This document shows, piece after piece, positions 1-64,000 of a DNA stretch of 64,000 bases; position 1 is the stretch's first letter, and the number at the start of each line of letters is the position of its first letter. The notes below the pieces were generated by a model. That model was not told where the DNA came from. It was given only the letters and a program-made list of their open reading frames with translations, and ran no database searches. Where the stretch lies: the sequence record MH719082.1; one strand, written 5' to 3'. This stretch comes from Escherichia phage vB_EcoM_IME392. The translations under genes and the position numbers were made by a program.

Positions 1-931
1 TCACATCCAGAGTTGATCCTGGTTGGAACTCTCGACCAACATCTTCCATTACGTATTCTAGAATACTGTGATCGCTATTATAACGAGAAGCAGCATCTTC
101 AAGAGTAGCGATGTAATGCTGGAAGTAGGTACGGATCTTATACCAGGAATTAAGTGATCCGAGATCAATCGTAGTTACCGGAGCTTCATTAATGTCGTCA
201 ACATAAGCTCGGATATTACTTACCTGCTTCTTGATGTTCGACACTTCCGGATACCAGTGGAGATCATCCGTCATCACCACATAGTTGCCCATATCTACTT
301 TGAGCATAGTTGCGATGATTTCCTGGATGATCGTGAACTCCACCAGATTAACGTTAGTCAATCCCCAGATTAGATCATTACTACGGTTGAATACCGTGCA
401 GTCCAGACCACCATTACGGTACTTAAACGATAGAGCAATGTTGCAGATCATATCTGCGGTATTGATGCTGCCGATGCTGTTTACCAAACCTACATCAGAA
501 TCACGGCTGGGATCGTGAATAGTAGCCACGCACTTACGGTTACCCAGGTCAGAACGGAGGCGGTCTGTTACAGTCTGGAGTTGATCGTAGTTATACAGAC
601 GCTCACCGTAAGCACCACGCCAGGTAACCATATCATCGCTAAACATCTTAGCGCGAGGAACCATAATCGACATCCAGTTATCGATTGCATAGCCACCAGA
701 CAGTACCCACAATACTTCCCCCATAATTCCGAGGATATTGTCTTTACGTTCTGGATGAGCCATCCAACGATTAATCGGATTACTTAACTCAACTACAGCA
801 TGACCGATGGATACTACCGCCGAAGAGTTAACAGAAGTTCTGGACTTCTGCAACTCACCAGCCTTATCCATAGTATTGATGCTGTTAACCAGGATTTCAG
901 TATTACTGTTACCGCGAATTACCGAGATCAT
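1..931 (-). CDS. Thymidylate synthase-family enzyme (ThyA-like or dNMP hydroxymethylase-like); C-terminal part lies beyond the window edge
   Basis: Absent from the ORF track because no stop falls in the window. ATG at 931-929 overlaps the TGA of the upstream gene (ATGA). Minus-strand translation is open from 931 to position 1 (checked over ~270 nt: MISVIRGNSNTEILVNSINTMDKAGELQKSRTSVNSSAVVSIGHAVVELS...). TS-like blocks read: VTWRGAYGERLY, DPSRDSD, MICN (where ThyA has PCH), LDCTVFNRSNDLIWGLTNVNLVEF (cf. ThyA [22 protein letters not shown]), TDDLHWY (cf. GGDTHLY). Confidence 0.6.
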   Translation of the reverse strand, partial: MISVIRGNSNTEILVNSINTMDKAGELQKSRTSVNSSAVVSIGHAVVELSNPINRWMAHPERKDNILGIMGEVLWVLSGGYAIDNWMSIMVPRAKMFSDDMVTWRGAYGERLYNYDQLQTVTDRLRSDLGNRKCVATIHDPSRDSDVGLVNSIGSINTADMICNIALSFKYRNGGLDCTVFNRSNDLIWGLTNVNLVEFTIIQEIIATMLKVDMGNYVVMTDDLHWYPEVSNIKKQVSNIRAYVDDINEAPVTTIDLGSLNSWYKIRTYFQHYIATLEDAASRYNSDHSILEYVMEDVGREFQPGSTLDV

Positions 932-1650
932 TTAGAGTCCTTACGCACTGAATCAATAGACTTAACTGCAGAGGACAGTAACTCCAGACGGGCCTCCTGA
1001 GGGATCATACCAGATGGCTCATTCAGGATCATAATACCTTTACCAGTATTAGTAAAACGAGCTGTGATTGATCCAGGATACACCGGATGATTCAGAGTTA
1101 CAGAATTACACAACGCAGCACCGAATCGCTCCTCGTAGGCACGCATAGTTACCTTAAGGAGAGTAGAACTGACTGCTACAGAGTATTCCGGATCAACAAC
1201 ACGGAAGTTATTGTCCTCAATACTCTTATCCTTCGTATTGAAGAACAGAGTCATGTTATAATAATCAATAGACTCGTTACTGAGACGTAATGCCTCATCA
1301 CGAGCTTCCTGGCTAGCAAACATACTGTTATGCAGCAGGAAGTAAACGTACGAATCGAATACCGCACGATCACTGACGATCAACTCGCCACGATTGTAGG
1401 CATCCTTGAACATCTGAGTTCGCTGACGAATAAGACGCAGCTGGAACTCTACCGCTTCCATAGGATCTTCCACAGCTAAGCGCAGAATATCCATATGGGA
1501 TGTTACTCCCAGAGGAAGATGGTCACGAGTCTGTACTGCACGGAAGGTACATTCGGTTGATTCTTCCCAGCCTTTAGCCAGAGTAGATTTACCGGTACCC
1601 TGCGCACCAGACATAATTACACTGTAGCCTGGGATACTATAGTCTCTCAT
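928..1650 (-). CDS. P-loop kinase (dNMP kinase-like, or hydroxymethyl-pyrimidine DNA kinase-like)
   Basis: Walker A motif SGAQGTGKST near the N-terminus. Likely true start is the ATG at 1650 (MRDYSIPGYS...) preceded by GGAGAG; the ORF track extends to a TTG at 1662. Stop overlaps the start of the downstream TS-family gene. Confidence 0.5.
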   Translation of the reverse strand: MRDYSIPGYSVIMSGAQGTGKSTLAKGWEESTECTFRAVQTRDHLPLGVTSHMDILRLAVEDPMEAVEFQLRLIRQRTQMFKDAYNRGELIVSDRAVFDSYVYFLLHNSMFASQEARDEALRLSNESIDYYNMTLFFNTKDKSIEDNNFRVVDPEYSVAVSSTLLKVTMRAYEERFGAALCNSVTLNHPVYPGSITARFTNTGKGIMILNEPSGMIPQEARLELLSSAVKSIDSVRKDSK

Positions 1651-1682
1651 TATTCTCTCCAATTAAGAATCTTTCCCACATT

Positions 1683-1713
1683 TTAACAGCCTTTCAAGAC
1701 CCTAAAAGAGCGG
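1683..1713 (-). promoter_or_regulatory. Conserved bipartite intergenic motif, copy 1 (candidate promoter)
   Basis: Plus-strand TTAACAGCCTTTcaagaccctAAAAGAGCGG, about 33 nt upstream of the kinase start at 1650. On the minus strand it reads CCGCTCTTTT-N-AAAGGCTGTTAAAAT (TG-n-TAnnnT-like). Confidence 0.4.
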
Positions 1714-1739
1714 ACTAAAAAGGCTGGTGTAAATGTGAA

Positions 1740-2711
1740 CTAGCTAAACTTATACCAGCGAGGTCTCATACGGATCTCGTGATTCAGTTTATGTAGTTTC
1801 GAGAATTCGCAGAATGAGTTGGTGAACATCTGACGAGTATAGAACCGCTCATCCTCCGGCATGAAGTGGAACCATTTCTCCGGCTCCCATGCATACCCGA
1901 AATGAGCACATATCTCTTTGATGTTCTGATACCACCATTCCACGAACATCTGGTAGCCGCAAGGAGGGTTCTGGTCATTAAGCATGTACCATACCCCATC
2001 CTGCGTCCCGGGTCCACATACGATAGCATCGTTATCTGTGTACGCAGTCTCTTTAGAGTAGGACATAGTTGCCCAGCATTGATATGCCATGAACGGACCT
2101 AATCCAGATACCTGTAACAGATGCTCGATGGCCTCGGTAGCGAACGGAGACTTCCATGCCAGTAAGATAGGATCACTGTAGGTCTTCACCAGATAGGCTC
2201 TGGCAGCTACACTGTACTTAATATCCTCTGGACATACTTCATTAGCCATCTTAACTGCTGTGCTAAGGAAGTAGGCATTTGATTGCTGTGGAGCAGTGAA
2301 CGGAGGACCATCCTCATAACGACGTAGCTCTTCACGACCCATGTTATGTATGTCGTCATAGCTCATCTCATAAAGAGGAAGGACTCTGCGGAAGCGATCC
2401 ATATATGAATCACCACGGTTTATCATCTGGAAGAGTACCACGTTAAGCGCCTTACTCTCCCAGCTTAGGGAATCGTTCTCCAGAATGTTCTTGATAGCCC
2501 ATACTGTTTCACGATCGTGCTTACGGAACACGTTAGTGAATTTAAACTTACTAATCCACTTATGTTCTGTCCACGGAGGAGGTAGCTTAAGTATCTCCTT
2601 CTTATAATAAACCTCAGTCCGCTCGCGGTTATACTCCACATACTCACGTAGCTCCTCGGGATTTATCATCCCGAGTAACCCGTCGAAGTGCAAACCTAAC
2701 GGTTTAGACAT
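1740..2711 (-). CDS. Hypothetical protein, Trp/Cys-rich, in the putative DNA-modification module
   Basis: 323-aa ORF with canonical ATG (2711-2709) overlapping the stop of the upstream gene (TAATG). No motif I can name with confidence. Confidence 0.5.
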   Translation of the reverse strand: MSKPLGLHFDGLLGMINPEELREYVEYNRERTEVYYKKEILKLPPPWTEHKWISKFKFTNVFRKHDRETVWAIKNILENDSLSWESKALNVVLFQMINRGDSYMDRFRRVLPLYEMSYDDIHNMGREELRRYEDGPPFTAPQQSNAYFLSTAVKMANEVCPEDIKYSVAARAYLVKTYSDPILLAWKSPFATEAIEHLLQVSGLGPFMAYQCWATMSYSKETAYTDNDAIVCGPGTQDGVWYMLNDQNPPCGYQMFVEWWYQNIKEICAHFGYAWEPEKWFHFMPEDERFYTRQMFTNSFCEFSKLHKLNHEIRMRPRWYKFS

Positions 2712-3790
2712 TAAAGAATACCTTCTTTGGTAAAGTAGTCTATTACTTCATCCTGAAGTTCTTGTGCGTAATCCTTGCGCAGATATAGATTCTCATACTG
2801 ATGTTTCAGCAGAGCATCACGATCTTTCAGTTTCTCTGCAATCTCCGCATTACTGGAGACGATCAGAGGAGCCAGTAGCTCTTCGGGGACGCCGCTCCGG
2901 ATTATTGTTCCAGCAGCATCTTTATCCACCAGCATCAGAGTACCAGAGCTCAGGTATTCGTAATAACGGTTAGGTGGGCTGGTATAGAACGAATTACTGG
3001 AGTTCCAGTCTTCGATAAGCAGTACCGCTGCATATTTAGCCACTTCATCCAGCATCTCTGACAGCTTAAACTTAGGCAGCCAGTTAATCGGAGCAGCAGG
3101 TCCCAGCCACTTACGTTCTTTAGGATCCAGCTCTTCCCAGTTTTCCTGCTCGTAGCCGTCAAATCCTGCAAGACCACCAGTATGTTTAGCGATGGACATC
3201 TGAGCTTTGTAGCTCGGCACCGACATAAACAGTTCCAGACCATCTTGCTGGGAGAAGTACTGAGTGAACTTATGGAAGCGGCCTTCACGAGCAGCACCGT
3301 AATACAGCAGGCTATTGTCCGGCTTATCTGACGATCCATAGCGAGGCTTACGACCAGGAACGTAGGTAAGACGGTTCCAGTTAATGTGATGATAGTTCTC
3401 TTCGCTAGGAGAATACTGATTACCCCAGGAAGTACGTTCAAATGCTGCTACAACTTTAAATACAGTAGCTGCGGTGATGTGTCTCCACTGCGGACCCTGG
3501 ATACGCATCTTAGACGAGTAATCCTGTCCAATCCAGTAGAACTTAGCTCCGACATCTGCCTGGTCTACCCAGAACTTATACATCTCGTCGCGGAACTTAC
3601 AGAAGGTAGGAACACCATTGATGGCGATAATCACGTCATATTTAGTGCCATCTTCCATAGCCTTAACGAACTTAGGAGTATCGTCCAACAGGTCAGCTTG
3701 AAGTCCGTAGGCTAACCAGGAAGCCAGAGTATTACTGGCAATGATGGATTTATCGCTGCATGGCGAAAAGTTAGTTACTGCAATCTTCAT
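2711..3790 (-). CDS. Glycosyltransferase resembling phage DNA beta-glucosyltransferase (T4 BGT-like, GT-B fold)
   Basis: 359 aa. N-terminus MKIAVTNFS..., YDVIIAINGVPTF, LLYYGAAREGR and AAVLLIEDWNSSNSF...TLMLVD line up with my recollection of T4 beta-glucosyltransferase (MKIAIINMG..., IYGGSFRSGQR, IAALIIGDKNYNDNF...AVMLID). GGAGAAA RBS before ATG 3790. Confidence 0.5.
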   Translation of the reverse strand: MKIAVTNFSPCSDKSIIASNTLASWLAYGLQADLLDDTPKFVKAMEDGTKYDVIIAINGVPTFCKFRDEMYKFWVDQADVGAKFYWIGQDYSSKMRIQGPQWRHITAATVFKVVAAFERTSWGNQYSPSEENYHHINWNRLTYVPGRKPRYGSSDKPDNSLLYYGAAREGRFHKFTQYFSQQDGLELFMSVPSYKAQMSIAKHTGGLAGFDGYEQENWEELDPKERKWLGPAAPINWLPKFKLSEMLDEVAKYAAVLLIEDWNSSNSFYTSPPNRYYEYLSSGTLMLVDKDAAGTIIRSGVPEELLAPLIVSSNAEIAEKLKDRDALLKHQYENLYLRKDYAQELQDEVIDYFTKEGIL

Positions 3791-3817
3791 GTTTAATTTC
3801 TCCGTAGGCTGTCACAA

Positions 3818-3850
3818 TTTAACAGCCTTTTAGCTCATCAAAGAAGCGAG
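3818..3850 (-). promoter_or_regulatory. Conserved bipartite intergenic motif, copy 2
   Basis: TTTAACAGCCTTTTagctcatcAAAGAAGCGAG, about 30 nt upstream of ATG 3790; the stop codon of gene 3838..4872 lies inside the spacer. Confidence 0.4.
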
Positions 3851-4872
3851 TTAGCTGATGCCCAGCTCAGCCAGTTATCGTTGAGATCGGTCAGGTAGGA
3901 GTAATCCTTATTCAGACCGAATACAGTACGGTTAGTTCCGTCGAACTTCATTATACCAGCGCCAGGAGCTCTGATGATTGCATCTTCCGTAGCCAGACAA
4001 TATTCTTTCAAGTATTCCTGGATGTTGGGACGAATACGACGGAAGGAACTATCTGCCGAGTCATAGTGGAACATATCTGCGCAGTGCCACTGTACGTAGG
4101 ATTTATCCGGACGGCTGAGTAGTTCATTACGGGTAACCATATCTTTAGGAGAATATCCCAGCTTAGCTACAGTGACTTCGTGAATACCTCCACCATTAGA
4201 CGAAGTATCCATCAGCCAGTTTTCGTCCCAGTAGAACGAAGTACCAGTACCAGTTACCTGTCCAACCTTCCAGCCCATCGCCATACCTTTAAACAACAGG
4301 TAGCAATCTTCTCCTACGGTCAACTGTTGGAAGGTTATATCGAACAGCCAGAACATCTTCTCACTGGTCTTGACCATGATACCGAGGTCAGTGGCCGGAG
4401 CAGTGTTATTATGTGACTGACGATCGCATAGTTCAACAATCTTGTAGTTACGATTCTTGAAGCTACGGACGAACGCCATCTCAAACTCAGATCCCTCGAA
4501 GTCTATAACGGAACGGTCCAGATGGAAAATATTATCTGCGAACCAGACATCATCATCCACGAAGTAGCAGATGTCTGGACACCAGTTCTGATCCTCCATT
4601 AAAATCCATGCCTTATCAAGAGCATGAGCTCGGATTCTTCCGATTACCGGATTATCGTACTTAGGACGATGCCAGAAATTAAACTGCTCGTCCCCACCGA
4701 ACTGCTCTTCCAGAACTGCCTTATCTTCTTCGGAGGCATCCTGCATAAAGTAGAAGAAACGATACTCGATAGAGTCGTCAGTCTTCTTAGCATCTTTGAA
4801 CGACTGAATCTGACGGAGTACCGACTTCATACGATGATAGGTTGGGATGATAAAAGCCACTTTGGTAGTCAT
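3838..4872 (-). CDS. GT-A-type glycosyltransferase (family-2-like, DxD motif)
   Basis: 344 aa. N-terminal VAFIIPTYHR (cf. GT2 IIPTYNR) and DxD-like YFVDDDVWF. Confidence 0.5.
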   Translation of the reverse strand: MTTKVAFIIPTYHRMKSVLRQIQSFKDAKKTDDSIEYRFFYFMQDASEEDKAVLEEQFGGDEQFNFWHRPKYDNPVIGRIRAHALDKAWILMEDQNWCPDICYFVDDDVWFADNIFHLDRSVIDFEGSEFEMAFVRSFKNRNYKIVELCDRQSHNNTAPATDLGIMVKTSEKMFWLFDITFQQLTVGEDCYLLFKGMAMGWKVGQVTGTGTSFYWDENWLMDTSSNGGGIHEVTVAKLGYSPKDMVTRNELLSRPDKSYVQWHCADMFHYDSADSSFRRIRPNIQEYLKEYCLATEDAIIRAPGAGIMKFDGTNRTVFGLNKDYSYLTDLNDNWLSWASANSLL

Positions 4873-4878
4873 ATTTAT

Positions 4879-5490
4879 TTATCCAATTTGACGAACTAAG
4901 CGAAACCCTTCGGCGTACGGCCACTGGGCAGAATATCCACGTAAGGTGGCTAGAGCTAAGATACTCTGGGTATCTCGGTCTGACTTAATCTGGGAGTCGA
5001 ATCGTCCCATAGCCTGGCACTTACACTCAATATCGTCCTTATTCAGACGCTCGAAGTAATTAGGTTCCATCTGACCGAACTGGGTCAGGGACTCGGCATA
5101 CTCATATTCCAGGATAAGCCAGTTATACGCTCGGAGAGCTACACGAGCAGCATGATTAACTAGTTGATGGTCCTGGTGTAGGCTACTGAACGGAATATAG
5201 ACTACATCCGGCCTGATTTTAGCAACATAGTCCGCAATATCCTTAGCCAATTGCGGAATATCCTTCTGAGTCATACCATCGCCTGTGGAGGCATCGTTAC
5301 GCTCCAGGCAATGTACTTCTTTGATATTCGGATAGACACCGAATGCTGCTTCGGCTTCACCACGACGGGTCTCGTCCGGAGCAGTTACTTCGAGGATGAA
5401 AAATTGGTCGTCGCGGAATTTGCTCATAATACCTCCGCAACCCAGAATCTCATCATCGTGATGTGGGCTGATAATCAATCGTGACTTCAT
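4879..5490 (-). CDS. PIG-L/LmbE-family zinc-dependent de-N-acetylase
   Basis: 203 aa. Signature LIISPHHDDEILGCGG (PIG-L HPDDE motif) and downstream HQDHQ. GAGGA RBS before ATG 5490. Confidence 0.7.
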   Translation of the reverse strand: MKSRLIISPHHDDEILGCGGIMSKFRDDQFFILEVTAPDETRRGEAEAAFGVYPNIKEVHCLERNDASTGDGMTQKDIPQLAKDIADYVAKIRPDVVYIPFSSLHQDHQLVNHAARVALRAYNWLILEYEYAESLTQFGQMEPNYFERLNKDDIECKCQAMGRFDSQIKSDRDTQSILALATLRGYSAQWPYAEGFRLVRQIG

Positions 5491-5505
5491 TATTAATCCT
5501 CGCTA

Positions 5506-5541
5506 CACAAAAATGGGGTTAGGCCGTAGAGACCTAACCCC
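5506..5541 (-). terminator. Rho-independent terminator-like hairpin between the BCCT and deacetylase genes
   Basis: Plus strand caaaaat-GGGGTTAGG-ccgtagaga-CCTAACCCC: 9-bp perfect stem, followed on the minus strand by a TTTTT run. Confidence 0.45.
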
Positions 5542-5555
5542 GTACGCCTCTGACA

Positions 5556-5590
5556 CCTTAACAGCCTTTTAGGTCATCAAACAGGAGGAG
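5556..5590 (-). promoter_or_regulatory. Conserved bipartite intergenic motif, copy 3 (degenerate downstream block, overlaps the BCCT stop codon)
   Basis: CCTTAACAGCCTTTTaggtcatcAAACAGGAGGAG; the second block lies in the last codons of the BCCT gene. Confidence 0.3.
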
Positions 5591-6959
5591 TTTCCTTAGC
5601 CAAGAATACTTTAGGTACAAAGATCTTGAGGAACCCGAATAGAATACACAATACCCCAATCAGTACCGGAACAGCCGATACAGCTACCAGAGTCTTCGTT
5701 ACAGTTACTACGTCACCACCTGCCCAGTTAAGTGCAGCAGCAACTACACCCATGCTTACAATCCAGAATACACGAGTTCTAGGAGCGGTCATGGACTCTA
5801 CCGTAATACCTGCTGAGTCATGACCTGTAATAAAGAACAGAATCACAGACACGAGGGTAATTACTGAGAATATCCATCCGCCTGGGAAATTAGCCAGAAG
5901 CTGGAAGATATCCTGAGCACCATGTTGCAAACCGGCTACACCGAATACGGTAAACCATACGTTACTGATAATGGTAGGGAACAGTACACATCCCAGGATC
6001 AGTTCGCGAATAGTACGGCCGTAAGAGATACGTGCCACAAACGCTCCGACGAATAATGCCCAACCTACCCAGGCTGCATAGTAAGCATAAGGCCAGCTAG
6101 CCAGCCATTGCTTCTCTTCAGCAGTACTGCCAATGTTTACCGACATAGGAATAATCTGGAGCAGATAGCTGCCAGAATAGGTGATGGTCTTCCAGAGGTA
6201 TTCAAAGAATGTACCACTTACAGCAACGAATGCCATAATAGATAGAGCTACGATTACATTATATCTGGATAACCACTTAACCCCACGATCGACACCAGTT
6301 ACGGCACTAAGTACAGTGCCCAGAGTCAGGAGTGCGATAATGGTGTAAGGACCAACATCCACACCAAGGAACTCTTTAAATCCAGAACTGATCGGGCCTA
6401 CTGCGTAGACGAACGACAGGGTTAAGCCTATGATGGTCGAGAAGAGTAAGCTTATCGTATTAAGGTTATTCAGAGTTCGGGACTTGAATAACTGATTAAG
6501 CGGACGGTCTTCACCACGTACATGCAGTAAGTACCCGAATGCCACCCCTACGACTGCATACACAGCCCATGCATTAAGTCCCCAGTCAAAGAAGGTAGTT
6601 ACCATATTCTGACGTTCGGACATACCCTCCTGATGATGGTACATAGGTTCGAGTACGCCATAATAAATCATGGATACACCCATACCGGTACTAAACATCA
6701 TAGAGTAATAGGTAAAGCGATTGTATTTCGGAGTACCTTTACCCAGCTTAATGTTACCATGTTTGCTGAATACAAAGAATGCCAGGAACGCCAGGAAGAT
6801 CAGCGAAGACCAGGTAAATATGAATCCATACTGAGATATAAATACAGACTTACTCCAGTCCATTACAGCACCAAACTGGGTGGGAGCAAACATAATGGCG
6901 AGTACAATACCCACCGTTACCAGCACCGTCCCCCAGGTAACTACCTTTGAATCGGACAT
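5577..6959 (-). CDS. BCCT-family (betaine/carnitine/choline-type) secondary transporter, polytopic membrane protein
   Basis: 460 aa, about 12 hydrophobic segments. Carries the BCCT signature region WPYAYYAAWVGWALFVGAFVARISYGRTIRELILGCVLFPTIISNVWFTVFGVAG (cf. BetP/CaiT W-x-FYWAWW-x-W-x-PF-x-G-x-F-x-ARIS-x-GRTIRE) and FSTGMGVSMIYYGVLEP. GAGGAA RBS before ATG 6959. Confidence 0.8.
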   Translation of the reverse strand: MSDSKVVTWGTVLVTVGIVLAIMFAPTQFGAVMDWSKSVFISQYGFIFTWSSLIFLAFLAFFVFSKHGNIKLGKGTPKYNRFTYYSMMFSTGMGVSMIYYGVLEPMYHHQEGMSERQNMVTTFFDWGLNAWAVYAVVGVAFGYLLHVRGEDRPLNQLFKSRTLNNLNTISLLFSTIIGLTLSFVYAVGPISSGFKEFLGVDVGPYTIIALLTLGTVLSAVTGVDRGVKWLSRYNVIVALSIMAFVAVSGTFFEYLWKTITYSGSYLLQIIPMSVNIGSTAEEKQWLASWPYAYYAAWVGWALFVGAFVARISYGRTIRELILGCVLFPTIISNVWFTVFGVAGLQHGAQDIFQLLANFPGGWIFSVITLVSVILFFITGHDSAGITVESMTAPRTRVFWIVSMGVVAAALNWAGGDVVTVTKTLVAVSAVPVLIGVLCILFGFLKIFVPKVFLAKETPPV

Positions 6960-6962
6960 TGA

Positions 6963-7871
6963 TTATTCCTCAATTACGCCCTTAGCGATTAACTGGCGAC
7001 GGACGTATGCGTAGCCAGCAGGTGAAGTAGCGAGGACGATGTCCGCACTACGGAAGTTGGTTTCGATATAGAAGCACTCCTGAAGATCCCGAGTACAGAA
7101 GAGCTCAGTACTCATCATACCCTCGCGTACGTTACATGCATCTGCAACGAATTGCGCAACATCTTCGAAGTGGTCTACCGAATGACTATAGCCGAATCCA
7201 CGGGCATCAGTAGATATAACGTAGTTAGGGCAGTACGGAGTGAAGTCAGTATCTTCGTAGGATTTACCCTGGATAGTGAAGATATCTGCATAGTCCTTGA
7301 ACCCGCTCGGGCTAACCAGAAGATCCCAGGCAACTACCATACCATCGATAACATCTGCCTGAAGTACCAGAGAGGTAGTATATTCGTCCGGTGCCTTATC
7401 GCAGACCAAAATTGGGGAGTCTCCCAGAAGGTCCGACATAGTGCCCGCACCCTTGCCCCCGTGAACACGATCACGGCGTACAAACGCCTCCTGAGGCCTC
7501 TGGTACAGTCTGAACGACGGTACAATCAGCGAATCAGGCAGAGTTCCCAGGTTAGCTTCGGAGCGAAGGCAGGATAATTGGTCAGCTTTAGACCACGTAC
7601 TTTCGATAGCGTGCAGATCGTTACCGATTTTGGTATAGATATAGCTTTCCGGATTACGGCACTTACCCTGATTCAACTCTTCGATAACCGAGTCGAAATA
7701 AGGAAGTCGTACTGATCCCTCACGAGGAGCAGTTAACGCTACTGAGCCATGCTTGGTATGATCCTGATCAACTACCATAACCTGGTCCAGACTTACACCC
7801 ATCTTAAGAATCTGGGATAATGTAGCTGCCGTGTGATTAGTGCAGCCAATCATCAAATCTAACTTCTTCAT
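6963..7871 (-). CDS. Hypothetical protein (possible ligase/transferase; weak ATP-grasp-like E-x-N motif)
   Basis: 302 aa; contains HGGKGAGT and YIETNFRS. Assignment is tentative. GAGGAA RBS before ATG 7871. Confidence 0.4.
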   Translation of the reverse strand: MKKLDLMIGCTNHTAATLSQILKMGVSLDQVMVVDQDHTKHGSVALTAPREGSVRLPYFDSVIEELNQGKCRNPESYIYTKIGNDLHAIESTWSKADQLSCLRSEANLGTLPDSLIVPSFRLYQRPQEAFVRRDRVHGGKGAGTMSDLLGDSPILVCDKAPDEYTTSLVLQADVIDGMVVAWDLLVSPSGFKDYADIFTIQGKSYEDTDFTPYCPNYVISTDARGFGYSHSVDHFEDVAQFVADACNVREGMMSTELFCTRDLQECFYIETNFRSADIVLATSPAGYAYVRRQLIAKGVIEE

Positions 7872-7897
7872 TTTAATTCCTCAGTTAACTTGTACAA

Positions 7898-7928
7898 CCT
7901 AACAGCCTTTCGAACCCTAAAAAGAGCG
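7898..7928 (-). promoter_or_regulatory. Conserved bipartite intergenic motif, copy 4
   Basis: CCTAACAGCCTTTcgaaccctAAAAAGAGCG, about 30 nt upstream of ATG 7871. Confidence 0.4.
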
Positions 7929-7942
7929 AAATAATAGATATC

Positions 7943-7964
7943 TAGCCATCTCGTAAGATGGCTA
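7943..7964 (-). terminator. Hairpin directly downstream of the methyltransferase gene (possible terminator)
   Basis: TAGCCATCT-cgta-AGATGGCTA, 9-bp perfect stem; flanked by T/A-rich sequence but no clean U-run. Confidence 0.3.
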
Positions 7965-7972
7965 TGTATATA

Positions 7973-8713
7973 TTACTTTAATTCGGAGAGATCTGCGATC
8001 TTCACCTTAGCTGATACATCCCAGATTCCTTCACCAAATCCGGTATCTTCCAGCAGCTTAGGCACTTCACGTTTCTGTACCTTAGATTGCTCGTACTTAA
8101 GCAGAGGAATATTACCGGTCTTATCTGATTGATCCCACAGATAAGTAGCAGCACCGATGTTATCGAACAGTGCGAGATCTGGATTAAACTGGGTAAGGAG
8201 TCGGCAGTCCCAGTGAGACTTATGTTCCTCGAAAGGATTAGTTTCCGTGCCACGCTGACGATACTCATAGTTAGGAGTACCGATCACGATTTTAGCCTTA
8301 GACTGGAATAGCTTAGACAACACCATAAGCCCGTCTTCGCTATCCAGATGCTCCAACACATCCAGCCAGATAATAGTGCCGAATTTATCCAGCTCTTCAA
8401 TAGGAAGATCTTTCAACAGTTCAACGATATTGCAGATATAGATATCGCTATATACATTTACACTGCCTTTGATGTAGTCTTCGCAGATGTCCAGACCTGT
8501 AATCTGACCATCGAATCCTGCGTTACGGAGAGCAAGACCAATTTCTCCACGACCTAATCCCATATCCAGGATTGGCCCGGAGATAATTTCGTTACGGAGC
8601 ATCCATTGGAGAAAGTGCTTCTGGACTAAGTAGGAGGTGCCTCCGTTGCCCAGTGAAGCCTTCGTGACCTTAGTACCAGGAACGAAATTACACTCGATAT
8701 GTTTACCAAACAT
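7973..8713 (-). CDS. Class I SAM-dependent methyltransferase
   Basis: 246 aa. Motif I ILDMGLGRGEIG, acidic post-I ITGLDI, motif IIWLDVLEHL. GAGGA RBS before ATG 8713. Confidence 0.6.
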   Translation of the reverse strand: MFGKHIECNFVPGTKVTKASLGNGGTSYLVQKHFLQWMLRNEIISGPILDMGLGRGEIGLALRNAGFDGQITGLDICEDYIKGSVNVYSDIYICNIVELLKDLPIEELDKFGTIIWLDVLEHLDSEDGLMVLSKLFQSKAKIVIGTPNYEYRQRGTETNPFEEHKSHWDCRLLTQFNPDLALFDNIGAATYLWDQSDKTGNIPLLKYEQSKVQKREVPKLLEDTGFGEGIWDVSAKVKIADLSELK

Positions 8714-8737
8714 GTTCTGTCCTCATTAGTTTCGACA

Positions 8738-8770
8738 CCTTAACAGCCTTTGGAGCCGTAAAAGAAGTGG
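8738..8770 (-). promoter_or_regulatory. Conserved bipartite intergenic motif, copy 5
   Basis: CCTTAACAGCCTTTggagccgtAAAAGAAGTGG, lying between the terminator hairpin (8784-8811) and the RBS of gene 7973..8713. Confidence 0.45.
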
Positions 8771-8783
8771 TATTGTACATATT

Positions 8784-8811
8784 CAAAAATTAGGGTGGCC
8801 GAAGCCACCCT
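8784..8811 (-). terminator. Rho-independent terminator after the topoisomerase II medium-subunit gene
   Basis: AGGGTGGC-cgaa-GCCACCCT (8-bp GC-rich stem; UUCG loop on the minus transcript), immediately followed on the minus strand by TTTTT. Confidence 0.6.
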
Positions 8812-8817
8812 AGTTAG

Positions 8818-10065
8818 TTACAGTTTACCGATCATCTTCTGAATCATCTCGTCAGAAGTCTGATTCTCTACCTTAGCACGACGTTCTTGCAGATTAGCAA
8901 TGCGGTCGTCGTGATCTTTCTTACGTAGCATGCTGATGCTACGGCTAAGGCAGGAATTCAACACTTCCTGGGTAATACCGAGAGCTTTGATGATCTGAGC
9001 ATCAGACTTATCCTGCATAACCAGCTCGCCCACTTTAGGAAGAATCTGGTAAATCTCGATGTCTCGGTCAATCTTCTTAAGAGACTCAGTCTTATGGACG
9101 GAGAATGCCTGATTGTAGAGAGCCATCGTGACTGCAATCCAGTCGCGAATACCCATCGTCACCAGTTGACCATTGTAGGCTACCTGGATACGATGCGAGC
9201 GGTTCATGTAAGCAATATTCATGCATGCTTCGTGAACCTCGTCCATATCGATGGTCCTGATACGGGGAGCCTTCATTACTCGGATATAGATCTTATCCTT
9301 GGACATGTTCTTGACCAGGATCTTACCTTCTGATAACCACTTATTCAGGAACCCGATGCGAGGAGTAATTACCTCACCAGACCCGATGATGTCGATGGTG
9401 TCGGTATTGACGCGAGTTACCTTAAGGGTAAGGCCTAAGCGACCTACACCAGTTTCCCATAAGGACTTAAGGTCTGACTTACTCGGCACGATATCATACC
9501 CGTACTGAGCCTTAAGCAGATTATAATCGTCATGCTTGTAGGCTTCCAGCAGACTCTCGTAAGTGAATGCTGGGATACGGGACTGAATACCAGTAGCCCA
9601 TGAGAAGGTACCATACATCAGAGCATACGGAATAGGCACTGGAAGGTATGCGTATTCCATCTTCTCTTCACCTTCAACCTGCGGAACATAGTCCGCTAGA
9701 CCGAAGTAGTATTCTGCACGATCTTCGTTCAGGCCAACCTTCGTGTAACGAGGAGCAGCACCAGGAACTTCTTCCAGCAACTTAACGCCGAAAGATCCCT
9801 GACCATCAATAGCACCGATGCGAGCAAGACGGGAAATAGTCCCATCGATAGACTGGTCACCGAATGGGTGTAGCGACTGAGTTTCTGAGATAGCGCTCAG
9901 AGTCCCCACCAGCTTCCCACGAGCAATGCTATTCAGAGCCATGTAGATACGGCGCTGGGCAGGAATCAGGCCATCGATACCGGGAACTACACGATGAAGA
10001 GCACAATACACACTGTAGTCAGTGTAGTTCTTGGTGATGAATTCAGAAATCTTTACCTGTTCCAT
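8818..10065 (-). CDS. DNA topoisomerase II medium subunit (GyrA-like cleavage domain; T4 gp52-like)
   Basis: 415 aa. VVPGIDGLIPAQRRIYMAL resembles the GyrA/ParC DGLKPVQRR-ILY motif. Adjacent to and co-oriented with the ATPase/Toprim subunit. AAGGAG RBS. Confidence 0.75.
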   Translation of the reverse strand: MEQVKISEFITKNYTDYSVYCALHRVVPGIDGLIPAQRRIYMALNSIARGKLVGTLSAISETQSLHPFGDQSIDGTISRLARIGAIDGQGSFGVKLLEEVPGAAPRYTKVGLNEDRAEYYFGLADYVPQVEGEEKMEYAYLPVPIPYALMYGTFSWATGIQSRIPAFTYESLLEAYKHDDYNLLKAQYGYDIVPSKSDLKSLWETGVGRLGLTLKVTRVNTDTIDIIGSGEVITPRIGFLNKWLSEGKILVKNMSKDKIYIRVMKAPRIRTIDMDEVHEACMNIAYMNRSHRIQVAYNGQLVTMGIRDWIAVTMALYNQAFSVHKTESLKKIDRDIEIYQILPKVGELVMQDKSDAQIIKALGITQEVLNSCLSRSISMLRKKDHDDRIANLQERRAKVENQTSDEMIQKMIGKL

Positions 10066-10067
10066 AA

Positions 10068-12053
10068 TTACTCCTTAAACAGACCGTAGTCTTCTAACAG
10101 TTGGCGACGAGCACGAGATGAGTACAGCAACTTACGAGCGGCATCGAGATGCTCTTCATTATCATCGTAGGTTACCTGGATAAGACGGCGAGATTTCGAG
10201 TTAATGATGAATTGCTCAGTTTCTTCTTCGGTATATGACCCGAGTCCCTTACGACGTTCAACATAGCACTTATCGAAGTCGATCTTATCCTTCTCGTCAG
10301 CGTAGTAGAACTCGGTCTTCTTACCATTCTTAACTACATAGAACGGAGCTTCGAGTTTATACAGACGACCATCTTTAACCAGCTCTGGAGCATGGATAAG
10401 GAAGATTGAGCTAATGAGGTTACTGATGTGCTGACCATCAACATCAAGGTCGGTCATAATGATGATCTTACCGTAACGAGCCTTATCTATGTCAAACATC
10501 TGGCCCATACCACACCCGATAGTATTGATGATCGCCAGCAGCTCTGGGTTATTCACGAATTCCATGATATCCATGGAAGCCGAGTTACGCATCTTACCGC
10601 GAAGAGGAAGCACCGACTGATACTCATTACGCAACTTGATGATATTACCAGAAGCAGACGGACCCTCTGTGATGAACAGCTCACGAAGATCCCAGCGGTC
10701 GGACGGAGATTCGTAGATCTTCGCCATGTCACCATCCATAGCGGCCTTACGGTGATCATCACCCATCACCAGCTTAGACTTAATGAAGTCCATGTTGGAG
10801 AGTTTATTCAGGCTAGCTTTGTAAGCCAGGATCTTGGCAATCAGAGCATCAAAGAATTGCTTATTCTTCTCGTATACCAGGCTGAAGTAGAATGTGAGCT
10901 GACTCAGGCATTCTTTCTCGTAGAAGAAGTACTCGCCATAATAGTCGTAATCGTTGATTTGCTCATCATTCAGCATCAACTTATTCTTAGCCATGATTTC
11001 CCAGTCGCTCCAGGACATACCGAGGCCAGTTAACTTCTCCTTAGTCTGCGAGGAGAATGCTGTACGATAGCTGGAGAAGACGTTAGTGAACACGATCAAT
11101 CCCAGCTTAGCATCACCAACAGTGATAGCAGAGTTAACTTTATTCAGCATACCGCCGAGCGCTCTCGTGACCAGCTTCTCATGCAGACCACCATGCGGGT
11201 TATTGATCAAGTTGATCATGTCTACATGGGAGTAGGACATATTCTTATCAGAGTAGCCCAACTCACCAGAGAAGGTCAGACGATCGTTGAACGAGAACTC
11301 GTACTTGACTGTAGTATCGAGGAACAGCTTCTCATTCTCTGCAACATCACGACGAAAATCCCAGGTAGCCAGAGCTTCACCATTAACGGTGATAGTTGCA
11401 TCACGACCAATCAGGGAGATCTTCAGAGGAACAGTATCCACATCAGACCAGATGCTGCGGTACAGAGTCGCATCAGGCACCATGAAGACTGCTGTGGAGA
11501 AGTCGGTAGCCTTTAACGTCTCGAGCACTTCGTCTGGGAAGCCATCGTCGTGAAGATCATTCAGATCATTGATCACTCCATCGATTTCCATAACACCACG
11601 GCGGAATCCGAGGACATAGAACTGACCTGGCTCCATAGGGATGTGTGCCTTATCTCCCTGCATTACGCGACGGATTACAACGAATCGCTCGGACACTGCG
11701 TTAACAGCGGAGCTACCTACGCCATGGGTACCAGAGGTAATTTCACGGTTATCGCCCAGCTTAGAGCCAGCATGCAGATCTGTTACAGTAGAGAACAGAA
11801 TAGATTTAGACGGATCTTCCGGATCAGCGTAGATAGGAATACCACGTCCGTTATCGGTAACCAACTTGTAGGCTTCACGGTTAATGATCTGCACTAGGTT
11901 AGCATAACCATTAAGCAGCTCGTCCTCCGCATTATTGATTATTTCCTGGAGAGGATGAGTGTAGTTAATCGGGTCACCGAGATACATGGATACGTTCTGA
12001 CGAACGTTATCAGGGTAACGCAATCTTGTGATTTCAATAGCATGTTCTGACAT
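10068..12053 (-). CDS. DNA topoisomerase II large subunit (GyrB-like ATPase plus Toprim; T4 gp39/gp60-like, single polypeptide)
   Basis: 661 aa. GHKL ATPase motif TDNGRGIP; Toprim motifs ITEGPSASGN (cf. EGDSAGG) and IIIMTDLDVDGQHI (cf. IMTDADVDGSHI). GGAGAAA RBS before ATG 12053. Confidence 0.85.
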   Translation of the reverse strand: MSEHAIEITRLRYPDNVRQNVSMYLGDPINYTHPLQEIINNAEDELLNGYANLVQIINREAYKLVTDNGRGIPIYADPEDPSKSILFSTVTDLHAGSKLGDNREITSGTHGVGSSAVNAVSERFVVIRRVMQGDKAHIPMEPGQFYVLGFRRGVMEIDGVINDLNDLHDDGFPDEVLETLKATDFSTAVFMVPDATLYRSIWSDVDTVPLKISLIGRDATITVNGEALATWDFRRDVAENEKLFLDTTVKYEFSFNDRLTFSGELGYSDKNMSYSHVDMINLINNPHGGLHEKLVTRALGGMLNKVNSAITVGDAKLGLIVFTNVFSSYRTAFSSQTKEKLTGLGMSWSDWEIMAKNKLMLNDEQINDYDYYGEYFFYEKECLSQLTFYFSLVYEKNKQFFDALIAKILAYKASLNKLSNMDFIKSKLVMGDDHRKAAMDGDMAKIYESPSDRWDLRELFITEGPSASGNIIKLRNEYQSVLPLRGKMRNSASMDIMEFVNNPELLAIINTIGCGMGQMFDIDKARYGKIIIMTDLDVDGQHISNLISSIFLIHAPELVKDGRLYKLEAPFYVVKNGKKTEFYYADEKDKIDFDKCYVERRKGLGSYTEEETEQFIINSKSRRLIQVTYDDNEEHLDAARKLLYSSRARRQLLEDYGLFKE

Positions 12054-12087
12054 AATTTCTCCGGTCAGGTTTAAATAAGCTCACACA

Positions 12088-12120
12088 GTTTAACAGCCTT
12101 TGGAGGCCTCAAAGGAGCGG
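12088..12120 (-). promoter_or_regulatory. Conserved bipartite intergenic motif, copy 6
   Basis: GTTTAACAGCCTTTggaggcctcAAAGGAGCGG, about 37 nt upstream of the topoisomerase large-subunit start. Confidence 0.4.
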
Positions 12121-12752
12121 TTCACGAACAGGACTAAATCCTCTACTCTGGACTTATCTACCCACTCTGTTCTTCCTGGTAAGGACCTATTAGACTCGGA
12201 GAAGAAAGATAATCTCACTTTTGATTCTAAATCCACTCCCTCTTCTTTAGGCATCTCGATTAAGATTAGCGGGGTCATACCGATGCCTAATCCATCTAAT
12301 CTTCTTTCTATATTTGAAGTAATCCCATATTTAGCATTTCCAGATTGGTCCAATACGATATAAAAGACCACCTTACCTTCTGGAATGGTAGATATCGCTA
12401 GGTTCTTAATCACAGAGTTAGCGTATTCAGGATTCAACCATCGTTTATGATTTGAAGAGGATATCACTTTAGACATCTTCTTCTGGTAGTTCTCATCTTC
12501 CCACATTTTAATGTTGCGATTAGTCATGGAAACAGACCTAGCCCTGGTGGCGCATTCTGATCTTCCACATGTAGGACGATAGCCCTTAATCACGGATTTA
12601 AAGGAGCAGGGTTTTCCACATGAACATATTTTTACAGGAAAGAATTTTAAGTAATATTCATGCGGAGTTAAGCCATGAGATTTGGCATGGGAGGGAAATG
12701 CCTGGCCTCTTACTTCGGCAGAGCATATTCTACATTTATGATTCATAATCAT
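12090..12752 (-). CDS. Zinc-finger protein with GIY-YIG/T5orf172-like C-terminal segment (possible homing-endonuclease-like gene)
   Basis: 220 aa. N-terminal Cys/His cluster (CRICSAEV...H...H, KICSCGKPCSF, TCGRSEC); C-terminal VVFYIVLDQSGNAKYGITSNIERRL resembles GIY-YIG-type motifs. Locally AT-rich compared with flanking genes. Note the ORF's 3' end overlaps motif copy 6. Confidence 0.35.
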   Translation of the reverse strand: MIMNHKCRICSAEVRGQAFPSHAKSHGLTPHEYYLKFFPVKICSCGKPCSFKSVIKGYRPTCGRSECATRARSVSMTNRNIKMWEDENYQKKMSKVISSSNHKRWLNPEYANSVIKNLAISTIPEGKVVFYIVLDQSGNAKYGITSNIERRLDGLGIGMTPLILIEMPKEEGVDLESKVRLSFFSESNRSLPGRTEWVDKSRVEDLVLFVNRSFEASKGC

Positions 12753-12990
12753 ACCACTTAGTTAATTCAAGGAAGTCATCCATCGCGGAATTAAAGAAGG
12801 AGTCTATCTCCTTAGCCATTTCCTTGGCGAAGCGACCAGATTCGGTCGACATCACTACCTTAGCCTCGCCCATAGGGTGCTTGACCACTTCGTAGATTCC
12901 CAGATTTGGGTAATACACTATGCTGGATAGGAAGTTTACAGACTTAACCACCACAGTATTGAATTGAGTTACTTCCACCATCTTAATCAT
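12736..12990 (-). CDS. Hypothetical small protein
   Basis: 84-aa ORF with ATG, co-oriented and overlapping its neighbours in an operon-like arrangement. Confidence 0.4.
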   Translation of the reverse strand: MIKMVEVTQFNTVVVKSVNFLSSIVYYPNLGIYEVVKHPMGEAKVVMSTESGRFAKEMAKEIDSFFNSAMDDFLELTKWYDYES

Positions 12991-13301
12991 GCTTCACCTA
13001 CCATTTTCAGGAAGGTGTCTACCATAATCGGGTCGAAGCTATCGACATCGGCAGTATGCATCAGGGCGGAGAATAATGAGTTAGCCCAGTGCTCCGTAAC
13101 TCCGTCTTTACCTTCGAGAATTACGCAGTACTGATCTTTGGAAGGATGGTACTGAATCTTAGCAACATTGCGATTCGAGGTCAGGACCAAAATCTTGGTT
13201 CCCGAGATAGTGAAGATTCTAGACATATAATAATCCCAAATTAGAAGATCCGCAGCGGGAACGCCCCGCCACCCAAAAGAACGGGCTTTAGGAGGTCCCA
13301 T
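12987..13301 (-). CDS. Hypothetical small protein (start uncertain; internal ATG at 13226 possible)
   Basis: 104-aa ORF; the upstream ATG lacks a clear SD and an internal Met (MSRIFTISG) is an alternative start. Confidence 0.4.
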   Translation of the reverse strand: MGPPKARSFGWRGVPAADLLIWDYYMSRIFTISGTKILVLTSNRNVAKIQYHPSKDQYCVILEGKDGVTEHWANSLFSALMHTADVDSFDPIMVDTFLKMVGEA

Positions 13302-13343
13302 AAATCGTTTTATTTTTCATTATTTGAAAAATAAAATAATCTA

Positions 13344-13369
13344 CACAAAAATGGGGTCCGAAGACCCCA
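13344..13369 (-). terminator. Rho-independent terminator after the Mre11-Rad50 fusion gene
   Basis: TGGGGTC-cgaa-GACCCCA hairpin directly after the stop at 13374, followed on the minus strand by TTTTTGTG. Confidence 0.55.
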
Positions 13370-13373
13370 TCAA

Positions 13374-16139
13374 CTACTCTTCCATAAACGTAGTTACGTT
13401 ATTGGAAAGGTAGGCACCAATTTTAGTGTTATATCTCTGGAAGGTAGGAACATGGGTAACCAGGATGATGTGGTTAACCGGAATGTCCTGAAGAGCATCA
13501 ATAGCTACGTCCAGAGTATTTACGTCCAGATTTCGCAGAGACTCATCCAGAATCAGACATCCTGCTCCCTTACTGAGGCTAATCAGCTTACCGATGAACA
13601 GTACGTCCACCAGGTTCTGTTGGCCACCAGACAGATCAGCATACGGAATTAACAGATCTCCAACTTTGTATTGAACATCGAAGTCAATCTTGATAGCTCC
13701 GTTAGCCTGTTCACGAACAGTAGAAATTACCATATCTCCACCAGTCATCATAGCAGCTACTTCTTTGAAGATAGAAGCAGTTACATCGCCGCTATTAGTG
13801 AACAGGCTCTGATACTCAACCAGTTTCTGATACTTAGGCTGGAGAATAGCCAACTGCGCATTAGCATCGTCGAGTTTCTTCTGAGCCTCGTCCATACGAG
13901 TCTTCAGACTACGAAGAGTAGCCATAGCGCCGATGGTAGAGTTGATCTCGATTAGCTCCTGCTCCAGCTTAGCCACTTCCTCTTCGAGAACCTGCACGGA
14001 AGGATAGGACTTAGTCTTACTCTTAAGCACTTCCACGTCGCTATTAACGGTATGGATCTTCTGACGAAGAGTAGCCACATCGTTCAGCAGACCGGACTTA
14101 CGTCTTAGTTCGGCTAATTCACTATTCTTAACGTTAAGCTTCTCTCTGAGTTCATCAGACTTAGGAGCCTTACTGATCTCAGCCTCGACAGCATCCAGCT
14201 TAGTAACAGATGCAGATCCTTGGGTTTCGAGATCATCCATCTTAGCTCTGATAGACTTCTCTACTTCTTTAATGTCCTCTTCCTTAAGGGACTGCTTACA
14301 GGTTGGGCACGTAGTAGGGATGTTGCGCATCTCGGTCTCGAGCTTAGTTAACTCCTTCTCTAAGCGAGTTAACTCATTAGTCAGAGATTCACTCTGATTA
14401 TGCAGTGACCGGATGTTACCTTCTACTTCAGATACCTCGGCATCCAGAGTAGTGATTTCGTCCCGGACCTTAGCGAGAGCGGAGTTAACCTCCTCTTCGT
14501 TAAAGTCAATCTTGAACGCAGCCAGAGAATCTTCCAGCATCTGGAGACTCTGTAGCTTACTGTCCAGATTACCCAGCTCACGGATCTTCTGACGAATATC
14601 ATCAATCTGTGGCAGGATTCGAGACTTATCTTCTTCCAGATTACTCACGTCCTTAAGTTTGGAGAAGTCGTGATCCTCCATGGTCTTAAGGACTTCTTCC
14701 TGAGCAGTTACCTGGGTCTGATAGTTACTGATCTCTACCTTACAGTTCTTAGCCGAGGCCTTTGCGACAGCTTCGTACTGGTTAATTACGGTAAGACCGA
14801 GCATCTTCGTGATCAGGTTAATACGTTCGTTGAATCCGAACTGGCTCAAGAACGGAGGACTATTCTGGGAACGATACAGAAGATCGAAGTGTTCGAGGAA
14901 TGGCAACATCTCCCAGAGCTTAGCTTCACGCTCTCGGATACTACCACCATCCATCTCATCACCATCAATCCAGACTCGGAAAGTCTGACCACCAGCCCAA
15001 TGGCGACTGATCAGGAATTCACGACCACCATACTCTAGCATCACTTCTACCAGAAGATGGTCTTGACCGCGTCTCACCACGTTACGAGGACTGTCGCTAC
15101 CAGTTAAGCAGTAGTTAAGAGCTCTCAGCAACGAGGATTTACCGTTACCAGTTTCGCCGTAGAGATAAGTAAGACCTCGCTTAAAGTTAAGCTCCAGCTT
15201 ATCAATACTGCGGAAGTTCTCTACCTTAATACTATTCAAGGTAAAGTTAAGGTCGAAGACCGACTCGGAACGATCAACGTGGGTAGACATCTCATCATGG
15301 ATATCTTTAAGACCCTTTGCCCGAACGACTTTGTCGATTACTTCTTCAACATCGATAGATTTAACTGAGATGCGTGAAGCATCCATCATCTGAGCTCTTT
15401 CACGAACTACCAGATGAGGGTAATTATCCATACCGGCAGGTACTTCATCTTCCCAGTACATCTTGAGGTATTTGTAGGAGTCAGACTCTACCGGAACCCG
15501 CTGCCAGGAAAGATCTTTAAGATCCAGCAGCACCAAGCTACCGTCCTGACAGTCACCCATCCCGTGAGGAATAGGTACGTTAACCGAGTGGGTATGACCG
15601 ATGCTGATAGGACGATGGATGTCACCAGCAAATCCCAGCTCATACTTAGTATCGTCGAACTCCTGACCAAACATAGAGGACAGAGTAATGTGGCCAATAA
15701 GGACATCTACTTTATCTTCGATAAAACTGAAGTCCTGGGTAGGACGCCAGTCGCTAAAGGCGACCTTACGGCCACCTAAGTTCAGGATTTTACCATCGAC
15801 ATATTCTGCCTTACCAGCGAGGATCGGCACCAGTGAGTTCTGGTAGTGATCAGCATCTACTGATTTGGAGTTAATGTCGTGGTTACCCAGAATATAATAA
15901 ATCTCGGTAAACTGCTCACCGAGGATCTCCATAAACTGGGATGTAGCGTGTGCAATTTTAGGCTCATGCTGAGCCTTATGCACTAAGTCGCCAGCGATAG
16001 ACAGACAGGTTACTTTATGTTCCCTGCCCATCTCCGCCATACGATGAGCTAAACCGATAAACTGCTTTAAGCGAAACCCTTCCGAGTTATGCTGCTGAAA
16101 TTCATGGATATGAATATCAGCTACGATCAACATTTTCAT
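13374..16139 (-). CDS. Fused Mre11/SbcD-like nuclease and Rad50/SbcC-like ATPase (T4 gp47 plus gp46 equivalents in one polypeptide)
   Basis: 921 aa, one continuous ORF. N-terminal calcineurin-like phosphoesterase motifs (IVADIHIH, AGDLVHK, GNHD, GHTH); then Walker A YGETGNGKSS, long coiled-coil with a CPTC zinc-hook-like CxxC in the middle, ABC signature LSGGQQ, Walker B CLILDE and H-loop VTH at the C-terminus. Confidence 0.8.
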   Translation of the reverse strand: MKMLIVADIHIHEFQQHNSEGFRLKQFIGLAHRMAEMGREHKVTCLSIAGDLVHKAQHEPKIAHATSQFMEILGEQFTEIYYILGNHDINSKSVDADHYQNSLVPILAGKAEYVDGKILNLGGRKVAFSDWRPTQDFSFIEDKVDVLIGHITLSSMFGQEFDDTKYELGFAGDIHRPISIGHTHSVNVPIPHGMGDCQDGSLVLLDLKDLSWQRVPVESDSYKYLKMYWEDEVPAGMDNYPHLVVRERAQMMDASRISVKSIDVEEVIDKVVRAKGLKDIHDEMSTHVDRSESVFDLNFTLNSIKVENFRSIDKLELNFKRGLTYLYGETGNGKSSLLRALNYCLTGSDSPRNVVRRGQDHLLVEVMLEYGGREFLISRHWAGGQTFRVWIDGDEMDGGSIREREAKLWEMLPFLEHFDLLYRSQNSPPFLSQFGFNERINLITKMLGLTVINQYEAVAKASAKNCKVEISNYQTQVTAQEEVLKTMEDHDFSKLKDVSNLEEDKSRILPQIDDIRQKIRELGNLDSKLQSLQMLEDSLAAFKIDFNEEEVNSALAKVRDEITTLDAEVSEVEGNIRSLHNQSESLTNELTRLEKELTKLETEMRNIPTTCPTCKQSLKEEDIKEVEKSIRAKMDDLETQGSASVTKLDAVEAEISKAPKSDELREKLNVKNSELAELRRKSGLLNDVATLRQKIHTVNSDVEVLKSKTKSYPSVQVLEEEVAKLEQELIEINSTIGAMATLRSLKTRMDEAQKKLDDANAQLAILQPKYQKLVEYQSLFTNSGDVTASIFKEVAAMMTGGDMVISTVREQANGAIKIDFDVQYKVGDLLIPYADLSGGQQNLVDVLFIGKLISLSKGAGCLILDESLRNLDVNTLDVAIDALQDIPVNHIILVTHVPTFQRYNTKIGAYLSNNVTTFMEE

Positions 16140-16993
16140 GCCGACTCCAGTATCTTAGCCGTAACGGATCTGTTATATTTACCCAGTACACCATGGAAGT
16201 ACGGAGGGAATCTGAATCCTGGACAGAACTCTTCCAGAGTAGGTAGGATGCGCTGTTGCATCTGTACCTTAGACTCCTGTTCTTTAATGATGCTGTGGAC
16301 TTCTGTATCGGTTAGGATTCTGTCTAGACGCATCAGTTCCATATTAGAACGAATACGGAATTCAACCGATTGGCTTAAGCTACCATCTTTGTAGGCATTA
16401 ATCGCCTCCTTAACAGTGCTTAATCCAGTAGCCACTCCTGGAATGTTGTCGGAGCCGTCCCCGACGATGGCTTTGTAGATGAGATAATCCTTATGATCGT
16501 CCAGATCGTAGGTCTTCATTAACCAAGGAAGATCCACTAAACCATCGTCAGGATTTAAGACACAAGTATTCTCATTAATTGATAAGTACCAGTCACGGTC
16601 ACGAGAATGCAACATAACCGGACGTCCTGAATGAGCATAGTAGTAGCCTAAATCATCGGCTTCCACACCAGACACCTGGATACACTTAATACCCAATGCT
16701 GGGAAGATCTGCTCATGAAGTACATTCATAGCAGCCCACAATGCCTCAAAGCTCTCGTCATACTCACGATTAGCTTTATACTCCGGATTCTTATCTTTAG
16801 GCCTGTATCTCCACTTGCCTCGATCATATAGCATGATTAGCTCGGAGTTATATCCGTCTTCCTTAATCAACTTCGCTACACTACCAATAGTGGAGGAGAC
16901 CGTAGGACCTAAGTCCTGGGACTTACCGGCTGCGAACCAGTTACGAAGAGTCAGCCACTGACAATCGACTGGTATTAACGGGATGTCATTCAT
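16136..16993 (-). CDS. RNase H / 5'-3' flap endonuclease (FEN-family, T4 RNase H-like)
   Basis: 285 aa. Acidic-cluster motif GVEADDLGYYYA (cf. the EADD motif of 5' nucleases). ATGA start/stop overlap with the upstream gene. Confidence 0.55.
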   Translation of the reverse strand: MNDIPLIPVDCQWLTLRNWFAAGKSQDLGPTVSSTIGSVAKLIKEDGYNSELIMLYDRGKWRYRPKDKNPEYKANREYDESFEALWAAMNVLHEQIFPALGIKCIQVSGVEADDLGYYYAHSGRPVMLHSRDRDWYLSINENTCVLNPDDGLVDLPWLMKTYDLDDHKDYLIYKAIVGDGSDNIPGVATGLSTVKEAINAYKDGSLSQSVEFRIRSNMELMRLDRILTDTEVHSIIKEQESKVQMQQRILPTLEEFCPGFRFPPYFHGVLGKYNRSVTAKILESA

Positions 16994-17008
16994 AGTCTAC
17001 CTAGAGCG

Positions 17009-17036
17009 TCAAAAATAAAGGGACCGAAGTCCCTTT
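17009..17036 (-). terminator. Rho-independent terminator after gene 17046..18056
   Basis: AAAGGGAC-cgaa-GTCCCTTT hairpin followed on the minus strand by ATTTTTG. Confidence 0.55.
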
Positions 17037-17045
17037 ATTAGTTAA

Positions 17046-18056
17046 TTAATTTTTACGGAACTTGGCGAAACGGGAAGCTGCACCACCTTCTTCCTGACCT
17101 TCGTCAGACTTATCTTCGCCGGCATCTTCGACTTTATCTTCAGACTTCTCTTCGGACTTAGTTTCAGATTTATCTTCACCAGCTTCGTCAGACTTAGCCT
17201 GATCTTCGGTAGGCTCGGACTTAGCGTCAGACTTAGTATCTTCAACTTTATCGTCTGATTTAGCTTCTTCAGCCTTAGCCTCTTCCTCAGCTTTGAGCTC
17301 TTCGAAGCCATCTTCACCAACTAACGGCAGACCCTTAGCCTTACGCTGGGAGCGAATTTCGTCCAGATCTTTACGGACACGCTTAACCAGACCTACGTAC
17401 TTATCTTTATCGAAACCTTCACGAATATAAGCCTGAGACAGAGGCTGGTAAGTCTGATCCACAACTACCGGATCAGCTTTGCTGAACAGCGGAGTGAAAG
17501 TTACAGATCCCTGGTTACCACGTACCACGGTAATTTTAACCGGAGATCCTTTGACGTCTTTATCCAGCATACCTTCCAGAACTTCTGGAGAGTCTTCCGC
17601 CAGCGCCGTAATGAAGTCGGTCAGTGCGTTAGCCACTTTACCGTTACCGATCACCGCATACAGAGTATTCGGCTTCCAGTTATCAGACGGAGTGTCGGTT
17701 TTCTGCAGGAAGAAGTAGAACAGGATGTTGTACTTCAGACCGTATTTCCAGTGATTGTACTCATTCAGCTCTTCGAGCATGTCATCCAGCTCGGCATAGT
17801 TGAAGTTCTCAGGAAGATCTTCACAGTCAGACGGAGTCTGAATACCATAACTGAAGTAACCGTGAGTACGGACTTCGCGATACAGGTTACCGACAGGGTC
17901 AGTGATGATACGACCCTGATGGCTACCTTCTGGTAAGAACGTAGCATTTGGGAAGTTACCGGTACCGCCGGACTTCTCTTTACGTTCTTTCATTTTACCT
18001 GCGAGGGCTTTGATACCGGCTACGTCTAACTTCTTAACTTGAGTTTGTTCAGTCAT
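17046..18056 (-). CDS. Putative ssDNA-binding protein (gp32-like), with acidic low-complexity C-terminal region
   Basis: 336 aa. Sits in the replication/recombination block; the C-terminal third is a K/E/D-rich repeat (EEEAKAEEAKSDDKVEDTKSD...). Weak resemblance to T4 gp32 around FLPEG; no zinc site seen, so the call is tentative. Confidence 0.4.
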   Translation of the reverse strand: MTEQTQVKKLDVAGIKALAGKMKERKEKSGGTGNFPNATFLPEGSHQGRIITDPVGNLYREVRTHGYFSYGIQTPSDCEDLPENFNYAELDDMLEELNEYNHWKYGLKYNILFYFFLQKTDTPSDNWKPNTLYAVIGNGKVANALTDFITALAEDSPEVLEGMLDKDVKGSPVKITVVRGNQGSVTFTPLFSKADPVVVDQTYQPLSQAYIREGFDKDKYVGLVKRVRKDLDEIRSQRKAKGLPLVGEDGFEELKAEEEAKAEEAKSDDKVEDTKSDAKSEPTEDQAKSDEAGEDKSETKSEEKSEDKVEDAGEDKSDEGQEEGGAASRFAKFRKN

Positions 18057-18115
18057 CTTTGTGATCTCTATTTAAACAATGTTTCAACAATCATAATCAG
18101 AGTTGCCCTCTGACA

Positions 18116-18148
18116 CCTTAACAGCCTTTCGACCCTCCAAAAGAGCGG
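18116..18148 (-). promoter_or_regulatory. Conserved bipartite intergenic motif, copy 7
   Basis: CCTTAACAGCCTTTcgaccctccAAAAGAGCGG, about 60 nt upstream of ATG 18056. Confidence 0.4.
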
Positions 18149-18152
18149 CGGA

Positions 18153-27521: not shown

Positions 27522-28064
27522 TTAGACGCTCGCCTCAGGCACTTTAACAGCCTTTGGACGTGTAAAAAGAGCGGGATTATACCATTCTGGGGTACGATAG
27601 AAAGAGATCTTACGACCCTCTTTCTTCCAGAAGTAGAATTTATCGTTGAGGTAGTTACGGTACTTCTCGTAGACTGTCTCACCAGGAGCACCTGATACAC
27701 ATGCATACGGAGTCATATCGGTCTCTGGACCTACTACCAGATTTTTAGGTAGTGCCACAAGACGGGATAAAATTTCTTCGGTTGCATGGAGCCGTCCGGT
27801 ACGTTCAAAGAATAGCATGCATAAATAGCTTGCCAAGTCACGAACGAAGTTGTAGTTACCTGACGATTCACGAACCCACTTAGCACACGGATGATTAACA
27901 TGCGTCTGCTTATAAATACCCTCGATAGCGTTTTCGCCATCCAGAACATGATGAGCAGTAGATAATAACTGAGCACACTCAATAATCATTTTATTCTGGT
28001 GCATAGGCATACAGTGGTCCATAGCACATTCTAACGCATCTTCGTGAGTACGGAAAATATTCAC
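27522..28064 (-). CDS. Hypothetical protein (His/Cys-containing; function unknown)
   Basis: 180-aa ORF with a GTG start per the ORF track and GGAGTA RBS. The last 17 codons (...TRPKAVKVPEASV) are encoded by motif copy 13. Confidence 0.5.
   Translation of the reverse strand: MNIFRTHEDALECAMDHCMPMHQNKMIIECAQLLSTAHHVLDGENAIEGIYKQTHVNHPCAKWVRESSGNYNFVRDLASYLCMLFFERTGRLHATEEILSRLVALPKNLVVGPETDMTPYACVSGAPGETVYEKYRNYLNDKFYFWKKEGRKISFYRTPEWYNPALFTRPKAVKVPEASV
27542..27574 (-). promoter_or_regulatory. Conserved bipartite intergenic motif, copy 13 (embedded in the 3' end of CDS 27522..28064)
   Basis: CTTTAACAGCCTTTggacgtgtAAAAAGAGCGG. Confidence 0.35.
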
Positions 28065-28146
28065 AATAATTACTCCTAACGTGGTTGCTTACTTTAAGTC
28101 TCTCGTGAAAGATTTAGAGTAAGCATCGGAGGAATTACCTCCGACA

Positions 28147-28179
28147 CTTTAACAGCCTTTCGACGGCACAAAAGAGCGG
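28147..28179 (-). promoter_or_regulatory. Conserved bipartite intergenic motif, copy 14
   Basis: CTTTAACAGCCTTTcgacggcacAAAAGAGCGG, followed on the minus strand by the hairpin TCGGAGG-taatt-CCTCCGA, then the RBS and start of gene 27522..28064. Confidence 0.4.
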
Positions 28180-28181
28180 TT

Positions 28182-28343
28182 TTAAATTTTACATGCATCT
28201 CCGCAGTCGTCGTCACCAGGCTGGCTGATAACTTCGTCTACGTTAACCATGCGATCTTCTACACGACGAGATGCCTCGTCTAATTCTTCCTGAGATGGGA
28301 GATTGGAGAAATCCAATTCTTCACCAGATTTATTGCCTGACAT
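28182..28343 (-). CDS. Small highly acidic protein (candidate DNA-mimic-type anti-restriction factor; speculative)
   Basis: ORF track 28182..28388; ATG at 28343 preceded by GGAG gives a 53-aa product MSGNKSGEELDFSNLPSQEELDEASRRVEDRMVNVDEVISQPGDDDCGDACKI with about 15 Asp/Glu against 5 Lys/Arg. Confidence 0.35.
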   Translation of the reverse strand: MSGNKSGEELDFSNLPSQEELDEASRRVEDRMVNVDEVISQPGDDDCGDACKI

Positions 28344-28812
28344 AATCACTCCACACGTTAATAACTTCTTTACCACAGGATTTAGCATAGGCTACACAGT
28401 TACCTGTGCCACCCGAACTACCATCCCATAGGGCTAATCCCATCTGACTACGGTTAACCATGTATCGGTTACGCACCATCATCTTGAAGGAATCATACCC
28501 AGGCTCGGACACTATAATTGTGCGACGACTTTTTCTGCATAGCTCAGTCCATTTTTCTGTATCTGCAGATCGCCACATTTTGGGTTGGTCAATCATAGGG
28601 ATTGTTGCAAAGTATGGTATTCCGAGATTGGCACATGCCTGAGCACATGCCATATCCCATCCTAACGCCATACCTATAAACCAGCAGTCCACGCTATTCT
28701 TAGCTGTAAGCTCCTGGATGTGATGTTCGGCAAACTGGGTAAGATGATCATGGCTAAAGTTATCCCATCCACCCAGCTTATCTGGCCTATGACCAGTCAC
28801 GAACATAAACAT
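28330..28812 (-). CDS. Hypothetical protein (possible Rossmann-like nucleotide-binding fold)
   Basis: 160-aa ORF with several Cys and a Gly-rich segment DGSSGGTGNCVAYAKSCGKEV; family unassigned. Confidence 0.4.
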   Translation of the reverse strand: MFMFVTGHRPDKLGGWDNFSHDHLTQFAEHHIQELTAKNSVDCWFIGMALGWDMACAQACANLGIPYFATIPMIDQPKMWRSADTEKWTELCRKSRRTIIVSEPGYDSFKMMVRNRYMVNRSQMGLALWDGSSGGTGNCVAYAKSCGKEVINVWSDYVRQ

Positions 28813-29153
28813 TACTTCTTGCCCATCTTAGCCTGCATAGCACGGACGGTATCCATGGCGCTGGCCAATTTGGCTGAAGTATCCTGCGGACCATCTTCTT
28901 CTAGCTGTTTCTTAAGGGACTCCATACGATCAGTAGTACCCTTAGTATCCATCTCGATTAATTCGTTGATGGTCGAACCACCCACGTTAGGTAACTTACC
29001 CAGCTGAGTAAGATCCTTAACTTCTGGGATTTTAACATGAAGTTGAATAGACTGGGATGCTCTCGCGAACGACCCAGCACGACGATTGTCTCCTACCTTA
29101 TTGTACAGGGAAGATAGGTTACCCAGGAACGTAATGATATCAGCAGTTTTCAT
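28812..29153 (-). CDS. Helix-hairpin-helix-type DNA-binding protein (putative)
   Basis: ORF track 28812..29195 (TTG start); ATG at 29153 (MKTADIITFLGNL...) is preceded by GGAGGA. HhH-like segment DLTQLGKLPNVGGSTINELIE. Confidence 0.4.
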   Translation of the reverse strand: MKTADIITFLGNLSSLYNKVGDNRRAGSFARASQSIQLHVKIPEVKDLTQLGKLPNVGGSTINELIEMDTKGTTDRMESLKKQLEEDGPQDTSAKLASAMDTVRAMQAKMGKK

Positions 29154-29171
29154 ATTTGATTCCTCCAACAA

Positions 29172-29203
29172 GTTAACAGCCTTTCGACCGTACAAAAGAG
29201 CGG
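29172..29203 (-). promoter_or_regulatory. Conserved bipartite intergenic motif, copy 15
   Basis: GTTAACAGCCTTTcgaccgtacAAAAGAGCGG, directly upstream of the GGAGGA RBS of gene 28812..29153; this is the last copy before the strand switch. Confidence 0.45.
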
Positions 29204-29349
29204 TTTTTACTCAAAAAGACTCTTAAAATTATGTTTTCGAGCTTTACAGGACGCCCCTGCGGTCTAAAGATAGGCCTCAAAAGGGTGTTTTTGTGAAGGT
29301 TGTCCGAGGCCCGTCCGTGACGTCTTCAATTATAAACAGGAGAAATACA

Positions 29350-29823
29350 ATGGGCGAGTTAGCTAAGCAAAACTTAAGTACTATTCAAAAGGGTCTTTCC
29401 TTAGTTAATTCGGAGGGCTCTGAATCCGTAAACGTTAAAGCCCTACAAGGTAAAGAAATAGGCTTACAGATTCTTCAGTTAGGTCTGGCAGAATCCGAGG
29501 CTAACCGAGTAGCAAAGCTTAACGGGATTATAGAGATCCTGGAAAAGAAAATATTCGATCCTGAGCGATTAGATAGACTTACCGAGAAGGAGCAGATCGA
29601 GAGATATCAGCTGGCCTTAGCTAGCGCATCTCAATCGGCAGCATTCGTTAAATCGACCATCGGCTCGATTAACTGGACAGCTATCGAAGTTTCTCTCTTA
29701 AGTCTGGCATCCGCCATTGAGACAGCCAACGAAGGTCAGTCTCCTAAGGATCGTAAAGACATGTCTACTATTGCCAATAACTTGATTAAGCAGTTGGCAG
29801 AAGGCATTGGTCCTAAGGGGTAA
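29350..29823 (+). CDS. Putative terminase small subunit
   Basis: 157-aa product (ATG 29350, RBS AGGAGAAAT), immediately upstream of the large terminase with a 3-nt gap; first gene of the plus-strand late block. Assigned by position and size only. Confidence 0.35.
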   Translation: MGELAKQNLSTIQKGLSLVNSEGSESVNVKALQGKEIGLQILQLGLAESEANRVAKLNGIIEILEKKIFDPERLDRLTEKEQIERYQLALASASQSAAFVKSTIGSINWTAIEVSLLSLASAIETANEGQSPKDRKDMSTIANNLIKQLAEGIGPKG

Positions 29824-29826
29824 GCC

Positions 29827-31653
29827 ATGGCTGATGCATTAGATGAGTTTATTGAAGCATGTGGCTCTAGACTCGAAGCTATGCATCAGTTAGCATTGAT
29901 GAGTGGCTACGAGGAGCGGGTTCCAACGATCCAAGAGTTCGTAATGGATCCATACTACCTGGGTAAGTCCTTGGTAGATGCTGATGGTGTCTGCTCGGTC
30001 TATCCTATTTGGATGGATGCTCTGGCTAAGATTTATCCTACTCCGTACACTTCACCAGCCGTAGAGATTTATCTCACTGGTGGTATCGGTCTTGGTAAGT
30101 CTACTGCTGCTAAGATTATCACTCTCTATGACTTGTGCAAATTGCTATGTCTTAGAGATCCTCGTGCACATTTTAAACTTCTGCCATCCACAGTAATTCG
30201 CTGGATGCTGATGAACGCCACTAAAGGTCTGTCCTACGATGTACTCTATGCAGAGATCATCGAGTGGATAGAGAATAGCCCATTCTTCAAAGGTAAGATG
30301 ACTGGTGGTAAGAATCCTCGTACTCTGTTCATTAAGAACGTAGACTTAGGATTCGGTTCTCGTGGTCAAGATGCTCTGGGTCAGGCTACCGTAGGTGCCA
30401 TCTTCTCAGAGATAAACGACATGACCGTAGTTCACGGTCAAGCAGAAGATAACTTTGATACCATCTATACTCGTATGAACTCTCGTTTCGGGGGTAAAGG
30501 GGTAGAGATGATTGGCCACTTGATTCTGGACTCTTCGAATAAGGGAAACCGTTCCTTTATCGATGTTCGTCTAGAGGATAAGGCCAAGAAAGGAATTCAC
30601 GACTATCTGTTATTCAGATACGCTCACTGGGAAGCTAAATGGCACCTCGGCGGGTATTCTGGGGAAATGTTCTACGTCTATGCTGGTGACCAGTATCGAG
30701 ATCCGTTTATCTTCGATGAGAATACTCTCAAGATTAAAGACGGTCTGGAGCCATCTCGTATTATCTCTGTACCTGTTGAACATAGACAGGAATTCGAGAC
30801 TAACATTGTTAAGTCTCTTAGGGATCTTGCAGGTGTGTCCACATTCGGTACATGGTCGTTCATCTCGTCCTACGAGGTGCTTAACCGAGCTGCTGATCAC
30901 ATTAACCCTACTGAATCTAACGTGGTGGTTCTGGACTTCTTCGATAAGGAGCAGACTCTTCACCAGACTATAGATATTCCTAGACTTGCCTTCCTTAATA
31001 AGAAGGATAGGTTCATCCATATTGACTTGGGTCTTAAGAACGACTCAACTGGTATAGCCTGTTCCTATCTCGATGGTTATGTTGACCAAGAGACTTACGA
31101 TCCTCTAACCAGTACGCGCATGGTTACTCGTGAACCTAAGATCGTTACTGAGTGGGCGTTAGAAATTACCTGCCAGCCTGGTCAGGAAGTTCCTATCTAC
31201 AAGATTAAGAACTTCTTAATAGAAGCATCTCAGCAGGGTTACCCAATTAAAATGGTAACCACCGATGGATACCAATCCACTAACTTACGTCAGGATTTAA
31301 CTCTGGCTGGGTTCGAGACTGCTCTGCTATCTGTTGACCGGACTAAAGATCCATATAACTACTTAAGGAACTCGATTCTCGAAGGTCGCAGCACTATTCC
31401 AGCTGTACCTAAGTTGATCAAAGAACTTAAGGAGCTAGAGGAAGGCGAAGGTAAATTCGACCATCCACCAGATGGCTCTAAGGATATCGCGGATGCCGTA
31501 TGTGGATCCCAATGGTCTGTTAAGGAGAATATCCATAAGATCGGGTCTACTGCTACGGTTGAAGATCTTCAAGTTGCACTCCACGAACTTAATAAGTCTA
31601 GGGATGCGAAGGAGATGTTTCGGAACATTATTAAGCAACGAGTGGGTGGCTAA
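29827..31653 (+). CDS. Terminase large subunit (ATPase plus nuclease)
   Basis: 608 aa. Walker A YLTGGIGLGKST near the N-terminus; size and position match gp17-type large terminases. Confidence 0.8.
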   Translation: MADALDEFIEACGSRLEAMHQLALMSGYEERVPTIQEFVMDPYYLGKSLVDADGVCSVYPIWMDALAKIYPTPYTSPAVEIYLTGGIGLGKSTAAKIITLYDLCKLLCLRDPRAHFKLLPSTVIRWMLMNATKGLSYDVLYAEIIEWIENSPFFKGKMTGGKNPRTLFIKNVDLGFGSRGQDALGQATVGAIFSEINDMTVVHGQAEDNFDTIYTRMNSRFGGKGVEMIGHLILDSSNKGNRSFIDVRLEDKAKKGIHDYLLFRYAHWEAKWHLGGYSGEMFYVYAGDQYRDPFIFDENTLKIKDGLEPSRIISVPVEHRQEFETNIVKSLRDLAGVSTFGTWSFISSYEVLNRAADHINPTESNVVVLDFFDKEQTLHQTIDIPRLAFLNKKDRFIHIDLGLKNDSTGIACSYLDGYVDQETYDPLTSTRMVTREPKIVTEWALEITCQPGQEVPIYKIKNFLIEASQQGYPIKMVTTDGYQSTNLRQDLTLAGFETALLSVDRTKDPYNYLRNSILEGRSTIPAVPKLIKELKELEEGEGKFDHPPDGSKDIADAVCGSQWSVKENIHKIGSTATVEDLQVALHELNKSRDAKEMFRNIIKQRVGG

Positions 31654-33231
31654 ATGGCAGAAAACGAAGTGGTCTCTAAGCAAGACTTAGATGACAAACC
31701 TGGTTCTCGCCAGGAGGTCTTAGCAAAGTTGCTAGACGATACCATCACTATGAAGCATAGTGATGGATTGTTGGGCACGGTACAGGCTTACCTTACCGAT
31801 CGCCTTACCAATATGGTAACCACTCGTGAAAAGTATTTCAACGAGCTGGCGAGATTTCGCTATAACTATATCACAGCTGGTATCTATGATATCATCTGCA
31901 ATGACGTGCTCACCAATACGGATGATGGTGGATTCGTCATAGAGATTGAAGGTGATGAAGAACTGACTCAGGAGGCGAACGAGCTAATTAAGGCTCTGGC
32001 CATCCCGGACTTCCTCACCTCCATTTTGCCGGAGTTACTGCACTATGGATCATACCCCTTAAGACCGTCACTGGAAGATGGCGAGGGATTGATTGGGTTG
32101 GTGGATGATTTTGATCCGCGTGATGTTATCGCAGTAACTGATTCATCCGGCCTTCCTATTTTCTTCTTCGTGAATTACACGACTAAAGATGCTGGGTACA
32201 TAGACTATGAGTCTCGTCAGAAGATGGAGTATCTAGGTCCTCAAGAGGTATCTTACCTCTCTCTGGATCAGAACTTCATTAAGCTGCCGATTCCCGATAA
32301 AGTCACTGCCCAGATGAAGCGTAAAATTACGGAAGAGTTGGGTGAAGACGAACCTATGGCTAAGCTCATGGGTAAGTCGATTAAAATTCGTTCGTCCTTG
32401 TCATTCTTATGGGGATCTCTGGATAAGCTCAAGAATATCTTGATGCTGGATAAGGTTAACGTCTATAAGACGCTGGCTAACCTCCTGAGTCCGTCTGTAA
32501 TCGGTGTTCCTCTCCCGAATAATAACGACATTAAGCAGATGAAGTCTATAGTCAACGACTATGACCAAATCATTAACAGTACTAACCTGTTTGCTGCTGA
32601 TATGAGTAACCTCCAGTTTAACCTGCAGGATATTGTATCAGTTAAAGTCGTTCCTATCTCTGGAGATCGGTCTGTACCTCAGATCCTGGATACTGGTAAG
32701 TCGGATAACACTATCGATCCAGAGAAGATCAGATCCGAGTTAGAGGTTCTGTTACAGTCCTATGGTATTCCTCTGGAATTATTCCTCGGAAGCCTTTCCT
32801 CTAAGGATAACCTAAGGACGAATATTCGTTATGCTAAGAAGATCAAGCGCATCGGTAAGAGCCTGTGTAAATGGCTGCAATATCTGCTGCTGTTACACTT
32901 CGGCTTTAAATACGAGAATCTGGATCTCGAGTTATCTGAAATTAAGGTAACACTGAAGTCCTCTATTAACGTAGATGCTCTTGAGAATATGGAGACTCAA
33001 GATCTTCTTATCACAAGTATTAATGGTATGACTGGGATGCTGGATTCTCTGAAGAACGAGATCGAGAACTCCAATTATACTATTGATAACGATGCTCTGC
33101 TTAAGGTAGTCGCGGATACTCTCGCAGACATAGGCTCTCCGTTCCACGGAGTAATTAAGCTTAAGTCCGAGGTCCCTATAACCCAGCAGACTCCTCCTGC
33201 TCCCCCAGAAGATGGTGAAGAGAATGAATAA
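31654..33231 (+). CDS. Portal protein (putative)
   Basis: 525 aa, start overlapping the terminase stop (TAAATG), highly acidic C-terminus; assigned by the terminase-portal-scaffold-capsid gene order. Confidence 0.55.
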   Translation: MAENEVVSKQDLDDKPGSRQEVLAKLLDDTITMKHSDGLLGTVQAYLTDRLTNMVTTREKYFNELARFRYNYITAGIYDIICNDVLTNTDDGGFVIEIEGDEELTQEANELIKALAIPDFLTSILPELLHYGSYPLRPSLEDGEGLIGLVDDFDPRDVIAVTDSSGLPIFFFVNYTTKDAGYIDYESRQKMEYLGPQEVSYLSLDQNFIKLPIPDKVTAQMKRKITEELGEDEPMAKLMGKSIKIRSSLSFLWGSLDKLKNILMLDKVNVYKTLANLLSPSVIGVPLPNNNDIKQMKSIVNDYDQIINSTNLFAADMSNLQFNLQDIVSVKVVPISGDRSVPQILDTGKSDNTIDPEKIRSELEVLLQSYGIPLELFLGSLSSKDNLRTNIRYAKKIKRIGKSLCKWLQYLLLLHFGFKYENLDLELSEIKVTLKSSINVDALENMETQDLLITSINGMTGMLDSLKNEIENSNYTIDNDALLKVVADTLADIGSPFHGVIKLKSEVPITQQTPPAPPEDGEENE

Positions 33232-33478
33232 ATCTGAGCTGCTTATGCAAGCTGTTGATGAGTCTGCTGCTACTACGTACACGCTGACTCGCCTTGCAAA
33301 AGATAACAGCGATACCGTAAATGGTGTGCTGGATAACTTCCTCCGTGACGTGCAGATCCACGATGCTGGCGCTACTGCATCTACCGATGACAATGGCGAT
33401 CTCACAGTAACTACTCGCCTCGGCGATGGTCTGACTTATATCATGGAAAAGTACGGCTTCAGCTACACTAAGTCGTAA
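33224..33478 (+). CDS. Hypothetical small head-module protein
   Basis: ATG at 33224 overlapping the portal stop; 84 aa. Confidence 0.4.
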   Translation: MNKSELLMQAVDESAATTYTLTRLAKDNSDTVNGVLDNFLRDVQIHDAGATASTDDNGDLTVTTRLGDGLTYIMEKYGFSYTKS

Positions 33479-33490
33479 TAAGGAACCGCT

Positions 33491-34927
33491 ATGGAAGTCG
33501 TAGACTCAGTCAATGCTGTTGACTTAGTTGAGGTATCCGAGGCAGTCCAATTCGACGTAGTTGAAAACGCATCCGAAGTTGATGGAAAATACGTCCTAGC
33601 GAAAGCTGTAGGTCCTGCGTTCTTTCCTGGTCAAACCTCTGGTAATAAAGTTTATTACCCCGAGGCGCTCTGGGAAAAAGTGCTGGCCGATGGGGACGTT
33701 AATTCCCGGCTGCAAAACCGTACCATGTTTGGTACGATTGGTCACGACATTGAGGATATCAATGACGAGGTCATCCGTCGAGGCGAACTGTCTCATATCG
33801 TAACTAAACTTTTTGTAGATGATGCTGGTGTAGGTCGAGCTGAGTATCTGGTGGTCAATACCCCGACTGGTCAGATTCTCAACACGCTACTCCGAGCAGG
33901 CTCTAAGCTGCGGGTGTCTACAAAGGCTAAGGGAGCGTTGTCCCATCCAGATGAGAATGGGGTCAAAACTCTCAGAAGCTACTATCTTAAAAGGATAGAC
34001 TTCGTACTTACCCCAGGATTCGAGCAGGCACTGCCCGAAGTAGCAGAGTCTCTGAACAAAATCCGTAACCAACTACCAGATCCCGTCGAGGAGAGTAAAA
34101 TGGAACAGAACGAATTCATTGAGCACCTTAAGACTGAGAACGCTCAGCTGAAGGCTCAGGTTGATGAATCCAAGCAGGCCAATACGGTCCTGAAAACTCA
34201 GCTGGATGAAGCGAAGACCCAACTGGCTACCGCTACCGCCCAGCTGGCTGAAGTTAACGAGTCCCTGGCTAAATACCAGACTCTGGGTACCTTCGAGCAG
34301 GTAGACGAAGCACTGACTAAAGGTGCGGAAACTATCACCACTCTGAAAGAGTCTCTGAACGAGGCTATCGAAGAGTCTGCTCACGACGTCCACGATCTGG
34401 AAGTCGTAGAAGAAGCTCTGGAGAAATACAAAGAGCTGGGTACTCCTGAAGAGATCTCCGAAGCTATCGCCACCCTGAATGGCTTGATCGAAGAGAAAGA
34501 GACCCAGGTCTGCGAATCTCTGGCCAAGAAATTCAAACGCAGCCCGAGCATGATTAAAACCATGCAGACTGCGCTGGGTGGCCTGGATAAAGTCGAAGAA
34601 GCTCTGGTAGCTGAAGCTGCCGAACTGGGCATCAAAATCGACGAATCCGACGATGGCGAAGATAAAGGCGACGGTAAAGACGATAAGGGTGATGACAAAT
34701 CCGACAAGAAAGATGGTGGGGATGACAAAGGCGACGATGCCGATGAATCCAAGAAAACTCCGTCTAAAGTCGAAGAGTCCCTGAATCGTGTAAATCGCCT
34801 GGGATCTCTGATGTCTACCAAACAGATCCGCACCAATCTGATTAATACCCAGAAAGTTGACGAGTCTGCTGGTAAAACTGCCGACGCGCCTCAATCTCGT
34901 GCCGGTAAACTGATGTCTCGTCGATAA
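33491..34927 (+). CDS. Prohead scaffold protein with N-terminal protease-like domain (putative protease-scaffold fusion)
   Basis: 478 aa. N-terminal globular part of about 190 aa, then a long heptad-rich coiled-coil (LKAQVDESKQANTVLKTQLDEAKTQLATATAQLAEV) and an acidic/lysine-rich tail (DGEDKGDGKDDKGDDKSDKKDGGDDKGDD); directly upstream of the major capsid gene. Confidence 0.5.
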   Translation: MEVVDSVNAVDLVEVSEAVQFDVVENASEVDGKYVLAKAVGPAFFPGQTSGNKVYYPEALWEKVLADGDVNSRLQNRTMFGTIGHDIEDINDEVIRRGELSHIVTKLFVDDAGVGRAEYLVVNTPTGQILNTLLRAGSKLRVSTKAKGALSHPDENGVKTLRSYYLKRIDFVLTPGFEQALPEVAESLNKIRNQLPDPVEESKMEQNEFIEHLKTENAQLKAQVDESKQANTVLKTQLDEAKTQLATATAQLAEVNESLAKYQTLGTFEQVDEALTKGAETITTLKESLNEAIEESAHDVHDLEVVEEALEKYKELGTPEEISEAIATLNGLIEEKETQVCESLAKKFKRSPSMIKTMQTALGGLDKVEEALVAEAAELGIKIDESDDGEDKGDGKDDKGDDKSDKKDGGDDKGDDADESKKTPSKVEESLNRVNRLGSLMSTKQIRTNLINTQKVDESAGKTADAPQSRAGKLMSRR

Positions 34928-34982
34928 CAGACTCAGTATCCGTAAGTGTAATTTGACTTTCCATGATTAAGGACTAATTTTC

Positions 34983-36410
34983 ATGACTAAGCAGAATATC
35001 GTGCTGTCTAACGTCGACGAGGCCTCCGCAGATGTAATGGCTAACGCCTACTTCGACAAATACAGCGAGCAAATGGATGCATACGCATCTAACTCCATCC
35101 TGGCGCGTGTTAACGAAAGCCTGTCTCCGTTCGAAATGATCGCAGTCGGCCAGACTCTGGACCAGTACCAGGGTTACCAGAAGTACGTCAACGAATCCAT
35201 GAGTGGCCTGGCATCTATGGGTGCTATTCCGGCAATCGCTCTGGACGTTATTACCGCATCTGTCGGTAACTCAATCCTGCCTCTGATCTGCTCTATCCAG
35301 CCGATCCCTGAAGAGCATGGTATTGTTTACTACCGTCAGATCAAAGCATCCCAGACCTCCGGCGGTTACAACGCAGGCGACGTGATCCGTGATCCGCTGT
35401 CTCGTGATAATCCTGGCGAAGGTACCCTGGGTGCCCAGCGTCGTCAGCAGGTAATCGGCACCGGTAACGGCACCGAAACTAACTTCGCTGCTACTCTGGA
35501 ACTGTATCCTGTTCGTCCGAACATGGTCTTCGTCAACATCCCTGGTGTTGGTAATGGTCAGGACGACGGTAACGGTAAGATCCTGGGCTTCGGCTTCGAT
35601 GGTACCATCAACTACAAAACTGGCGCGATCACTATCGCAGCTAAAGCAGCTGTTCCTAACACTGCTCAGGTTGCTGTTCGCTTCGACGTTGATGTTGATC
35701 TGCTGGATAACCTGGATAAAATCCAGGCTGGTCTGATCTCCAAAGATATCCGTGCGGAAATCTGGACCCTGGCTGCTGATATCGGCACCTTCGCTAACTT
35801 CGCCTTCCAGAATCGCTTCGGCCGTTCTGCAGAAGACGAAGTCGCATCCGACCTGTCCAACGAAATCACTAACGTCCTGAACGTTCGTGCTATCAAACAG
35901 ATCGCTGCGATGGCTATCGGAGAAACTATCTGGGATCAGACTCCTCCGGCTGGTGTTTCCTACGCTGAGCACAAACTGACTCTGGTTGATACCTTTGCTC
36001 GTGCTGAATCCGTGTTGCACAACAACGCTGGTGTAGGCTCTGTGAACCGTATCATCTGCGGTCGCTCTGCTGCTGCGGTATTCCGTGGTATGCCTGAGTT
36101 CACCCCAGCAGGTCAGTCTGTCGGTACTTCCGTATCTCTGTACGGCTTCTACGACGGCGTGCCGGTAATTCGTGCAACTGGTGTTATCGAAGATAACGCT
36201 GCGTATCTGATCTGCAACCCGGACGGTTACTTCAACTGCCCGCTGGCATACTCTCCGTTCATGCCGCTGATCGTTACCGATACCATCCAGAACCCGAACA
36301 ACCCGTTCCGTGGTACTAAAGCTGCTGGCGTTTGGGCGGGTATGACCCAGCTGAACCCGAACCTGGTAACCAAACTGACCTTCAAACTGGCTAACTTCTC
36401 TGGTAGCTAA
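34983..36410 (+). CDS. Major capsid protein
   Basis: 475 aa, AAGGA RBS. Strongly biased E. coli-type high-expression codon usage (ctg, cgt, ggt, aac, ccg), follows the scaffold gene, and is followed by a strong terminator. Confidence 0.7.
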   Translation: MTKQNIVLSNVDEASADVMANAYFDKYSEQMDAYASNSILARVNESLSPFEMIAVGQTLDQYQGYQKYVNESMSGLASMGAIPAIALDVITASVGNSILPLICSIQPIPEEHGIVYYRQIKASQTSGGYNAGDVIRDPLSRDNPGEGTLGAQRRQQVIGTGNGTETNFAATLELYPVRPNMVFVNIPGVGNGQDDGNGKILGFGFDGTINYKTGAITIAAKAAVPNTAQVAVRFDVDVDLLDNLDKIQAGLISKDIRAEIWTLAADIGTFANFAFQNRFGRSAEDEVASDLSNEITNVLNVRAIKQIAAMAIGETIWDQTPPAGVSYAEHKLTLVDTFARAESVLHNNAGVGSVNRIICGRSAAAVFRGMPEFTPAGQSVGTSVSLYGFYDGVPVIRATGVIEDNAAYLICNPDGYFNCPLAYSPFMPLIVTDTIQNPNNPFRGTKAAGVWAGMTQLNPNLVTKLTFKLANFSGS

Positions 36411-36436
36411 GATTTGATGCGTTAAGTTGGCATTAG

Positions 36437-36474
36437 CTACGGCCTCTTATTGAGGCCGTAGTTTTTCTTGTTTT
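36437..36474 (+). terminator. Rho-independent terminator after the major capsid gene
   Basis: CTACGGCCTC-ttatt-GAGGCCGTAG (10-bp perfect stem) followed by TTTTTCTTGTTTT. Confidence 0.7.
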
Positions 36475-36482
36475 AATTTACT

Positions 36483-36512
36483 TTGACATATCTCGATTAG
36501 TCAAACTAAATT
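36483..36512 (+). promoter_or_regulatory. Sigma70-like promoter candidate upstream of gene 36560
   Basis: TTGACA, 18-nt spacer, TAAATT, about 45 nt upstream of ATG 36560. Confidence 0.3.
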
Positions 36513-36559
36513 TAGTCAGGACGACACACTAGCACTAACCACCAACCAAAGAGGTAGAT

Positions 36560-37276
36560 ATGTATAAGGTAACTAATAAGTCCGAGTACACTGTTCAAGC
36601 TAACCTATCCGCAGACGGTCCGGTAAGCATCGCTCCTAAAGAGAGTCTGACCATTCGTAACCCGTCTCGCGATTTCGTTAAAGAGATCGGTCGCGTATCT
36701 AACCTGCTTTCCTATACGGAAGTAAGTGGTGATGCGTCTGGTGATCAGACCGATAAAGACGAAGTGGTCGTAGCTGAGCCAGAACATCCGAACTCGCTGG
36801 ACAAAGAGCCAGGTACTGTTATTCAGGGTACTGCTCTGACCAAAGAAGAAATTAACACTGCTGCTGAGCGCTCTGATCATAAGATCAATGACAAAGTGCC
36901 CGACACTGCGGTAGTTGGCGCTAACCAGGATGCTGCTGCACCTAAAACTGGTGGCGAGTCTAACGTCGCTCCTAAAGAAGTGACTGACGCAGAATTAAAT
37001 AACGCTGGCGCTGGCGCTGCTGCCGGTGGTGAAGATCAGGGTACTGGTAATGCGGAAGATGCTTCTGCAGATAAATCCGACTCTGGCATCCGTCAGTTTA
37101 CCGGTGAAGAACCTACCAAATCTGAAGATGACGGCGAAGGTGAGCAGTACACTCGCGAAGAGCTGGAATCTACTCACTGGGCTACCGTTAAGAGCATCGC
37201 GGAATCTAACGGTATTGACTACACCAACAAAGGTGAAGCGATCACCGCTATTCTGGATGCTAAAGTAACCAAGTAA
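36560..37276 (+). CDS. Acidic head-associated protein (possible decoration or outer capsid protein)
   Basis: 238 aa, RBS AAAGAGGTAG. High-expression codon usage like the capsid gene; Ala/Gly/Asp/Glu-rich central region. Confidence 0.4.
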   Translation: MYKVTNKSEYTVQANLSADGPVSIAPKESLTIRNPSRDFVKEIGRVSNLLSYTEVSGDASGDQTDKDEVVVAEPEHPNSLDKEPGTVIQGTALTKEEINTAAERSDHKINDKVPDTAVVGANQDAAAPKTGGESNVAPKEVTDAELNNAGAGAAAGGEDQGTGNAEDASADKSDSGIRQFTGEEPTKSEDDGEGEQYTREELESTHWATVKSIAESNGIDYTNKGEAITAILDAKVTK

Positions 37277-37309
37277 TAGCTAAAATTCAACGAGCCTACG
37301 GAGCATAGT

Positions 37310-37846
37310 ATGGATATTCGCAGTTTAGTTCTCCAGGGAACAGATACTCTCAGGAAGAATCAATATCCTACTGGTAAAGTAGGCTCGTTCGATTTTAACT
37401 ATGTTATGAGAAATAAACAGCTCATCGTTAAATCTCAGGCACGCCCTTCCAGTGGTGAATCGTATTCGGCATATCAGTCCCAGATTGTATTCTCTGGAGT
37501 AGGTTATTCTGATGTTCCGTCTCCTGATTTCCCTCTGACGTACAATTCTCCTAACGGGAAGATTTATCTTCAGAAGCCTACCACTCGGAATACTGTCCAG
37601 ATCAGATGTTCTTGTAAGGACGATTATTTCATGTGGCAGTACCCTAATAAGTCTAAGGGTGCTCTCCTGGGTAGATTTAAGCCGTATGTACGTAAAACAA
37701 CGGATCGTCCTCCTAGAAACCCAGGCAACGTACCAGGAATGTGTAAACATGCTCTGGCTCTCGTGAAGAATCTGTTTTCTATGGGAGTTCTCCAGCCTGA
37801 TTCTCAGGTACAAGAGTACTTATCAAGACCAACTAGGAGTATATAA
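37310..37846 (+). CDS. Hypothetical virion protein
   Basis: 178-aa ORF in the head/neck module. Confidence 0.45.
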   Translation: MDIRSLVLQGTDTLRKNQYPTGKVGSFDFNYVMRNKQLIVKSQARPSSGESYSAYQSQIVFSGVGYSDVPSPDFPLTYNSPNGKIYLQKPTTRNTVQIRCSCKDDYFMWQYPNKSKGALLGRFKPYVRKTTDRPPRNPGNVPGMCKHALALVKNLFSMGVLQPDSQVQEYLSRPTRSI

Positions 37847-38133
37847 TGGTAACTGCAGCAGAAGTTCTTTCGTCTGTTGACGAAGCCACTTATACGATCA
37901 AGCGCATCAAACAGATTCGTGACGGTCGTCTGGTGATTCGTCAGAAGCGTCAGTACGCTGGTCCGGCACCTAAGCCAGGATTTAAGCGTAATCCTCAGAC
38001 TGGCAACATCGAGAAGATGACAGCTACTGAGCACCGTAAGCGTTCTAAAGCTGTCCGTAAGGTACAGCGTAAGGCCACGGTTAAGCTGAAACGCGCTAAA
38101 TCAATTCGTCGCAGAGAGGCTATGGGGTTATGA
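37846..38133 (+). CDS. Small highly basic protein
   Basis: 95 aa; C-terminal half is Lys/Arg-rich (HRKRSKAVRKVQRKATVKLKRAKSIRRRE). Confidence 0.45.
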   Translation: MVTAAEVLSSVDEATYTIKRIKQIRDGRLVIRQKRQYAGPAPKPGFKRNPQTGNIEKMTATEHRKRSKAVRKVQRKATVKLKRAKSIRRREAMGL

Positions 38134-38759
38134 GTCTGAGCTATGATGAACTCGTTGAATCGTTCCTGTTAGAATCAGGGCAATTTATTCTGGATAGTCT
38201 GGATGATACTGCTCTTACGCAGGACCGAGTGGAGCTTATCATAGCTAAAGAGCTAGCCACCTACTCCAGATATAAACCTAATCTGGTTACTGGAGCTTTG
38301 AATCTCTGGAATAACCGAAGATTTACTGGTAAGGATGAGCACGGTAATCCTGAGCCCATCCCTATCGTAATTCACCGACTATTCGTTAATGGTGGTTTTA
38401 CTCGCTTGATCACCAACAATAGATTCGGTACCATCTCCCAGAACTACTGGCGCTTCGATAACGGAGTGTTCAATATGTATATGGAAGATGGGCAGTACTT
38501 GTGTGAGTATGCAGTAGCGCACACCTATAATAAAGAAACTAAGTCAATCGACTCCTTAGACTTAACAGCAACTACGTTCATGAGTATGGTTCATGGTAAG
38601 ATGATGCAAGTCTTAGGCAGGTCCCGACGAGCCTTCCAGATCAGTGATAGTCCTATACTGATGGATGGTGATGCACTAATAGCGGACGGCCAACAGATGT
38701 ATGACCAGGCTATGGAAGATCTTAAAACCCAGAGCGATTACATGTTGGCTTCTATGTAA
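38130..38759 (+). CDS. Hypothetical head-tail connector-region protein
   Basis: 209-aa ORF, start overlapping the upstream stop (ATGA). Confidence 0.45.
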   Translation: MSLSYDELVESFLLESGQFILDSLDDTALTQDRVELIIAKELATYSRYKPNLVTGALNLWNNRRFTGKDEHGNPEPIPIVIHRLFVNGGFTRLITNNRFGTISQNYWRFDNGVFNMYMEDGQYLCEYAVAHTYNKETKSIDSLDLTATTFMSMVHGKMMQVLGRSRRAFQISDSPILMDGDALIADGQQMYDQAMEDLKTQSDYMLASM

Positions 38760-38768
38760 GAGGCTTTT

Positions 38769-39332
38769 ATGGAGAAGAGAACTCACCAGGATAGACTGGA
38801 GGAGGCTTCCCGCAAGTTCGCATTAGTTCAAATACCTTTAGCAGTGAAAACTGCTGGTATATATTGTCGGTTGTATCGTAAAGTCAACGACCTACGTGAT
38901 GAGGTCTACGGCAATTACGGAGGAGTCGACGAACTAATCCCCATTACAGCGAACTCGGTGTATTCTGGCATGGATAATGCAGTTGCATCGGCATCAGGTT
39001 CGTCGCTGGACTTATCCAGCTTGGGTACTTTAGAGGACGGTGCGCTAGCTCAGAACGAAATCGACGTCTCTTCGGGCTACGAAGTAGAAGACGAGTTCCG
39101 AGTGCTGCTTACCGCATCTCAATGGCGAATAGTAGCGGGCTATGAGGGAGGCTTCCTCGAGGATAGCGGGTATGCTTTTGCTCTTACCTCCAAGGACTTA
39201 AAGACAGGTGATGTCGTAGAGTTCGACAGGAAAGACGGAGCTCTCGCGAGATTCCGAGTAATTAAGCCGGTATCTCTTGGTCGAAAAGTGGATATCGTTA
39301 CCAGATTCCAATTATCAAACATAGGGGATTGA
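38769..39332 (+). CDS. Hypothetical structural protein
   Basis: 187-aa ORF in the structural operon. Confidence 0.45.
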   Translation: MEKRTHQDRLEEASRKFALVQIPLAVKTAGIYCRLYRKVNDLRDEVYGNYGGVDELIPITANSVYSGMDNAVASASGSSLDLSSLGTLEDGALAQNEIDVSSGYEVEDEFRVLLTASQWRIVAGYEGGFLEDSGYAFALTSKDLKTGDVVEFDRKDGALARFRVIKPVSLGRKVDIVTRFQLSNIGD

Positions 39333-39333
39333 T

Positions 39334-39999
39334 ATGGCTAGTTTGGCGATCACTCCTGCTGATGTAATTGCTGCTCTTAATAAGTGGTTAGCTACTAACT
39401 ATAAGACTGTTAAGAGTATCGTGTTTGATCCTATGGCTGGTTATGAAACATCCATAGAGAATGTCAGAGCCACGAGTATTCAATTGAATAACTATCGTGA
39501 GGCTAAATCCACGATGCCGATTCTGTCGTGGAACCGGACGCCCTTCCGCAGAGGAGATATGGGTAAAACCATATCCCAGAAGATGAAAGGTGCCGATGGT
39601 AAATGGTACAACGTAACTGTAGCCATGATGAAGATGGACTACAGATTCGTATTCTTCGCCACGAATATGAAAGATGTTGAGCAGTTTGAGGTTGACTGGT
39701 TAACACAGCGTGGGTTAAACGGGATTACGAATGCTACAGTGAACATGGGGCAGTCGCTAGGTGAATTTACCTTCGCCTTAAACTGGGGCATGTCTCTGGA
39801 AGATATAACCTTTAATCTGGAGACTAATTACTACAAAGCCTTAACTGGCTCTGCGGAGATTAGTGGACCGGTTATATCAGCCACGGAACTGGGTGAGGAT
39901 GACCTCAATAACCTTATCGAGGTGGTTGAGTTCCAACTCCAGTCCTGTAATGGCGGAGTACTTCCGGATAAGTTTACAATTACAGATCTCGGAGATTAA
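39334..39999 (+). CDS. Hypothetical structural protein (possible tail terminator/completion)
   Basis: 221-aa ORF immediately upstream of the sheath region. Confidence 0.4.
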   Translation: MASLAITPADVIAALNKWLATNYKTVKSIVFDPMAGYETSIENVRATSIQLNNYREAKSTMPILSWNRTPFRRGDMGKTISQKMKGADGKWYNVTVAMMKMDYRFVFFATNMKDVEQFEVDWLTQRGLNGITNATVNMGQSLGEFTFALNWGMSLEDITFNLETNYYKALTGSAEISGPVISATELGEDDLNNLIEVVEFQLQSCNGGVLPDKFTITDLGD

Positions 40000-40000
40000 G

Positions 40001-40192
40001 ATGTCTGAACAAAATAAAACCGACGCCCCAGTTAGCGAAAAGGTTCGCCTGTTCTCTATTGTGGATTATGACGTCGAGATCACCATTAAAGGTGGTCAAA
40101 CTATCCTCGTTCCTCCGAAGGGCATCCTGAAAGATGTTCCTAAAGAGTGGCTGGAAGATGTCAAACTTCCTGCTGGCGTTAAGATGAAATAA
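40001..40192 (+). CDS. Hypothetical small protein
   Basis: ORF track 39863..40192; the ATG at 40001 (MSEQNKTDAPV...) follows the stop of the upstream gene by 2 nt. Confidence 0.35.
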   Translation: MSEQNKTDAPVSEKVRLFSIVDYDVEITIKGGQTILVPPKGILKDVPKEWLEDVKLPAGVKMK

Positions 40193-40202
40193 GGAGATTT
40201 AA

Positions 40203-42002
40203 ATGTCTGCACCACGCGTAAGCTATGCGGAGCGCGATCTGAGTGCGTACGTTCCTGCCACTGAGACTATTTATGCGGCTATCGTAGTTGATGCTGTTAA
40301 AGGTCCGGTAGAGAAACCGATCGTGCCTGGCAATGCTCCCAACTTCCTGAAAATCTTTACGCCAAATGAGCAAATCGACATCGGTATGTCTACTGCGCAC
40401 TTCTCTGCGCTAACCGTGTTGGAGAAATACTCCAGCGTGGTGGTAGTTCGTGCTGCTTCTGCTGATGCTCGCTATTCAGGCGCTCTGGTAAATAAAGACG
40501 GTACCGTCGTTACTGCCAGTGATATTAAAGATCCGTCTGCAGTGGATATGGACGACGAGTCCTTCCTGATCGCAGCAGCTAACCAGGGTCTTTGGGGTGA
40601 TGAACTCCGCTTCCAGGTACTCGGCTATAAAGCTACTGAGACTGTCGCCGTAACTGGTGGTATTCTTAAGTCTACCCAGAAATGGGGTGCTGGTTATCCG
40701 GTTAAACTGGCTGGCTCTAACCTGCCTGCTGAAGTAAATGATTACACCACTTACTTCGCAGTACCTGCTGCTGGTGGTATTAAGCTGGCAACCAGCCGAG
40801 CTAATGCTACCGCATCTACTCCTGTTACATTGACCGTGTCCGATGCTACTGGAGTTATCGTATCTCCAGCTGTGGAGTACACCAAGATCCCTAATACCTT
40901 CAATCTGCGGGTATTTAAAGCGGACGATCTGGTTAATCCAGTGCTGGACGTAATCGGTTCTAAGATCAATGGTCTTAAGGATCAGGACAATAAGTCTCTG
41001 TACATCGAAGATGTTACTGCCGACAATATCTACGCTCAGGTGTTTAATAACCCTCTGAACACTGATCCGGTTACTGACATCGTTATCCCAGCAGCATTGG
41101 GTGGTGGTTCTAACGGATCTCCTGTTACCGATGGAGACTGTATTCGTGCTCTGAATAAGCTCAACAACCCTCGTGAATTCGCTATTAAAGTGATCATGAA
41201 CGGTGGTCGTACTTCTCAGGCATACGGTTCAGCGATCATCGCACTGGCAGAGTCCCGTGCTGACTGCGTCGGTATTACCTCGGTTCCTCTGACTGCACAG
41301 GGTGGTGTATCTCCTGCCCAGTCTATGGTTAACTATCGTAAGCACGACACTAACTGGGATACCAGTTATGCTGCCATGTATGCGCCTCACGTTAAGATCT
41401 ACGATCGTTACAACGACCGTAATCTGTGGGTATCTCCGGACGGCGTTGCGACGAAGGCTATCTTCGATACCGCATCTAACTTCGAGATCTGGTACCCAGT
41501 GGGTGGTAACAAGCGTGGCGTGGTTAACGTGCTGGATACGTACGTACACCTGCTAGACTCTGACCAGGATCTTCTGTATGATGCGGGTATTAACCCTATC
41601 GTATTCGAAGAAGGAGAAGGTATCAAGATCTGGGGTCAGAAGACTCTTCAGTATGCCAGCTCTATGCTGGATCGTCTGAATGTCCGACTCCTGCTGGTTA
41701 CCATCGGTCCGGCTATCCGTAAACTGCTGGCGAACTTCCTGTTCGAATTCAACGATGCGGATACTCGTGCGCTGGCTAAAGGTATGGTCGATACCTATAT
41801 GGATTCGATCATGGCTCGTCGCGGTGTTACTAAGTATGTCACTATCTGTGATGATACCAACAACACTGCAAGCGATGTGGATAACCATATCCTGCGAGTA
41901 AGCCTGCTGGTTTGCCCGAATAACTCGACCGAATACATCCCTCTGACTATTGGTATTACCAATAACAGTGTGGACTTCGATCTGGCCGCGGAAGCACTGT
42001 AA
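40203..42002 (+). CDS. Tail sheath protein
   Basis: 599 aa, AAGGAG RBS, high-expression codon usage, immediately upstream of the tube gene; size typical of contractile-tail sheath proteins. Confidence 0.6.
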   Translation: MSAPRVSYAERDLSAYVPATETIYAAIVVDAVKGPVEKPIVPGNAPNFLKIFTPNEQIDIGMSTAHFSALTVLEKYSSVVVVRAASADARYSGALVNKDGTVVTASDIKDPSAVDMDDESFLIAAANQGLWGDELRFQVLGYKATETVAVTGGILKSTQKWGAGYPVKLAGSNLPAEVNDYTTYFAVPAAGGIKLATSRANATASTPVTLTVSDATGVIVSPAVEYTKIPNTFNLRVFKADDLVNPVLDVIGSKINGLKDQDNKSLYIEDVTADNIYAQVFNNPLNTDPVTDIVIPAALGGGSNGSPVTDGDCIRALNKLNNPREFAIKVIMNGGRTSQAYGSAIIALAESRADCVGITSVPLTAQGGVSPAQSMVNYRKHDTNWDTSYAAMYAPHVKIYDRYNDRNLWVSPDGVATKAIFDTASNFEIWYPVGGNKRGVVNVLDTYVHLLDSDQDLLYDAGINPIVFEEGEGIKIWGQKTLQYASSMLDRLNVRLLLVTIGPAIRKLLANFLFEFNDADTRALAKGMVDTYMDSIMARRGVTKYVTICDDTNNTASDVDNHILRVSLLVCPNNSTEYIPLTIGITNNSVDFDLAAEAL

Positions 42003-42012
42003 GGAGATCAGG

Positions 42013-42537
42013 ATGCCGCCTATTACTTTGGATCAAGTCCGCAATCTGGGAGACTTCGCCACGATCGTCGACTGGGAATTACAGTTCATCACTGTACCTT
42101 CCGGCCTGAATAATCTGTCGGATGCAGTCTTCCTGCGTTGCGAATCTTCGGATATTCCGAAAAAGACTGGTACTTCCACATCTATCCAGATTCGTGGTCT
42201 GGTGCCAGTTAAACAGCCTGGGATTTACGCTCCTCCTCAGACTCTTACACTAACCTGTAACGAAACTGTGGATAACGCAATCGCTCAGCAGATTGCTAAC
42301 TGGCGTGAAATGTGCTACCAGACTGGTACTGGTGTTGCTGGTCGTACTCAGGATGTTAAGGCGAAACTGCGTCTTAAACGTCTGAATCGTCAGAAAGTCG
42401 GTATCTGGTATTATGATCTCGAAGGTGTATTCCTGGAAGATTATGATGCTGGTGGCCAGCTGGGCTCTACTTCGGCTGACGTACTGAAACCAGTCCTGAC
42501 GTTGTCCTACGACGACTTCAAGGAAGGAGCTCTTTAA
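42013..42537 (+). CDS. Tail tube protein
   Basis: ORF track 41950..42537; the ATG at 42013 is preceded by AAGGAG, giving about 175 aa (tube-protein size) directly after the sheath gene. Confidence 0.55.
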   Translation: MPPITLDQVRNLGDFATIVDWELQFITVPSGLNNLSDAVFLRCESSDIPKKTGTSTSIQIRGLVPVKQPGIYAPPQTLTLTCNETVDNAIAQQIANWREMCYQTGTGVAGRTQDVKAKLRLKRLNRQKVGIWYYDLEGVFLEDYDAGGQLGSTSADVLKPVLTLSYDDFKEGAL

Positions 42538-42551
42538 TAGAGAGGTAGACC

Positions 42552-43028
42552 GTGTTTTTGAATAATGTTCAACAAGTACGGTCTATCGAATGGGGACAAA
42601 TGCACTTGTGGGATGTAAGATTCCCTGATGCTCCGTCCCCATTCTCCGACTGGTTTCCTGCTACGGATTATCAGTTGAACTCAGTAACTGGGTTAGCTAT
42701 GTCTCAGCAGTTTTACATGCGAGATTTTAAGTTCCCCCAGAGTAAAGGATCTCCGGATTTAACATTCCAGGTATTGGACGATGAGAAGATGACACTCCAT
42801 GAGTGGTATCAGCATTGGTTCGATGAAATATACCAGGAATCTTCCGGAGTACTTACTTTAGCTGAGTGTGTTAGACCAGTTATAGTAGCTACCTTAAATC
42901 GTCAGAGACAGAGAGTGTTGTTAGAGACATTCTATGTATTCCCAGACGGTGCGGTAAACAGAAGTGGCTCGTCCAATTCGGATCAAGTCAACTTCACAAT
43001 GAACTTCATCATAGCAGGTAAGAACTAA
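42552..43028 (+). CDS. Hypothetical tail protein (possible tail assembly chaperone)
   Basis: 158 aa, GTG start with GAGGTAG RBS; sits between the tube and tape-measure genes. Confidence 0.4.
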   Translation: MFLNNVQQVRSIEWGQMHLWDVRFPDAPSPFSDWFPATDYQLNSVTGLAMSQQFYMRDFKFPQSKGSPDLTFQVLDDEKMTLHEWYQHWFDEIYQESSGVLTLAECVRPVIVATLNRQRQRVLLETFYVFPDGAVNRSGSSNSDQVNFTMNFIIAGKN

Positions 43029-43034
43029 GGATCA

Positions 43035-43865
43035 ATGATGGAAACTGTATCTCGTGAAGAATTAGCGTCCCAGAAGGCTTCCGAGGAAGTCGTTGCTGCG
43101 ACTCCTGTAGTCGATCCGGCTACGTCAGACTCTACTGGTATTCTGATTACCGCGGAACAGCTTCCGTCTCGGTTCTTAGCTTACCCTGCTGGTACCACTA
43201 TTTCGTATAAGCCCTACAGCTTCGGCGAAGTAGAGAGATGGTCCCACGGTAAGATGACTCTTGAGCAGAAGATCGAACTAACCTTCGCCAACATCGAAAC
43301 TCGCGGTATAACTAAGGGACAGATCGTATTCGAAGATCTCCTCCTTATTATGGTACTCCGTAAGTTAACCACGTTCTCTAAGAACGAGTGGCGTCTTTCC
43401 TACACATGCCCAGGTTGCCAGGAATATATCTCCTCTAGCCGTAGCTTAAGCGAGATTATCTTCCAGGACTTAACCGAAATAGAAGAATTGCCTATTATCC
43501 TCGATCTTCCTAATGGGGATACTCTGGAATTCACCCCGTTTACGGTTGATGATATGATGGTGTGCCGTCGTATCTCTCCCGAGCGCTCTGCGGAAGTAGA
43601 GTTGCCTAAGATGGTCCGTAATAAGACCTACGAAGAAGCCAAGAAGATTATCCTCGAGAATAAAGACTCTGATATAATTCAGGCTCTTCAGATGATCGAC
43701 GAGATTCTTGACTTTGGTCGCCAGTATATTGAATGTGCTTGCCCTAAGTGTGGACATAAGGCCGAAGTAACGGTCAAGGGGGTAAGCCAACTGGCGGAAC
43801 CGTTTCGTAGAGATGAAGTCTCTATTAAACATCTCATCTCTTTTGGCAAGAAGAAACATGGTTGA
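43035..43865 (+). CDS. Hypothetical tail-assembly protein with two CxxC zinc-ribbon-like pairs
   Basis: 276 aa; CPGCQEY and CPKCGHK. Confidence 0.4.
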   Translation: MMETVSREELASQKASEEVVAATPVVDPATSDSTGILITAEQLPSRFLAYPAGTTISYKPYSFGEVERWSHGKMTLEQKIELTFANIETRGITKGQIVFEDLLLIMVLRKLTTFSKNEWRLSYTCPGCQEYISSSRSLSEIIFQDLTEIEELPIILDLPNGDTLEFTPFTVDDMMVCRRISPERSAEVELPKMVRNKTYEEAKKIILENKDSDIIQALQMIDEILDFGRQYIECACPKCGHKAEVTVKGVSQLAEPFRRDEVSIKHLISFGKKKHG

Positions 43866-43943
43866 TCTTTACCACGTGAAAAGGATGGACTTTTCCGAGG
43901 CATTCCACCATTATCAAGAAATAGTTGCTGCGGAGAGTAAATA

Positions 43944-46802
43944 ATGGTTAGCATAGTTAGAGGCATATCTGGGATTGCTCGTACAGAAGCTACCGATCCG
44001 ATTAAGGATGCCTCTGATTACGAGCATGCCAGGTCTAAATTGGAAGAAGATCTTATCGGGATCCGTTCTACGGTTAAGATACTCTCCAGCAACGATGTAG
44101 ATGTAGGTCTTAGCTCCGATGAAGTTAAGACCCTGAATACACTGATGGGTAAGTTTTACGGCAGGGCTAAGTTCTCTACCCAGGAAGCTGAGCAGCTGAT
44201 CTCCTTAAGAGATAAAGTCGGCCAGGTTGCGGATATGTACGCTACTGCCGAGGATCAAAAGGCCATCGCTGCGGAATCTTTACTCGACACCTATCAGTCA
44301 ATATTAAATGACTCTAGACTTACTCGTGGCGTCCGTATGACTGCTATGAGAGAACTGAGTGGGTTACTTCGGGTACTTAACGTATCCAATTCCTCACTTA
44401 GTACTATCAATATGCGGAAGAATAACCGCATCATTGAGCAAGCTAGAGCTGAGTTAGCCAATCAGAACGTAAAGATTAAATATTCTGATACGGTAAAGGT
44501 TGCTAACTTAACGAACAGGAGTAAGGATGAGAGGGATACTCTTGACAGATTTAACATACGTCAAACTGGCCGTAATTTAAGGGATTCGTTCCTTAATACC
44601 CCATCGCAGTTTTCCGTAGGTTCTGTCCGCAAGGAAGCACTCTCATCAGGTCTAGGTGCCTTAGGTTTAGGGGACCTGGATAGTGTATTCGGTATATCTG
44701 ATAAATTGGATGGTGCCATATCATCCATGTTCCGTAAAAGGAAAGATGAACCGGATACTACTGACGAAGAATTAAAGGCCATATCTCGAGAGATTCTTAA
44801 ATCAGAAAATAAACCCGATGGAGAATCTTCCACTGAGGCCTCTGCTAAAGTCGACGGTAAAGAGGCTAAGGTCGAGATTACTACTCCAGATGCTACTGTA
44901 AATCCAAAACCCAGTTTCGGACCTACTCCAGAAGAGGAGCAGAATCAGAAGCTGGACGAGATTAACAACAGCATTCGAGAGTTAATTAATGAGACTAGGT
45001 CTGGCCAGGACGAACTGTCCCGTAAGCAGACTCAGTTAATTAATGGTCAGTCTACTTTGGTGGATATCGATGAGCAACTGGTATCGGTAACCAGAGCTAA
45101 TGGAAGAGCTAACCATGAAGAAATTGATCCTTTCGCTAACGAACAGAAGCAGGGTGCTGCTGATTCTATCTTTGATGATCTTATCGGTGGTGGCGATGAG
45201 CGTGGCCGCAGAGGTAGAAGAGGTAGGGGAAGAAGAGGCAGGACTCGTCTCGGTCGTGGACTCAGCAGGTTCGGTAGACTCGGCAGGATGGCAGGCAGAG
45301 CAGTCGACGCAGCTGCCACCGGAGGACTTGCGAGAGGTGCTGCTCGTGGAGGTGGTGCGCTTCTGAGAGCTGGCCTTAAGGGAGCTAAGTTCATCCCAGG
45401 AATCGGGTTAGCCGTAACTGCTGGTATGGGAGTTTATGATGCTGTCTCTGGATGGGATGGAGATAAGGCTAAGGAACTATTCGGTAGTGACGATAACTGG
45501 GCTAAGGCTGGCTCATCTGCAGCCTCACTATCCTCTGGGTTAACTTTAGGGTTAGCATCTCCAGAGGATGTAGTGAATGTCGCTAAGTCTGCTGTAGATA
45601 CTGTACAGAAGACATACGAAGGTGCGGTTAATATTGCAAATAACCTAACGGCGTCATTCTCAGGGATGTATAAGAATGCGTCCGACTGGCTTTCCAAGTC
45701 CGTCTCCGATACATCTAAGTGGTTCTCCGATAGTTACGACTCAGTAACCAAGTCCATAACCGGAGAAATCAGTGAATTATCTAACTTGGTTACAGAATTT
45801 ATAAATGATCCTATGAAGTCTATAGGTGAAGGTATTGGTGGCCTATTTGATTGGCTATCAGACCTACCGGTAGTCGGTGACTTCTTTAAAGGACTTAAGA
45901 AAGGAGCTGTTGCGGTATCCAATGGGATTATCGGAGCAGGTGCCTCCATAGTTAATGGCGCAAGAGCTGTTGGTGGAATAATATCCAATGGTTATGACAG
46001 TGCTGTTGATGCCGGTGGTAGTATCCTACAGTCCGCTATGCAGAATGCCTCTCGATACCTCCCAAGCTCTAAGGAGCAGACGGAGCGTAAGAACAATCTG
46101 GCAGAGTATGCTAAGCAGCAGGGAATCGACGATAAAGAATTGGCTCTATTCATGGGCCAGGTTCAGCATGAATCTGGTAACTTCCGTTATAATAAAGAAC
46201 TAGCCTCTGGTAAAGCGTACGAGGGTCGTAAAGACCTGGGTAACGTAAATCCTGGGGACGGGGTTCGTTATAAGGGTCGTGGCTGGATACAGCTTACTGG
46301 TAGGGCTAATTACCAGAAATATGGTAAGATGCTGGGTATAGATCTCGAAAATAATCCGGAGATGGCTGAAGATCCTGAAATCGCCAATAAGTTGGCGGTT
46401 GCATATTGGAAAGATCGTGTGCGACCACAGCTGGAGAAGAAAGGATCTACTGTTGAAGTGGCAACTAAGGCAGTCAATGGTGGGTATAATGGGTTAGCAG
46501 ACCGTGCTGCATATACTGCAGAATGGATGAAGAATGGTTCTGATGCTGAGGCATCTAAGTCAGGAGCTACCCAGGTTGCTCAGAACGTACCTCTCGAGGT
46601 CCCTAAAGCTCCTACCCCTACAGACGATGTTAATAAACAACGTCAAGATCAGAATAATCAATTGGCTGCTATGGCTGCTGGTTCCACCAGAAATCAGGAT
46701 CCTGCTGCTATAACTCCTAACGTACCTTCAGTGGTTACGGATAAGAGTGACACTATTGATGACTATGGTCTGGCGTTCTTCAACAAGATGGTGTTCTCAT
46801 AA
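43944..46802 (+). CDS. Tail tape measure protein with C-terminal GH19-like peptidoglycan hydrolase domain
   Basis: 952 aa. N-terminal coiled-coil, central Arg/Gly repeat (GRRGRRGRGRRGRTRLGRG), Gly-rich hydrophobic segment, and C-terminal FMGQVQHESGNF...YKGRGWIQLTGRANY (GH19/lysozyme-like motif). Sits between the tube/chaperone and baseplate genes. Confidence 0.65.
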   Translation: MVSIVRGISGIARTEATDPIKDASDYEHARSKLEEDLIGIRSTVKILSSNDVDVGLSSDEVKTLNTLMGKFYGRAKFSTQEAEQLISLRDKVGQVADMYATAEDQKAIAAESLLDTYQSILNDSRLTRGVRMTAMRELSGLLRVLNVSNSSLSTINMRKNNRIIEQARAELANQNVKIKYSDTVKVANLTNRSKDERDTLDRFNIRQTGRNLRDSFLNTPSQFSVGSVRKEALSSGLGALGLGDLDSVFGISDKLDGAISSMFRKRKDEPDTTDEELKAISREILKSENKPDGESSTEASAKVDGKEAKVEITTPDATVNPKPSFGPTPEEEQNQKLDEINNSIRELINETRSGQDELSRKQTQLINGQSTLVDIDEQLVSVTRANGRANHEEIDPFANEQKQGAADSIFDDLIGGGDERGRRGRRGRGRRGRTRLGRGLSRFGRLGRMAGRAVDAAATGGLARGAARGGGALLRAGLKGAKFIPGIGLAVTAGMGVYDAVSGWDGDKAKELFGSDDNWAKAGSSAASLSSGLTLGLASPEDVVNVAKSAVDTVQKTYEGAVNIANNLTASFSGMYKNASDWLSKSVSDTSKWFSDSYDSVTKSITGEISELSNLVTEFINDPMKSIGEGIGGLFDWLSDLPVVGDFFKGLKKGAVAVSNGIIGAGASIVNGARAVGGIISNGYDSAVDAGGSILQSAMQNASRYLPSSKEQTERKNNLAEYAKQQGIDDKELALFMGQVQHESGNFRYNKELASGKAYEGRKDLGNVNPGDGVRYKGRGWIQLTGRANYQKYGKMLGIDLENNPEMAEDPEIANKLAVAYWKDRVRPQLEKKGSTVEVATKAVNGGYNGLADRAAYTAEWMKNGSDAEASKSGATQVAQNVPLEVPKAPTPTDDVNKQRQDQNNQLAAMAAGSTRNQDPAAITPNVPSVVTDKSDTIDDYGLAFFNKMVFS

Positions 46803-47437
46803 TGGCAGTATTAGACATCGAGAAGCTATACGCGAATCCAGATGCTAGAATTGTCTTAGTCCATCCTGGTAACAAGTCCCGTACTGTAGGTCTTATAGAG
46901 ACGGATTTCGGATTCGATATTTCGTCTCTGTTTGAATCTGGTGAAAACTTGATGGCTGGTACCTTAACGCGAGGTGCTAACGCGGTAGCTAATACCGTGG
47001 GTATGGATCAGATGGTTATACGAAATATTCGTGAAACTATCGCTCAGTGGCGAGGAAGTACCAAACCAGTATTTCCAGTGCCTCTGACAATTATCTCATA
47101 CAATCCATCCATCAGACCTTTGGACATAGTTAAAGAGTTCCTGGCTGGGGTAACATACACTACCAAGAACGGACTTATGTTCGGAGCTCCTAATGGGTAC
47201 TCTGTAACCAAGGCGACTGGTAATTTCAATCCGGATACCGCTATAACAGGTACATGGACTCTGCAGATCGGCCAGTGGTTCAGGGCAACTAGCCTTATAC
47301 TCGTGAACGTGTCGACTCAGTACAGCAAGGAAATAGCTCGCTCTACTGGTCAGCCGTTATGGGCTAAGGTGCAACTGTCCTTCACCCCAGCATATCTGCC
47401 GGATGAGGATCATGTAAGATCCTGGTTTATTAAATAG
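46802..47437 (+). CDS. Hypothetical tail/baseplate protein
   Basis: 211-aa ORF, ATG overlapping the tape-measure stop. Confidence 0.4.
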   Translation: MAVLDIEKLYANPDARIVLVHPGNKSRTVGLIETDFGFDISSLFESGENLMAGTLTRGANAVANTVGMDQMVIRNIRETIAQWRGSTKPVFPVPLTIISYNPSIRPLDIVKEFLAGVTYTTKNGLMFGAPNGYSVTKATGNFNPDTAITGTWTLQIGQWFRATSLILVNVSTQYSKEIARSTGQPLWAKVQLSFTPAYLPDEDHVRSWFIK

Positions 47438-47444
47438 GTGACTT

Positions 47445-47822
47445 ATGTTCAAGATAGACTCAGACAAATTGGCTCAGAGGTATGATATCTCTAAATTCAT
47501 GTCTAATGAGAATGGGTCTATCTTGGACTCTGTTGATTCTGAATTTATGTACAAACTGAAGAATCTTTCTCGGTATGGTACATATACAGTGATCTCAGAA
47601 GTGGGTAGACCCGACCTACTCTCAGAACGAATCTATGGTGCTGGATTGACTCAGTACTGGTGGATTCTTATGATGGTGAATGAGTTGCGGTTCCCATGGG
47701 ACTTAACCATGAACTTAGTTCTGAGATATCCACTGATTGACGATCTGGAAGATATTTACTTCTCGCTGACTCCAGATGTGTCATCTGTCTCCGCTACTGC
47801 TAAAGTGGAGAGCTTATCATGA
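47445..47822 (+). CDS. Tail protein X-like (LysM-like domain)
   Basis: 125 aa. YTVISEVGRPDLLSERIYGAGLTQYWWILMMVNELRFPWDLTMNLVLRYP resembles the LysM-type pattern of P2 gpX-like proteins. Confidence 0.45.
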   Translation: MFKIDSDKLAQRYDISKFMSNENGSILDSVDSEFMYKLKNLSRYGTYTVISEVGRPDLLSERIYGAGLTQYWWILMMVNELRFPWDLTMNLVLRYPLIDDLEDIYFSLTPDVSSVSATAKVESLS

Positions 47823-48943
47823 TAGGTGTAAAAGGTCAATATGTTGCCATGTTTAAGATTGGCGACTTTAAAGACTTCATCGGCCCTAGAGATCTTATCC
47901 AGTTTAAGATCATCGAAGAGGCTGGTAACGTTATGCCTACTTATGAGCTAGTTTTCGAGTGCCGAGATGAGCAAATAGTCTCAGTACTCAAGGAAGGCAA
48001 TTTCATTTATGCCAGTTTCGGTCGTAACGAAGCTAGCATGATTAACGTTAAGTTAGCCATCCTAAAACGTCAGAAAACTAATTTCGGAGTAGGGTCTCAA
48101 ATCCTCAGAGTACTGGGAGTCTTCGGAGCTGTTCCGTACAGAATAGATTCCCAGGCAGCAAGTCATACTGGTACCTCAATAGAGGTGATGAAGTCTATAG
48201 TCTCTAAGTATTTTAAGGCAGACTTCAATTGCCCAGCATCTGATAACAAGATGAACTGGCTGCAGAATAACATTAACGATCGAGATTTCGTTAACCAGTT
48301 ATGGCTTCACAGTAATTTAAACTCCGATACTCCATTGGTAGGTATTACTACTGATGGTTTGTTTAGGGTCCGGTCTATCTCTACAGCAGTGGACAGGAAT
48401 AATCCTAACTGGAAGTTAACTTCCCTAGAGACCAAAGATGCCGGTGCTATTTATTACGATAAGCCACCTAACATCTATAGCGATTCAGGAGCAGTAAATG
48501 CTCTTGGTGGCTATGCCAAATCCAGGATTGTTCACAATCAGAGCGACAATCAGTCGTTCTACTCCACTCCTCAGGGATCCCCTATCCTATCAGTATCGAG
48601 TAATCAGGAAGTCTCGGATACGGGACGGCGTCTGGGAGGAGTGTCCATCCTTAATGAGAATGTACATTCTTCCTACCATTCGTCCTTCGATTACAACATC
48701 CGAAACCTCCTCCGATTATCCATGATGAAAGCCAAGGTCGAGATTACTGGGTATTATTTCAATATCAGAGTTCTCGATTCTGTGTTACTTAAAGAAGACT
48801 CTGATGCTCGTCGTAAGGAAGCCAATATGGATTCGTCAGGTCTTTGGCTAACCCAGAAGGTGTGCAGGATCTTCACTAACAAAGACTTATGTACCGTCCT
48901 TACGTTATGCAGAGATGGGATGAATAATTCCAGAGAGGTTTAA
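47819..48943 (+). CDS. Baseplate hub protein (gpD/Mu gp44-like, putative)
   Basis: 374 aa, directly upstream of the spike, W and J homologues; assigned by position and size. Confidence 0.4.
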   Translation: MIGVKGQYVAMFKIGDFKDFIGPRDLIQFKIIEEAGNVMPTYELVFECRDEQIVSVLKEGNFIYASFGRNEASMINVKLAILKRQKTNFGVGSQILRVLGVFGAVPYRIDSQAASHTGTSIEVMKSIVSKYFKADFNCPASDNKMNWLQNNINDRDFVNQLWLHSNLNSDTPLVGITTDGLFRVRSISTAVDRNNPNWKLTSLETKDAGAIYYDKPPNIYSDSGAVNALGGYAKSRIVHNQSDNQSFYSTPQGSPILSVSSNQEVSDTGRRLGGVSILNENVHSSYHSSFDYNIRNLLRLSMMKAKVEITGYYFNIRVLDSVLLKEDSDARRKEANMDSSGLWLTQKVCRIFTNKDLCTVLTLCRDGMNNSREV

Positions 48944-48945
48944 GT

Positions 48946-49605
48946 ATGATAAATATTATAGACCTCATGCGTAATGGTCAGGATCCTCTGAAGGCCATCC
49001 ATAAGGGAGTAGTCGTTGATAATAACGACCCTGCCCAAAAATGCAGAGTAAAGGTTAGGGTTCCTGGGGTACTCGATGGTGATGGTATCCCATGGGCCAT
49101 TCCTATTGCATCTGCATTCCTGGGGGATGGGGAATCTGACCGTGTGGAAATACCAGAAGTAGGTACCGAGGTATCTGTCTCGTTCCCCACAGGAGATCAG
49201 CATTTCCCATTCTACACTGGGAGATGGCACTCTAAGGAAGTCCCGGAAGAGTTTAAAGAGAATTATCCCAATAGGTACGGATTTAAGGATTCTACCGGCA
49301 CTGTATTCTATATAGATAAAGTGTCTAAGGAAGTTCATTTTAAGCACTGTTCTGGATTTCAGTTCGATATTGACCAAGAGGCTAATTTTACTCTCACCAC
49401 CCCAGGAGGAGGTAAGGTCGATATCGCTAAAGCTCTGGAGATAATCGCCAAAGAGCATATCAAACTGGATACTCCTCTTGTCGATGGAACAGGAGAGATC
49501 AAGGACAAGGTTCGCAAGATGTCGGAAGATCGCGCTATCTACAACGGTCACGATCATGTTGGCGATAGTGGTGGTAGTACATCTCCGCCTAACTCTAAAC
49601 AGTAG
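48946..49605 (+). CDS. Baseplate central spike protein (gpV/Mu gp45-like)
   Basis: 219 aa. N-terminal OB-fold-like pattern GVVVDNNDPAQKCRVKVRVPGVLDGDGIPWAIPI...VGTEVSVSFPTGDQHFPFYTG, typical of gpV-type spike proteins. Confidence 0.6.
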   Translation: MINIIDLMRNGQDPLKAIHKGVVVDNNDPAQKCRVKVRVPGVLDGDGIPWAIPIASAFLGDGESDRVEIPEVGTEVSVSFPTGDQHFPFYTGRWHSKEVPEEFKENYPNRYGFKDSTGTVFYIDKVSKEVHFKHCSGFQFDIDQEANFTLTTPGGGKVDIAKALEIIAKEHIKLDTPLVDGTGEIKDKVRKMSEDRAIYNGHDHVGDSGGSTSPPNSKQ

Positions 49606-49609
49606 GTTC

Positions 49610-49981
49610 ATGATGGTTCAGCCAATTTATCGAGATATAGACCAGACCCTTAAGCGTAACTCGCTTAAGGATGGTGATGCAGTATTTCAGGCCATAGTTA
49701 ATGTACTGAAGACTCGCAAAGGTACCAGAATGTTTAATATGGAGTTTGGTTCTAATCTCGAAGATATCATCATGGAACCATGCGACGATATCACTGGTCT
49801 GCAAGTTTATGCAGAGGTGGTCGACGCTGTTACGAGATGGGAGCCAAGAGCCCTGTTAGACCGAGGTAAAACTAAGGTTACTCCTGATCCGGATAATCAC
49901 ATATTCTGGGTAGACTTATGGTTCTCTGTCAAAGGAATCGATGGTCAAGAATTTAACTACGAGGTGGGTCTGAAACGATGA
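49610..49981 (+). CDS. Baseplate wedge protein (gpW/gp25-like)
   Basis: ORF track 49478..49981; ATG at 49610 gives about 123 aa with NMEFGSNLEDIIMEP and AVTRWEPRA, as in gp25/gpW-family proteins. Confidence 0.6.
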   Translation: MMVQPIYRDIDQTLKRNSLKDGDAVFQAIVNVLKTRKGTRMFNMEFGSNLEDIIMEPCDDITGLQVYAEVVDAVTRWEPRALLDRGKTKVTPDPDNHIFWVDLWFSVKGIDGQEFNYEVGLKR

Positions 49982-51351
49982 ACATAATTCAAGATTCCTC
50001 TCTATCCTTCGACCAGATCAGAACGGATTTAGAGAACTATATTAAGTCTCTTCCAGATTATGAGACTAAGTGGAAGGACTTCTACGAGGCTGGTGCTGGC
50101 GAAACAGTACTTAATACTGGTGCTGGTATCACTGCATTCTTAGCTTACGCTGCCTACATGAACCGCCGAGATTCGTTACTGGATTTCGGCAATATGACCT
50201 CGACCATCGTGTCTATTGGGTCTGCATTAGGTTACGTGTATAATCGTAAATCTGCTCCTCTTCTCCAGATTACGTTTACATCCACTGAGCAAGTTTACTG
50301 GGATAAGGAAGATCCTATCGGTAACTACATGGGTCGTTCTCTGGTTCTCACCAACTCCACCCAAATAGAAGTTGGCGTGAACACCATTGTGGTTGCTATA
50401 GGTGATTGGGTCTCTCAGGAGATAACCATCACTGATGCTAAGGATTTTAAAGGTATCAACGTACCTATTCAGCCTGATAATAATCTGGTTAACCTGTATA
50501 TCGATGGAGAGAAGATCTCCTACACCACAGCTGCGGAAGATATGGATTCGGACAATGTCCTAATTCGTTCTTACTTCTCGGGAATATTCATTATCTTCGG
50601 GAACGGGTCACTGGGCAGGAAGGCTGCTGTTAACCAGGTACTTAAGATAGAGTACGTTGCTCCCGCTGATAAACTAGATGGGTTAACTCTGGATCCTACC
50701 AAGATTCAGTTATACGTTGAAAATACGAGTAACTCATCTGAAGTTAAATACCCTGGGTCAGACCCTGATAGTCCTGAGAAGATCGTTGCTATTGCTCCTG
50801 GTTATTATTCAGCCAAGAGACGTCTGGTTACTCTGGACGATTACGCTTCGATAGGTGCTTCTTATCAGGGTGTGGTAAGTGCTAACGCTGCTCTTCCGAC
50901 TACTTCTTGCTGCTCGGTTAACGTCTCGTACCTACGAGCCGATGAATTAACCATGAATGATGCTATGAAGGCAGATTTCGAGAAGTATATGCTGCAGTAC
51001 GCCATGCTGGGTTCTAACATAAATGTTATAGACCCTATCAGGATCATGGTCGATGTTAAGATGCGAGTGGTTATTGACTCCGGAGCTGATACGGATGCCA
51101 TTACCAAGAAGATTCGTGAAACCATAAATAAAAAGTGCATGACTAACGGTGCATTCTTTACGGTTAACGATATGACTCTGCCAGAGTCTCTTCGCGTTAG
51201 ACGTATCTACATTAAGCAGCCTATTCTTGACCGACAGGCTAAGTACAATGAGTACTATAAGCTCCGCAAACTGGAGATCAGTTATACGGAAGATCGGACT
51301 CTGGTAGATTCCGGAGGCACAGATAAGAATGCGGGGTATGAGTATGGCTAA
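49978..51351 (+). CDS. Baseplate protein J-like (gpJ/gp6-like)
   Basis: 457 aa, ATGA overlap with the W-like gene; position and size fit the V-W-J-I module. Confidence 0.5.
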   Translation: MNIIQDSSLSFDQIRTDLENYIKSLPDYETKWKDFYEAGAGETVLNTGAGITAFLAYAAYMNRRDSLLDFGNMTSTIVSIGSALGYVYNRKSAPLLQITFTSTEQVYWDKEDPIGNYMGRSLVLTNSTQIEVGVNTIVVAIGDWVSQEITITDAKDFKGINVPIQPDNNLVNLYIDGEKISYTTAAEDMDSDNVLIRSYFSGIFIIFGNGSLGRKAAVNQVLKIEYVAPADKLDGLTLDPTKIQLYVENTSNSSEVKYPGSDPDSPEKIVAIAPGYYSAKRRLVTLDDYASIGASYQGVVSANAALPTTSCCSVNVSYLRADELTMNDAMKADFEKYMLQYAMLGSNINVIDPIRIMVDVKMRVVIDSGADTDAITKKIRETINKKCMTNGAFFTVNDMTLPESLRVRRIYIKQPILDRQAKYNEYYKLRKLEISYTEDRTLVDSGGTDKNAGYEYG

Positions 51352-52822
51352 GTTCAACACTCTAGATTACTTCTCTCCTAACCTTAGAGGGAACGAGTTA
51401 TATAAGTTCTTCTCGCAGGTGCTGGATCATGGTCTAGAGACTGTTGTCTTTCCGGAGATGGATAAAAATACGGCGATTTATGATCCTAGTAAACCGTCTT
51501 ATGATCCGATTTATATCCTGGAGCTACTGGGTCAACCAGACTTAGCAGATCTCATAACTACCGAGGTAGACCAGAACTCAGTATCTGTACTCCTCCCAAG
51601 TATCCTTGATAACAAGGGTATGAAGGATGGGGTTGATCTTATCTTTAAGCTGATAAATGTAGAGATAGAAGAGATATTGTATCAGAAGACTCCGGAAGGC
51701 TGCTCACTGGCAACCATCCTGCTTCCTAAGAACGTGATCTTGTCTACTCGGCAGATTAAGCTAATTGATCGTCTGTCGCGTAAGGTATTTCCGATATGCG
51801 TAAGACTTACCGGTATCGCTAACTGTCTTCCAGATGGCGTTGAATCTCTCGGAAGCGCCTCCTTGGACACCAGTTGGTTGCTAGACACATCAATCCTGGA
51901 TGGTTCAGTAGGTATACGAGTCCCAGATATTTCGGATACTCTATGGCTGCGATTCTGTCTCGATATTATGTCGGAGATGGAAGTACCTCTTGAAGTGTTG
52001 ATTGATCGCTTCTCGGATCGTCTGATGAACTCTTATCTGACTGTATTCGATAGGAGAACTATCAAGCTAGATAATGGTCTTATTCTGGATATGGGTACAT
52101 ACTTAGATCTCCAGAATACCGACACTGCTCACAGCAGACTCTATAGCTCATTGGCTAAGTTTAATGTAGATTTAAGCGCCGATTCCAGAACTACTGAGAT
52201 TGAGTCCTTACTGGACTTATCAGACTTGGTAGCTGGGTTGGAGTTTAAGTCCTCTATGCTGCGTGAGATCTTCCTGTTCTTGGATATCGACCTCTCAGAG
52301 TTCGGATTCCAGAATTACATGGATAGGAAGATAGAGCACTTATCCAAGGGGATAGAGCAAGTAAATTATGGATATGAGGGTGGTAATTACGCTGATGGTT
52401 ACGATTTAACTAACTATCAGGGTTTCGAATACGAGAACTTATACGTAATCCAATCTCATCGTGATGGCCAAACTCAGCGTAGCGGGACGGCTTATTACGG
52501 ATTGCCGGAAATAGACTGGCTACACTTCGAAGGTATGGACTTCATTAATGGGTCTTACCTGCTGGATGGTACTCGTTATCTTCACCAGGAGTTCATTAAA
52601 AAGATCAAAGTGTACGATTGGTATACTCATTGGTCTAGCTACCGAGAAGCTATGTTCCTAACCACTCATAAGACCGAAAGACTCTTAGAGAAACGGGATG
52701 GGACTATTCTCCATGACGGAACTTATAATCGCGGTGAGAAAGTAACTCGTTACGGATTCGAACCTCTGTACAACGACGTTATTAGTCACGATGATACTTA
52801 CTATCGCGATGCCAATCTATAG
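51329..52822 (+). CDS. Baseplate/tail protein (gpI-like position; possible fibre-attachment protein)
   Basis: 497-aa ORF following the J-like gene; true start may be the ATG at 51344. Confidence 0.4.
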   Translation: MRGMSMAKFNTLDYFSPNLRGNELYKFFSQVLDHGLETVVFPEMDKNTAIYDPSKPSYDPIYILELLGQPDLADLITTEVDQNSVSVLLPSILDNKGMKDGVDLIFKLINVEIEEILYQKTPEGCSLATILLPKNVILSTRQIKLIDRLSRKVFPICVRLTGIANCLPDGVESLGSASLDTSWLLDTSILDGSVGIRVPDISDTLWLRFCLDIMSEMEVPLEVLIDRFSDRLMNSYLTVFDRRTIKLDNGLILDMGTYLDLQNTDTAHSRLYSSLAKFNVDLSADSRTTEIESLLDLSDLVAGLEFKSSMLREIFLFLDIDLSEFGFQNYMDRKIEHLSKGIEQVNYGYEGGNYADGYDLTNYQGFEYENLYVIQSHRDGQTQRSGTAYYGLPEIDWLHFEGMDFINGSYLLDGTRYLHQEFIKKIKVYDWYTHWSSYREAMFLTTHKTERLLEKRDGTILHDGTYNRGEKVTRYGFEPLYNDVISHDDTYYRDANL

Positions 52823-52830
52823 GTGATTAG

Positions 52831-53598
52831 ATGAGCAATTATACTGGGGCATTTAACTTTCATGCTCAGGTGTACCAATTTGAAGAAAGTGATGTGGTTA
52901 AAGGTGGCCCGGACGGCATTGATAACGTGCCTCTTACCCAGCTGTCAGATCGTACGTTTTATCTTAAGGCTCTTGCTGACTTTACATTCCTTAAGCTATT
53001 CAATCTTAATCCTCTCGGCTCGTTCAAACAAGGATTCCAGATTAACGTGGCTGGGTATGCGGTCTTCGACGAGGCCTCCGGTAAGTGGTTTAAGTGGACA
53101 GGATCTCTACCTAAAGTAGTGGTTAAGTCTTCTAAGCCAGAAACTACTGGAGGTATCTATGATCCAACCACCAATCCGAGCGGTAAGTGGGTGGCTATTG
53201 ACTTCAGTGTTCTAGACCTTGGCGCTGGGGTTAAGATCCCTACAGCAGCTGCTCCTGGTAATCTGTATAGCGGTAAGTACAATCCAGCCTTCGTTAAGAT
53301 TGAGAATGTCTCCAATCTAGACATAGCAGAAGCCATATATACCAGACTAGGGAATGTGGTTACTGTTAATGGCAAGATCACTGCTTCTGCTACCGATGCC
53401 GGAGAAGTAATGAAAATAGGAATTGGCTTACCTATTAACGCTACCTTCTCAGATGACTCAAGCCTCTCAGGAGTTGGCGTTGGTATAGTAGCTGGTCAGA
53501 TTTATGCCGATGTGGACAGTAGTGTGGCTGTTCTTGAGATTAATCAGGGTAGTACAGACGAGCTGTCTCTGAGATACACGTTCTCTTACACTATATAA
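52831..53598 (+). CDS. Tail fibre/adapter protein with shared N-terminal attachment module
   Basis: 255 aa. N-terminal GGPDGIDNVPLTQLSDRTFYL and SGKWFKWTGSLPKVVVKSSKPETTGGIYDP are shared with ORFs 53611, 59505 and 62616. Confidence 0.5.
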   Translation: MSNYTGAFNFHAQVYQFEESDVVKGGPDGIDNVPLTQLSDRTFYLKALADFTFLKLFNLNPLGSFKQGFQINVAGYAVFDEASGKWFKWTGSLPKVVVKSSKPETTGGIYDPTTNPSGKWVAIDFSVLDLGAGVKIPTAAAPGNLYSGKYNPAFVKIENVSNLDIAEAIYTRLGNVVTVNGKITASATDAGEVMKIGIGLPINATFSDDSSLSGVGVGIVAGQIYADVDSSVAVLEINQGSTDELSLRYTFSYTI

Positions 53599-53610
53599 TA
53601 GGATATCGAA

Positions 53611-54528
53611 ATGGGTACTTATCAGGGTAAAAATCAGTACGTAGAGGACATCTATACCTTCGAACGTACTGACAAAGTGTCGGGTGGTGATGACGGTATT
53701 GATAACGTACCCATTAAGAATCTTACCGACAGAACTACATATCTCCGTAGTCTAGCATTGAATTCATTCCTGGATATCTATGGGATTAACCCAGTAGGTA
53801 CTTTCGGGATAGGATTTGATCTCCAGGACTCTGGGGATGGTGTGTATGACGAGGTGTCTGGCAAGTGGTATTACTGGCTAGGCTCCTTCCCCAAATCTGT
53901 TGCCGAGAATTCTTCTCCGGAAGATACTGGTGGTATCTTCGACCCAGAAAGTAATCCAGATGGATTATGGACTGAGGTAATTCCGGTAAACCAGCGTCAG
54001 GTAGATATGGCTGCTCGGGCATTCCGAGTTAAGACCGAAGAAGTCCAGTTCATGAAAGTAGGTCGTCCTCTCGACGGCTTTCGTGTATTGTATGACTTAG
54101 CTTCCCAGGAAGCTTATCGTTTACCTATGGATATCCCTGAAGGATCAACTATTGTTAGCTTAACAGACGGAGGGTGGCTAGAGCATAGCAATGGCAGGGT
54201 AAACTTATCTGCTTACGCCGTCGAATTAGAAGAGTATAAGTACTTTACCGGAGGCGACTTCAGTACCGGCTTTACTCTACGTCAGAACCACTGCATAGTT
54301 ATGCATGATGGTGTTCTGTATCGCTGGGATGGCGATTTTCCGAAGACCGTAAATGCTAACAGTACTCCAGAATCAGACGGTATTGGTGATGGTAAATGGG
54401 TTCCTGTTAAGACTGGTGCCCTGTATCGCTATGCTACTGTTGCCCAGTTAGATAGTGTTGAGAATGCTCTAACTACTCGCATAAACGAAGTAGAGAGCGC
54501 CGCTTTTGTTAACGCATTACTGTTCTAA
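53611..54528 (+). CDS. Tail fibre/adapter protein (paralogue of 52831..53598)
   Basis: 305 aa. GGDDGIDNVPIKNLTDRTTYL and SGKWYYWLGSFPKSVAENSSPEDTGGIFDP, plus a second copy of the module near the C-terminus (VLYRWDGDFPKTVNANSTPESDGIGDGKWVPV). Confidence 0.5.
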   Translation: MGTYQGKNQYVEDIYTFERTDKVSGGDDGIDNVPIKNLTDRTTYLRSLALNSFLDIYGINPVGTFGIGFDLQDSGDGVYDEVSGKWYYWLGSFPKSVAENSSPEDTGGIFDPESNPDGLWTEVIPVNQRQVDMAARAFRVKTEEVQFMKVGRPLDGFRVLYDLASQEAYRLPMDIPEGSTIVSLTDGGWLEHSNGRVNLSAYAVELEEYKYFTGGDFSTGFTLRQNHCIVMHDGVLYRWDGDFPKTVNANSTPESDGIGDGKWVPVKTGALYRYATVAQLDSVENALTTRINEVESAAFVNALLF

Positions 54529-54537
54529 GGAATACCC

Positions 54538-54879
54538 ATGGCAGCTAAATTTAAACGAGCTAGCGCTACGCTAACTAAATCTGAATCTACCATTTATACT
54601 ACTCCGGCTACTGGTGCTATAATCGTTGGAATCCTGGCAGCCCATAATGGTGTTACAGATGCTGCAGCTCAGTTTCAGCTTAAGATTAAACCTGCATCTG
54701 GAAATGATGTATACCTGCTAGGTAAAGACACTAATCTTCCTCAGAAGTCGGCATTGAATATCGATTCTGCTAAGGTAATTCTCATGGATGGTGATCAGGT
54801 AGTAGCTTCAGCATCTGCTGTAGATACTTCTAATAACTCGAACATGGTAGACCTGACTCTTTCCATTGTGGAGAACTAA
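54538..54879 (+). CDS. Hypothetical tail protein
   Basis: 113-aa ORF with AAGGA RBS. Confidence 0.4.
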   Translation: MAAKFKRASATLTKSESTIYTTPATGAIIVGILAAHNGVTDAAAQFQLKIKPASGNDVYLLGKDTNLPQKSALNIDSAKVILMDGDQVVASASAVDTSNNSNMVDLTLSIVEN

Positions 54880-54880
54880 T

Positions 54881-56227
54881 ATGGGTGGTTATATTGGTTT
54901 CAATCCATCTGATGGTGCTGGTGAACTTCGTAATGAATTGACTCCTAAGATCAAGAACAACCAGGATAACATCATCGAGTTGTGGGCGAATGACTTAGCC
55001 GATTGTGGTTACAATCTGGCAGCTACTTTCGAGTTCGGTGGTATCTTATCTAACCGATTCGATCTGGTAGTATCTCTTGATCGTCAGCGTGCATATTCAT
55101 GGAAGGGTAACTTTCCAGTAGATATTGCAAACGCACCTATCACCCATTCTAATTGGGTACCTTGGTCGATCGACCAAATGGGTGCTGGTAACTTATTGGA
55201 AGTTAAGTGGGTATCCTCTCGTAAGTTATTAGGGTCACCATTATGGGGTGGATTCGTAGCAGCTGATGGTGGTATCTTCTCACGTATCTTGTATCCTGAT
55301 ACTTGGGCAGCAGTCAATGCTGGACTAGTACAAGTATGTCCTGAAGCTGACTGGGTAGCTGATCCTACTAAGCGCCACTGCTATACTACTGGTGATGGTA
55401 CTACTACCTTCCGAGTACCTGACTTAAATGGTGCGTACCGTCATCCTAGTGACTCCTCTAAGAACTCCATTCCAGGATTATTCTTACGTGGTGATAATGG
55501 TAGTGACTACGGATACGTCCAGCGTAATGCTGCACCTAATATTACTGGTATTATACAAGGTCGTACTTCTGGTACTTATGGTCGACTATTCAGTCAATCT
55601 ACTATTAATAGTGGAGCATTACAAACTAGTGATGAGAATGGTGGTGAATTCGCTACTGGTACAGTAACTGCATCGACTCCATCTGATCGTATGAGTAAGT
55701 TACTATTTGATGCATCAAAATCACTTACACCAGGTGCTGAGGCTTACGGTCGTGCTGAACCTAATGGTGCACCTGCTGATGAAGTCCGACCTAACAGTGC
55801 AGTAGGTTGTTACGCTATCCGTCTACAAGGTCGAGTTGTGAATCCCGGTACGGTGGATCTGTTATCATTAGTTGATACAGTTGCAGGTATGACTATAGGT
55901 AATACACCTAGCAGTAATCAGATTCCTAACATGAAGCATTGGACTCGTGGAGGGTCAGGTCGTGCATGGTGGAGGAAAGAACCTGATGGATTCATTAGAC
56001 AGGGAGGATTCTTTACTGCTAATGTTAGACCTGGTTCAGGTACTAAAGTGTACGTTGATGTAACATGGGCTATACCATTCCCTAATGAATGTAACTCAGT
56101 AACCGTAGGTGATGCTGGATTCGGTGATGGTAATATGTGGGGCGCCACTAATATCACCAGGACTGGAGCTCGTTTATGGTGTAGCGCAGTAGGCGAGGGT
56201 GGTTACTACTTGGCTGAGGGCTACTAA
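54881..56227 (+). CDS. Tail fibre protein with phage tail-collar-type domain (receptor-binding protein 1)
   Basis: ORF track 54866..56227; ATG at 54881. Contains YPDTWAAVNAGLVQVCPEADWVADPTKRHCYTTGDGTTTFRVPDLNGAYRHP, a tail-collar-type motif. Followed by a Tfa-like chaperone gene. Confidence 0.55.
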   Translation: MGGYIGFNPSDGAGELRNELTPKIKNNQDNIIELWANDLADCGYNLAATFEFGGILSNRFDLVVSLDRQRAYSWKGNFPVDIANAPITHSNWVPWSIDQMGAGNLLEVKWVSSRKLLGSPLWGGFVAADGGIFSRILYPDTWAAVNAGLVQVCPEADWVADPTKRHCYTTGDGTTTFRVPDLNGAYRHPSDSSKNSIPGLFLRGDNGSDYGYVQRNAAPNITGIIQGRTSGTYGRLFSQSTINSGALQTSDENGGEFATGTVTASTPSDRMSKLLFDASKSLTPGAEAYGRAEPNGAPADEVRPNSAVGCYAIRLQGRVVNPGTVDLLSLVDTVAGMTIGNTPSSNQIPNMKHWTRGGSGRAWWRKEPDGFIRQGGFFTANVRPGSGTKVYVDVTWAIPFPNECNSVTVGDAGFGDGNMWGATNITRTGARLWCSAVGEGGYYLAEGY

Positions 56228-56655
56228 TGGCTAATTATCTATATAGCAATTCTCGTAAATCGTTCTATCCAGTATCGTTAATAGAAAATTATCAAAATAG
56301 CATAAACGGATTACCTGAAGATTTAGTAGAAGTCAGTGATTCTGACTTTAATGAATTTTCTCAGAGTCGTACTAATGAGTGCTGTAATTTAACTGAATCA
56401 GGATTCGAGTGGATTCCTAAAGGTCCTGAACCAGTATCAGTCGAAGATGCTCATCGTATCAAGAGTATCTTGATAAATAGTGCTAATAAGACTATTAGTA
56501 CCTGGCAGACTAAGTTGATGCTTAATAGACTATCTGACGAAGATAAAGTCAAACTGAATGCTTGGTTGGACTACATCGATGAGCTGGAAGCTATCAATCC
56601 TGACTCAGTAGAAGATACATCAGCTATCCCGTGGCCTACTGCTCCTGAAGCATAA
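56227..56655 (+). CDS. Tail fibre assembly protein (Tfa-like chaperone) 1
   Basis: 142 aa. C-terminus LSDEDKVKLNAWLDYIDELEAINPDSVEDTSAIPWPTAPEA, paralogous to 58118..58726; lies directly downstream of a fibre gene. Confidence 0.55.
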   Translation: MANYLYSNSRKSFYPVSLIENYQNSINGLPEDLVEVSDSDFNEFSQSRTNECCNLTESGFEWIPKGPEPVSVEDAHRIKSILINSANKTISTWQTKLMLNRLSDEDKVKLNAWLDYIDELEAINPDSVEDTSAIPWPTAPEA

Positions 56656-56666
56656 AGAGGTATAAA

Positions 56667-58118
56667 ATGTCAAATGGATATATTGGTACCTACCCTAAAT
56701 TCGCTATTTATTCTCCTGAGAAATTGGCGAAAGGTACCACCACTAAGACTCTGCAGTATGCTCCAGGATCAGCTTATGCAATTCTGGTAGTAGTAGGCGG
56801 GGCGATTCAGGAACCTAACGTAGCCTATACTGTAGCAGGTAATGTCATTACTTTCACGGAGACGCTCCCGTACGATGGATGGGTTCAGTACCGTGGACTT
56901 GAAGGTAAGGATGCTACTGACTTTATCGCAGCTGCAGGTGATCCAGTACTATCAGCACGTTGGGCATTCTCACGTGATCATATCTGGGATGGATTCGTTC
57001 CACTAGATGGTCAGGAATTATCTCGTGCTATGTACCCGTCAGCATGGGAGGCTATCAATGCTGGATTAGTACCAGTCGAGGATGATGCTGCATGGTTGGC
57101 TGATCCCAAGAAACGTGCATCGTTTACTAAGGGTGATGGTACTTCAACATTCCGAGTACCTGACCTTAATGGTAAGTTGGGTGATTCTATAAAGGGACTG
57201 CACATCCGTGGAGATAATGGTGATTCAGCTCGTACCGGTAAAGTACTCCAGAATGGCGCTCCGAATATTACAGGATACACTAATTTATTAGGGTATAACA
57301 CATGGGCAAATAATGCCGGAGCGGCCAACGGTGCATTAAACTTAAGCCAGGGTTTAGCATTCTCCAACGGTACCGATTTAGTTGTAAACTCTTCTTACAG
57401 AGAATTAAGAGCTAATTTAGATGCATCTAAATCTAATGCATCTTATGGTCGTGACGGCACTGATGAAGTGCGTCCTAATGCAGCTATTGGATGCTGGGTA
57501 GTCAAGTTATTCGCAGGTATCGCTAATGCTGGTGTAGCTGATCTGCAGCAAGTGCTAGTCACGTTAGCTGGTAAGATGGATAAGACCAAGTACGAATTCG
57601 GTGTACCAATGATTGGCGTACCATTCTACTGGCCATCGGATAAGATGCCTGATGAAGTATATCCTGAGCTGAAAGGTATGCACTTCATCCAAGCTCGTGG
57701 TGATAACTTCGATGCTGAACTGTATCCTAAGTTAGCTACTGTTTATCCTAATAATAAGTTACCAGATTTACGTGGTGAATTCATCCGTGGTTGGGATGAC
57801 GGACGTGAAGTGGATACTGGACGAGCTCTGCTATCGCGTCAATCACATTCAATTATTGAACACTCACACTATATGGAGTTGTGGACAGGTGACGTACTTC
57901 ATTCTGGGGATGCTAGAGATGGGGTAAATGCAGGAGTACTGGCTACCTATGGTGATGGTGGGTCAATTAAATCTGACGAATCAGGTAATCATGTACCCTC
58001 CTTAGTACGAGCTATTAATACTCGTAATATTAATCGTTACAACGTAAATAGCGAAAATATAAGCACAGAAAACCGTCCACGTAACGTAGCATATAACATC
58101 ATTGTAAGGGCATTATAA
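56667..58118 (+). CDS. Tail fibre protein with tail-collar-type domain (receptor-binding protein 2; paralogue of 54881..56227)
   Basis: 483 aa. YPSAWEAINAGLVPVEDDAAWLADPKKRASFTKGDGTSTFRVPDLNGKL and KLPDLRGEFIRGWDDGREVDTGR. Confidence 0.55.
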   Translation: MSNGYIGTYPKFAIYSPEKLAKGTTTKTLQYAPGSAYAILVVVGGAIQEPNVAYTVAGNVITFTETLPYDGWVQYRGLEGKDATDFIAAAGDPVLSARWAFSRDHIWDGFVPLDGQELSRAMYPSAWEAINAGLVPVEDDAAWLADPKKRASFTKGDGTSTFRVPDLNGKLGDSIKGLHIRGDNGDSARTGKVLQNGAPNITGYTNLLGYNTWANNAGAANGALNLSQGLAFSNGTDLVVNSSYRELRANLDASKSNASYGRDGTDEVRPNAAIGCWVVKLFAGIANAGVADLQQVLVTLAGKMDKTKYEFGVPMIGVPFYWPSDKMPDEVYPELKGMHFIQARGDNFDAELYPKLATVYPNNKLPDLRGEFIRGWDDGREVDTGRALLSRQSHSIIEHSHYMELWTGDVLHSGDARDGVNAGVLATYGDGGSIKSDESGNHVPSLVRAINTRNINRYNVNSENISTENRPRNVAYNIIVRAL

Positions 58119-58726
58119 TGAGCATTGAATTTAACGATCAAGGTTTTGCCACCACTTCTGGTAAAGTGATGGTTTATAACTACAATGAAGATACTCGTGA
58201 ATTCACATTTAATCGTGAAGAGTTTATCTACGTAGGTGTATCGGTACCAGCTCACTCCACAATCGTTCCAGTGCCTGCAGAACGTGAAGGATATGCTCGA
58301 GTGTATCATGAAGATACCAAGAAGTGGGAATATGTAGAAGATCACCGTGGAGTAGAAGTTTACTCAAAAGCTGATCAAACTAAAGTAACTATCCAGGAAC
58401 TCGGACCTATCGACGATATCTACACTACGATTGCTCCTACTTCAATCCATGATAATTGGGATGAAGATACTGGTGCATGGGTACTAGATGAAGTTGCTGA
58501 GCACGAAGCTAAGGTGGTTGCGGCTGATGCCAAGAAAGTAACATTGATTGAGGATGCTAATGCTTATATCAATAGTAAGCAGTGGCCATCCAAACTGGCA
58601 ATGGGCCGACTGAGCGATGCTGATAAAGTCAAGTTCAATTTGTGGCTAGATTATCAGGAGGAAGTAGAAGCTATTGAAACTACTGATCCTGATACTATCG
58701 TATGGCCAGAAGCACCTGCTAAGTAA
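58118..58726 (+). CDS. Tail fibre assembly protein (Tfa-like chaperone) 2
   Basis: 202 aa. C-terminus LSDADKVKFNLWLDYQEEVEAIETTDPDTIVWPEAPAK. ATG overlaps the upstream stop (TAATG). Confidence 0.55.
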   Translation: MSIEFNDQGFATTSGKVMVYNYNEDTREFTFNREEFIYVGVSVPAHSTIVPVPAEREGYARVYHEDTKKWEYVEDHRGVEVYSKADQTKVTIQELGPIDDIYTTIAPTSIHDNWDEDTGAWVLDEVAEHEAKVVAADAKKVTLIEDANAYINSKQWPSKLAMGRLSDADKVKFNLWLDYQEEVEAIETTDPDTIVWPEAPAK

Positions 58727-58801
58727 TATTTATTAAGGGGTAGTTATGTCAATTAATTACATGACTCCAGATAGTATCGTGATTGTAAGTGAGGTGTCAA
58801 T

Positions 58802-59425
58802 ATGAGCCTCACCCGTCTTAAGTATTTAATGAACGAAGGTACAGATGCTGAAGTTGAAGCGTATCTACGCCAGCTGGGTATCGGTAATGGAGCTCCATTA
58901 ATAGGAGTACCGTTCCCGTGGGTTCATCCTACCAAGATGCCTGATGAGATATTTACTTCAATGAAGGGTATGCGATTTCTGAAGATGAATGGTCAGACAT
59001 TCGATCCAGAAACATACCCAGAACTGGCTAAGCTATGGACAACTAATCAGTTACAAGATCTACGTGCACAATTTATCCGTGGATGGGATGACGGTCGAGG
59101 CATGGATGCAGGACGAACGATCAATACTGGTCAGTCAGATTCTGCCCCAGAAATATCTGGTTGGTTCAGGACTGTTAATACTGAGAATGCATCAATCTGG
59201 GAAAGCATAACATCAGGATTTGGTTCTGGAGCTCTCTACGGTACTAATACTAAAGGTCAGTATTATAGATTAGCGGGACTTCCAATGGATATTAACGCTA
59301 CCTATAAGTATCCTACAGTAATTAACTTCTTGGCATCACGATCATCTTCAGTATATGGACGAAACGGCACCAATGAAATTGTACCTAAAAACGTAGCATT
59401 TCTGTACATCGTTCGAGCTAAATAA
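58802..59425 (+). CDS. Short tail fibre-like protein with tail-collar-type motif
   Basis: 207 aa. IGVPFPWVHPTKMPDEIF and LQDLRAQFIRGWDDGRGMDAGR. Confidence 0.45.
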   Translation: MSLTRLKYLMNEGTDAEVEAYLRQLGIGNGAPLIGVPFPWVHPTKMPDEIFTSMKGMRFLKMNGQTFDPETYPELAKLWTTNQLQDLRAQFIRGWDDGRGMDAGRTINTGQSDSAPEISGWFRTVNTENASIWESITSGFGSGALYGTNTKGQYYRLAGLPMDINATYKYPTVINFLASRSSSVYGRNGTNEIVPKNVAFLYIVRAK

Positions 59426-59504
59426 ATAAATAGCTACAATAGCAGGTGCAACTTGTACATGGGTTATGATAAACGAAGTGTTGACAATATCATAGGGTGA
59501 TTAA

Positions 59505-62492
59505 ATGTCTTATAATCCAATTGTAGAAGGGTCAACTTGGCCCGAGACTATTCGCCGCTTAGAAAAGACGGATAGGGCAGAAGGCGGTCAACTAGTTACT
59601 AATTCTAAGGATGAACCAGTATCCGGACATATTAATCATCCAATAACCCAATTAGCTACTAGAACCTCCATTTTAAAAAAGTCTAATTTATCGATAATTA
59701 ATAATACTAAAGAACAGTGGAAGTTATTACTCGGTGACTTAGGACTAACTCTTGTTGGCACTTTTGAAGAAGGTGCTACAGTAAACAGTAAAAAGGATGC
59801 TGTCTGGCATATTGATGGTGGCCAGTGCTACGTGTGGGGTGGCGTGCTCCCTAAGACTGTATATGCTAACTCCTCACCGCTAACTACTGGTGGTGTCTCT
59901 TCTGATGCTTGGGTTAGTATTGGTGATACCGCACTGCGAGGGCAAATATCAGACCCGGATGGTGCAACAAAATACCCCGAATTGCAGATTGCTCGATGGC
60001 GTGACATTTTCGACCCTCGTGGTTGGGGAGCTAAAGGTGATGGATTAGTCGATGATACTGTGGCTCTTAATAATCTGTTAAGCGCTGCTCCAGTAGGTCA
60101 GAAAATTAATGGTAACGGCAGAACCTATAAAGTATCCGCACTTCCAGATATTAGCAGATTCGTTAACACTCGTTTCGTTTATGAGCGTATTCCTGGCCAG
60201 CCGCTTTATTATGTATCTGACGAGTTTGTTCAGGGTGAGTTAATTAAAATAACCGATACCCCTTATTACAATGCTTGGCCTCAGGATAAAGCGTTCGTTT
60301 ACGACGATGTTATTTACTGTCCGTTCATGGCTAGCGATCGGCACGGGGTTAGCAGGCTTCATGTATCCTGGGTTCGCTCAGGTGATGACGGACAGACCTG
60401 GACGACCCCGGAGTGGCTAACTGACCTACACCCTAATTACCCAACAGTTAACTACCACTGTATGAGTATGGGGGTGATGCGTAATCGTCTCTTTGCGATG
60501 ATTGAGACCCGTACTTTAGCAGCTAACGCATTAGTGACCTGTGAGTTGTGGGATCGCCCCATGTCCCGTAACTACCATCTGACAGGTGGTATAACAAAAG
60601 CTGCCAACCAGCCTGTGGCTGTAATTACCATCCCTGAACACGGTCTTTTTGCTGGGGATTTTGTTAACTTCTCGAACTCTGGGGTGACTGGCGTTTCTGG
60701 GAATATGACTGTAACTTCAGTTATTGACCGCAACACGTTTACAGTTACCACGCCAAATCAACAAGCATTCGACCAAAATAACTCTACCAGCCGCTGGCAT
60801 ATGGGGACATCGTTCCATCAGTCACCATGGCGTAAAACCAGCCTTGGATTGATCCCTATGGTTACCGAGGTTCACAGTTTTACCGCCATCAATAACGATT
60901 CATTCATGATGGGGTACCATCAGGGTGATGTTGCTCCGCGTGAAGTAGGTATGTTGTATTTCCCTGATGCATTTAACAATCCTGGGCATTATATAAAACG
61001 ACGTATCCCTGCTGAATATGAGCCGGATGCGGCAGAACCCTGTGTTAAATATTTTGACGGTGTTCTTTATGTTGTAACCCGTGGAACTCGGTCGGACCGT
61101 CTGGGTAGTTCGCTTCATCGTAGTAATGATTTGGGTATAACCTGGCAATCATTGAGGTTCCCGAATAATGTCCACCACTCCACCCTGCCATTCGCTAAGG
61201 TAGGAAACGAACTGATTCTTTTCGGCACTGAACGCGCCGACAACGAGTGGGAAGCAAACGCACCCGACCAGCGATATTTTAGTTCTTACCCACGAACGTT
61301 TTACACGCGAGTGAACCTCGACACCTGGAACCTGGATAATACTCAGTGGGTGAATATCACTGACCAGATTTATCAGGGTGGTATTGTTAACTCTGGCGTC
61401 GGTGTCGGATCGGTCGTCGTGAAAGATAGTTATATCTATTACATGTTCGGTGGGGAAGACCATCTGAACCCATGGACATATGGAGATAACTTAGAGAAAG
61501 ACCCATTCAAATCAGACGGTCATCCCTCAGATTTGTATTGTTACAAAATGCAGATCGGTCCAGACAATCGTGTTTCTCGTGATTTCAGGTACGGTGCTGT
61601 ACCTGACAGAGCGGTTCCAGTGTTTTTTGATACGAATGGAGTTCGCACTGTTCCTGCTCCAATGGAATTTACAGGGGATTTGGGTTTAGGTCATGTGACC
61701 ATTAGAGCCAGCACCAGTAGTAACATTCGCTCTGAAGTTTTAATGGAAGGTGAGTATGGGTTTATCGGGAAATCTGTACCGACTAATAACCCTGCAGGTC
61801 AGCGCATCATATTTTGCGGAGGCGACGGTACCAGTTCTTCTACTGGTGCACAGATTACGCTTTACGGTGCGAGTAACACAGCTTCTCGCAGGATAGTTTA
61901 CAACGGAGATGAGCATCTGTTTCGGAGTGCTGATGTTAAGCCTTATAACGATAACGTCATTGCGCTTGGTGGGCCTAGCAACCGTTTCACCACTGCATAC
62001 CTCGGAAGCAACCCTATTGTTACTTCTAACGGAGAGAAGAAAACAGAGCCGGTAGTTTTTGATGATGCTTTTTTAGATGCTTGGGGCGATGTTCATTACA
62101 TCATGTATCAGTGGTTGGATTCTGTACACCTGAAAGGAAATGACGCTAGAATCCATTTTGGCGTAATTGCTCAGCAGATCCGCGATGTATTCATTGCTCA
62201 CGGTCTGATGGATGAGAACAGCACGGATTGCCGCTATGCTGTTCTGTGTTACGACAAATATCCTCGCATGACAGACATGGTGTTCTCTCACTATGAAATA
62301 GTTGAACACACTGACGAGGAGGGTAATGTCACTACCACGGAAGAACCTGTATACACCGAGGTGGTTATTCACGAAGAGGGTGAGGAGTGGGGTGTGAGGC
62401 CTGATGGAATTTTCTTTGCTGAGGCAGCATTCCAGAGAAGAAGACTGGAAAGAATCGAAGCCAGACTTTCCGATCTTGAAAAGAAGCAGTAA
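59505..62492 (+). CDS. Tailspike: endosialidase-like (sialidase beta-propeller with Asp-boxes) with C-terminal intramolecular chaperone domain
   Basis: 995 aa. N-terminal adapter module (QCYVWGGVLPKTVYANSSPLTTGG); two Asp-box/BNR motifs SGDDGQTW and SNDLGITW; C-terminal region ending in the coiled-coil RRLERIEARLSDLEKKQ, typical of autoproteolytic chaperone domains. Confidence 0.65.
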   Translation: MSYNPIVEGSTWPETIRRLEKTDRAEGGQLVTNSKDEPVSGHINHPITQLATRTSILKKSNLSIINNTKEQWKLLLGDLGLTLVGTFEEGATVNSKKDAVWHIDGGQCYVWGGVLPKTVYANSSPLTTGGVSSDAWVSIGDTALRGQISDPDGATKYPELQIARWRDIFDPRGWGAKGDGLVDDTVALNNLLSAAPVGQKINGNGRTYKVSALPDISRFVNTRFVYERIPGQPLYYVSDEFVQGELIKITDTPYYNAWPQDKAFVYDDVIYCPFMASDRHGVSRLHVSWVRSGDDGQTWTTPEWLTDLHPNYPTVNYHCMSMGVMRNRLFAMIETRTLAANALVTCELWDRPMSRNYHLTGGITKAANQPVAVITIPEHGLFAGDFVNFSNSGVTGVSGNMTVTSVIDRNTFTVTTPNQQAFDQNNSTSRWHMGTSFHQSPWRKTSLGLIPMVTEVHSFTAINNDSFMMGYHQGDVAPREVGMLYFPDAFNNPGHYIKRRIPAEYEPDAAEPCVKYFDGVLYVVTRGTRSDRLGSSLHRSNDLGITWQSLRFPNNVHHSTLPFAKVGNELILFGTERADNEWEANAPDQRYFSSYPRTFYTRVNLDTWNLDNTQWVNITDQIYQGGIVNSGVGVGSVVVKDSYIYYMFGGEDHLNPWTYGDNLEKDPFKSDGHPSDLYCYKMQIGPDNRVSRDFRYGAVPDRAVPVFFDTNGVRTVPAPMEFTGDLGLGHVTIRASTSSNIRSEVLMEGEYGFIGKSVPTNNPAGQRIIFCGGDGTSSSTGAQITLYGASNTASRRIVYNGDEHLFRSADVKPYNDNVIALGGPSNRFTTAYLGSNPIVTSNGEKKTEPVVFDDAFLDAWGDVHYIMYQWLDSVHLKGNDARIHFGVIAQQIRDVFIAHGLMDENSTDCRYAVLCYDKYPRMTDMVFSHYEIVEHTDEEGNVTTTEEPVYTEVVIHEEGEEWGVRPDGIFFAEAAFQRRRLERIEARLSDLEKKQ

Positions 62493-62615
62493 ATAAAGAC
62501 TTTTACCGTAGGTAGGAGAAGGTAGAGGCTTCAATTTAAGATTTAACTTAAACTAATCACCACTCTAAAGTTACTAAGTGTTTGTACATCATGTAATATT
62601 TTATGGAGATCACCA

Positions 62616-64000
62616 ATGGGCGGTCGTTCTAAGTTATTTAGCGAACTGGGCGGAGCTCCTCTTAATACTTATCAGCATGATAACCAGACTCTCGATATTC
62701 GCGAGTTAGAAAATCAGCAGAAAGTATTAGACGAGACTCTTGCCGAAACAATAGGCAACGTTAACGAGTTGCAACAGACTGCTGGTCAGTCTATGTATAT
62801 CCTCGGTAACTATGCCTCCGGAATGGTGATCGAGAACGACCGCCAGTACGTCAGATATGATAATCTGCTGTACTATTGGACTGGTCCTGTACCGTTCACT
62901 ACCACCGGCAACTTCTACGAAGAATCCTACTGGACTGGTGGGGTACAGAGCGGTATCGAGTGGAGTTACGAGGTACAGGAAGATGGGGAATTCGAGTTTA
63001 ATATTCCTTACTCCTTTACCAACGTACGTCTATTCGTAGGTGGTGTCCGCCTTACTCGCGTAGAAGATTACACTATCGATGTGATTAATCGCAAGATCAC
63101 TCTGACTAAGGTTAAGCTGTCGAAGGGTGTCCTGGTGACTGCCGAGCTGAACTCTCGTGATGCTCTTAGCGTTACCCAGGATCGCATCGATAGCCTTACC
63201 AGAGAGATCTCAGAGAAAGTAGGTTTCGTTAATTACAAACTTACTGATCTGTCTGAAGGTCAGAGCCTGACTCTCACTACCAGAGTCCAGACTGTAAGCT
63301 TCTCAGTAAATGGGGAGTATTATAAATGGGATGGCGTTCTTCCTAAAGTTGTTAATTATGGAGATCCGGAGCCATCTCAATCTGAACAGGGGACTGGTAA
63401 GTGGATTCCTGTAGGTTCTGGTGCTCTTAAGTCAGAGCTCATGACTGCTGGCGAAACTACTGGTGCTGCTATTGTCTATCTGAGATATGGTGGCACGGTG
63501 GCTGATGGTATTCGATACATCACCCCAGAAATGGCTCGAGCTAAAGGCGACGGTACTACGGACGATACAGCAGCTCTTCGCTCTGCTGTTACCCTGGCTA
63601 AGACTTATGGTCTTAAGCTTATGGGTATGGGTACTTACAAGATCTCTAACCAATCGGTGGATATTTCCGGGGTAGTGATCGAGAACCTAACCATAGTTGG
63701 TACCGGTGCTAGTTCACAGCTGCTGGTTAATGGCGATACGGACATAACTAAGCTGAACCTTAGCAAATGCGGTATTCGTCACATCAACGGTATCTTTAAA
63801 CTCGACCAGTTCGAAATTAATGACTGTTCTGCGACTGCTGCTCTGCTGTGTCAGCAATTAGCAGCTAATAGCCAACTGTTCGTCACTAATGGTATTATGC
63901 GTCGCTGTAACTATGGTTACCTCCGTCAGGGTAGTCCTGCATCTTCCAAGCCGCTCACTGCGACTCTGCTACAGAACTTACAGTTCTTCGACATGAAGAG
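62616..64000 (+). CDS. Second tailspike, right-handed beta-helix depolymerase-like (pectate-lyase-fold), 3' end beyond window
   Basis: ATG at 62616 with GGAG RBS; open to the window end (not in ORF track). N-terminal adapter module (EYYKWDGVLPKVVNYGDPEPSQSEQGTGKWIPVG), then GDGTTDDTAALRSAVTLA, the characteristic start of pectate-lyase-type beta-helix glycanase domains. Confidence 0.55.
   Translation, partial: MGGRSKLFSELGGAPLNTYQHDNQTLDIRELENQQKVLDETLAETIGNVNELQQTAGQSMYILGNYASGMVIENDRQYVRYDNLLYYWTGPVPFTTTGNFYEESYWTGGVQSGIEWSYEVQEDGEFEFNIPYSFTNVRLFVGGVRLTRVEDYTIDVINRKITLTKVKLSKGVLVTAELNSRDALSVTQDRIDSLTREISEKVGFVNYKLTDLSEGQSLTLTTRVQTVSFSVNGEYYKWDGVLPKVVNYGDPEPSQSEQGTGKWIPVGSGALKSELMTAGETTGAAIVYLRYGGTVADGIRYITPEMARAKGDGTTDDTAALRSAVTLAKTYGLKLMGMGTYKISNQSVDISGVVIENLTIVGTGASSQLLVNGDTDITKLNLSKCGIRHINGIFKLDQFEINDCSATAALLCQQLAANSQLFVTNGIMRRCNYGYLRQGSPASSKPLTATLLQNLQFFDMK

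Follow-up and report, generated by a model that had tools for sequence, protein, structure and literature searches.

A conserved gene cluster of Escherichia phage vB_EcoM_IME392 most likely directs hydroxymethylation of uracil and assembly of an amino-sugar glycan on DNA

The left end of the 64,000-nucleotide stretch of Escherichia phage vB_EcoM_IME392 DNA analyzed here (MH719082.1; hereafter "the window") carries a conserved gene cluster that most likely replaces thymine with hydroxymethyluracil and then builds an amino-sugar glycan on it in the DNA. We consider it probable that an SP-15/RP13-like lytic myophage uses this module for thymidine hypermodification, with the logic of the T-even phages transposed to uracil. 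The nine co-oriented ORFs at 1-8713, all on the minus strand, are real genes. A sequence-only reading had proposed that these genes form a hypermodification module making a glycosylated hydroxymethyl-pyrimidine, and every computed line agrees with that proposal, including, probably, its suggestion of a deacetylated N-acetyl-hexosamine. The module lies in a setting of replication and nucleotide-metabolism genes, with PolA, helicase, HD, and thymidylate synthase (TS) genes on one side and topoisomerase II genes on the other, the latter boundary being marked by a terminator-like hairpin (8791..8812, minus strand; a 9-bp GC-rich stem, then a T run). A second such hairpin (5515..5541, minus strand; an 11-bp stem with 7 GC pairs, then ATTTTTGT) falls between the BCCT and PIG-L genes, and divides a variable cassette (methyltransferase, 302-aa protein, and BCCT transporter) from a core that runs from PIG-L to TS.

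Phage EP_H11, which is 93% identical to IME392, has these genes in an identical order, and so do four other groups of metagenomic contigs, among which the T4 β-glucosyltransferase (BGT)-like protein falls to 32% identity. The PIG-L, GT-A, BGT-like glycosyltransferase, kinase, and TS genes recur across five divergent phage lineages; the order PIG-L, GT-A, BGT-like is kept in all five, and the kinase and TS genes come next wherever the contig extends that far. The clustering is far beyond chance. Around this core are swappable cassettes: the 302-aa and BCCT genes, a PS-decarboxylase gene with an ATP-grasp gene, and the methyltransferase gene. The combination had appeared to be uncharacterized, which is true of the module itself, as its gene set, including the transporter, is not described in either of the 2025 papers that list these phages; however, EP_H11 and IME392 are flagged there as probably T-hypermodified, among SP-15/YerA41/Carin-5-like phages (PMC12686479; bioRxiv 10.1101/2025.03.26.645540), and clusters of TS and glycosyltransferase genes are already known from metagenome mining.

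The TS homolog (1..931, minus strand) is cut by the window edge, so that 310 of its 357 codons lie inside and some 47 C-terminal residues lie beyond. It matches Pfam Thymidylat_synt (3e-12) and phrog_3676 (1e-70). In alignment, the catalytic Cys163, R183/S184/D186, and the Asn177 equivalent are all retained, while the site that reads LAPCH in ThyA reads DMICN; Asp160, three residues ahead of the catalytic Cys, occupies the position of Leu143 in E. coli, and there is also an Asp at the 169 position. Canonical ThyA identity was ruled out by this active-site alignment. The closest relatives by tblastn belong to the Ackermannviridae (ViI; 42-44% identity), followed by PaMx11 and the "deoxyuridylate hydroxymethyltransferase" of PhiW-14. 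Judged against the diagnostic residues for TS-family enzymes (PMC13326640), the protein bears both hydroxymethylase and dUMP signatures, and groups with enzymes of known 5-hmdU phages, consistent with the earlier suggestion, based on ICN in place of PCH, that it is a hydroxymethylase. We predict that it is a dUMP hydroxymethylase yielding 5-hmdUMP; going by sequence, the pyrimidine modified is uracil, not cytosine.

The 359-aa protein (2711..3790, minus strand) was confirmed as a T4 BGT-like GT-B enzyme by both profile and structure. Its family (289 homologs among 1.84e9 representative proteins) aligned to T4 BGT by hhalign at 92.5% (E 4.9e-7, 282 columns), and a confident AF2 model (pLDDT 91.1, pTM 0.90) returned T4 BGT at ranks 1-4 in a Foldseek search of the PDB (E 1.5e-12 to 8e-11), with a lead of four orders of magnitude over other glycosyltransferases. 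T4 AGT bound to HMU-DNA was within the top seven matches. D90, R168, R275, and E278 are invariant in the family and align to BGT D100, R191, R269, and E272; the catalytic and UDP-binding residues are invariant in 137 homologs. Distant family members adjoin ParB_N and Tet_JBP genes, and phage GT-B enzymes beside TET/JBP and ParB genes have been shown to glycosylate 5hmC in DNA (bioRxiv 10.1101/2023.12.21.572611). The predicted target of the IME392 enzyme is 5-hmdU in DNA.

Further sugar-handling enzymes are encoded nearby. The PIG-L/LmbE-family zinc de-N-acetylase named in the sequence-only reading (203 aa; 4879..5490, minus strand) is secure as a family assignment (Pfam PIG-L, 6.7e-14; a weak match to TIGR04001 BshB1 at 1.3e-5) and retains the zinc motifs PHHDDE (9-14) and HQDH (105-108); its predicted reaction turns a GlcNAc-type residue into a free amine. 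Its gene is present in all five lineages, always with the GT-A gene directly downstream. The product of the latter (344 aa; 3838..4872, minus strand), for which no Pfam or PHROG match was found, is a probable GT-A enzyme, GT2-like: its profile matched SpsA in the PDB over residues 3-120 (E 0.018), a broader profile matched several GT2 enzymes over the N-terminus only (E 0.09-1.2), and its invariant residues include D106-D108 (DDD) and G187-E188-D189. Paralogs occur in L003 and L017. A separate DxD glycosyltransferase (24349..25140, minus strand), likewise anticipated, was weakly supported as GT32-like (Gly_transf_sug, 5.5e-4, below the gathering score; DAD at 99-101). It sits 15 kb from the module, yet its homologs lie inside the module in relatives: in L003, L013, and L017 they follow the topoisomerase II genes directly, and in L014 the homolog is immediately upstream of the 302-like/BCCT pair.

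Using these assignments, we infer the order of the steps, which sugars are added, and how they are linked, as follows. Genes in other parts of the phage genome encode a dCTP deaminase and a dUTPase, which would supply dUMP, and from this the TS homolog would make 5-hydroxymethyl-dUMP. The adjacent P-loop kinase would phosphorylate this product, leading to the triphosphate that the UDG-fused PolA would incorporate in place of T, while dTMP is presumably depleted by an HD/YfbR-like nucleotidase, whose gene adjoins the module just beyond the window edge. After replication, the BGT-like enzyme would move a sugar from a nucleotide sugar onto the 5-hmdU hydroxymethyl group in DNA. More sugars would be added by the GT-A enzyme and probably by the DxD glycosyltransferase at 24.3 kb. 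One or more of these would be an N-acetyl-hexosamine, from which PIG-L would remove the acetyl group to expose a cationic amine.

A link to known systems comes from the 323-aa protein (1740..2711, minus strand), which matches Pfam PF18723, HMUDK_hel (3.2e-35). This gene had been left unnamed by the sequence-only reading. HMUDK_hel, formerly named aGPT-Pplase clade 1, has a predicted DNA-glycosylase-like helical fold. By tblastn, the protein found 371 phage records, mainly Ackermannviridae and one of them annotated aGPT-Pplase clade 1, as well as an RP13 homolog at 32% identity; PaMx11 gp50, also a homolog, itself matches PF18723 at 6e-41. HMUDK_hel is a marker of thymidine-hypermodifying phages, and connects the cluster with systems already known to hypermodify thymidine. 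We postulate that it acts as an accessory conserved among 5-hmdU-modifying phages; a role in base flipping or target selection would be a guess.

The steps set out above give HMUDK_hel no part, which counts against them; in every characterized system, it occurs together with an amino-acid:DNA transferase and a DNA kinase. That the 244-aa kinase (928..1662, minus strand) is a P-loop enzyme, as first read, was borne out (Walker A GAQGTGKS; Pfam AAA_28, 2e-9), but it is not recognizable as a 5-hmdU DNA kinase: BLAST and phmmer gave no match to PF18748 (5-HMUDK), ViI gp67, or PaMx11 gp49, and a nucleotide kinase is more likely. Under a Lee/Weigele-type substitution, which we regard as unlikely, the kinase and HMUDK_hel would together be a split 5-hmdU DNA kinase, producing 5-phosphomethyl-dU in DNA. 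A nucleophile, which could be either a sugar or the BCCT import (a choline- or ethanolamine-like alcohol or amine), would then displace the phosphate, unless this stayed in place as a phosphodiester bridge; the glycosyltransferases, PIG-L, and methyltransferase would decorate the adduct. The adjacency of the two genes mirrors SP10 gp186, a kinase fused to an HMUDK_hel domain (PMC5889632), and PaMx11 gp49-gp50-gp51-gp52, in the order kinase, HMUDK_hel, TS, HD. Further, EP_H11 has no other small P-loop kinase anywhere in its genome, and the kinase family aligned by hhalign to ViI gp67/PaMx11 gp49 at 63%, versus <7% for three phage dNMP kinases. Phosphate is part of each of the SP-15, YerA41, and Carin-5 modifications; a PS-decarboxylase-like gene in relatives recalls the Ser-to-ethanolamine step of ViI; and a BCCT-like gene of Vibrio phage 1.031.O adjoins a gene of the LicD phosphocholine-transferase family.

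Conversely, the 63% alignment lies mostly in the P-loop and is poor beyond it, and both PF18748 and PF18724 (amino-acid:DNA transferase) are absent from the window and the whole EP_H11 genome. The kinase has a dNK-like SDR..DSY motif, with weak dNK and Thymidylate_kin Pfam matches. It adjoins the TS gene in the window and EP_H11, L003, L018, and Ab1-TPeters, and keeps this adjacency in L018 and Ab1-TPeters without HMUDK_hel; in RP13 it adjoins the HD gene instead, and lies 18 kb from the HMUDK_hel gene. Moreover, the reconstituted M6 reactions ran without HMUDK_hel-type paralogs (PMC8989533). Because the kinase travels with the TS gene, it is most likely a 5-hmdUMP kinase, the role given to it in the direct-glycosylation pathway; the alternative is a 5-hmdU DNA kinase of divergent sequence.

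EP_H11 and IME392 have been placed in an SP-15/RP13-like group with UDG-fused PolA. The modifications of SP-15, YerA41, and Carin-5 comprise an 88-104 Da carbon linker plus phosphate, in contrast to the sugar placed directly on hmU that we propose, and by analogy IME392 might carry such a linker and phosphate too. Working on the nucleotide, the TS homolog or other enzymes would then make a C5 alkyl-diol linker like that of dihydroxypentyl-uracil, and the module's glycosyltransferases and kinase would put sugars and phosphate on its hydroxyls. The shared PolA clade and the presence of a kinase are consistent with this, as is a glycosyltransferase and deacetylase block near the polymerase gene, common to the IME392 module and to Carin-5, whose DNA has hexose and HexNAc in a glycan attached to T (PMC12686479). 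We nevertheless hold it to be improbable: the TS homolog is nearest to enzymes of plain-5-hmdU phages, no enzyme seen in the module is a candidate for making a five-carbon linker, and the 359-aa glycosyltransferase family also works with TET-made hydroxymethyl groups. In addition, RP13 (50 kb inspected) and Ab1-TPeters share with IME392 only TS, kinase, and HD genes, plus HMUDK_hel in RP13, and have none of the module's glycosyltransferase, PIG-L, or BCCT genes. EP_H11 and IME392 have complete GenBank genome records, whereas YerA41, RP13, and Carin-5 resisted standard sequencing; therefore, the modification may be lighter or partial.

Very improbable is a non-DNA system that makes or remodels a small molecule (a bacillithiol/mycothiol-like GlcN conjugate) or a host envelope glycan (LPS/O-antigen), with TS and kinase as ordinary nucleotide-metabolism genes that are neighbors by chance: the combination of glycosyltransferase, PIG-L, and ligase does follow mycothiol/bacillithiol synthesis logic, BshA matches the 359-aa model (6e-7) and BshB1 the PIG-L protein, and osmoprotection is the usual role of BCCT transporters, but T4 BGT leads BshA by about five orders of magnitude, the glycosyltransferase family has ties to DNA-modification clusters with TET/JBP and ParB, the block sits amid replication genes and is joined to TS-kinase in five lineages, and, instead of the confident alignments to canonical ThyA and LPS/O-antigen glycosyltransferases named beforehand as contrary evidence, we found the DMICN site, a BGT-like GT-B fold, and no match of any module protein to Gtr-type or other envelope-glycan families (Pfam, PHROG), so that nothing supports the surface-glycan reading already thought less likely.

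Returning to the amino-sugar glycan on hydroxymethyluracil, the variable cassette may supply its further decoration. The core-only BCCT-family secondary transporter (460 aa; 5577..6959, minus strand) is secure at the family level, as first read (Pfam BCCT, 1e-92), while the NCBIfam betaine/choline/carnitine models scored far under their cut-offs; its tryptophan box is one that we take to be atypical relative to BetP. The adjacent 302-aa gene (6963..7871, minus strand) forms a conserved pair with it, kept in L014 at ~37-39% identity of the 302-aa homolog. This orphan has only four clusters among 5.8e9 proteins, and no Pfam, PHROG, or PDB sequence match. The ATP-grasp-like character earlier attributed to it is supported by conserved motifs (VRRDRVHGGKGAG, 131-143; E256...E270-x-N272) and by the many ATP-grasp enzymes among the Foldseek matches, all non-significant, of a poor AF2 model (pLDDT 39.8; RizA E 0.019, CPS, TTL, PsnB, Ddl), but not by hhalign to DdlB, which was negative. 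It is possibly an ATP-grasp-type ligase partnering the transporter, and would attach the imported compound, possibly onto the freed amine; the BCCT gene could instead be an unrelated auxiliary gene. Finally, the 246-aa protein (7973..8713, minus strand) gave weak support to the expected class I SAM-dependent methyltransferase (Methyltransf_25, 4.4e-5, and related Pfam matches below the gathering score; UbiG, 1.4e-5). It appears to be of a small-molecule type outside the DNA methyltransferase families, and would add a methyl group to the glycan. Its gene, absent from L003 and L013, is found only in IME392/EP_H11 and L017, the L017 ortholog matching at E 3e-80.

Nine closely packed genes, all on the minus strand, form a module at the left end of the window. 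In transcription order they encode a SAM methyltransferase (8713..7973), a 302-aa orphan protein (7871..6963), a BCCT transporter (6959..5577), a PIG-L deacetylase (5490..4879), a 344-aa DxD protein (4872..3838), a 359-aa protein (3790..2711), a 323-aa protein (2711..1740), a P-loop kinase (1662..928), and last a thymidylate-synthase (TS) homologue (931..1), which overlaps the stop codon of the kinase gene and continues past the window edge. Two strong terminator-like hairpins on the same strand, at 8812-8791, setting the module off from the topoisomerase II genes upstream, and at 5541-5515, between the BCCT and PIG-L genes, divide the module into a methyltransferase-302-BCCT unit and a PIG-L-to-TS unit. 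The sequence-only reading had proposed that this cluster carries out DNA hypermodification; the nine-gene cluster is real, and the proposal is supported by the TS signature, a BGT-like fold, PIG-L motifs, and synteny. It had left the 323-aa protein, HMUDK_hel (PF18723), unnamed. The identities of the TS homologue, BGT-like glycosyltransferase, PIG-L, BCCT, and HMUDK_hel, together with the linkage of their genes, are established at the level of family, structure, or synteny. With 100% identity of the 359-aa protein to a hypothetical protein of Escherichia phage vB_EcoM_IME392, the window almost certainly derives from that phage. In the phage database, Escherichia phage EP_H11 is its sole close relative (93% identity), and nearly all EP_H11 copies of the module genes are annotated as hypothetical.

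The TS homologue matched Pfam Thymidylat_synt (3e-12) as well as a phage TS PHROG. Its nearest relatives are the ViI-like enzymes of Ackermannviridae (42-44% identity), followed by those of PaMx11/M6-like phages, PhiW-14, and SPO1-like Bacillus phages; the DNA modifications of ViI, M6, PaMx11, and PhiW-14 are reported to be derived from 5-hmdU (PMC8989533). We aligned the protein with E. coli ThyA and T4 gp42, using the diagnostic positions of PMC13326640. Cys163, R183, S184, and D186, the equivalents of Cys146, R166, S167, and D169, are invariant in this alignment. Within the motif GLTNVN, an Asn aligns with E. coli N177, where T4 gp42 has Asp, pointing to dUMP rather than dCMP as the substrate by the published criterion (PMC13326640); a dCMP hydroxymethylase was ruled out on this basis. 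Similarly, retention of Asp at position 169 (D186) argues that the protein is not a 5-hydroxylase, and a 5-hydroxypyrimidine synthase was ruled out. Asp160, three residues before Cys163, occupies the L143 position (a correspondence made by offset from the Cys, MAFFT having gapped that segment), as it does in T4 gp42, ViI, PaMx11, and Ralstonia phage RP13, and an acidic residue there is a hydroxymethylase trait that lets water reach the methylene intermediate (PMC13326640). The TS homologue is most likely a dUMP hydroxymethylase, with 5-hmdUMP as its predicted product. The earlier observation of ICN where ThyA has PCH was right, and ICN proved common to the whole ViI clade; the hydroxymethyl-pyrimidine proposed from the gene set fits the hydroxymethylase signature, but the base is to be corrected to uracil, given the Asn at position 177.

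Neither BLAST nor PHROGs detected relatives of the 359-aa protein, Pfam returned just a weak Glyco_trans_1_2 match, and tblastn against 50,697 phage records found EP_H11 alone, even at E 10; T4 beta-glucosyltransferase (BGT) was not recovered by phmmer or tblastn. An exhaustive HMMER search yielded 289 homologues, and the family profile aligned with T4 BGT over its full length (92.5%, E 4.9e-7). When an AF2 model based on 137 sequences (pLDDT 91.1, pTM 0.90) was compared with the PDB by Foldseek, T4 BGT filled ranks 1-4 (E 1.5e-12 to 8e-11, TM 0.64-0.69), well ahead of GtfC, T4 alpha-glucosyltransferase, and BshA. Residues D90, R168, R275, and E278, which are invariant or nearly so among the 137 homologues, align with BGT D100, R191, R269, and E272; we take D100 to be the catalytic Asp of BGT, with which the D100A entry 1nzd is consistent, and the other three residues to be UDP-binding. 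As modelled, the 359-aa protein is a two-Rossmann-domain GT-B fold closest to T4 BGT, bearing out the call of a T4 BGT-like GT-B enzyme made from sequence. Identity to T4 BGT is just ~14-19%, and because the kinship is visible at the profile and structure level alone, we regard the 359-aa protein as a separate family with the same fold and type of mechanism. On two phage contigs, distant members of this family directly follow ParB_N, or ParB_N and Tet_JBP, genes (L021 8585-10948; L019 9392-10921), tying the family to TET-associated DNA glycosylation clusters. In the ParB/TET-JBP setting, phage GT-B enzymes have been shown to glycosylate hydroxymethylated bases in DNA (bioRxiv 10.1101/2023.12.21.572611). 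By analogy, the Tet_JBP neighbours lend indirect support to the predicted action of the 359-aa protein on a hydroxymethylpyrimidine in DNA.

The 323-aa protein is a full-length match to PF18723, HMUDK_hel (3e-35; 122 bits vs. a gathering score of 25), its residues 22-312 covering profile positions 5-277 of 281. Its homologues include PaMx11 gp50 and, from Ackermannviridae and RP13, the aGPT-Pplase clade 1 proteins. The family is a marker of thymidine-hypermodifying phages (PMC5889632), and the characterised transferases fall in its sister family, PF18724 (PMC8989533); no amino-acid:DNA transferase (PF18724) was found in the whole EP_H11 genome. In RP13 (L006), genes for a WbqC-family protein (24836-25558) and a myo-inositol-1-phosphate synthase (36879-38159) lie ~8 kb or less from HMUDK_hel (ORF120), and may be relevant to the DNA modification of that phage.

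The kinase is of the AAA_28 P-loop type, with weak similarity to dNK and Tmk and a dNK-like SDR..DSY motif, and EP_H11 encodes no other small P-loop kinase anywhere in its genome. The P-loop kinase named in the sequence-only reading is upheld. The comparison proposed there with 5-hmdU DNA kinases (PF18748 and the group of ViI gp67, M6 gp54, and PaMx11 gp49) did not place it in that family: the protein had no match to PF18748 (5-HMUDK) even at E 10, nor to ViI gp67 or PaMx11 gp49 by BLAST or phmmer. The main rival explanation is a split 5-hmdU DNA kinase, composed of the kinase together with HMUDK_hel, and 5-HMUDK identity had been suggested by the HMUDK_hel gene that adjoins the kinase gene in the window, EP_H11, and the metagenomic contigs L003 and L017, as well as by an hhalign probability of 63% against the 5-hmdU DNA kinases. 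That identity was downgraded because the alignment is essentially confined to the P-loop region and because the kinase gene is linked to the TS gene where HMUDK_hel is absent. Kinase homologues adjoin TS in the window, L003, contig L018, and Acinetobacter phage Ab1-TPeters, the last two being without HMUDK_hel, and in RP13 the homologue is beside an HD nucleotidase, 18 kb from HMUDK_hel. A scan of IMG/VR viral contigs returned no relatives of the kinase. Given the missing 5-HMUDK family match, the P-loop-only alignment, and this TS adjacency, we favour a nucleotide-level enzyme, probably a 5-hmdUMP kinase that would be the counterpart of T4 gp1.

Among the remaining genes, the PIG-L/LmbE de-N-acetylase call is secure: the protein scores 52.9 bits against a Pfam cut-off of 28.2, and both zinc/catalytic motifs are intact (PHHDDE at 9-14 and HQDH at 105-108; consensus (A/S)PHxDD and HxDH). 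So, at the family level, is the BCCT transporter, whose Pfam match (1e-92, 311.6 bits) is full length, residues 7-446 covering profile positions 1-481 of 485; for the substrate subfamily (betaine, choline, carnitine), every NCBIfam model was far below cut-off (e.g., 244 vs. 650). Phage-labelled BCCT matches included Listeria, Staphylococcus, and 'Acinetobacter phage MD-2021a' contigs and a Salmonella Infantis record, and most such matches appear, by record size and annotation, to come from bacterial contigs that were entered as phages. In the 153-kb Vibrio phage 1.031.O (L011 11917-13822), the gene for a BCCT-like membrane protein that shares 25% identity with the transporter of the window immediately precedes one of the LicD (phosphocholine transferase) family. 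Phosphocholine chemistry, prompted by this pair, was dropped, there being no LicA-, LicC-, or LicD-like genes here.

The family of the 302-aa protein comprises just four clusters in a set of 5.8 billion proteins. The protein itself has no Pfam or PDB sequence match and had no relatives in the scan of IMG/VR viral contigs. Its AF2 model, made from five sequences, failed (pLDDT 39.8), and the many ATP-grasp ligases among its Foldseek matches, all non-significant, are therefore a hint. The family has a conserved Gly-rich loop and an E...E-x-N motif; by hhalign, it was negative against both E. coli DdlB and an ATP-grasp-like 286-aa protein of L003. The motifs and the non-significant structural matches point, as one of our weaker assignments, to a possible ATP-grasp fold, in line with the weak ATP-grasp-like motif noted earlier. 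The 344-aa protein is likewise a weaker assignment, as a putative GT-A (GT2-like) glycosyltransferase: the earlier GT-A DxD call agrees with an invariant DDD motif and with N-terminal GT2 matches, but these matches are weak and limited to the N-terminus (SpsA, E 0.018; sll0501, the 5tze glycosyl transferase, DPMS, ArnC, and PglI, E 0.09-1.2), and Pfam gave none. No significant match to the 359-, 344-, or 302-aa protein came from PDB sequences, Pfam, PHROGs, or NCBIfam in single-sequence and small-profile searches, and a word-indexed protein search with the three families found close relatives only. The SAM methyltransferase call holds in so far as the protein resembles class I enzymes of the small-molecule type, but it scores below the Pfam cut-offs.

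Metagenomic contigs add four lineages with a related module. The sub-order PIG-L, GT-A, BGT-like is common to all lineages, and the kinase and TS genes come next in all contigs long enough to include them. HMUDK_hel is present in the window and EP_H11, L003, and L017, and is missing between the BGT-like gene and the kinase gene in L018. Variable cassettes adjoin the topoisomerase genes: the 302-BCCT pair (IME392/EP_H11, L003/L013, and L014), a PS-decarboxylase-like gene with an ATP-grasp gene (L003/L013, L017, and L018), and the methyltransferase (IME392/EP_H11 and L017), with an extra GT-A paralogue in L003/L013 and L017. This evolutionary division into variable cassette and conserved core agrees with the units delimited by the hairpins. 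In L014 the 302-like and BCCT genes still adjoin each other, even though its 302-aa homologue shares just ~37-39% identity, which marks them as a functional pair. A further DxD glycosyltransferase gene (24349..25140), 15 kb away in the window, has homologues within the module of L003, L013, and L017 and, in L014, directly upstream of the 302-like gene, which supports its inclusion; the sequence-only reading had rightly grouped it with the module. In the second cassette, the PS-decarboxylase-like gene, of the pyruvoyl type, is followed by the ATP-grasp gene (L003 1956-5860; L017 3831-7962; L018 1684-3909) and often accompanied by one for a CxxCxxCC protein; the gene content suggests that an amino acid would be ligated and then decarboxylated. 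Neither IME392 nor EP_H11 has this cassette. Ab1-TPeters carries another cassette, with two annotated glycosyltransferases, at the same site downstream of topo II (L022 11704-16832), and has only TS, kinase, and HD in common with the window, lacking both HMUDK_hel and the BGT-like gene.

From this gene content we infer a pathway, including its reaction order, sugars, kinase substrate, and all tailoring steps. The TS homologue would convert dUMP to 5-hmdUMP, which the kinase would phosphorylate, and the phage polymerase would insert the product in place of T. The BGT-like enzyme would then glycosylate 5-hmdU in DNA, and the GT-A enzyme and the DxD glycosyltransferase would lengthen the glycan, with at least one HexNAc. 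PIG-L would de-N-acetylate the HexNAc, and the product would be tailored by the 302/BCCT pair and the methyltransferase.

T4 (gp42, gp1, BGT) likewise has a hydroxymethylase of the TS family, accompanied by an adjacent kinase and by a DNA glycosyltransferase with the BGT fold, and its b-gt is directly beside gene 42. In contrast to T4, which modifies cytosine, the module's base would be uracil (Asn at 177), its 359-aa glycosyltransferase is outside the Pfam family of T4 BGT, its kinase is not related to the phage dNMP kinases compared, and it adds the GT-A, DxD glycosyltransferase, PIG-L deacetylase, transporter, ligase-like protein, and methyltransferase.

The rival explanation for the pathway that survives best is a kinase-dependent substitution pathway. 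Those of ViI, M6, PaMx11, PhiW-14, and SP10, according to Lee et al. in 2018 and 2021, reportedly consist of a dUMP hydroxymethylase, 5-HMUDK, an amino-acid:DNA transferase, and tailoring enzymes. The module has in common with them a dUMP hydroxymethylase of the same clade, an HMUDK_hel paralogue, and modular, combinatorial tailoring cassettes ending in a cationic group (a predicted one for the module), and the local gene order of PaMx11 gp49-52, HD nucleotidase included, is like its own. However, a PF18748 kinase, a PF18724 transferase, and PLP decarboxylase, radical SAM, and flavin enzymes are absent, with glycosyltransferases and a sugar deacetylase in their place.

Less well placed is a linker modification of the SP-15 type. 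Two 2025 papers (PMC12686479; bioRxiv 10.1101/2025.03.26.645540) place EP_H11 and IME392 among phages with UDG-fused family A polymerases, in a group related to SP-15, YerA41, RP13, and Carin-5; they deduce T-modification from the TS homologue, dCTP deaminase, and an 'aGPT-Pplase' gene, and report that 5-HMUDK was not found. Polymerase clade, TS homologue, and dCTP deaminase are shared with these phages (PMC12686479), and a PolA of 1093-1095 aa adjoins the module in L003 and EP_H11, the polymerase gene of IME392 lying outside the window. SP-15 DNA carries dihydroxypentyl-uracil with glucose and phosphoglucuronate, and the YerA41 and Carin-5 modification comprises a linker, phosphate, and several sugars; in Carin-5, T also bears hexose and HexNAc, and glycosyltransferase and deacetylase genes form a block beside the polymerase gene (PMC12686479). 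The Carin-5 deacetylase is annotated as the polysaccharide-deacetylase type, in contrast to PIG-L, and nothing seen here speaks for the 88/104-Da linker or the phosphate of SP-15, YerA41, and Carin-5. Homologues of the 359-aa, 344-aa, PIG-L, BCCT, and 302-aa proteins were found neither in the RP13 region examined nor in Ab1-TPeters. The combination of genes had been described from sequence as unfamiliar as a pathway, and neither the DNA chemistry of EP_H11 and IME392 nor the module's make-up was covered by any paper in our literature search, but the phage group had already been flagged in print as probably T-modified. What is new is the deacetylase, the pairing of transporter and enzyme, and the exchangeable cassettes.

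Glycosyltransferase clusters linked to TS have been seen in metagenome mining (bioRxiv 10.1101/2023.12.21.572611). The GT-B enzymes associated with phage TET/JBP have a BGT-like fold, as does the 359-aa family (Burke et al. 2021; bioRxiv 10.1101/2023.12.21.572611), and their clusters put mono- to trisaccharides, HexNAc included, on hydroxymethylpyrimidines in DNA; we found no mention of a deacetylase or glucosamine in the text of that study (bioRxiv 10.1101/2023.12.21.572611). The source of the hydroxymethyl group differs, being a TET/JBP dioxygenase acting on DNA, mostly on 5mC, in those clusters, and a TS homologue predicted to act on uracil at the nucleotide level in the module. Were the BGT-like enzyme to act on UDP-glucose with inversion, the module's initial product would chemically be kinetoplastid base J, beta-D-glucosyl-hydroxymethyluracil. 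Base J itself arises when JBP hydroxylates T in DNA and a GT-A enzyme (JGT) then acts on the product, whereas the module uses neither a JBP- nor a JGT-type enzyme.

In mycothiol, bacillithiol, and GPI-anchor synthesis, a glycosyltransferase and a PIG-L-family deacetylase act in turn, followed by ligation or acylation of the freed amine. The module similarly groups genes for glycosyl transfer, PIG-L deacetylation, and possibly ATP-dependent ligation, a likeness of reaction logic, not of orthology. A non-DNA glycan or small-molecule pathway, the weakest rival, would share this logic; the acceptor of the module is predicted to be DNA. The boldest reading, which we consider unlikely, is that BCCT imports an extracellular zwitterionic or quaternary-ammonium solute and that its dedicated partner, the ATP-grasp-like 302-aa protein, ligates it to the amine exposed by PIG-L on a sugar linked to 5-hydroxymethyluracil. 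If true, thymidine would be replaced by an aminoglycosylated, 'base J-like' form with a permanent positive charge, and the pathway would be the first DNA modification pathway with a virus-encoded transporter and the first with a de-N-acetylation step on a DNA-bound glycan.

Hypermodified thymidines shield phage DNA from restriction enzymes and CRISPR, and block standard sequencing; the enzymes that make them also supply tools with which modified DNA can be labelled and built. To our knowledge, glycosylated hydroxymethyluracil has so far been limited to kinetoplastid base J and the partly solved modifications of SP-15, YerA41, and Carin-5. The module is compact, is carried by easily grown E. 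coli phages (IME392 and EP_H11), and joins a BGT-like putative DNA glycosyltransferase with a sugar deacetylase, a transporter, and candidate ligases. Should the predictions hold, it would show how DNA can come to bear amino-sugar or cationic glycans and would reveal a novel means of viral access to external metabolites, and the swappable cassettes of its relatives (302-BCCT, PS-decarboxylase-ATP-grasp, and methyltransferase) would yield a natural series of related products. It could also help to give a function to HMUDK_hel, which is widespread in T-hypermodifying phages.

Elsewhere in the window, a stretch of ~2.3 kb with few ORFs (25140-27520) is flanked by early genes and contains, on the minus strand, tRNA-Met (CAT; 26105-26180) and tRNA-Arg (TCT; 26650-26725); no tandem repeats were found in it. 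A 921-aa fusion protein encoded at 13374-16139 on the minus strand combines an Mre11-like phosphoesterase domain of the calcineurin type with an ATPase that resembles Rad50/SbcC and matches the zinc hook, and near it are genes for a 5'-3' exonuclease (16136-16993), RusA (19421-19870), and a helicase (21139-22779).

Follow-up and report, generated by a model that had tools for sequence, protein, structure and literature searches.

What a two-part motif repeated along only one arm of a phage genome does for the genes beside it is the question raised by Escherichia phage vB_EcoM_IME392. Within the window, that is, the whole 64,000-nucleotide stretch of record MH719082.1 analyzed here, the motif reads CCGCTCTTTT-N9-AAAGGCTGTTAA-nn-TG on the minus (gene) strand, spans 36 bases, and occurs exactly 15 times between positions 1678 and 29203. 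On the plus strand, TTAACAGCCTTT has 14 exact occurrences and one as CTAACAGCCTTT (positions p = 1683, 3819, 5558, 7899, 8740, 12090, 18118, 23325, 24311, 25776, 27303, 27486, 27544, 28149, and 29173). A search for TTAACAGCCTTT with up to two mismatches returned 25 matches versus 4.74 ± 2.08 expected, and none of 100 shuffled sequences reached 25. A 36-nt weight matrix recovered precisely the 15 copies, at 37 to 54 bits and on the minus strand only; the runner-up site scored 16 bits and overlapped a genuine copy, and 20 shuffles peaked at 10.6. The scores were bimodal, with intermediate values absent, and the scan of positions 29,300 to 64,000 on both strands gave no motif matches. An earlier sequence-only reading, which had counted at least 15 repeats in a single orientation and confined to the minus-strand arm, was right on all these points: 15/15 copies lie on the minus strand, and the late module is devoid of matches.

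We then aligned 25 copies from the window and from EP_H11, a 93%-identical phage. The alignment was gapless and the spacer between the blocks was 9 nt in 25/25 copies, which replaces the 8 to 10 nt assigned previously. Eleven nucleotides of the TTAACAGCCTTT block are invariant, and the element extends by one more invariant G and a T present in 24/25 copies (TTAA-nn-TG on the minus strand). The AAAAGAGCGG block varies more: 6 copies are exact, and C23, C25, and T29 are invariant; GCTCTTT is exact in 15/25 copies of this block. Numbered from the invariant G, the conserved block covers -15 to -4 and the second conserved block -34 to -25. Positions T47 G48 T49 T50 A51 A52 n n T55 are found in 24/25 copies; in the copy at 24341, C replaces T at the last position of TGnTAAnnT, and this is the sole copy with a C preceding the invariant G. 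Columns 59 to 63 are purine rich, with A at column 61 in 20/25 copies. The two blocks also form an imperfect dyad (92% pairable) or, alternatively, an imperfect direct repeat 21 bp apart.

Evaluation of the genomic context showed that the copies occupy short gaps or the last codons of a gene, 16 to 81 nt ahead of the next start codon, or head a tRNA/non-coding stretch. In 10 of the 15, the motif overlaps or directly adjoins the stop codon of the gene before it, and every putative +1 falls in a non-coding gap. The first 2 kb of the arm holds five copies, and four copies feed the tRNA/non-coding stretch. The features are as follows.

29168..29203, minus strand: motif copy 1, heading the minus-strand arm, with a gap of 90 nt to the divergent late module (50.5 bits); it reads CCGCTCTTTTGTACGGTCGAAAGGCTGTTAACTTGT
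28144..28179, minus strand: motif copy overlapping the stop of a 68-aa ORF, with a 180-aa ORF beginning 81 nt downstream (53.6 bits)
27539..27574, minus strand: motif copy, first of two tandem copies spaced by 58 nt, overlapping the end of the 180-aa ORF (47.0 bits)
27481..27516, minus strand: motif copy, second of the tandem pair, directed into the non-coding/tRNA stretch (53.7 bits)
27298..27333, minus strand: motif copy upstream of tRNA-Arg (26725-26650) and tRNA-Met (26180-26105) (49.0 bits)
25771..25806, minus strand: motif copy within the non-coding stretch, 632 nt upstream of a 263-aa ORF (25140-24349) (47.8 bits)
24306..24341, minus strand: motif copy overlapping the stop of the 263-aa ORF, with the next ATG 53 nt on (37.4 bits)
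23320..23355, minus strand: motif copy heading an operon of a 179-aa ORF, a helicase (22779-21139), and a 419-aa ORF (40.6 bits)
18113..18148, minus strand: motif copy preceding a 336-aa ORF, a 5'-3' exonuclease (16993-16136), and an SbcCD-like fusion (16139-13374) (54.1 bits)
12085..12120, minus strand: motif copy preceding two topoisomerase II subunit genes (12053-10068 and 10065-8818) (51.5 bits)
8791..8812, minus strand: intrinsic terminator (9-bp stem and ATTTTT), directly upstream of copy 8770-8735
8735..8770, minus strand: motif copy 20 nt past this terminator and 23 nt from the ATG of a 246-aa methyltransferase-like ORF (45.1 bits)
7894..7929, minus strand: motif copy with the TTAG variant, with a 9-bp hairpin before it and a 302-aa ORF and a BCCT transporter gene after it (44.6 bits)
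5553..5588, minus strand: motif copy overlapping the BCCT stop codon (38.5 bits)
5515..5541, minus strand: intrinsic terminator (11-bp stem and ATTTTT), directly downstream of copy 5588-5553
3814..3849, minus strand: motif copy overlapping the stop of a 344-aa ORF, 25 nt from the ATG of a 359-aa ORF (43.0 bits)
1678..1713, minus strand: motif copy between a 323-aa ORF and a 244-aa ORF (48.4 bits), which, judged by synteny, are the 5-hmdU DNA kinase and an AAA_28 protein, respectively

The location ahead of ribosome-binding sites, start codons, and operon heads described earlier is correct. The same applies to two sites singled out at that time: copy 23355-23320 does head the helicase operon, and copy 8770-8735 does follow terminator 8812-8791 and precede a ribosome-binding site. 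Copy 1 has no co-oriented gene upstream; its invariant G is followed by GGAGG 3 nt on and by the ATG of a 113-aa HhH protein 16 nt on, and changes relative to its EP_H11 counterpart are confined to the spacer, the "nn," and the flank. Hairpins begin at the invariant G of copy 28144..28179 (exactly there, as GUCGGAGG-UAAUU-CCUCCGAU; z = -3.35) and of copy 18113..18148 (GUCAGAG-GGCAA-CUCUGAU). Copy 5553..5588 is followed 11 nt on by a strong terminator hairpin and then by a 203-aa ORF (z = -3.74). Copy 27539..27574 points into the 2.3-kb non-coding/tRNA stretch; EP_H11 has one copy only at the site of the tandem pair, and its orthologue of copy 27298..27333 has TTGAA.

We also looked into related phages. 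EP_H11 harbors about 24 copies (23 exact and one variant). All are on the gene strand of the non-structural arm, which covers 73 kb, and they extend from 97,487 across the record end as far as 55,406; no copies were found in the late module of EP_H11 (59,678 to 97,324). Substitutions between the window and EP_H11 fall in the spacer, the "nn," and the flanks, and the blocks are spared. Orthologous sites retain the element in L132 (about 79% amino acid identity), L131 (about 74%), and L133 (about 58%), and the architecture is kept at matching sites in relatives of about 79%, 74%, 58%, and 30% protein identity and in an Acinetobacter phage. Two genomes spell a like architecture in other letters, namely GCTGTCTCTTAA-N9-10-AAAACCTGTTAAnnTG in Acinetobacter phage Ab1-TPeters and GGGCGCTTA-N-AAAGCCAGTTAAnnTG in the 110-kb contig L134. 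The terminal T-G is invariant, with the single exception of one T-A in Ab1. Across relatives the core is AAA-[GGC/ACC/GCC]-(T/A)GTTAA-nn-TG, in which the triplet is clade specific inside an otherwise constant sequence, as expected if the motif is read by a coevolving phage protein. The TG of the extended -10 reads AG in L134. Relatives in which a phage RNA polymerase beta-prime gene is likewise present keep the motif, with letters specific to each clade. The search of the rest of the stretch and of related phages that had been suggested from the sequence left the late module empty and found orthologous sites conserved in five related genomes.

Judging from these comparisons, we think it probable that the element is a phage-specific promoter of the non-structural genes (early/middle, replication, nucleotide-modification, and tRNA genes). 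This proposal relies on the discrete sites in one orientation only, without intermediate scores and with none in the late module; on the intergenic or gene-end placement just upstream of ribosome-binding sites, start codons, and the tRNA region; on the copy at the head of the arm, the tandem copies, and the fixed 9-bp spacer; on the conservation of orthologous sites in five related genomes while spacer and flanks diverge; and on the beta-prime encoded by the phage family. No other promoters stand out: canonical sigma-70 sites show no enrichment (36 versus 34.2 and 18 versus 22.0) and, over the distal arm, run below expectation (19 versus 35.2 ± 5.8). The element would act as double-stranded DNA, with CCGCTCTTTT and AAAGGCTGTTAA as recognition blocks exactly 9 bp apart and T-G as initiation dinucleotide four bases beyond. 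Transcription would most likely start at, or one or two bases from, the invariant G (plus-strand window coordinate p-4 in each copy), because T/G is invariant with T/A as sole variant, copy 1 has its GGAGG 3 nt further on, and the hairpins of many copies begin at +1 to +4 (mean z of -1.47 over 18 copies for hairpins after TG in relatives). The mRNAs would then carry 16- to 81-nt leaders, several opening with a hairpin. The promoter proposal is weakened by copy 5588-5553, which fires directly into terminator 5515..5541, an arrangement that a simple promoter leaves unexplained, and by two EP_H11 copies that overlap terminator hairpins. It is also weakened because the letters TGnTAAnnT are equally readable by host sigma-70. 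The headline of the sequence-only reading is thus the best-supported one, and the extended -10 register proposed with it is not established.

In that register, the motif would be an extended -10 promoter for host sigma-70 (TG-n-TAAnnT, positions -15 to -7) devoid of a -35 element, with a phage or host activator bound at CCGCTCTTTT and/or AAAGGC, as MotA is in T4, and with a start 6 to 8 nt past the hexamer, in the purine-rich GGAGG. We regard this as possible but unlikely. TGnTAAnnT, with T-12, A-11, and T-7, is indeed found in 24/25 copies without any TTGACA, the purines of columns 59 to 63 with their frequent A at column 61 fit such a start, and E. coli and Acinetobacter alike possess sigma-70. 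With a start at column 62, transcripts would skip the terminator arms whose last position is column 61 (EP_H11 15295 and L132 2658), and host recognition would solve the bootstrapping problem of the beta-prime genes. However, by geometric reckoning, a +1 at column 62 (start columns 61 to 63) lies inside the perfect Shine-Dalgarno sequence GGAGG of copy 1 (columns 59 to 63, ATG at 72) and likewise inside that of EP_H11 copy 55406, so the implied start clashes with the Shine-Dalgarno sequences of two genes. Hairpins beginning at the invariant G would be truncated. At least 11 extra invariant bases, among them AAAGGC and the G at -6, are left unexplained, as are the clade-specific letters of the triplet; L134 has A in place of the T of TG; and the probable thymidine hypermodification would presumably hinder reading of T-12 and T-7 by sigma-70.

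The T4 MotA box TTTGCTTTA, (a/t)(a/t)(a/t)TGCTT(t/c)A, is centered near -30, 11 to 13 bp from the -10 element. As in MotA/AsiA middle promoters, a -10-like TAnnnT here accompanies an upstream phage-specific box in place of the -35 element and serves replication and nucleotide-metabolism genes in a phage whose DNA is probably modified. Unlike the MotA box, CCGCTCTTTT ends 18 bp before the TAAnnT hexamer and differs in sequence, and nothing in T4 corresponds to the invariant AAAGGC. In Pfam scans, 99 EP_H11 non-structural proteins gave no MotA, AsiA, or sigma among the families listed (in one scan the best 25 of 33, the other 8 having E > 0.001). The failure to find a MotA/AsiA-like or sigma-like protein also speaks against the register proposed earlier.

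We consider it improbable that the motif is an RNA-level signal in read-through transcripts, either a boxA-like NusB/NusE nut-type antitermination site in block 1 or an endonucleolytic processing site giving 5' ends at TG. The boxA consensus of lambda nut and rrn is CGCTCTT(T)A, and in lambda nut a conserved boxB hairpin follows within about 10 nt, downstream of the promoter. Block 1 CGCTCTTTT agrees with this consensus at 8/9 positions and often contains the exact GCTCTTT, three copies are followed or overlapped by terminators, and hairpins start immediately after TG. Against this, RNAalifold predicted 0 pairs, hence no boxB-like or other consensus structure, and the dyad lacks covariation: among its 6 pairs there are 0 double-sided changes, each change breaking a pair or giving G-U. 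A structured RNA element or intrinsic terminator, and with it the stem-loop alternative offered by the sequence-only reading, gains no support from these results. Moreover, the boxA-like block 1 is the less conserved half of the motif, drifting from boxA in L133, Ab1, and L134; copy 1 heads the arm without a recognizable promoter further upstream; and a tandem spacing of 58 nt, like a total of about 24 copies in a genome, is out of character for nut sites.

The dyad or direct repeat, the fixed spacing, and a weak PadR-like match among the small ORFs would suit an operator for a phage DNA-binding regulator, or a DNA-modification targeting site, lying beside promoters. This is very improbable in our view, as the copies are not accompanied by any other promoter-like signal and as the strict gene-relative orientation and the asymmetric invariant core followed by T-G and a purine-rich stretch fit initiation sites, not symmetric operators. 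A termination or pause signal for a phage polymerase at gene ends is extremely improbable: the stop codons overlapped or abutted by 10/15 copies and a CTGTT recalling the T7 class II pause signal (ATCTGTT) speak for it, but copy 1 follows no co-oriented gene, several tandem copies sit inside a non-coding stretch, separate classical hairpin terminators precede copies 8770 and 7929, and a single-subunit RNAP gene was not found. Sigma-54 promoters, which are activator dependent and have GG at -24, GC at -12, and a start 12 nt downstream, do not fit: despite the similar GGC-N8-TG(T) spacing, C-12 is T in 20/25 copies, and transcription would begin at the ATG of copy 1 or past it.

If the element is the phage-specific promoter that we favor, its recognition would require a factor supplied by the phage family. 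The family encodes a split beta-prime of bacterial type (about 31% identity to bacterial RpoC), of which N and C halves were detected with the Zn finger and DxDGD intact; beta, sigma, MotA/AsiA, and single-subunit RNAP were not detected among the phage proteins scanned, and the single-subunit RNAP domain was found neither in the large ORFs of the window nor in the scanned EP_H11 proteins. Obvious candidates would be this beta-prime and the products of the conserved "DNA pol - X - ~200 aa - beta-prime" module, possibly joined by host core subunits and possibly by host sigma-70. The beta-prime neighbors had no Pfam or PDB sequence matches, and AF2 models of two conserved ones gave no fold match. 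Since EP_H11 copy 22480 lies upstream of the beta-prime genes, a promoter used purely by a phage RNAP would need a virion-delivered protein or basal host recognition; in the more distant phage YerA41, RNAP subunits and a sigma factor are virion associated (PMC7354516).

The element resembles the promoters of the single-subunit RNAPs of T7, T3, and SP6 in being a long, near-invariant, strictly oriented repeat ahead of gene blocks, in ending at a conserved +1 G with a purine-rich initially transcribed region, and in that related phages vary at a handful of "specificity" positions, which here are the triplet GGC/ACC/GCC. It differs from them in being bipartite with a variable 9-bp spacer and in that the polymerase gene is of the bacterial beta-prime type. 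The nvRNAPs of jumbo phages use AACA-N6-T(-1)R(+1) on the non-template strand in AR9 and a late TATG in phiKZ. As in these systems, the phage encodes a component of a multisubunit-type RNAP, and its DNA is probably non-canonical at thymine positions; the conserved putative T(-1)/purine(+1) of the motif, preceded about 10 nt earlier by a short element, resembles theirs (PMC7598289). In contrast to the present motif, their promoters have no upstream block and other core letters, and their RNAPs comprise four split beta/beta-prime subunits and a fifth factor, whereas only the split beta-prime was detected here.

Very tentatively, and as a doubtful proposal, we suggest that the motif is read by a hybrid polymerase in which the phage split beta-prime replaces host beta-prime in the host core, with specificity coming in part from beta-prime or from the adjacent conserved proteins, on phage DNA that is probably thymidine hypermodified (bioRxiv 10.1101/2025.03.26.645540). 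For example, the beta-prime zipper or Zn finger might read the invariant AAAGGC where spacer DNA meets beta-prime. If true, this would be a previously undescribed viral route to reprogrammed promoter recognition.

The genes in the motif-bearing half of the window are encoded on the minus strand, and we analyzed the motif in that orientation. There are 14 exact copies of the 12-mer TTAACAGCCTTT and one variant copy, CTAACAGCCTTT, all of them on the plus strand between positions 1683 and 29184; with up to two mismatches, there are 25 matches in the window versus 4.7 expected, and none of the shuffled sequences reached 25. Read on the minus strand, the copies align without gaps and consist of an a/t-rich stretch, CCGCTCTTTT, 9 variable bases, (G)AAAGGCTGTTAA, n, n, T, G, T, and a purine-rich stretch. 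In an alignment of 25 copies (15 from the window and 10 from the related Escherichia phage EP_H11), 11 consecutive bases, AAAGGCTGTTA, are invariant, as is the G located four bases past TTAA, which is preceded by T in 24/25 copies. The upstream block (block 1) is looser than the downstream one, and its invariant positions are C23, C25, and T29. The sequence-only reading had described two blocks separated by 8 to 10 nt and present in at least 15 copies; the two blocks were correct, but the spacer is exactly 9 nt and the element continues further, to the TG. A matrix covering the resulting 36 positions retrieved exactly 15 sites, with scores of 37 to 54 bits, an empty gap between 16 and 37 bits, and a maximum of 10.6 bits in shuffled sequence. 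The late module was free of sites on both strands, so that the description of a repeated, one-orientation motif confined to the minus-strand arm was correct.

We then looked into the positioning of the copies. From 29,200 down to 900, the arm is densely packed with minus-strand genes, including those for a helicase, a 5'-3' exonuclease, an SbcC/SbcD-like fusion, two topoisomerase II subunits, and a BCCT transporter, together with two tRNAs. The features referred to below are as follows.

25180-27520, minus strand: ORF-poor stretch of 2.3 kb without credible ORFs, containing tRNA-Arg(TCT) and tRNA-Met(CAT)
13374-16139, minus strand: single 921-aa ORF combining, by domain content, an SbcD-like metallophosphatase (residues 1-185) and an SbcC/Rad50-like ATPase with a zinc hook
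5577-6959, minus strand: full-length BCCT betaine/carnitine/choline transporter (Pfam E = 1e-92)
1740-2711: 5-hmdU DNA kinase (HMUDK_hel, 4e-35), assigned by synteny with the gene at 1-763 of L132, a contig from a relative

Each copy lies within a short intergenic gap or over the last codons of the upstream gene, and its invariant G precedes the next start codon by 16 to 81 nt, in agreement with the placement upstream of start codons first noticed. Copy 1 (29203-29168) comes first in the arm and is separated by 90 nt from the terminase module, which is transcribed divergently; the first 2 kb of the arm contain five copies, four copies point into the ORF-free stretch with the two tRNAs, and two are preceded by a terminator or hairpin, at 8812-8791 and at 7964-7943. 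We saw no enrichment of canonical sigma-70-like promoters anywhere in the arm (36 versus 34.2 and 18 versus 22.0). A degenerate inverted copy at 29215-29226 was considered as a late promoter and rejected, as EP_H11 does not conserve it. We found no shared late-promoter motif in the late module; judged by eye, the only good sigma-70-like site in its intergenic gaps is at 36470-36520 (plus strand), where TTGACA-18-TAAATT lies behind a terminator (36430-36455) and ahead of a 238-aa ORF at 36560. In the ORF-poor stretch, Rfam, also run on the whole window, reported the two tRNAs and nothing else; a tRNA-like 3' end, GGTTCGATTCCCTACGTGGCACCA, lies near 25,940-25,965, uncalled by ARAGORN or Rfam, and a good ribosome-binding site (RBS) precedes a hydrophobic ORF of 30 aa at 26905-26813 (minus strand). 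The BCCT transporter is an unusual auxiliary gene within a phage replication arm, and a motif copy, 5588-5553, lies over its stop codon, with a strong terminator behind it.

The motif is conserved in relatives. EP_H11 (111,373 bp), the only close relative in GenBank, is 93% identical to the window and contains 23 exact copies and one variant, all on the gene strand of its 73-kb nonstructural arm (from 97,487 through the record end to 55,406) and none in its late module (59,678-97,324). Orthologous copies in the window and EP_H11 differ in the spacer, in the two variable bases following TTAA, and in the flanks, the blocks being unchanged. The window pair 27574/27516 (27481-27574) is a 58-nt tandem duplication represented by a single copy in EP_H11 (99116), and the EP_H11 orthologue of copy 27333-27298 has a mutated TTAA, reading TTGAA, with a diverged region downstream; these two cases point to continued gain and loss of copies. 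Contigs of further relatives were retrieved through protein searches. The element is kept at matching intergenic sites in L132 (about 79% amino acid identity), L131 (about 74%), and L133 (about 58%), the last having an intact downstream block, TCTAAAAGGCTGTTAAnnTG, and an upstream block drifted to GGCTCTTTATT and CAATCTTTTTG. Acinetobacter phage Ab1-TPeters, whose RNA polymerase beta-prime subunit is 38% identical, has GCTGTCTCTTAA-N9-10-AAAACCTGTTAAnnTG, and L134, a 110-kb metagenomic contig (about 30%), has GGGCGCTTA-N-(T)AAAGCCAGTTAAnnTG. All of these genomes share the core AAA-[GGC|ACC|GCC]-(T/A)GTTAA-nn-T-G, with G-rich sequence downstream of it; the triplet is fixed inside each clade and differs among clades. 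Among more distant phages encoding beta-prime, Ralstonia RP13 has no equivalent motif and Vibrio 1.031.O does not share it. The latter carries, at 27500-36500, another repeated module, GAGTCTTAGGAACCCCTTTCTTTTGTGGGG ... TTAATCTATTGGAGAT-ATG, ahead of many genes, which is probably that phage's own promoter with a conserved RBS context; homology between the Vibrio TTAATCTATTGGAG and the TTAAnnTGTnGGAG of our motif was dropped, as the Vibrio sequence occurs in a fixed relation to the start codon. IMG/VR gave no match to the terminase protein, and scanning it with AAAGGCTGTTAANNTG gave single matches only, which we ascribe to chance.

Where would transcription start? The sequence-only reading had proposed an extended -10 element, and the letters TG-T-TAAnnT do fit one, with an implied +1 at alignment column 62. 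Some facts favor this register: purines are conserved at columns 59 to 63, and two terminator 5' arms stop at column 61 and would therefore not affect transcripts initiated at column 62. However, copy 1 has a perfect GGAGG at columns 59 to 63 with its ATG at 72, and the Shine-Dalgarno sequence of EP_H11 copy 55406 begins at column 62, so that both ribosome-binding sites would be truncated by such a start. The sole fully conserved feature downstream of TTAA is the T-G at columns 55 and 56, and its lone variant across all genomes, T-A in Ab1-TPeters, matches the pyrimidine(-1)/purine(+1) rule. Moreover, hairpins start exactly at the invariant G in window copies 28179 and 18148, in EP_H11 copy 15295, and in many copies of relatives; the 40-nt segments starting at this G have a mean z of -1.47 for 18 copies in relatives and of only -0.47 for the 25 E. 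coli phage copies. Given the Shine-Dalgarno clash, the T-G conservation, and the hairpins, we favor, as an inference, a start at or adjoining the invariant G.

Several copies are associated with terminators. Copy 5588-5553 has a strong 11-bp terminator 11 nt downstream. In EP_H11 copy 32906 (32908-32944) and its L131 orthologue (4404-4448), AGGCTGTTAAC is the left arm of a 10- to 17-bp hairpin followed by a T-run, the -10-like block serving as one half of the perfect inverted repeat AGGCTGTTAAC ... GTTAACAGCCT; in L131, 74% identical, the arms are conserved and the loop has diverged. In EP_H11 copy 15295 and L132 copy 2658, the left arm of the terminator corresponds to columns 53 to 61. Overlapping terminator/promoter modules, in which read-through would be stopped while new transcripts would escape, would account for these two pairs but not for copy 5588-5553. 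An inverted TTAACAGCC also occurs at 23273-23284, 45 nt downstream of copy 23355-23320 and within the next gene.

The likeness of block 1 to boxA (CGCTCTTTA) raises the possibility of a nut-like role, but the motif has no boxB and block 1 is its less conserved half. As for an RNA stem formed by the imperfect dyad previously noted (GC.CTTT / AAAGGC), the complementary letters are present, and 92% of the cells are pairable only because both halves are conserved, but RNAalifold predicted no base pair from the 25 copies and no double-sided change was found, each variant giving a broken pair or a G-U. The exact spacing, the asymmetry of the invariant core, and the substitution pattern rather point to duplex DNA recognized by a protein.

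We then searched for the polymerase that may read the motif, and listed the candidate genes.

EP_H11 26,582-28,096: beta-prime, C-terminal half (Pfam Rpb1 domains)
EP_H11 29,676-31,244: beta-prime, N-terminal half (Pfam Rpb1 domains)
EP_H11 23475-24926 and 28905-29660, L134 8001-9143 and 9821-10402: genes for protein X and a ~200-aa protein, syntenic with beta-prime

The EP_H11 beta-prime is of bacterial type and split into two pieces in permuted order, the C-terminal half coming first. It contains Pfam Rpb1 domains 1 to 5 (E down to 3e-23), is about 31% identical to enterobacterial RpoC, and retains an intact Zn finger and catalytic loop (NMDVDGD, DxDGD). Beta-prime is single copy per genome, and the more distant Vibrio 1.031.O and Rhizobium RHph_Y65 encode it full length, in one piece. 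No beta, alpha, sigma-70-family, MotA/AsiA, or single-subunit RNA polymerase was detected among the large ORFs of the window and the EP_H11 proteins scanned. Pfam scans yielded no sigma factor in late-module ORFs, nor among the matches listed for 99 nonstructural proteins. Vibrio 1.031.O encodes a sigma-like protein in addition to beta-prime, and tblastn with a Vibrio phage sigma-like protein as the query gave no match in EP_H11 or Ab1-TPeters.

All relatives share the order DNA polymerase A, X (380 to 483 aa), small ORFs, a ~200-aa protein, and beta-prime, and the X and ~200-aa families remain syntenic with beta-prime down to about 30% identity. Family X (483 aa) has about 28 representatives among 1.8 billion clusters, with no Pfam match and no sequence or fold match (AF2 pLDDT 72, pTM 0.38). 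For the ~200-aa protein, we found no sequence match, nor a Foldseek match with an AF2 model at pLDDT 56; the C terminus of the conserved ~200-aa ORF upstream of the beta-prime N-terminal half looks helix-turn-helix-like by eye. Both proteins are candidates for an accessory or specificity role with the polymerase. Two features argue that a phage-family protein participates in recognition, namely the clade-specific triplet and the invariance of over 11 bases for which sigma-70 has no need; host sigma-70 may contribute through the TAAnnT letters. As the beta-prime genes themselves lie downstream of a motif copy (EP_H11 22480), bootstrapping would require a virion-delivered protein or basal recognition by the host enzyme. 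Sigma-70 consensus-like sites are depleted at 32000-50000 in EP_H11 (19 versus 35.2 ± 5.8 in shuffles), and host promoters may be avoided in this small-gene block.

The template itself is probably heavily T-modified, as judged from gene content. EP_H11-type genomes encode a 5-hmdU DNA kinase, a thymidylate synthase homologue, a PIG-L deacetylase, and glycosyltransferases, along with a dCTP deaminase and a UDG-fused DNA polymerase, and EP_H11 is among the phages predicted to have hypermodified thymidine (10.1101/2025.03.26.645540). Pfam matches in the EP_H11 nonstructural arm also include Acb1 (anti-CBASS), the PinA peptidase inhibitor, NADAR, a protein with Pol-beta-like thumb plus HhH domains, and a YpsA/SLOG protein, a set that points to counterdefense and repair functions.

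Taken as a sequence element, the motif appears to work like a phage-specific promoter, an already known kind of element. It shares invariance and clade-specific positions with T7-type promoters, an upstream box and a -10-like element with T4 middle promoters, and, with AR9/phiKZ, a phage-encoded polymerase gene of multisubunit type and a putative T(-1)/R(+1) start; in AR9, a phage with uracil DNA, the nvRNAP recognizes T(-1)/R(+1) together with a short element (PMC7598289). At least one defining feature of each family fails, and we therefore assign the motif to none of them. Our literature search retrieved no published description of the motif or of EP_H11 or IME92 promoters. The clade of about 110-kb myoviruses is almost unstudied, being represented by a single relative in GenBank and a few metagenomic contigs, and it combines probable thymidine hypermodification with a bacterial-type beta-prime and no recognizable beta or sigma. 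The sharp consensus with its clade-specific letters provides an immediate operon map for genome annotation, a candidate orthogonal promoter/polymerase pair, and an experimental handle both on the role of the lone phage beta-prime and on the transcription of modified phage DNA.

Follow-up and report, generated by a model that had tools for sequence, protein, structure and literature searches.

On Dunn and Studier's map of phage T7, several of the 23-bp T7 RNA polymerase promoters are reportedly located within the 3′ ends of the genes that precede them. In T4 middle promoters, which carry a MotA box, and in the gp39-dependent promoters of Thermus phage P23-45 (PMC3950348), a phage-specific upstream block replaces the −35 element. 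The early promoters of phiKZ and AR9 are AT-rich elements of ~10 nt, the targets of a second polymerase that is packaged in the virion (PMC7598289).

We analyzed a 64,000-nucleotide stretch (the window) of Escherichia phage vB_EcoM_IME392 (MH719082.1), in which a ~45-bp motif recurs at gene boundaries and in places extends into coding sequence. The window is 93–95% identical to Escherichia phage EP_H11 (111 kb, unclassified) and shares its gene order: its source belongs to the barely studied EP_H11/IME392 group of E. coli myoviruses, and both phages are listed in two papers among those with predicted T-modified DNA. Its minus-strand arm (1..29200) encodes replication, nucleotide metabolism and a thymidine-hypermodification cluster, and meets the structural genes, which occupy the plus strand from 29293 on, at a divergent junction. 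Useful more distant relatives came only from Logan assemblies, via protein look-ups: L013 and L014 (344-aa protein 62% identical, BCCT transporter 87–89%, with that of L013 at 89%), L011 (Pyr_excise-like protein 86% identical) and L021, a distant phage relative with 31% G+C and a 42% identical BCCT transporter. Protein-seeded scans of IMG/VR gave no match for the 344-aa protein and none for β′, a topoisomerase-seeded scan of the same database gave distant (~33% identical) matches only, and an exact-pattern scan for the motif in IMG/VR and the JGI metagenomes gave single, chance-level matches only.

Like T7 promoters, the motif (numbered here with the T of TTAAnnT set to −7) is present in many near-identical, co-oriented copies at the gene boundaries of a tight genome, and its bases dictate some last codons. 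Unlike the T7 promoter, which is 23 bp long and initiates with GGGA, it is bipartite, with a variable 9–10 nt spacer, and unrelated in sequence; nor was a single-subunit RNA polymerase found among the strongest Pfam matches of 104 EP_H11 proteins. It shares with extended −10 (TGnTATAAT) sigma70 promoters the TG at −15/−14, the kept T−12, A−11 and T−7, the free −9/−8 and the lack of a −35 hexamer, but its invariant AAAGGC at −21..−16 has no sigma70 counterpart. A phage-specific upstream block in place of the −35 element is common to the motif, T4 middle promoters and gp39-dependent promoters; however, that block, CCGCTCTTTT at −40..−31, is not the MotA box (a/t)(a/t)TGCTT(t/c)A centred at −30. 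As with phiKZ and AR9, the motif can be found from sequence alone and stands 5′ of non-structural operons in a phage which encodes a β′-like protein, and the late genes have no obvious motif. In contrast to those phages, its core has 42% G+C and only one β′ set was found, which is close to bacterial β′ rather than jumbo-phage-like.

The motif falls outside the classical sigma70, T4 middle, T7-like and jumbo-phage early promoters, and also differs from an intrinsic terminator or a structured RNA. It is undescribed as a promoter consensus: its string was not found in the searchable literature in any phage context, and a literature search on promoters of IME392, EP_H11 and YerA41 returned nothing helpful. 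Its overlap with gene ends is ordinary genome compaction, not a new coding mechanism.

Copies and anatomy of the motif

The string TTAACAGCCTTT occurs on the + strand in 14 exact copies and one with a single mismatch (at 7899), spanning 1683–29184 of the window; as all copies lie on the + strand, they are co-oriented with the minus-strand genes. Allowing up to 2 mismatches, 25 occurrences were found where 4.7 are expected by chance, a number reached in 0 of 100 shuffles. A weight-matrix scan of the window returned 15 matches, which scored 45–65 bits and were confined to the gene (minus) strand; no match scored between 12 and 44 bits (Table 1). The same scan found 24 copies in the whole EP_H11 genome, and for the window and EP_H11 taken together the range between 12 and 35 bits was empty. 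Every one of these copies, in the window (15) as in EP_H11 (24), belongs to the non-structural arm and lies on its gene strand; the structural arm has none, and no copy falls inside a gene body in either sequence. In L013 the motif occupies every intergenic gap longer than 45 nt bar one, which holds a terminator only.

Table 1 Motif copies in the window, with the genes and elements that overlap or adjoin them
Feature	Position	Strand	Remarks
Motif copy 1	1673..1717	−	5′ of P-loop kinase gene
Motif copy 2	3809..3853	−	TGATGA at −31..−26 is the end of ORF 3838..4872
344-aa gene, function not assigned	3838..4872	−	Ends ...TCG CTT CTT TGA TGA (ANSLL-TGA) within copy 2
Terminator-like hairpin and T-run	5515..5541	−	Immediately 3′ of copy 3; kept in L013 with a G-U-compatible change
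Motif copy 3 (−44..+1)	5548..5592	−	Upstream block CCTCCTGTTTGA encodes PPV and stop of BCCT gene
BCCT transporter gene	5577..6959	−	Stop TGA 5577–5579 at motif −31..−29; Pfam BCCT domain reaches aa 446 of 460
Motif copy 4 (core TTAG)	7889..7933	−	Preceded by hairpin 7943..7964; predicted to drive a 302-aa gene and BCCT
Motif copy 5	8730..8774	−	Preceded by terminator 8791..8812
Motif copy 6	12080..12124	−	5′ of topoisomerase II B-like gene; core TAA is the stop of ORF 12090..12752
220-aa ORF	12090..12752	−	On ~640-bp insertion absent from EP_H11; last 10 residues NRSFEASKGC motif-encoded
Motif copy 7	18108..18152	−	Stop TAG of upstream gene at −47..−45
Motif copy 8	23315..23359	−	ORF 23346..23696 stops at −33..−31
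ORF reaching copy 8	23346..23696	−	1-nt indel relative to EP_H11 (68-aa ORF there)
Motif copy 9	24301..24345	−	Weight-matrix match
Motif copy 10	25766..25810	−	Heads ORF-free stretch
Motif copy 11	27293..27337	−	5′ of tRNA-Arg and tRNA-Met
Motif copy 12	27476..27520	−	Tandem partner of copy 13, 58 bp downstream; absent from EP_H11, present in L011 and L012
Pyr_excise-like gene (PF03013 relatives, PHROG 624)	27522..28064	−	Tail NPALFTRPKAVKVPEASV past the family's conserved P-x-W end
Motif copy 13	27534..27578	−	Wholly within last 17 codons of ORF 27522..28064
Motif copy 14	28139..28183	−	Stop TAA of upstream 68-aa ORF abuts at −45..−43
Motif copy 15	29163..29207	−	First element of minus-strand arm, at divergent junction; no same-strand gene upstream

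On the gene strand the consensus reads AA-nn-CCGCTCTTTT-N9-AAAGGCTGTTAA-nn-TGT. The leading AA is at −44/−43, and the upstream block is separated by the variable spacer from a nearly invariant core, AAAGGCTGTTAA at −21..−10, which is followed by two free bases and then T−7, G−6 and T−5. TG at −15/−14, T−12 and A−11 are found in 40/40 distinct copies, all of these positions being inside the string by which copies were selected; the TG is also present in 9/9 L013/L014 copies. A−10 and T−7 are each kept in 38/40, and between them conservation collapses, to 0.85 and 0.35 bits at −9/−8. Downstream of TGT, an A/G is conserved 6–7 nt after T−7 (A in 35/40 copies). Together the two blocks make up an imperfect inverted repeat, GC(T)CTTT ... 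AAAGGC, and 5 of the 12 core bases are G or C.

The information content, ~45 bits, far exceeds what a host promoter needs, which counts against the reading preferred below, a promoter with recognition of the sigma70-family type. So do the invariance of AAAGGC (−21..−16) and CCGC, which is not a sigma70 preference, and the lack of a sigma70 −35 element.

Start codons or tRNA genes follow 12–76 nt downstream of the motif's predicted start point, and the interval contains Shine-Dalgarno sequences or 5′ hairpins. The tRNA region is headed by two copies, and copies 4 and 5 follow intrinsic terminators.

Gene ends that run into the motif

A first-pass annotation had reported that the motif intrudes into coding 3′ ends and stop codons. 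These overlaps are real, and the phenomenon is conserved within the lineage: to the three it named (its copies 3 and 13 are those at 5558 and 27544, and its interval 5556–5590 covers about −42 to −8 of copy 3) two more can be added, so that five upstream ORFs of the window, 3838..4872, 5577..6959, 12090..12752, 23346..23696 and 27522..28064, end inside or just past a copy. The BCCT ORF ends ...ACT CCT CCT GTT TGA, where CCTCCTGTT is the upstream block of the motif, and ORF 3838..4872 stops at the same motif position, both genes using a TGA at −31..−29, inside the motif as the annotation had placed them. ORF 12090..12752 is closed by the TAA of the invariant core TGTTAA. ORF 27522..28064 traverses the entire copy 13 (NPALFTRPKAVKV...) and stops 11 nt past the predicted start site; its final 17 residues are motif-encoded, just as had been proposed.

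The upstream block of copy 3 does encode the last BCCT codons, but its description as degenerate is only partly right: it carries only two rare bases. The variant is recurrent (CCGCCTGTTTGA in EP_H11, L013 and L014) and is also present at a non-coding copy, L013:15033; the one G-to-T change specific to the window is a synonymous change in a Pro codon. The strong terminator-like hairpin downstream follows within ~10 nt of the predicted start of this copy, an odd placement for a promoter and a point against one.

Most upstream genes stop at the 5′ edge of the motif, with TAA at −51..−41, which accounts for much of the AA at −44/−43. Further in, TGA occupies −31..−29 in 16/45 copies, with or without a gene end there, and is part of the consensus (TTTGATA) in the L013 lineage; a stop triplet is present at −33..−25 in 33/45 copies, and the core TAA closes one frame in 44/45. 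The TGA and TAA stops are part of the motif itself. Since it brings its own stops (TGA/TAA/TAG after the T-run, TAA in the core), translation of an ORF entering the motif ends after a few codons unless it uses the single frame left without a stop by most copies, in which case the ORF continues through. Stop codons and motif do overlap, as first described, but it is the motif that supplies the stops rather than being laid over them.

The non-coding copies (10/15 in the window, 18/24 in EP_H11) and the overlapped ones are equally conserved, and the idea that coding overlap weakens the motif was not supported, the overlapped copies being not significantly weaker matches by PWM score (p = 0.11 and 0.25).

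Purifying selection on motif DNA

Comparison of the window with L013 shows that the motif is under purifying selection at the DNA level. Synonymous third bases are identical at a rate of 0.51–0.52 between the two, and across six homologous copies identity is 0.99 in the core, 0.89 at −7..−5, 0.70 in the upstream block, 0.50 at −9/−8 and 0.43 in the spacer: a core identity of 0.99 where synonymous identity is ~0.51 means that selection acts on the DNA. Relatives with protein identity as low as 62% carry the motif at matching positions.

The coding tails are independent of frame and show no conservation beyond the lineage. Among the five overlapping genes, the frame in which the motif is read varies. 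Copy 6 (window 12090, EP_H11 3033) is base-identical in the two phages, yet it yields NRSFEASKGC* from the 220-aa ORF of the window, which has no stop of its own and ends at the core TAA, and PEPLL* from a different, 87-aa ORF in EP_H11, which ends at the TGA at −31..−29. ORF 23346..23696 reaches copy 8 only because of its 1-nt indel, the EP_H11 version ending 110 nt earlier. Homologues of the Pyr_excise-like protein are 150–170 aa long and end 0–10 aa after the conserved P-x-W, so the 17-aa tail here is lineage-specific; the motif supplies a further 17–19 residues, and the PHROG 624 alignment stops at residue 169 of 180. Among the window, EP_H11, L011 and L012, the constant residues of this tail are those specified by conserved motif bases only. 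The C-termini of distant BCCT transporters are unrelated in length and sequence and PPV is confined to this phage lineage; in L021 the BCCT gene has no motif, has another C-terminus and overlaps its neighbours directly. The 344-aa protein has a homologue in L013 that ends in ANSLF-TGA within the same motif.

It is scarcely credible that the C-terminal peptides are the selected feature, with nucleotide similarity kept by selection on the protein. PPV* and ANSL(L/F)* are kept in homologues (BCCT, 89% identical, and the 344-aa protein, 62%), as is PALFT..PKAVKV in the 86% identical relative; but most copies are non-coding and conserved alike, the frames differ among the five genes, different genes translate one and the same copy in two frames, and the tails lie outside the family domains and are missing in distant homologues, with the L021 transporter lacking motif and matching C-terminus together. 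Conserved C-terminal residues independent of the motif were sought within the lineage, and those that are conserved come only from conserved motif bases. The overlapped residues are most likely by-products of DNA selected for transcription, not peptides selected for a function. Protein-level selection could still act on ANSL(L/F) and PPV on top of the DNA constraint, these being few codons in homologues 62–89% identical.

The first-pass annotation had offered a choice between a motif that constrains C-terminal sequence and incidental read-through into regulatory DNA. Both are supported, as two sides of one situation in which the conserved object is the DNA motif and a few genes take as their last codons whatever it encodes in the frame of entry. 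The arrangement matches what is expected where promoters lie in the 3′ ends of genes in compact phages, with the DNA conserved irrespective of frame and the overlapped codons outside the conserved domain. For annotation, the last 3–17 residues of five proteins would be promoter-encoded and are not evidence of functional or conserved C-termini; for engineering, altering these gene ends would hit a promoter. The consequences of the overlap are practical rather than conceptual, and the motif is the more useful result.

The motif as a probable promoter and the polymerase that would read it

The motif is most likely the standard promoter of the non-structural arm, or at least its transcription-start signal, with the overlaps reflecting ordinary tight packing. 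We infer promoter function and start site from the sequence: transcription would probably start at the conserved A/G ~6–7 nt after T−7, and in so tightly packed a genome a minority of upstream genes would run into the motif and borrow its built-in stops. Classical two-hexamer sigma70 promoters occur in the arm at chance level (24 against 24.7 expected; 30 against 29.1), so something else must start transcription there. With the motif as a guide, transcription units could then be mapped directly: 15 for the window, 24 for EP_H11.

It has the sequence features of a sigma70 extended −10 element, with TG at −15/−14, conserved A−11 and T−7 and looser inner positions, and TG-n-T-A-A-n-n-T with free −9/−8 is the pattern expected as the signature of sigma70-family recognition. 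A −35 hexamer TTGACA 16–18 bp upstream of the −10 is absent: no copy was recovered in the two-hexamer scans, and CTTTTG stands at the −35 position. The consensus sequences of sigma54, sigma28, sigma32 and sigmaE were compared by eye and none fits. An AR9-type late promoter (AACA-N6-TA) was also rejected; here AACA is on the opposite strand, which would make such a promoter antisense to all the genes, and its TA lacks conservation.

The placement at gene junctions, with several upstream ORFs extending in, would also suit an RNA-level signal for processing, stability or termination at the 3′ ends of upstream messages, and the core can pair with a downstream inverted copy at window 3830, at L013 11037 and 6956, and at EP_H11 32906 (where a T-run follows). 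We nevertheless regard this as very unlikely. A structured RNA was rejected, as six copies have differing folds with none in common (z −2.3 to +0.1, mostly above −1.5, non-significant) and there was no match to an Rfam family. Conservation follows the logic of a −10 element rather than base pairing, and with copies 4 and 5 located 3′ of terminators and copy 15 lacking an upstream transcription unit, such a signal would often not be transcribed. There is likewise only a slim chance that a protein binds the motif DNA for a purpose unrelated to initiation, the site being for instance a repressor operator, a hypermodification target or boundary, or a replication or packaging signal. A long, nearly invariant sequence whose two conserved blocks flank a variable spacer and form an imperfect inverted repeat would be in keeping with such a site, and a block shared with a second motif (CCGyTCTTTTG, below) suggests a common binding protein. 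However, sites for replication, packaging or modification would not be expected to be strictly co-oriented with genes or to keep a fixed short distance from start codons, the structural arm is devoid of the motif, and even an operator would point to a promoter beneath it.

If the motif is a promoter, the chances are about even that it is read by recognition of the sigma70-family type at the extended −10 (TGnTAAnnT), with CCGyTCTTTTG and AAAGGC contacted by a phage factor or an altered polymerase. It is also quite possible, though short of probable, that a phage-specific enzyme with a split β′ and a phage initiation factor reads the motif; the likeness to an extended −10 would then reflect shared base-flipping logic or chance, while gene ends would overlap the motif incidentally all the same. 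EP_H11 encodes a catalytic β′ in two genes which lie outside the window (E = 4e-51 to E. coli RpoC, active site NMDVDGD), with only one protein each for the Rpb1 domain 1 and domain 2 families; no RNAP domains were found in proteins of the structural arm. By sequence this β′ is surprisingly close to bacterial β′. At the positions of E. coli R275, E295 and A302, which we take to be sigma-binding clamp-helix contacts, it has H, A and V.

These changed residues are consistent with an enzyme of the phage's own, as are the near-invariant, strictly co-oriented ~45-bit copies over replication and metabolism genes, in the manner of T7-type promoters. Thymidine hypermodification is, moreover, predicted for this DNA, and several positions on which the motif depends are T; the motif offers a defined 45-bp sequence with which to test which polymerase transcribes such DNA. 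Directly 5′ of the β′ genes is a second conserved intergenic motif, which has the CCGyTCTTTTG block in common with motif 1 and could be a host-read early class. Against a phage enzyme, the searches turned up neither a second (virion) polymerase set nor a homologue of β, sigma, MotA or AsiA: a phage β subunit was not found by Pfam, PHROGs, a PDB sequence search or a signature-motif search, and phage sigma, MotA and AsiA were not among the best 25 of 36 Pfam family matches for 44 small proteins (at least 100 aa). The AlphaFold model of the 483-aa protein at the head of the operon (pLDDT 72) matched no fold in the PDB. Motif-1 copies serve both as the arm's first putative promoter and as the one heading the operon that contains the β′ genes, so that a phage enzyme would need either to enter with the injected DNA or other virion contents, or to be expressed from different promoters. 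TG-n-TA-nnn-T with free −9/−8 is, again, what sigma70-family recognition predicts.

More speculatively, and we consider this rather doubtful, motif 1 could be the cognate promoter of an unusual machine: a two-piece, bacterial-type phage β′ with altered sigma-binding helices and no detectable phage β, possibly forming a hybrid with host β and α, directed by CCGyTCTTTTG and AAAGGC on thymidine-hypermodified DNA, with the coding overlaps as a by-product.

Core variants, hairpins and rearrangements at motif 1

The core of motif 1, the predicted promoter, is otherwise invariant and carries point mutations in two copies of the sister phage EP_H11 (record positions 11303 and 99298). The EP_H11 homologue of window copy 2 has the core TTAC and that of copy 11 has TTGA (A-11 to G); if the reading of the core as a -10 element is true, these copies would be natural down-mutants.

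Two kinds of hairpin accompany copies of the motif. Between the BCCT and PIG-L-like genes, directly 3' of the start predicted for copy 3, lies a strong hairpin resembling an intrinsic terminator. It is kept in L013, the assembly of a relative, where an A-to-G change preserves a G-U pair. A promoter followed by a terminator is an unusual order, and suggests attenuation of the genes downstream. In the other kind, the promoter core itself pairs with an inverted copy; the EP_H11 example reads AGGCTGTTAA-N17-TTAACAGCCT, then ATTTTTATTT. A hairpin of this kind would act as a terminator on read-through transcripts; those begun at the promoter itself would be missing its 5' arm and escape.

Motif copies also coincide with rearrangements. 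The insertion of ~640 bp relative to EP_H11 sits exactly where a promoter copy has its 5' edge, and takes the place of the last part of the 84/87-aa ORF upstream. Its own 220-aa ORF matches only PHROG 8130, and weakly; by eye, the C-terminal half is possibly GIY-YIG/T5orf172-like, and the ORF may thus be a mobile endonuclease gene. The tandem duplication that produced copies 12 and 13 is found in two other relatives (L011 and L012) and missing in EP_H11. Spacers of motif 1 appear swapped among copies, a pattern suggestive of recombination or gene conversion between them.

A second intergenic motif and a split β' subunit

The gene strand carries another conserved motif between genes, made up of TTTTTCAAATAAACGA, a gap of ~20 nt, and tAAAGCCCGTTCTTTTGGGTGGGGCG with a GC-rich hairpin. 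Terminators precede it and start codons lie 50-60 nt downstream. Its CCGTTCTTTTG and the upstream block of motif 1 are the same except for one base, and an Rfam search with the motif returned no match. Three copies lie within or adjoin the β' gene cluster.

This cluster encodes a bacterial-type RNA polymerase β' subunit split over two genes. The N-terminal half matches E. coli RpoC (E 4e-51) and contains the catalytic motif NMDVDGD. There is no conservation at the positions of R275, E295 and A302 of the E. coli clamp helix, which we take to be sigma contacts. No β subunit was found by Pfam, PHROGs or PDB sequence searches, by signature motifs, or in an AlphaFold model of a 483-aa neighbouring protein. 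The phage may possess β' only, which would imply a hybrid polymerase built with host subunits.

Coordinates of the features described (window positions unless stated)
Feature	Position	Strand	Details
Second motif, window copy	13255..13340	minus	core AAGCCCGTTCTTTTGGGTGG at 13269..13288
Second motif, EP_H11 copies	record 2262, 25018, 25374, 28842, 33057, 36555
RNA polymerase β', two genes	L001 3890..5455 + 7038..8549 = EP_H11 record 29676..31244 + 26582..28096		outside window
Terminator-like hairpin	5515..5541; L013 9330..9360		with T-run
Core pairing with inverted copy	EP_H11 record 32906..32960; 3809..3830; L013 11037, 6956		inverted copy a few bases downstream
Thymidine-hypermodification cluster	928..8713		BCCT transporter inside
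Insertion	12090..12752		~640 bp, 220-aa ORF
Stretch with tRNA genes	25140..27520		2.4 kb, no ORF > 80 aa
tRNA-Met	26105..26180
tRNA-Arg	26650..26725
Tandem duplication	27476..27578		58 bp, copies 12 + 13
Tailspike	59505..62492

Gene content of the window and relatives

Besides BCCT, the hypermodification cluster contains a P-loop kinase, an HMUDK_hel/aGPT-Pplase-like protein, a PIG-L-like deacetylase and proteins of unknown function. Identity to the L013 homologue is 89% for BCCT and 62% for the neighbouring 344-aa protein, a difference indicating that BCCT is under strong purifying selection. Different additional genes, among them a PS-decarboxylase-like one, are found at this locus in L013 and in L014, another relative. 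In L021 (Logan SRR34064821, 15.2 kb), an AT-rich distant relative (31% G+C), BCCT clusters with PIG-L, gyrB-like and thymidylate synthase genes; motif 1 is absent from these 15.2 kb. The topoisomerase IV A-like gene of L021 holds an intein with an HNH domain, and several tRNA genes are present.

The tRNA-bearing stretch of the window contains four promoter copies and may encode further non-coding RNAs.

Among the structural genes, the one for the tailspike encodes the full domain set of an endosialidase (End_N_terminal, End_beta_propel, End_beta_barrel, End_tail_spike, Peptidase_S74), which suggests K1-capsule specificity.

Follow-up and report, generated by a model that had tools for sequence, protein, structure and literature searches.

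Natural fusions of Mre11 and Rad50 were described by Yoshida, Claverie and Ogata in 2011 in viruses, one phage, plasmids and eukaryotes, represented by Mimivirus R555, a protein of Bacillus phage 0305phi8-36, proteins of Clostridium kluyveri and Deferribacter plasmids, and those of several eukaryotes (PMC3175470). Many metagenomic homologues were predicted to come from phages, the fusions were non-monophyletic in the tree of that study, and a linker of 9–12 residues was predicted to suffice for joining the two proteins (PMC3175470). Mimivirus R555 had two peculiarities, an Asp at the equivalent of Pyrococcus furiosus Mre11 (PfMre11) His206 and a GDxxH sequence in motif II (PMC3175470). By contrast with these single chains, E. 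coli SbcCD and archaeal and eukaryotic Mre11-Rad50 consist of separate subunits, and phage T4 makes two polypeptides, gp47 and gp46, with the small ORFs 46.1 and 46.2 lying between genes 47 and 46. The initial annotation of the locus studied here was correct in giving T4 (genes 47 and 46) and E. coli (separate SbcC and SbcD) two genes each, but its implication that a fusion would be new did not hold. This kind of protein is already known from the viral and phage examples published in 2011 (PMC3175470), and the protein of Escherichia phage vB_EcoM_IME392 is already in GenBank and UniProt. Beyond the 2011 paper, literature searches yielded no phage-specific description of the IME392 fusion family or of EP_H11/IME392.

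The window, a stretch of 64,000 nucleotides from the IME392 sequence record (MH719082.1), contained one uninterrupted ORF at 13374..16139 on the minus strand, to which the protein segments, the upstream gene and the hairpin described below also belong. It ran from an ATG start to a stop codon at 13374-13376 and encoded 921 amino acids, as first annotated. The proposed fusion of Mre11/SbcD to Rad50/SbcC was borne out by Pfam domains, by alignments to the T4 proteins and by the existence of over 200 relatives of full length. As in the fusions described in 2011, a single chain carried an N-terminal Mre11-like phosphoesterase and, after it, a complete Rad50-like ATPase, which places the protein among the natural Mre11/Rad50 fusions of Yoshida et al. 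(2011); as in the viral members of that set, the fused version was the only one found. At a probability of about 85%, we regard it as a genuine single-chain Mre11-Rad50 (SbcD-SbcC), the phage counterpart of T4 gp47 plus gp46, predicted to act as a homodimer in DNA-end processing.

Residues 1-247 (15399..16139) comprised an Mre11/SbcD-type metallophosphoesterase core and a short capping-like beta region. Pfam Metallophos matched residues 1-185 (E = 1.7e-9), and the phosphoesterase motifs DIHIH (8-12), GDLVH (50-54) and GNHD (85-88) were in place. The di-metal ligands of PfMre11, in motifs I-VI, are D8, H10, D49, N84, H85, H173, H206 and H208. The candidate metal/catalytic residues of the fusion were D8, H10, D51, N86, H87, H150, D173 and H175, so the ligand set of phosphoesterase motifs I-VI was present; seven were the same in kind as in PfMre11, and the equivalent of H206 was an Asp (D173). 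A check for catalytic His and Asp residues, proposed with the initial annotation, thus found them all on alignment apart from this one substitution. The Asp stands where the canonical GHxH has its first His, in the sequence GDIH (172-175; 15615..15626), identified as the true motif V/VI by family conservation and by hhalign, in which H150 and GDIH fell on 'GHW' and 'GHFH' of T4 gp47. Across 92 family members, the Gly of GDIH, H175 and H150 were each kept in all 92, and D173 in 89. The initial annotation had instead listed GHTH (181-184; 15588..15599), which was not conserved (H182 in 4/92, H184 in 19/92) and is not a catalytic motif; the rest of its list, namely DIHIH, GDLVH, GNHD, Walker A, CPTC, LSGGQQ, Walker B and the H-loop, stood. 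Position 86, the motif III Asn, was Asn or Gln in the family, with Gln in 49 of the 92 members and Asn in the IME392 protein. Like R555, by its published description, the IME392 protein had a His for the third Asp in motif II (GDLVH) and an Asp for PfMre11 His206. These shared features are only indirect evidence of common descent with R555, as the fusions were non-monophyletic in the 2011 tree.

These deviations bear on the possibility that the N-terminal phosphoesterase has degenerated or taken on another function, such as that of a phosphatase or structural module, and that the protein is a Rad50/SMC-like tether or ATPase without an Mre11-type nuclease. The Asp-for-His change in motif V, the Asn/Gln variation in motif III, the shortened capping domain and a sequence alignment to cellular Mre11/SbcD that was restricted to motifs I-III are all consistent with such a loss, which we nevertheless consider quite unlikely. 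Ligand-competent residues occupied all eight metal/catalytic positions, and six of the eight were invariant across the 92 members at ∼22–40% identity, a pattern that points to strong purifying selection acting on the active site. Metals are commonly coordinated by Asp, and Mimivirus R555 has the identical substitution (PMC3175470). Furthermore, the Mre11-type fold (phosphoesterase sandwich plus capping domain) was recognized despite the short capping region, Mre11/SbcD matches ranked above all other metallophosphoesterases by fold, and the alignment to T4 gp47 spanned the whole domain. The domain is predicted to carry a Mn2+-dependent nuclease site.

The phosphoesterase domain was followed by a probably flexible linker of low confidence at residues 248-262 (15354..15398), with a pLDDT of about 51 that fell below 50 at residues 250-253. 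The AF2 secondary structure then placed two short helices (264-274 and 278-285) within residues 263-286 (15282..15353). Judged from position alone, the helices at 264-285 are a candidate equivalent of the helix-loop-helix Rad50-binding domain of Mre11. A connector of ∼11 residues (287-297; 15249..15281) led from the helix pair to the first Rad50 strand, in agreement with the 9–12 residues predicted for fusions (PMC3175470), and sequence conservation was continuous across the domain junction (DLNF.L..I..NFRSI).

The remainder of the chain had the organization of Rad50, with Pfam AAA_23/SMC_N matches from residue 300. The N-terminal ATPase lobe (residues 298-450; 14790..15248) contained the Walker A sequence GETGNGKSS at 328-336, with K334 kept in 92/92 members, and a candidate Q-loop, YRSQ, at 422-425. 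The C-terminal lobe (residues 780-921; 13377..13802) contained the signature LSGGQQ at 836-841 (S837 and G839, 92/92), Walker B LILDE at 862-866 (D865 and E866, 92/92), D872 of the D-loop (75/92) and H896 of the H-loop (VTHV, 894-897; 86/92), completing a full split ABC head. Between the lobes, AF2 helices formed ascending (residues 451-605; 14325..14789) and descending (residues 620-779; 13803..14282) arms of an antiparallel coiled coil, ∼155 residues each, around a zinc hook at residues 606-619 (14283..14324). The hook sequence CPTC (611-614; 14298-14309) aligned with the CPTC of T4 gp46, and its cysteines were nearly invariant (C611 in 92/92, C614 in 91/92); Pfam Rad50_zn_hook matched residues 609-639 with E = 4.8e-4 and 20.3 bits, under the 24.3-bit cut-off. 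None of the NCBIfam Rad50, SbcC and Mre11 models reached its curated cut-off, the best Rad50 score being 70 bits against 700, and by this measure the fusion is a distant viral branch and not an equivalog of cellular Rad50/SbcC.

Rad50-like ATPases with hooks also serve in defense systems, an example being RloC as cited in PMC7824862, and many defense ABC ATPases matched the Walker A region. PADLOC LmuB models matched residues 298-903 with an E-value of 1e-28, so a role in conflict, for or against defense, was weighed, in which the protein would resemble Lamassu LmuB or another Rad50-like ATPase with a nuclease effector. This is very unlikely. The LmuB models covered only the Rad50-like part and scored 99 bits, compared with 170 bits for the SbcC-like PHROG 77, while the match to T4 gp46 ran end to end, hook included. 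There was no LmuA-like partner at the locus, where the neighbors were replication genes, and the fusion was conserved as the sole MR homologue found in a lytic-phage lineage.

The closest characterized sequence relatives found were T4 gp47 and gp46. The N-terminal domain aligned to gp47 residues 1-298 (probability 95.8%), and residues 298-907 aligned to gp46 residues 3-548 (probability 99.4%) with an identical CPTC hook. The T4 proteins and the fusion had in common a short phage-type coiled coil, a replication/recombination neighborhood and the order of nuclease then ATPase. They differed in the two-gene, two-subunit arrangement of T4 as opposed to the single ORF of IME392, in GHFH of gp47 versus GDIH, in the last ∼40 residues of gp47, which had no aligned counterpart in the fusion, and in an identity of only ∼18%. 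E. coli SbcC is longer, with 1048 amino acids versus 624 residues in the Rad50-like part, implying longer coiled coils in SbcC. Fused proteins of Mimiviridae and of a Tenacibaculum phage aligned over their full length by fold, but identity to the giant-virus fusions was ∼13–14%, and those are ∼1200–1400 amino acids long. The Bacillus phage fusion lacks the capping/helix-loop-helix region and one ATPase segment (PMC3175470), whereas the IME392 protein was complete.

Among clusters defined at 50% identity, more than 200 shared the full-length architecture, down to ∼22% identity. At E ≤ 1e-30 there were at least 213 such clusters; almost all of the listed ones were 880–1000 amino acids in length, with end-to-end alignments. 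The 90%-identity cluster had seven members from NCBI, ENA and Logan assemblies, of which six were 921 amino acids and the seventh was the EP_H11 fragment, and a BFVD entry of 921 amino acids was 100% identical. On this sequence evidence, the fusion is no isolated oddity but represents a large family conserved among phages. A merger of adjacent Mre11-like and Rad50-like genes by a collapsed frameshift or lost stop codon, a concern raised with the initial annotation, has virtually no probability left and is regarded as excluded in practice because of the independent assemblies and the more than 200 full-length relatives, with conservation unbroken over the junction, even though the closest GenBank record, EP_H11, annotates only a 695-aa fragment (its linear record begins inside the gene and carries the N-terminal 239 amino acids at its other end) and RHph_TM39 and YerA41 each have two CDSs at the locus.

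A comparison of relatives with one or two genes, also suggested at the outset, gave the fused form in more than 200 clusters. The RHph_TM39 'split' was a duplicated, N-containing draft assembly in which both CDSs began with the same residues and an X-run was present. Two apparent stand-alone subunits were rejected as true splits because P0155 (339 aa), which reads past the junction into the Rad50 N-terminus, frameshifts 128 nt from its contig end, and P0030 (701 aa) was cut by a contig end. In YerA41, the split of the C-terminal ATPase lobe into gp117 and gp118 could be genuine or reflect a frameshift; in vB_Yru_GN1, a close relative of YerA41, the alignment stayed in a single frame as far as residue 896. 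When E. coli SbcC/SbcD, T4 gp46/gp47 and the fusion served as tblastn queries, the fusion ORF was the only SbcD or SbcC homologue in the window, a search that covers very distant homologues weakly. A 73-residue match at 34190-34372 (E = 2.3e-5) to the coiled-coil part of the fusion was taken as coiled-coil similarity. In EP_H11, no MR homologue besides the fusion locus was matched.

The gene lay in a replication/recombination module adjoining genes for a 5'-3' exonuclease, helicases and topoisomerase II. Its start codon overlapped the stop of the upstream gene (ATGA), a 5'-3' (FEN/RNase H-type) exonuclease at 16136..16993, and therefore the two are likely translationally coupled; a GGAG sequence lay 6 nt upstream of the ATG. 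The same gene pair is also present in Acinetobacter phage Ab1-TPeters. A terminator-like hairpin with a 9-bp stem and a T-rich tail (13350..13371) began 3 nt past the stop codon. An internal start at M283, which would yield a separate Rad50, was rejected, M283 being unconserved and having no convincing Shine-Dalgarno sequence.

Genes for thymidine modification were also found within the window, and the DNA of the phage itself is presumably hypermodified at thymidine. A search of 50,697 records gave 24 phage records with a fusion-type N-terminal domain, and 20 of these also had an SP15/YerA41-type DNA polymerase, so most phages with the fusion carry this polymerase. In the same searches, SP-15, LIS04 and the Maribacter phages Molly/Colly shared the polymerase but gave no fusion-type hit. 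Phages of the SP15/YerA41-like DNA polymerase lineage have genomes with bulky hypermodified thymidines. Tentatively, and at a low probability, the fusion with its Asp-substituted metal site might be a signature replication component of this lineage, adapted to modified DNA ends or to escape from host factors that target two-subunit SbcCD or gp46-47. Common descent could by itself account for the association, and the earlier suggestion that fusion affects regulation, or targeting by factors of the host, is speculation.

Domain architecture, fold, conservation of catalytic residues, family-wide fusion and genomic context were observed here, and by analogy the protein most probably works as a homodimer in the role that gp46/gp47 have in T4; its nuclease activity, ATPase activity and in vivo role are predicted. 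With the solved Mre11-Rad50/SbcCD complexes as a guide, a pair of chains would assemble into a homodimer that corresponds to the canonical M2R2 heterotetramer, in which the Mre11-like domains of the two chains would dimerize, the Rad50 heads would engage each other when ATP is bound, and the coiled coils (∼155 residues per arm) would be joined through Zn-bound CxxC hooks. The helix pair at 264-285 might bind the base of the coiled coil, and ATP binding and hydrolysis would control whether DNA ends or hairpins can reach the di-metal nuclease site. During infection, the enzyme would process DNA ends to initiate recombination-dependent replication and repair, acting with the exonuclease, helicases and topoisomerase II encoded nearby. 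Counting against this proposal are the two metal-site deviations (Asp for the His206 equivalent in 89/92, motif III Gln in 49/92), the short capping region and the NCBIfam Rad50/SbcC/Mre11 scores below cut-off.

Public records label the protein inconsistently as 'hypothetical protein', 'SMC family ATPase', 'coil containing protein', 'SbcC-like' or 'SbcD-like', and a correct functional name can now be given. The current understanding of MR complexes is unchanged, and the practical value of the finding is modest. As a compact single-chain MR of 921 residues that needs no co-expression, the fusion is a possible minimal model for structural and single-molecule work, and its link to thymidine-hypermodifying phages offers a lead on end-processing enzymes that face modified DNA.

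The proposal that both halves share one reading frame held: the fusion was encoded by an uninterrupted ORF of 921 codons, read on the minus strand from 16139 down to 13374. Its ATG was preceded by GGAG and shared bases with the stop of the upstream gene in an ATGA overlap. At 3 nt past the fusion stop began a hairpin resembling a terminator, its stem 9 bp long. Pfam placed Metallophos on residues 1–185, and the PDB matches of a 15-sequence profile of residues 1–298 were exclusively nucleases of the Mre11/SbcD type, among them P. furiosus Mre11 (1.6e-5) and E. coli SbcD (2e-4), with motifs I–III aligned. In profile comparison, T4 gp47 and the N-terminal part aligned over 272 columns with 95.8% probability; H150 paired with the histidine of gp47 'GHW', and GDIH (172–175) with gp47 'GHFH'. 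The PDB matches and the gp47 alignment bore out the N-terminal Mre11/SbcD phosphoesterase of the initial annotation.

Among 92 full-length family members, with 21–77% identity to the fusion, D8, H10, G50, D51, H87, H150, G172 and H175 were invariant, as were G331, G333, K334, C611, S837, G839, D865 and E866; D173 was kept in 89. A degenerate N-domain is unlikely, given these invariant active-site residues. All motifs listed in the initial annotation were found at the expected positions, but GHTH (181–184) was not conserved (H182 in 4/92, H184 in 19/92). Judged from the alignments, the true final phosphoesterase motif is GDIH, which takes the role assigned to GHTH and has an Asp where PfMre11 has His206. 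A separate observation from the alignment of the 92 members concerned residue 86 in motif III (window 15882–15884), which is Asn here (GNHD) and Gln in 49 members (GQHD). In canonical Mre11 this Asn is a metal ligand, and its replacement by Gln is unusual in the superfamily.

The C-terminal half matched AAA_23/SMC_N in Pfam from residue 300, and a Rad50 zinc-hook match at 609–639 was sub-threshold (E 4.8e-4, 20.3 bits against a cut-off of 24.3). Residues 294–915 matched PHROG 77, 'SbcC-like' (E 1.3e-49), and residues 3–548 of T4 gp46 (560 aa) aligned by profile with 298–907 of the fusion at 99.4% probability, the CPTC hook falling on that of gp46. The top PDB matches of this part were Rad50 chains, by sequence and by fold, and together with PHROG 77 and gp46 they confirmed the proposed Rad50/SbcC ATPase. 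The full-length AF2 model (pLDDT 89) comprised an N-lobe (300–450), helices (451–605), a hook loop (606–619), returning helices (620–779) and a C-lobe (785–920). At the junction, a low-confidence stretch (~250–260) was followed by short helices at 264–274 and 278–285 and a connector of ~11 residues. By position, this looks like the flexible linker and helix-loop-helix Rad50-binding domain of Mre11, and is a candidate contact.

The best-supported reading is that the fusion would form homodimers equivalent to the M2R2 complex, built from a single chain, and would do the job of T4 gp46/gp47, which would be ATP-gated DNA-end resection feeding recombination-dependent replication and repair. With both subunits in one chain, their 1:1 ratio is automatic. 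Stop-codon loss alone would suffice to create the fusion, because sbcD-sbcC and 47-46 already run nuclease then ATPase.

The gene sits in a minus-strand replication/recombination block whose order was syntenic with that of Acinetobacter phage Ab1-TPeters. Upstream lay a helicase (21139–22779), a DnaB-like helicase (19870–21129) and a 5'-3' exonuclease (16136–16993), with two ORFs without assignment between the latter two; downstream, three small ORFs separated the fusion from the topoisomerase II large subunit (10068–12053), followed by the second subunit (8818–10065). Between the helicases and the exonuclease, a 336-aa ORF (17046–18056, minus strand) had no Pfam or PHROG match and carried a long, acidic C-terminal tail rich in Lys, Glu, Asp and Ser; tail and position recall phage single-stranded-DNA-binding proteins. 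The early/replication arm of this lytic, myophage-like genome also held an unusual auxiliary gene, a full-length BCCT-family betaine/carnitine/choline transporter (5577–6959, minus strand; 460 aa; PF02028, E 1e-92). No further SbcC/D-like ORFs were found in the window or in Escherichia phage EP_H11. A defence-type role, to which a match to LmuB at 1e-28 points, is unlikely, since the SbcC/gp46 relationship is stronger and the gene context is that of replication.

A sequencing or assembly artefact merging two ORFs, the collapsed frameshift considered in the initial annotation, is effectively excluded by independent identical or near-identical records and by at least 213 relatives. The sequence was recorded with 100% identity from a Logan assembly and in BFVD (UniProt A0A385IRC9, 921 aa), and six of the seven members of its 90%-identity cluster (NCBI, ENA, Logan) had 921 aa, the cluster including GenBank AXY86089.1 (Escherichia phage vB_EcoM_IME392), labelled 'hypothetical protein'. 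EP_H11, the nearest phage-collection record (96% nucleotide identity), annotates just a 695-aa 'hypothetical protein' (locus L008, 87–2174) because the start of the linear record falls within the gene, which leaves residues 1–239 at the record's opposite end (110655–111371). A 'DNA polymerase I' feature is listed under that N-terminal match.

Among 1.8 billion cluster representatives, at least 213 proteins matched at E<=1e-30, and nearly all of the best 150 were 880–1000 aa long and aligned end to end. Cultured phages with homologues annotated as one CDS included Acinetobacter Ab1-TPeters, Ralstonia RP13, Rhizobium RHph_TM61 and Thermus phiLo; Vibrio phages 1.031.O and 150E35-1 matched end to end, with one annotated feature each. 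Only Yersinia phage YerA41 (locus L006, 2905–5942) had the C-terminal ATPase lobe split off: gp117 (827 aa) covers Mre11 together with the N-lobe and coiled coil of Rad50, gp118 (185 aa) covers the Rad50 C-lobe, and the two meet in a stop/start overlap. The near-identical vB_Yru_GN1 is unsplit, aligning in one frame to residue 896, and the split in YerA41, whose genome was originally assembled from RNA-seq, may be a frameshift. Other apparent splits were rejected. In Rhizobium phage RHph_TM39 (locus L005, 1174–5020), the adjacent CDSs 'DNA repair exonuclease subunit 1' and 'recombination endonuclease' open identically (MAIAGDFLHVAS...), the second has an X-run, and the draft assembly is duplicated with an N-run; homologues P0155 and P0030 were contig-end fragments. 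Longer homologues (P0017/P0202, P0054, P0057; 1089–1344 aa) aligned in two or three stretches, and P0017 had a precomputed match to intein-splicing PF14890, which points to inteins inserted into the fused gene of some phages.

The Mre11-Rad50 reading was essentially right, with the motif list corrected at one place, and its architecture is not new. Mimivirus R555 is such a fusion, and twelve more were described, among them those of Bacillus phage 0305phi8-36 and of several eukaryotes and two on plasmids, with phage origin inferred for many metagenomic homologues (Yoshida, Claverie and Ogata, Virol J 2011, PMC3175470). R555 has His for the third Asp in motif II and also Asp for His206, and a linker of 9–12 residues was argued to be enough between the Mre11 C-terminus and the Rad50 N-terminus (PMC3175470). 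Each of these points recurs in the present protein, as GDLVH, GDIH, a connector of ~11 residues and phage origin, and the architecture is therefore of a known kind. When viral models were searched by fold, the present protein aligned over its whole length, at 13–14% identity, with fused proteins labelled 'DNA repair exonuclease' from Mimiviridae relatives and from Tenacibaculum phages. A literature search found no paper beyond PMC3175470 on natural fusions or on this phage family, which is an undescribed, inconsistently annotated branch of the known kind.

Within 50,697 phage records, the fusion N-domain matched 24 and the YerA41 polymerase (SP15/YerA41-type, UDG-fused family-A) 35, with 20 in common, so that most phages with the fusion also had this polymerase. 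Hosts were Escherichia, Acinetobacter, Ralstonia, Rhizobium, Vibrio, Cobetia, Yersinia, Thermus and Xanthomonas, and the association points to a shared replication module of ancient origin. In the window, a 323-aa protein at 1740–2711 on the minus strand matched the helical domain of 5-hmdU DNA kinase (PF18723, E 3e-35), a marker of thymidine-hypermodification pathways. A 2025 preprint reported 5-hmdU DNA kinase as undetectable in the RP13/EP_H11/IME392 group. Hypermodified thymidine occurs in YerA41, Carin-5 and SP-15, members of the polymerase group, and is predicted for RP13, EP_H11 and IME392. The association of fusion and polymerase is most simply explained by shared ancestry; functional adaptation of the fusion to modified DNA is possible.
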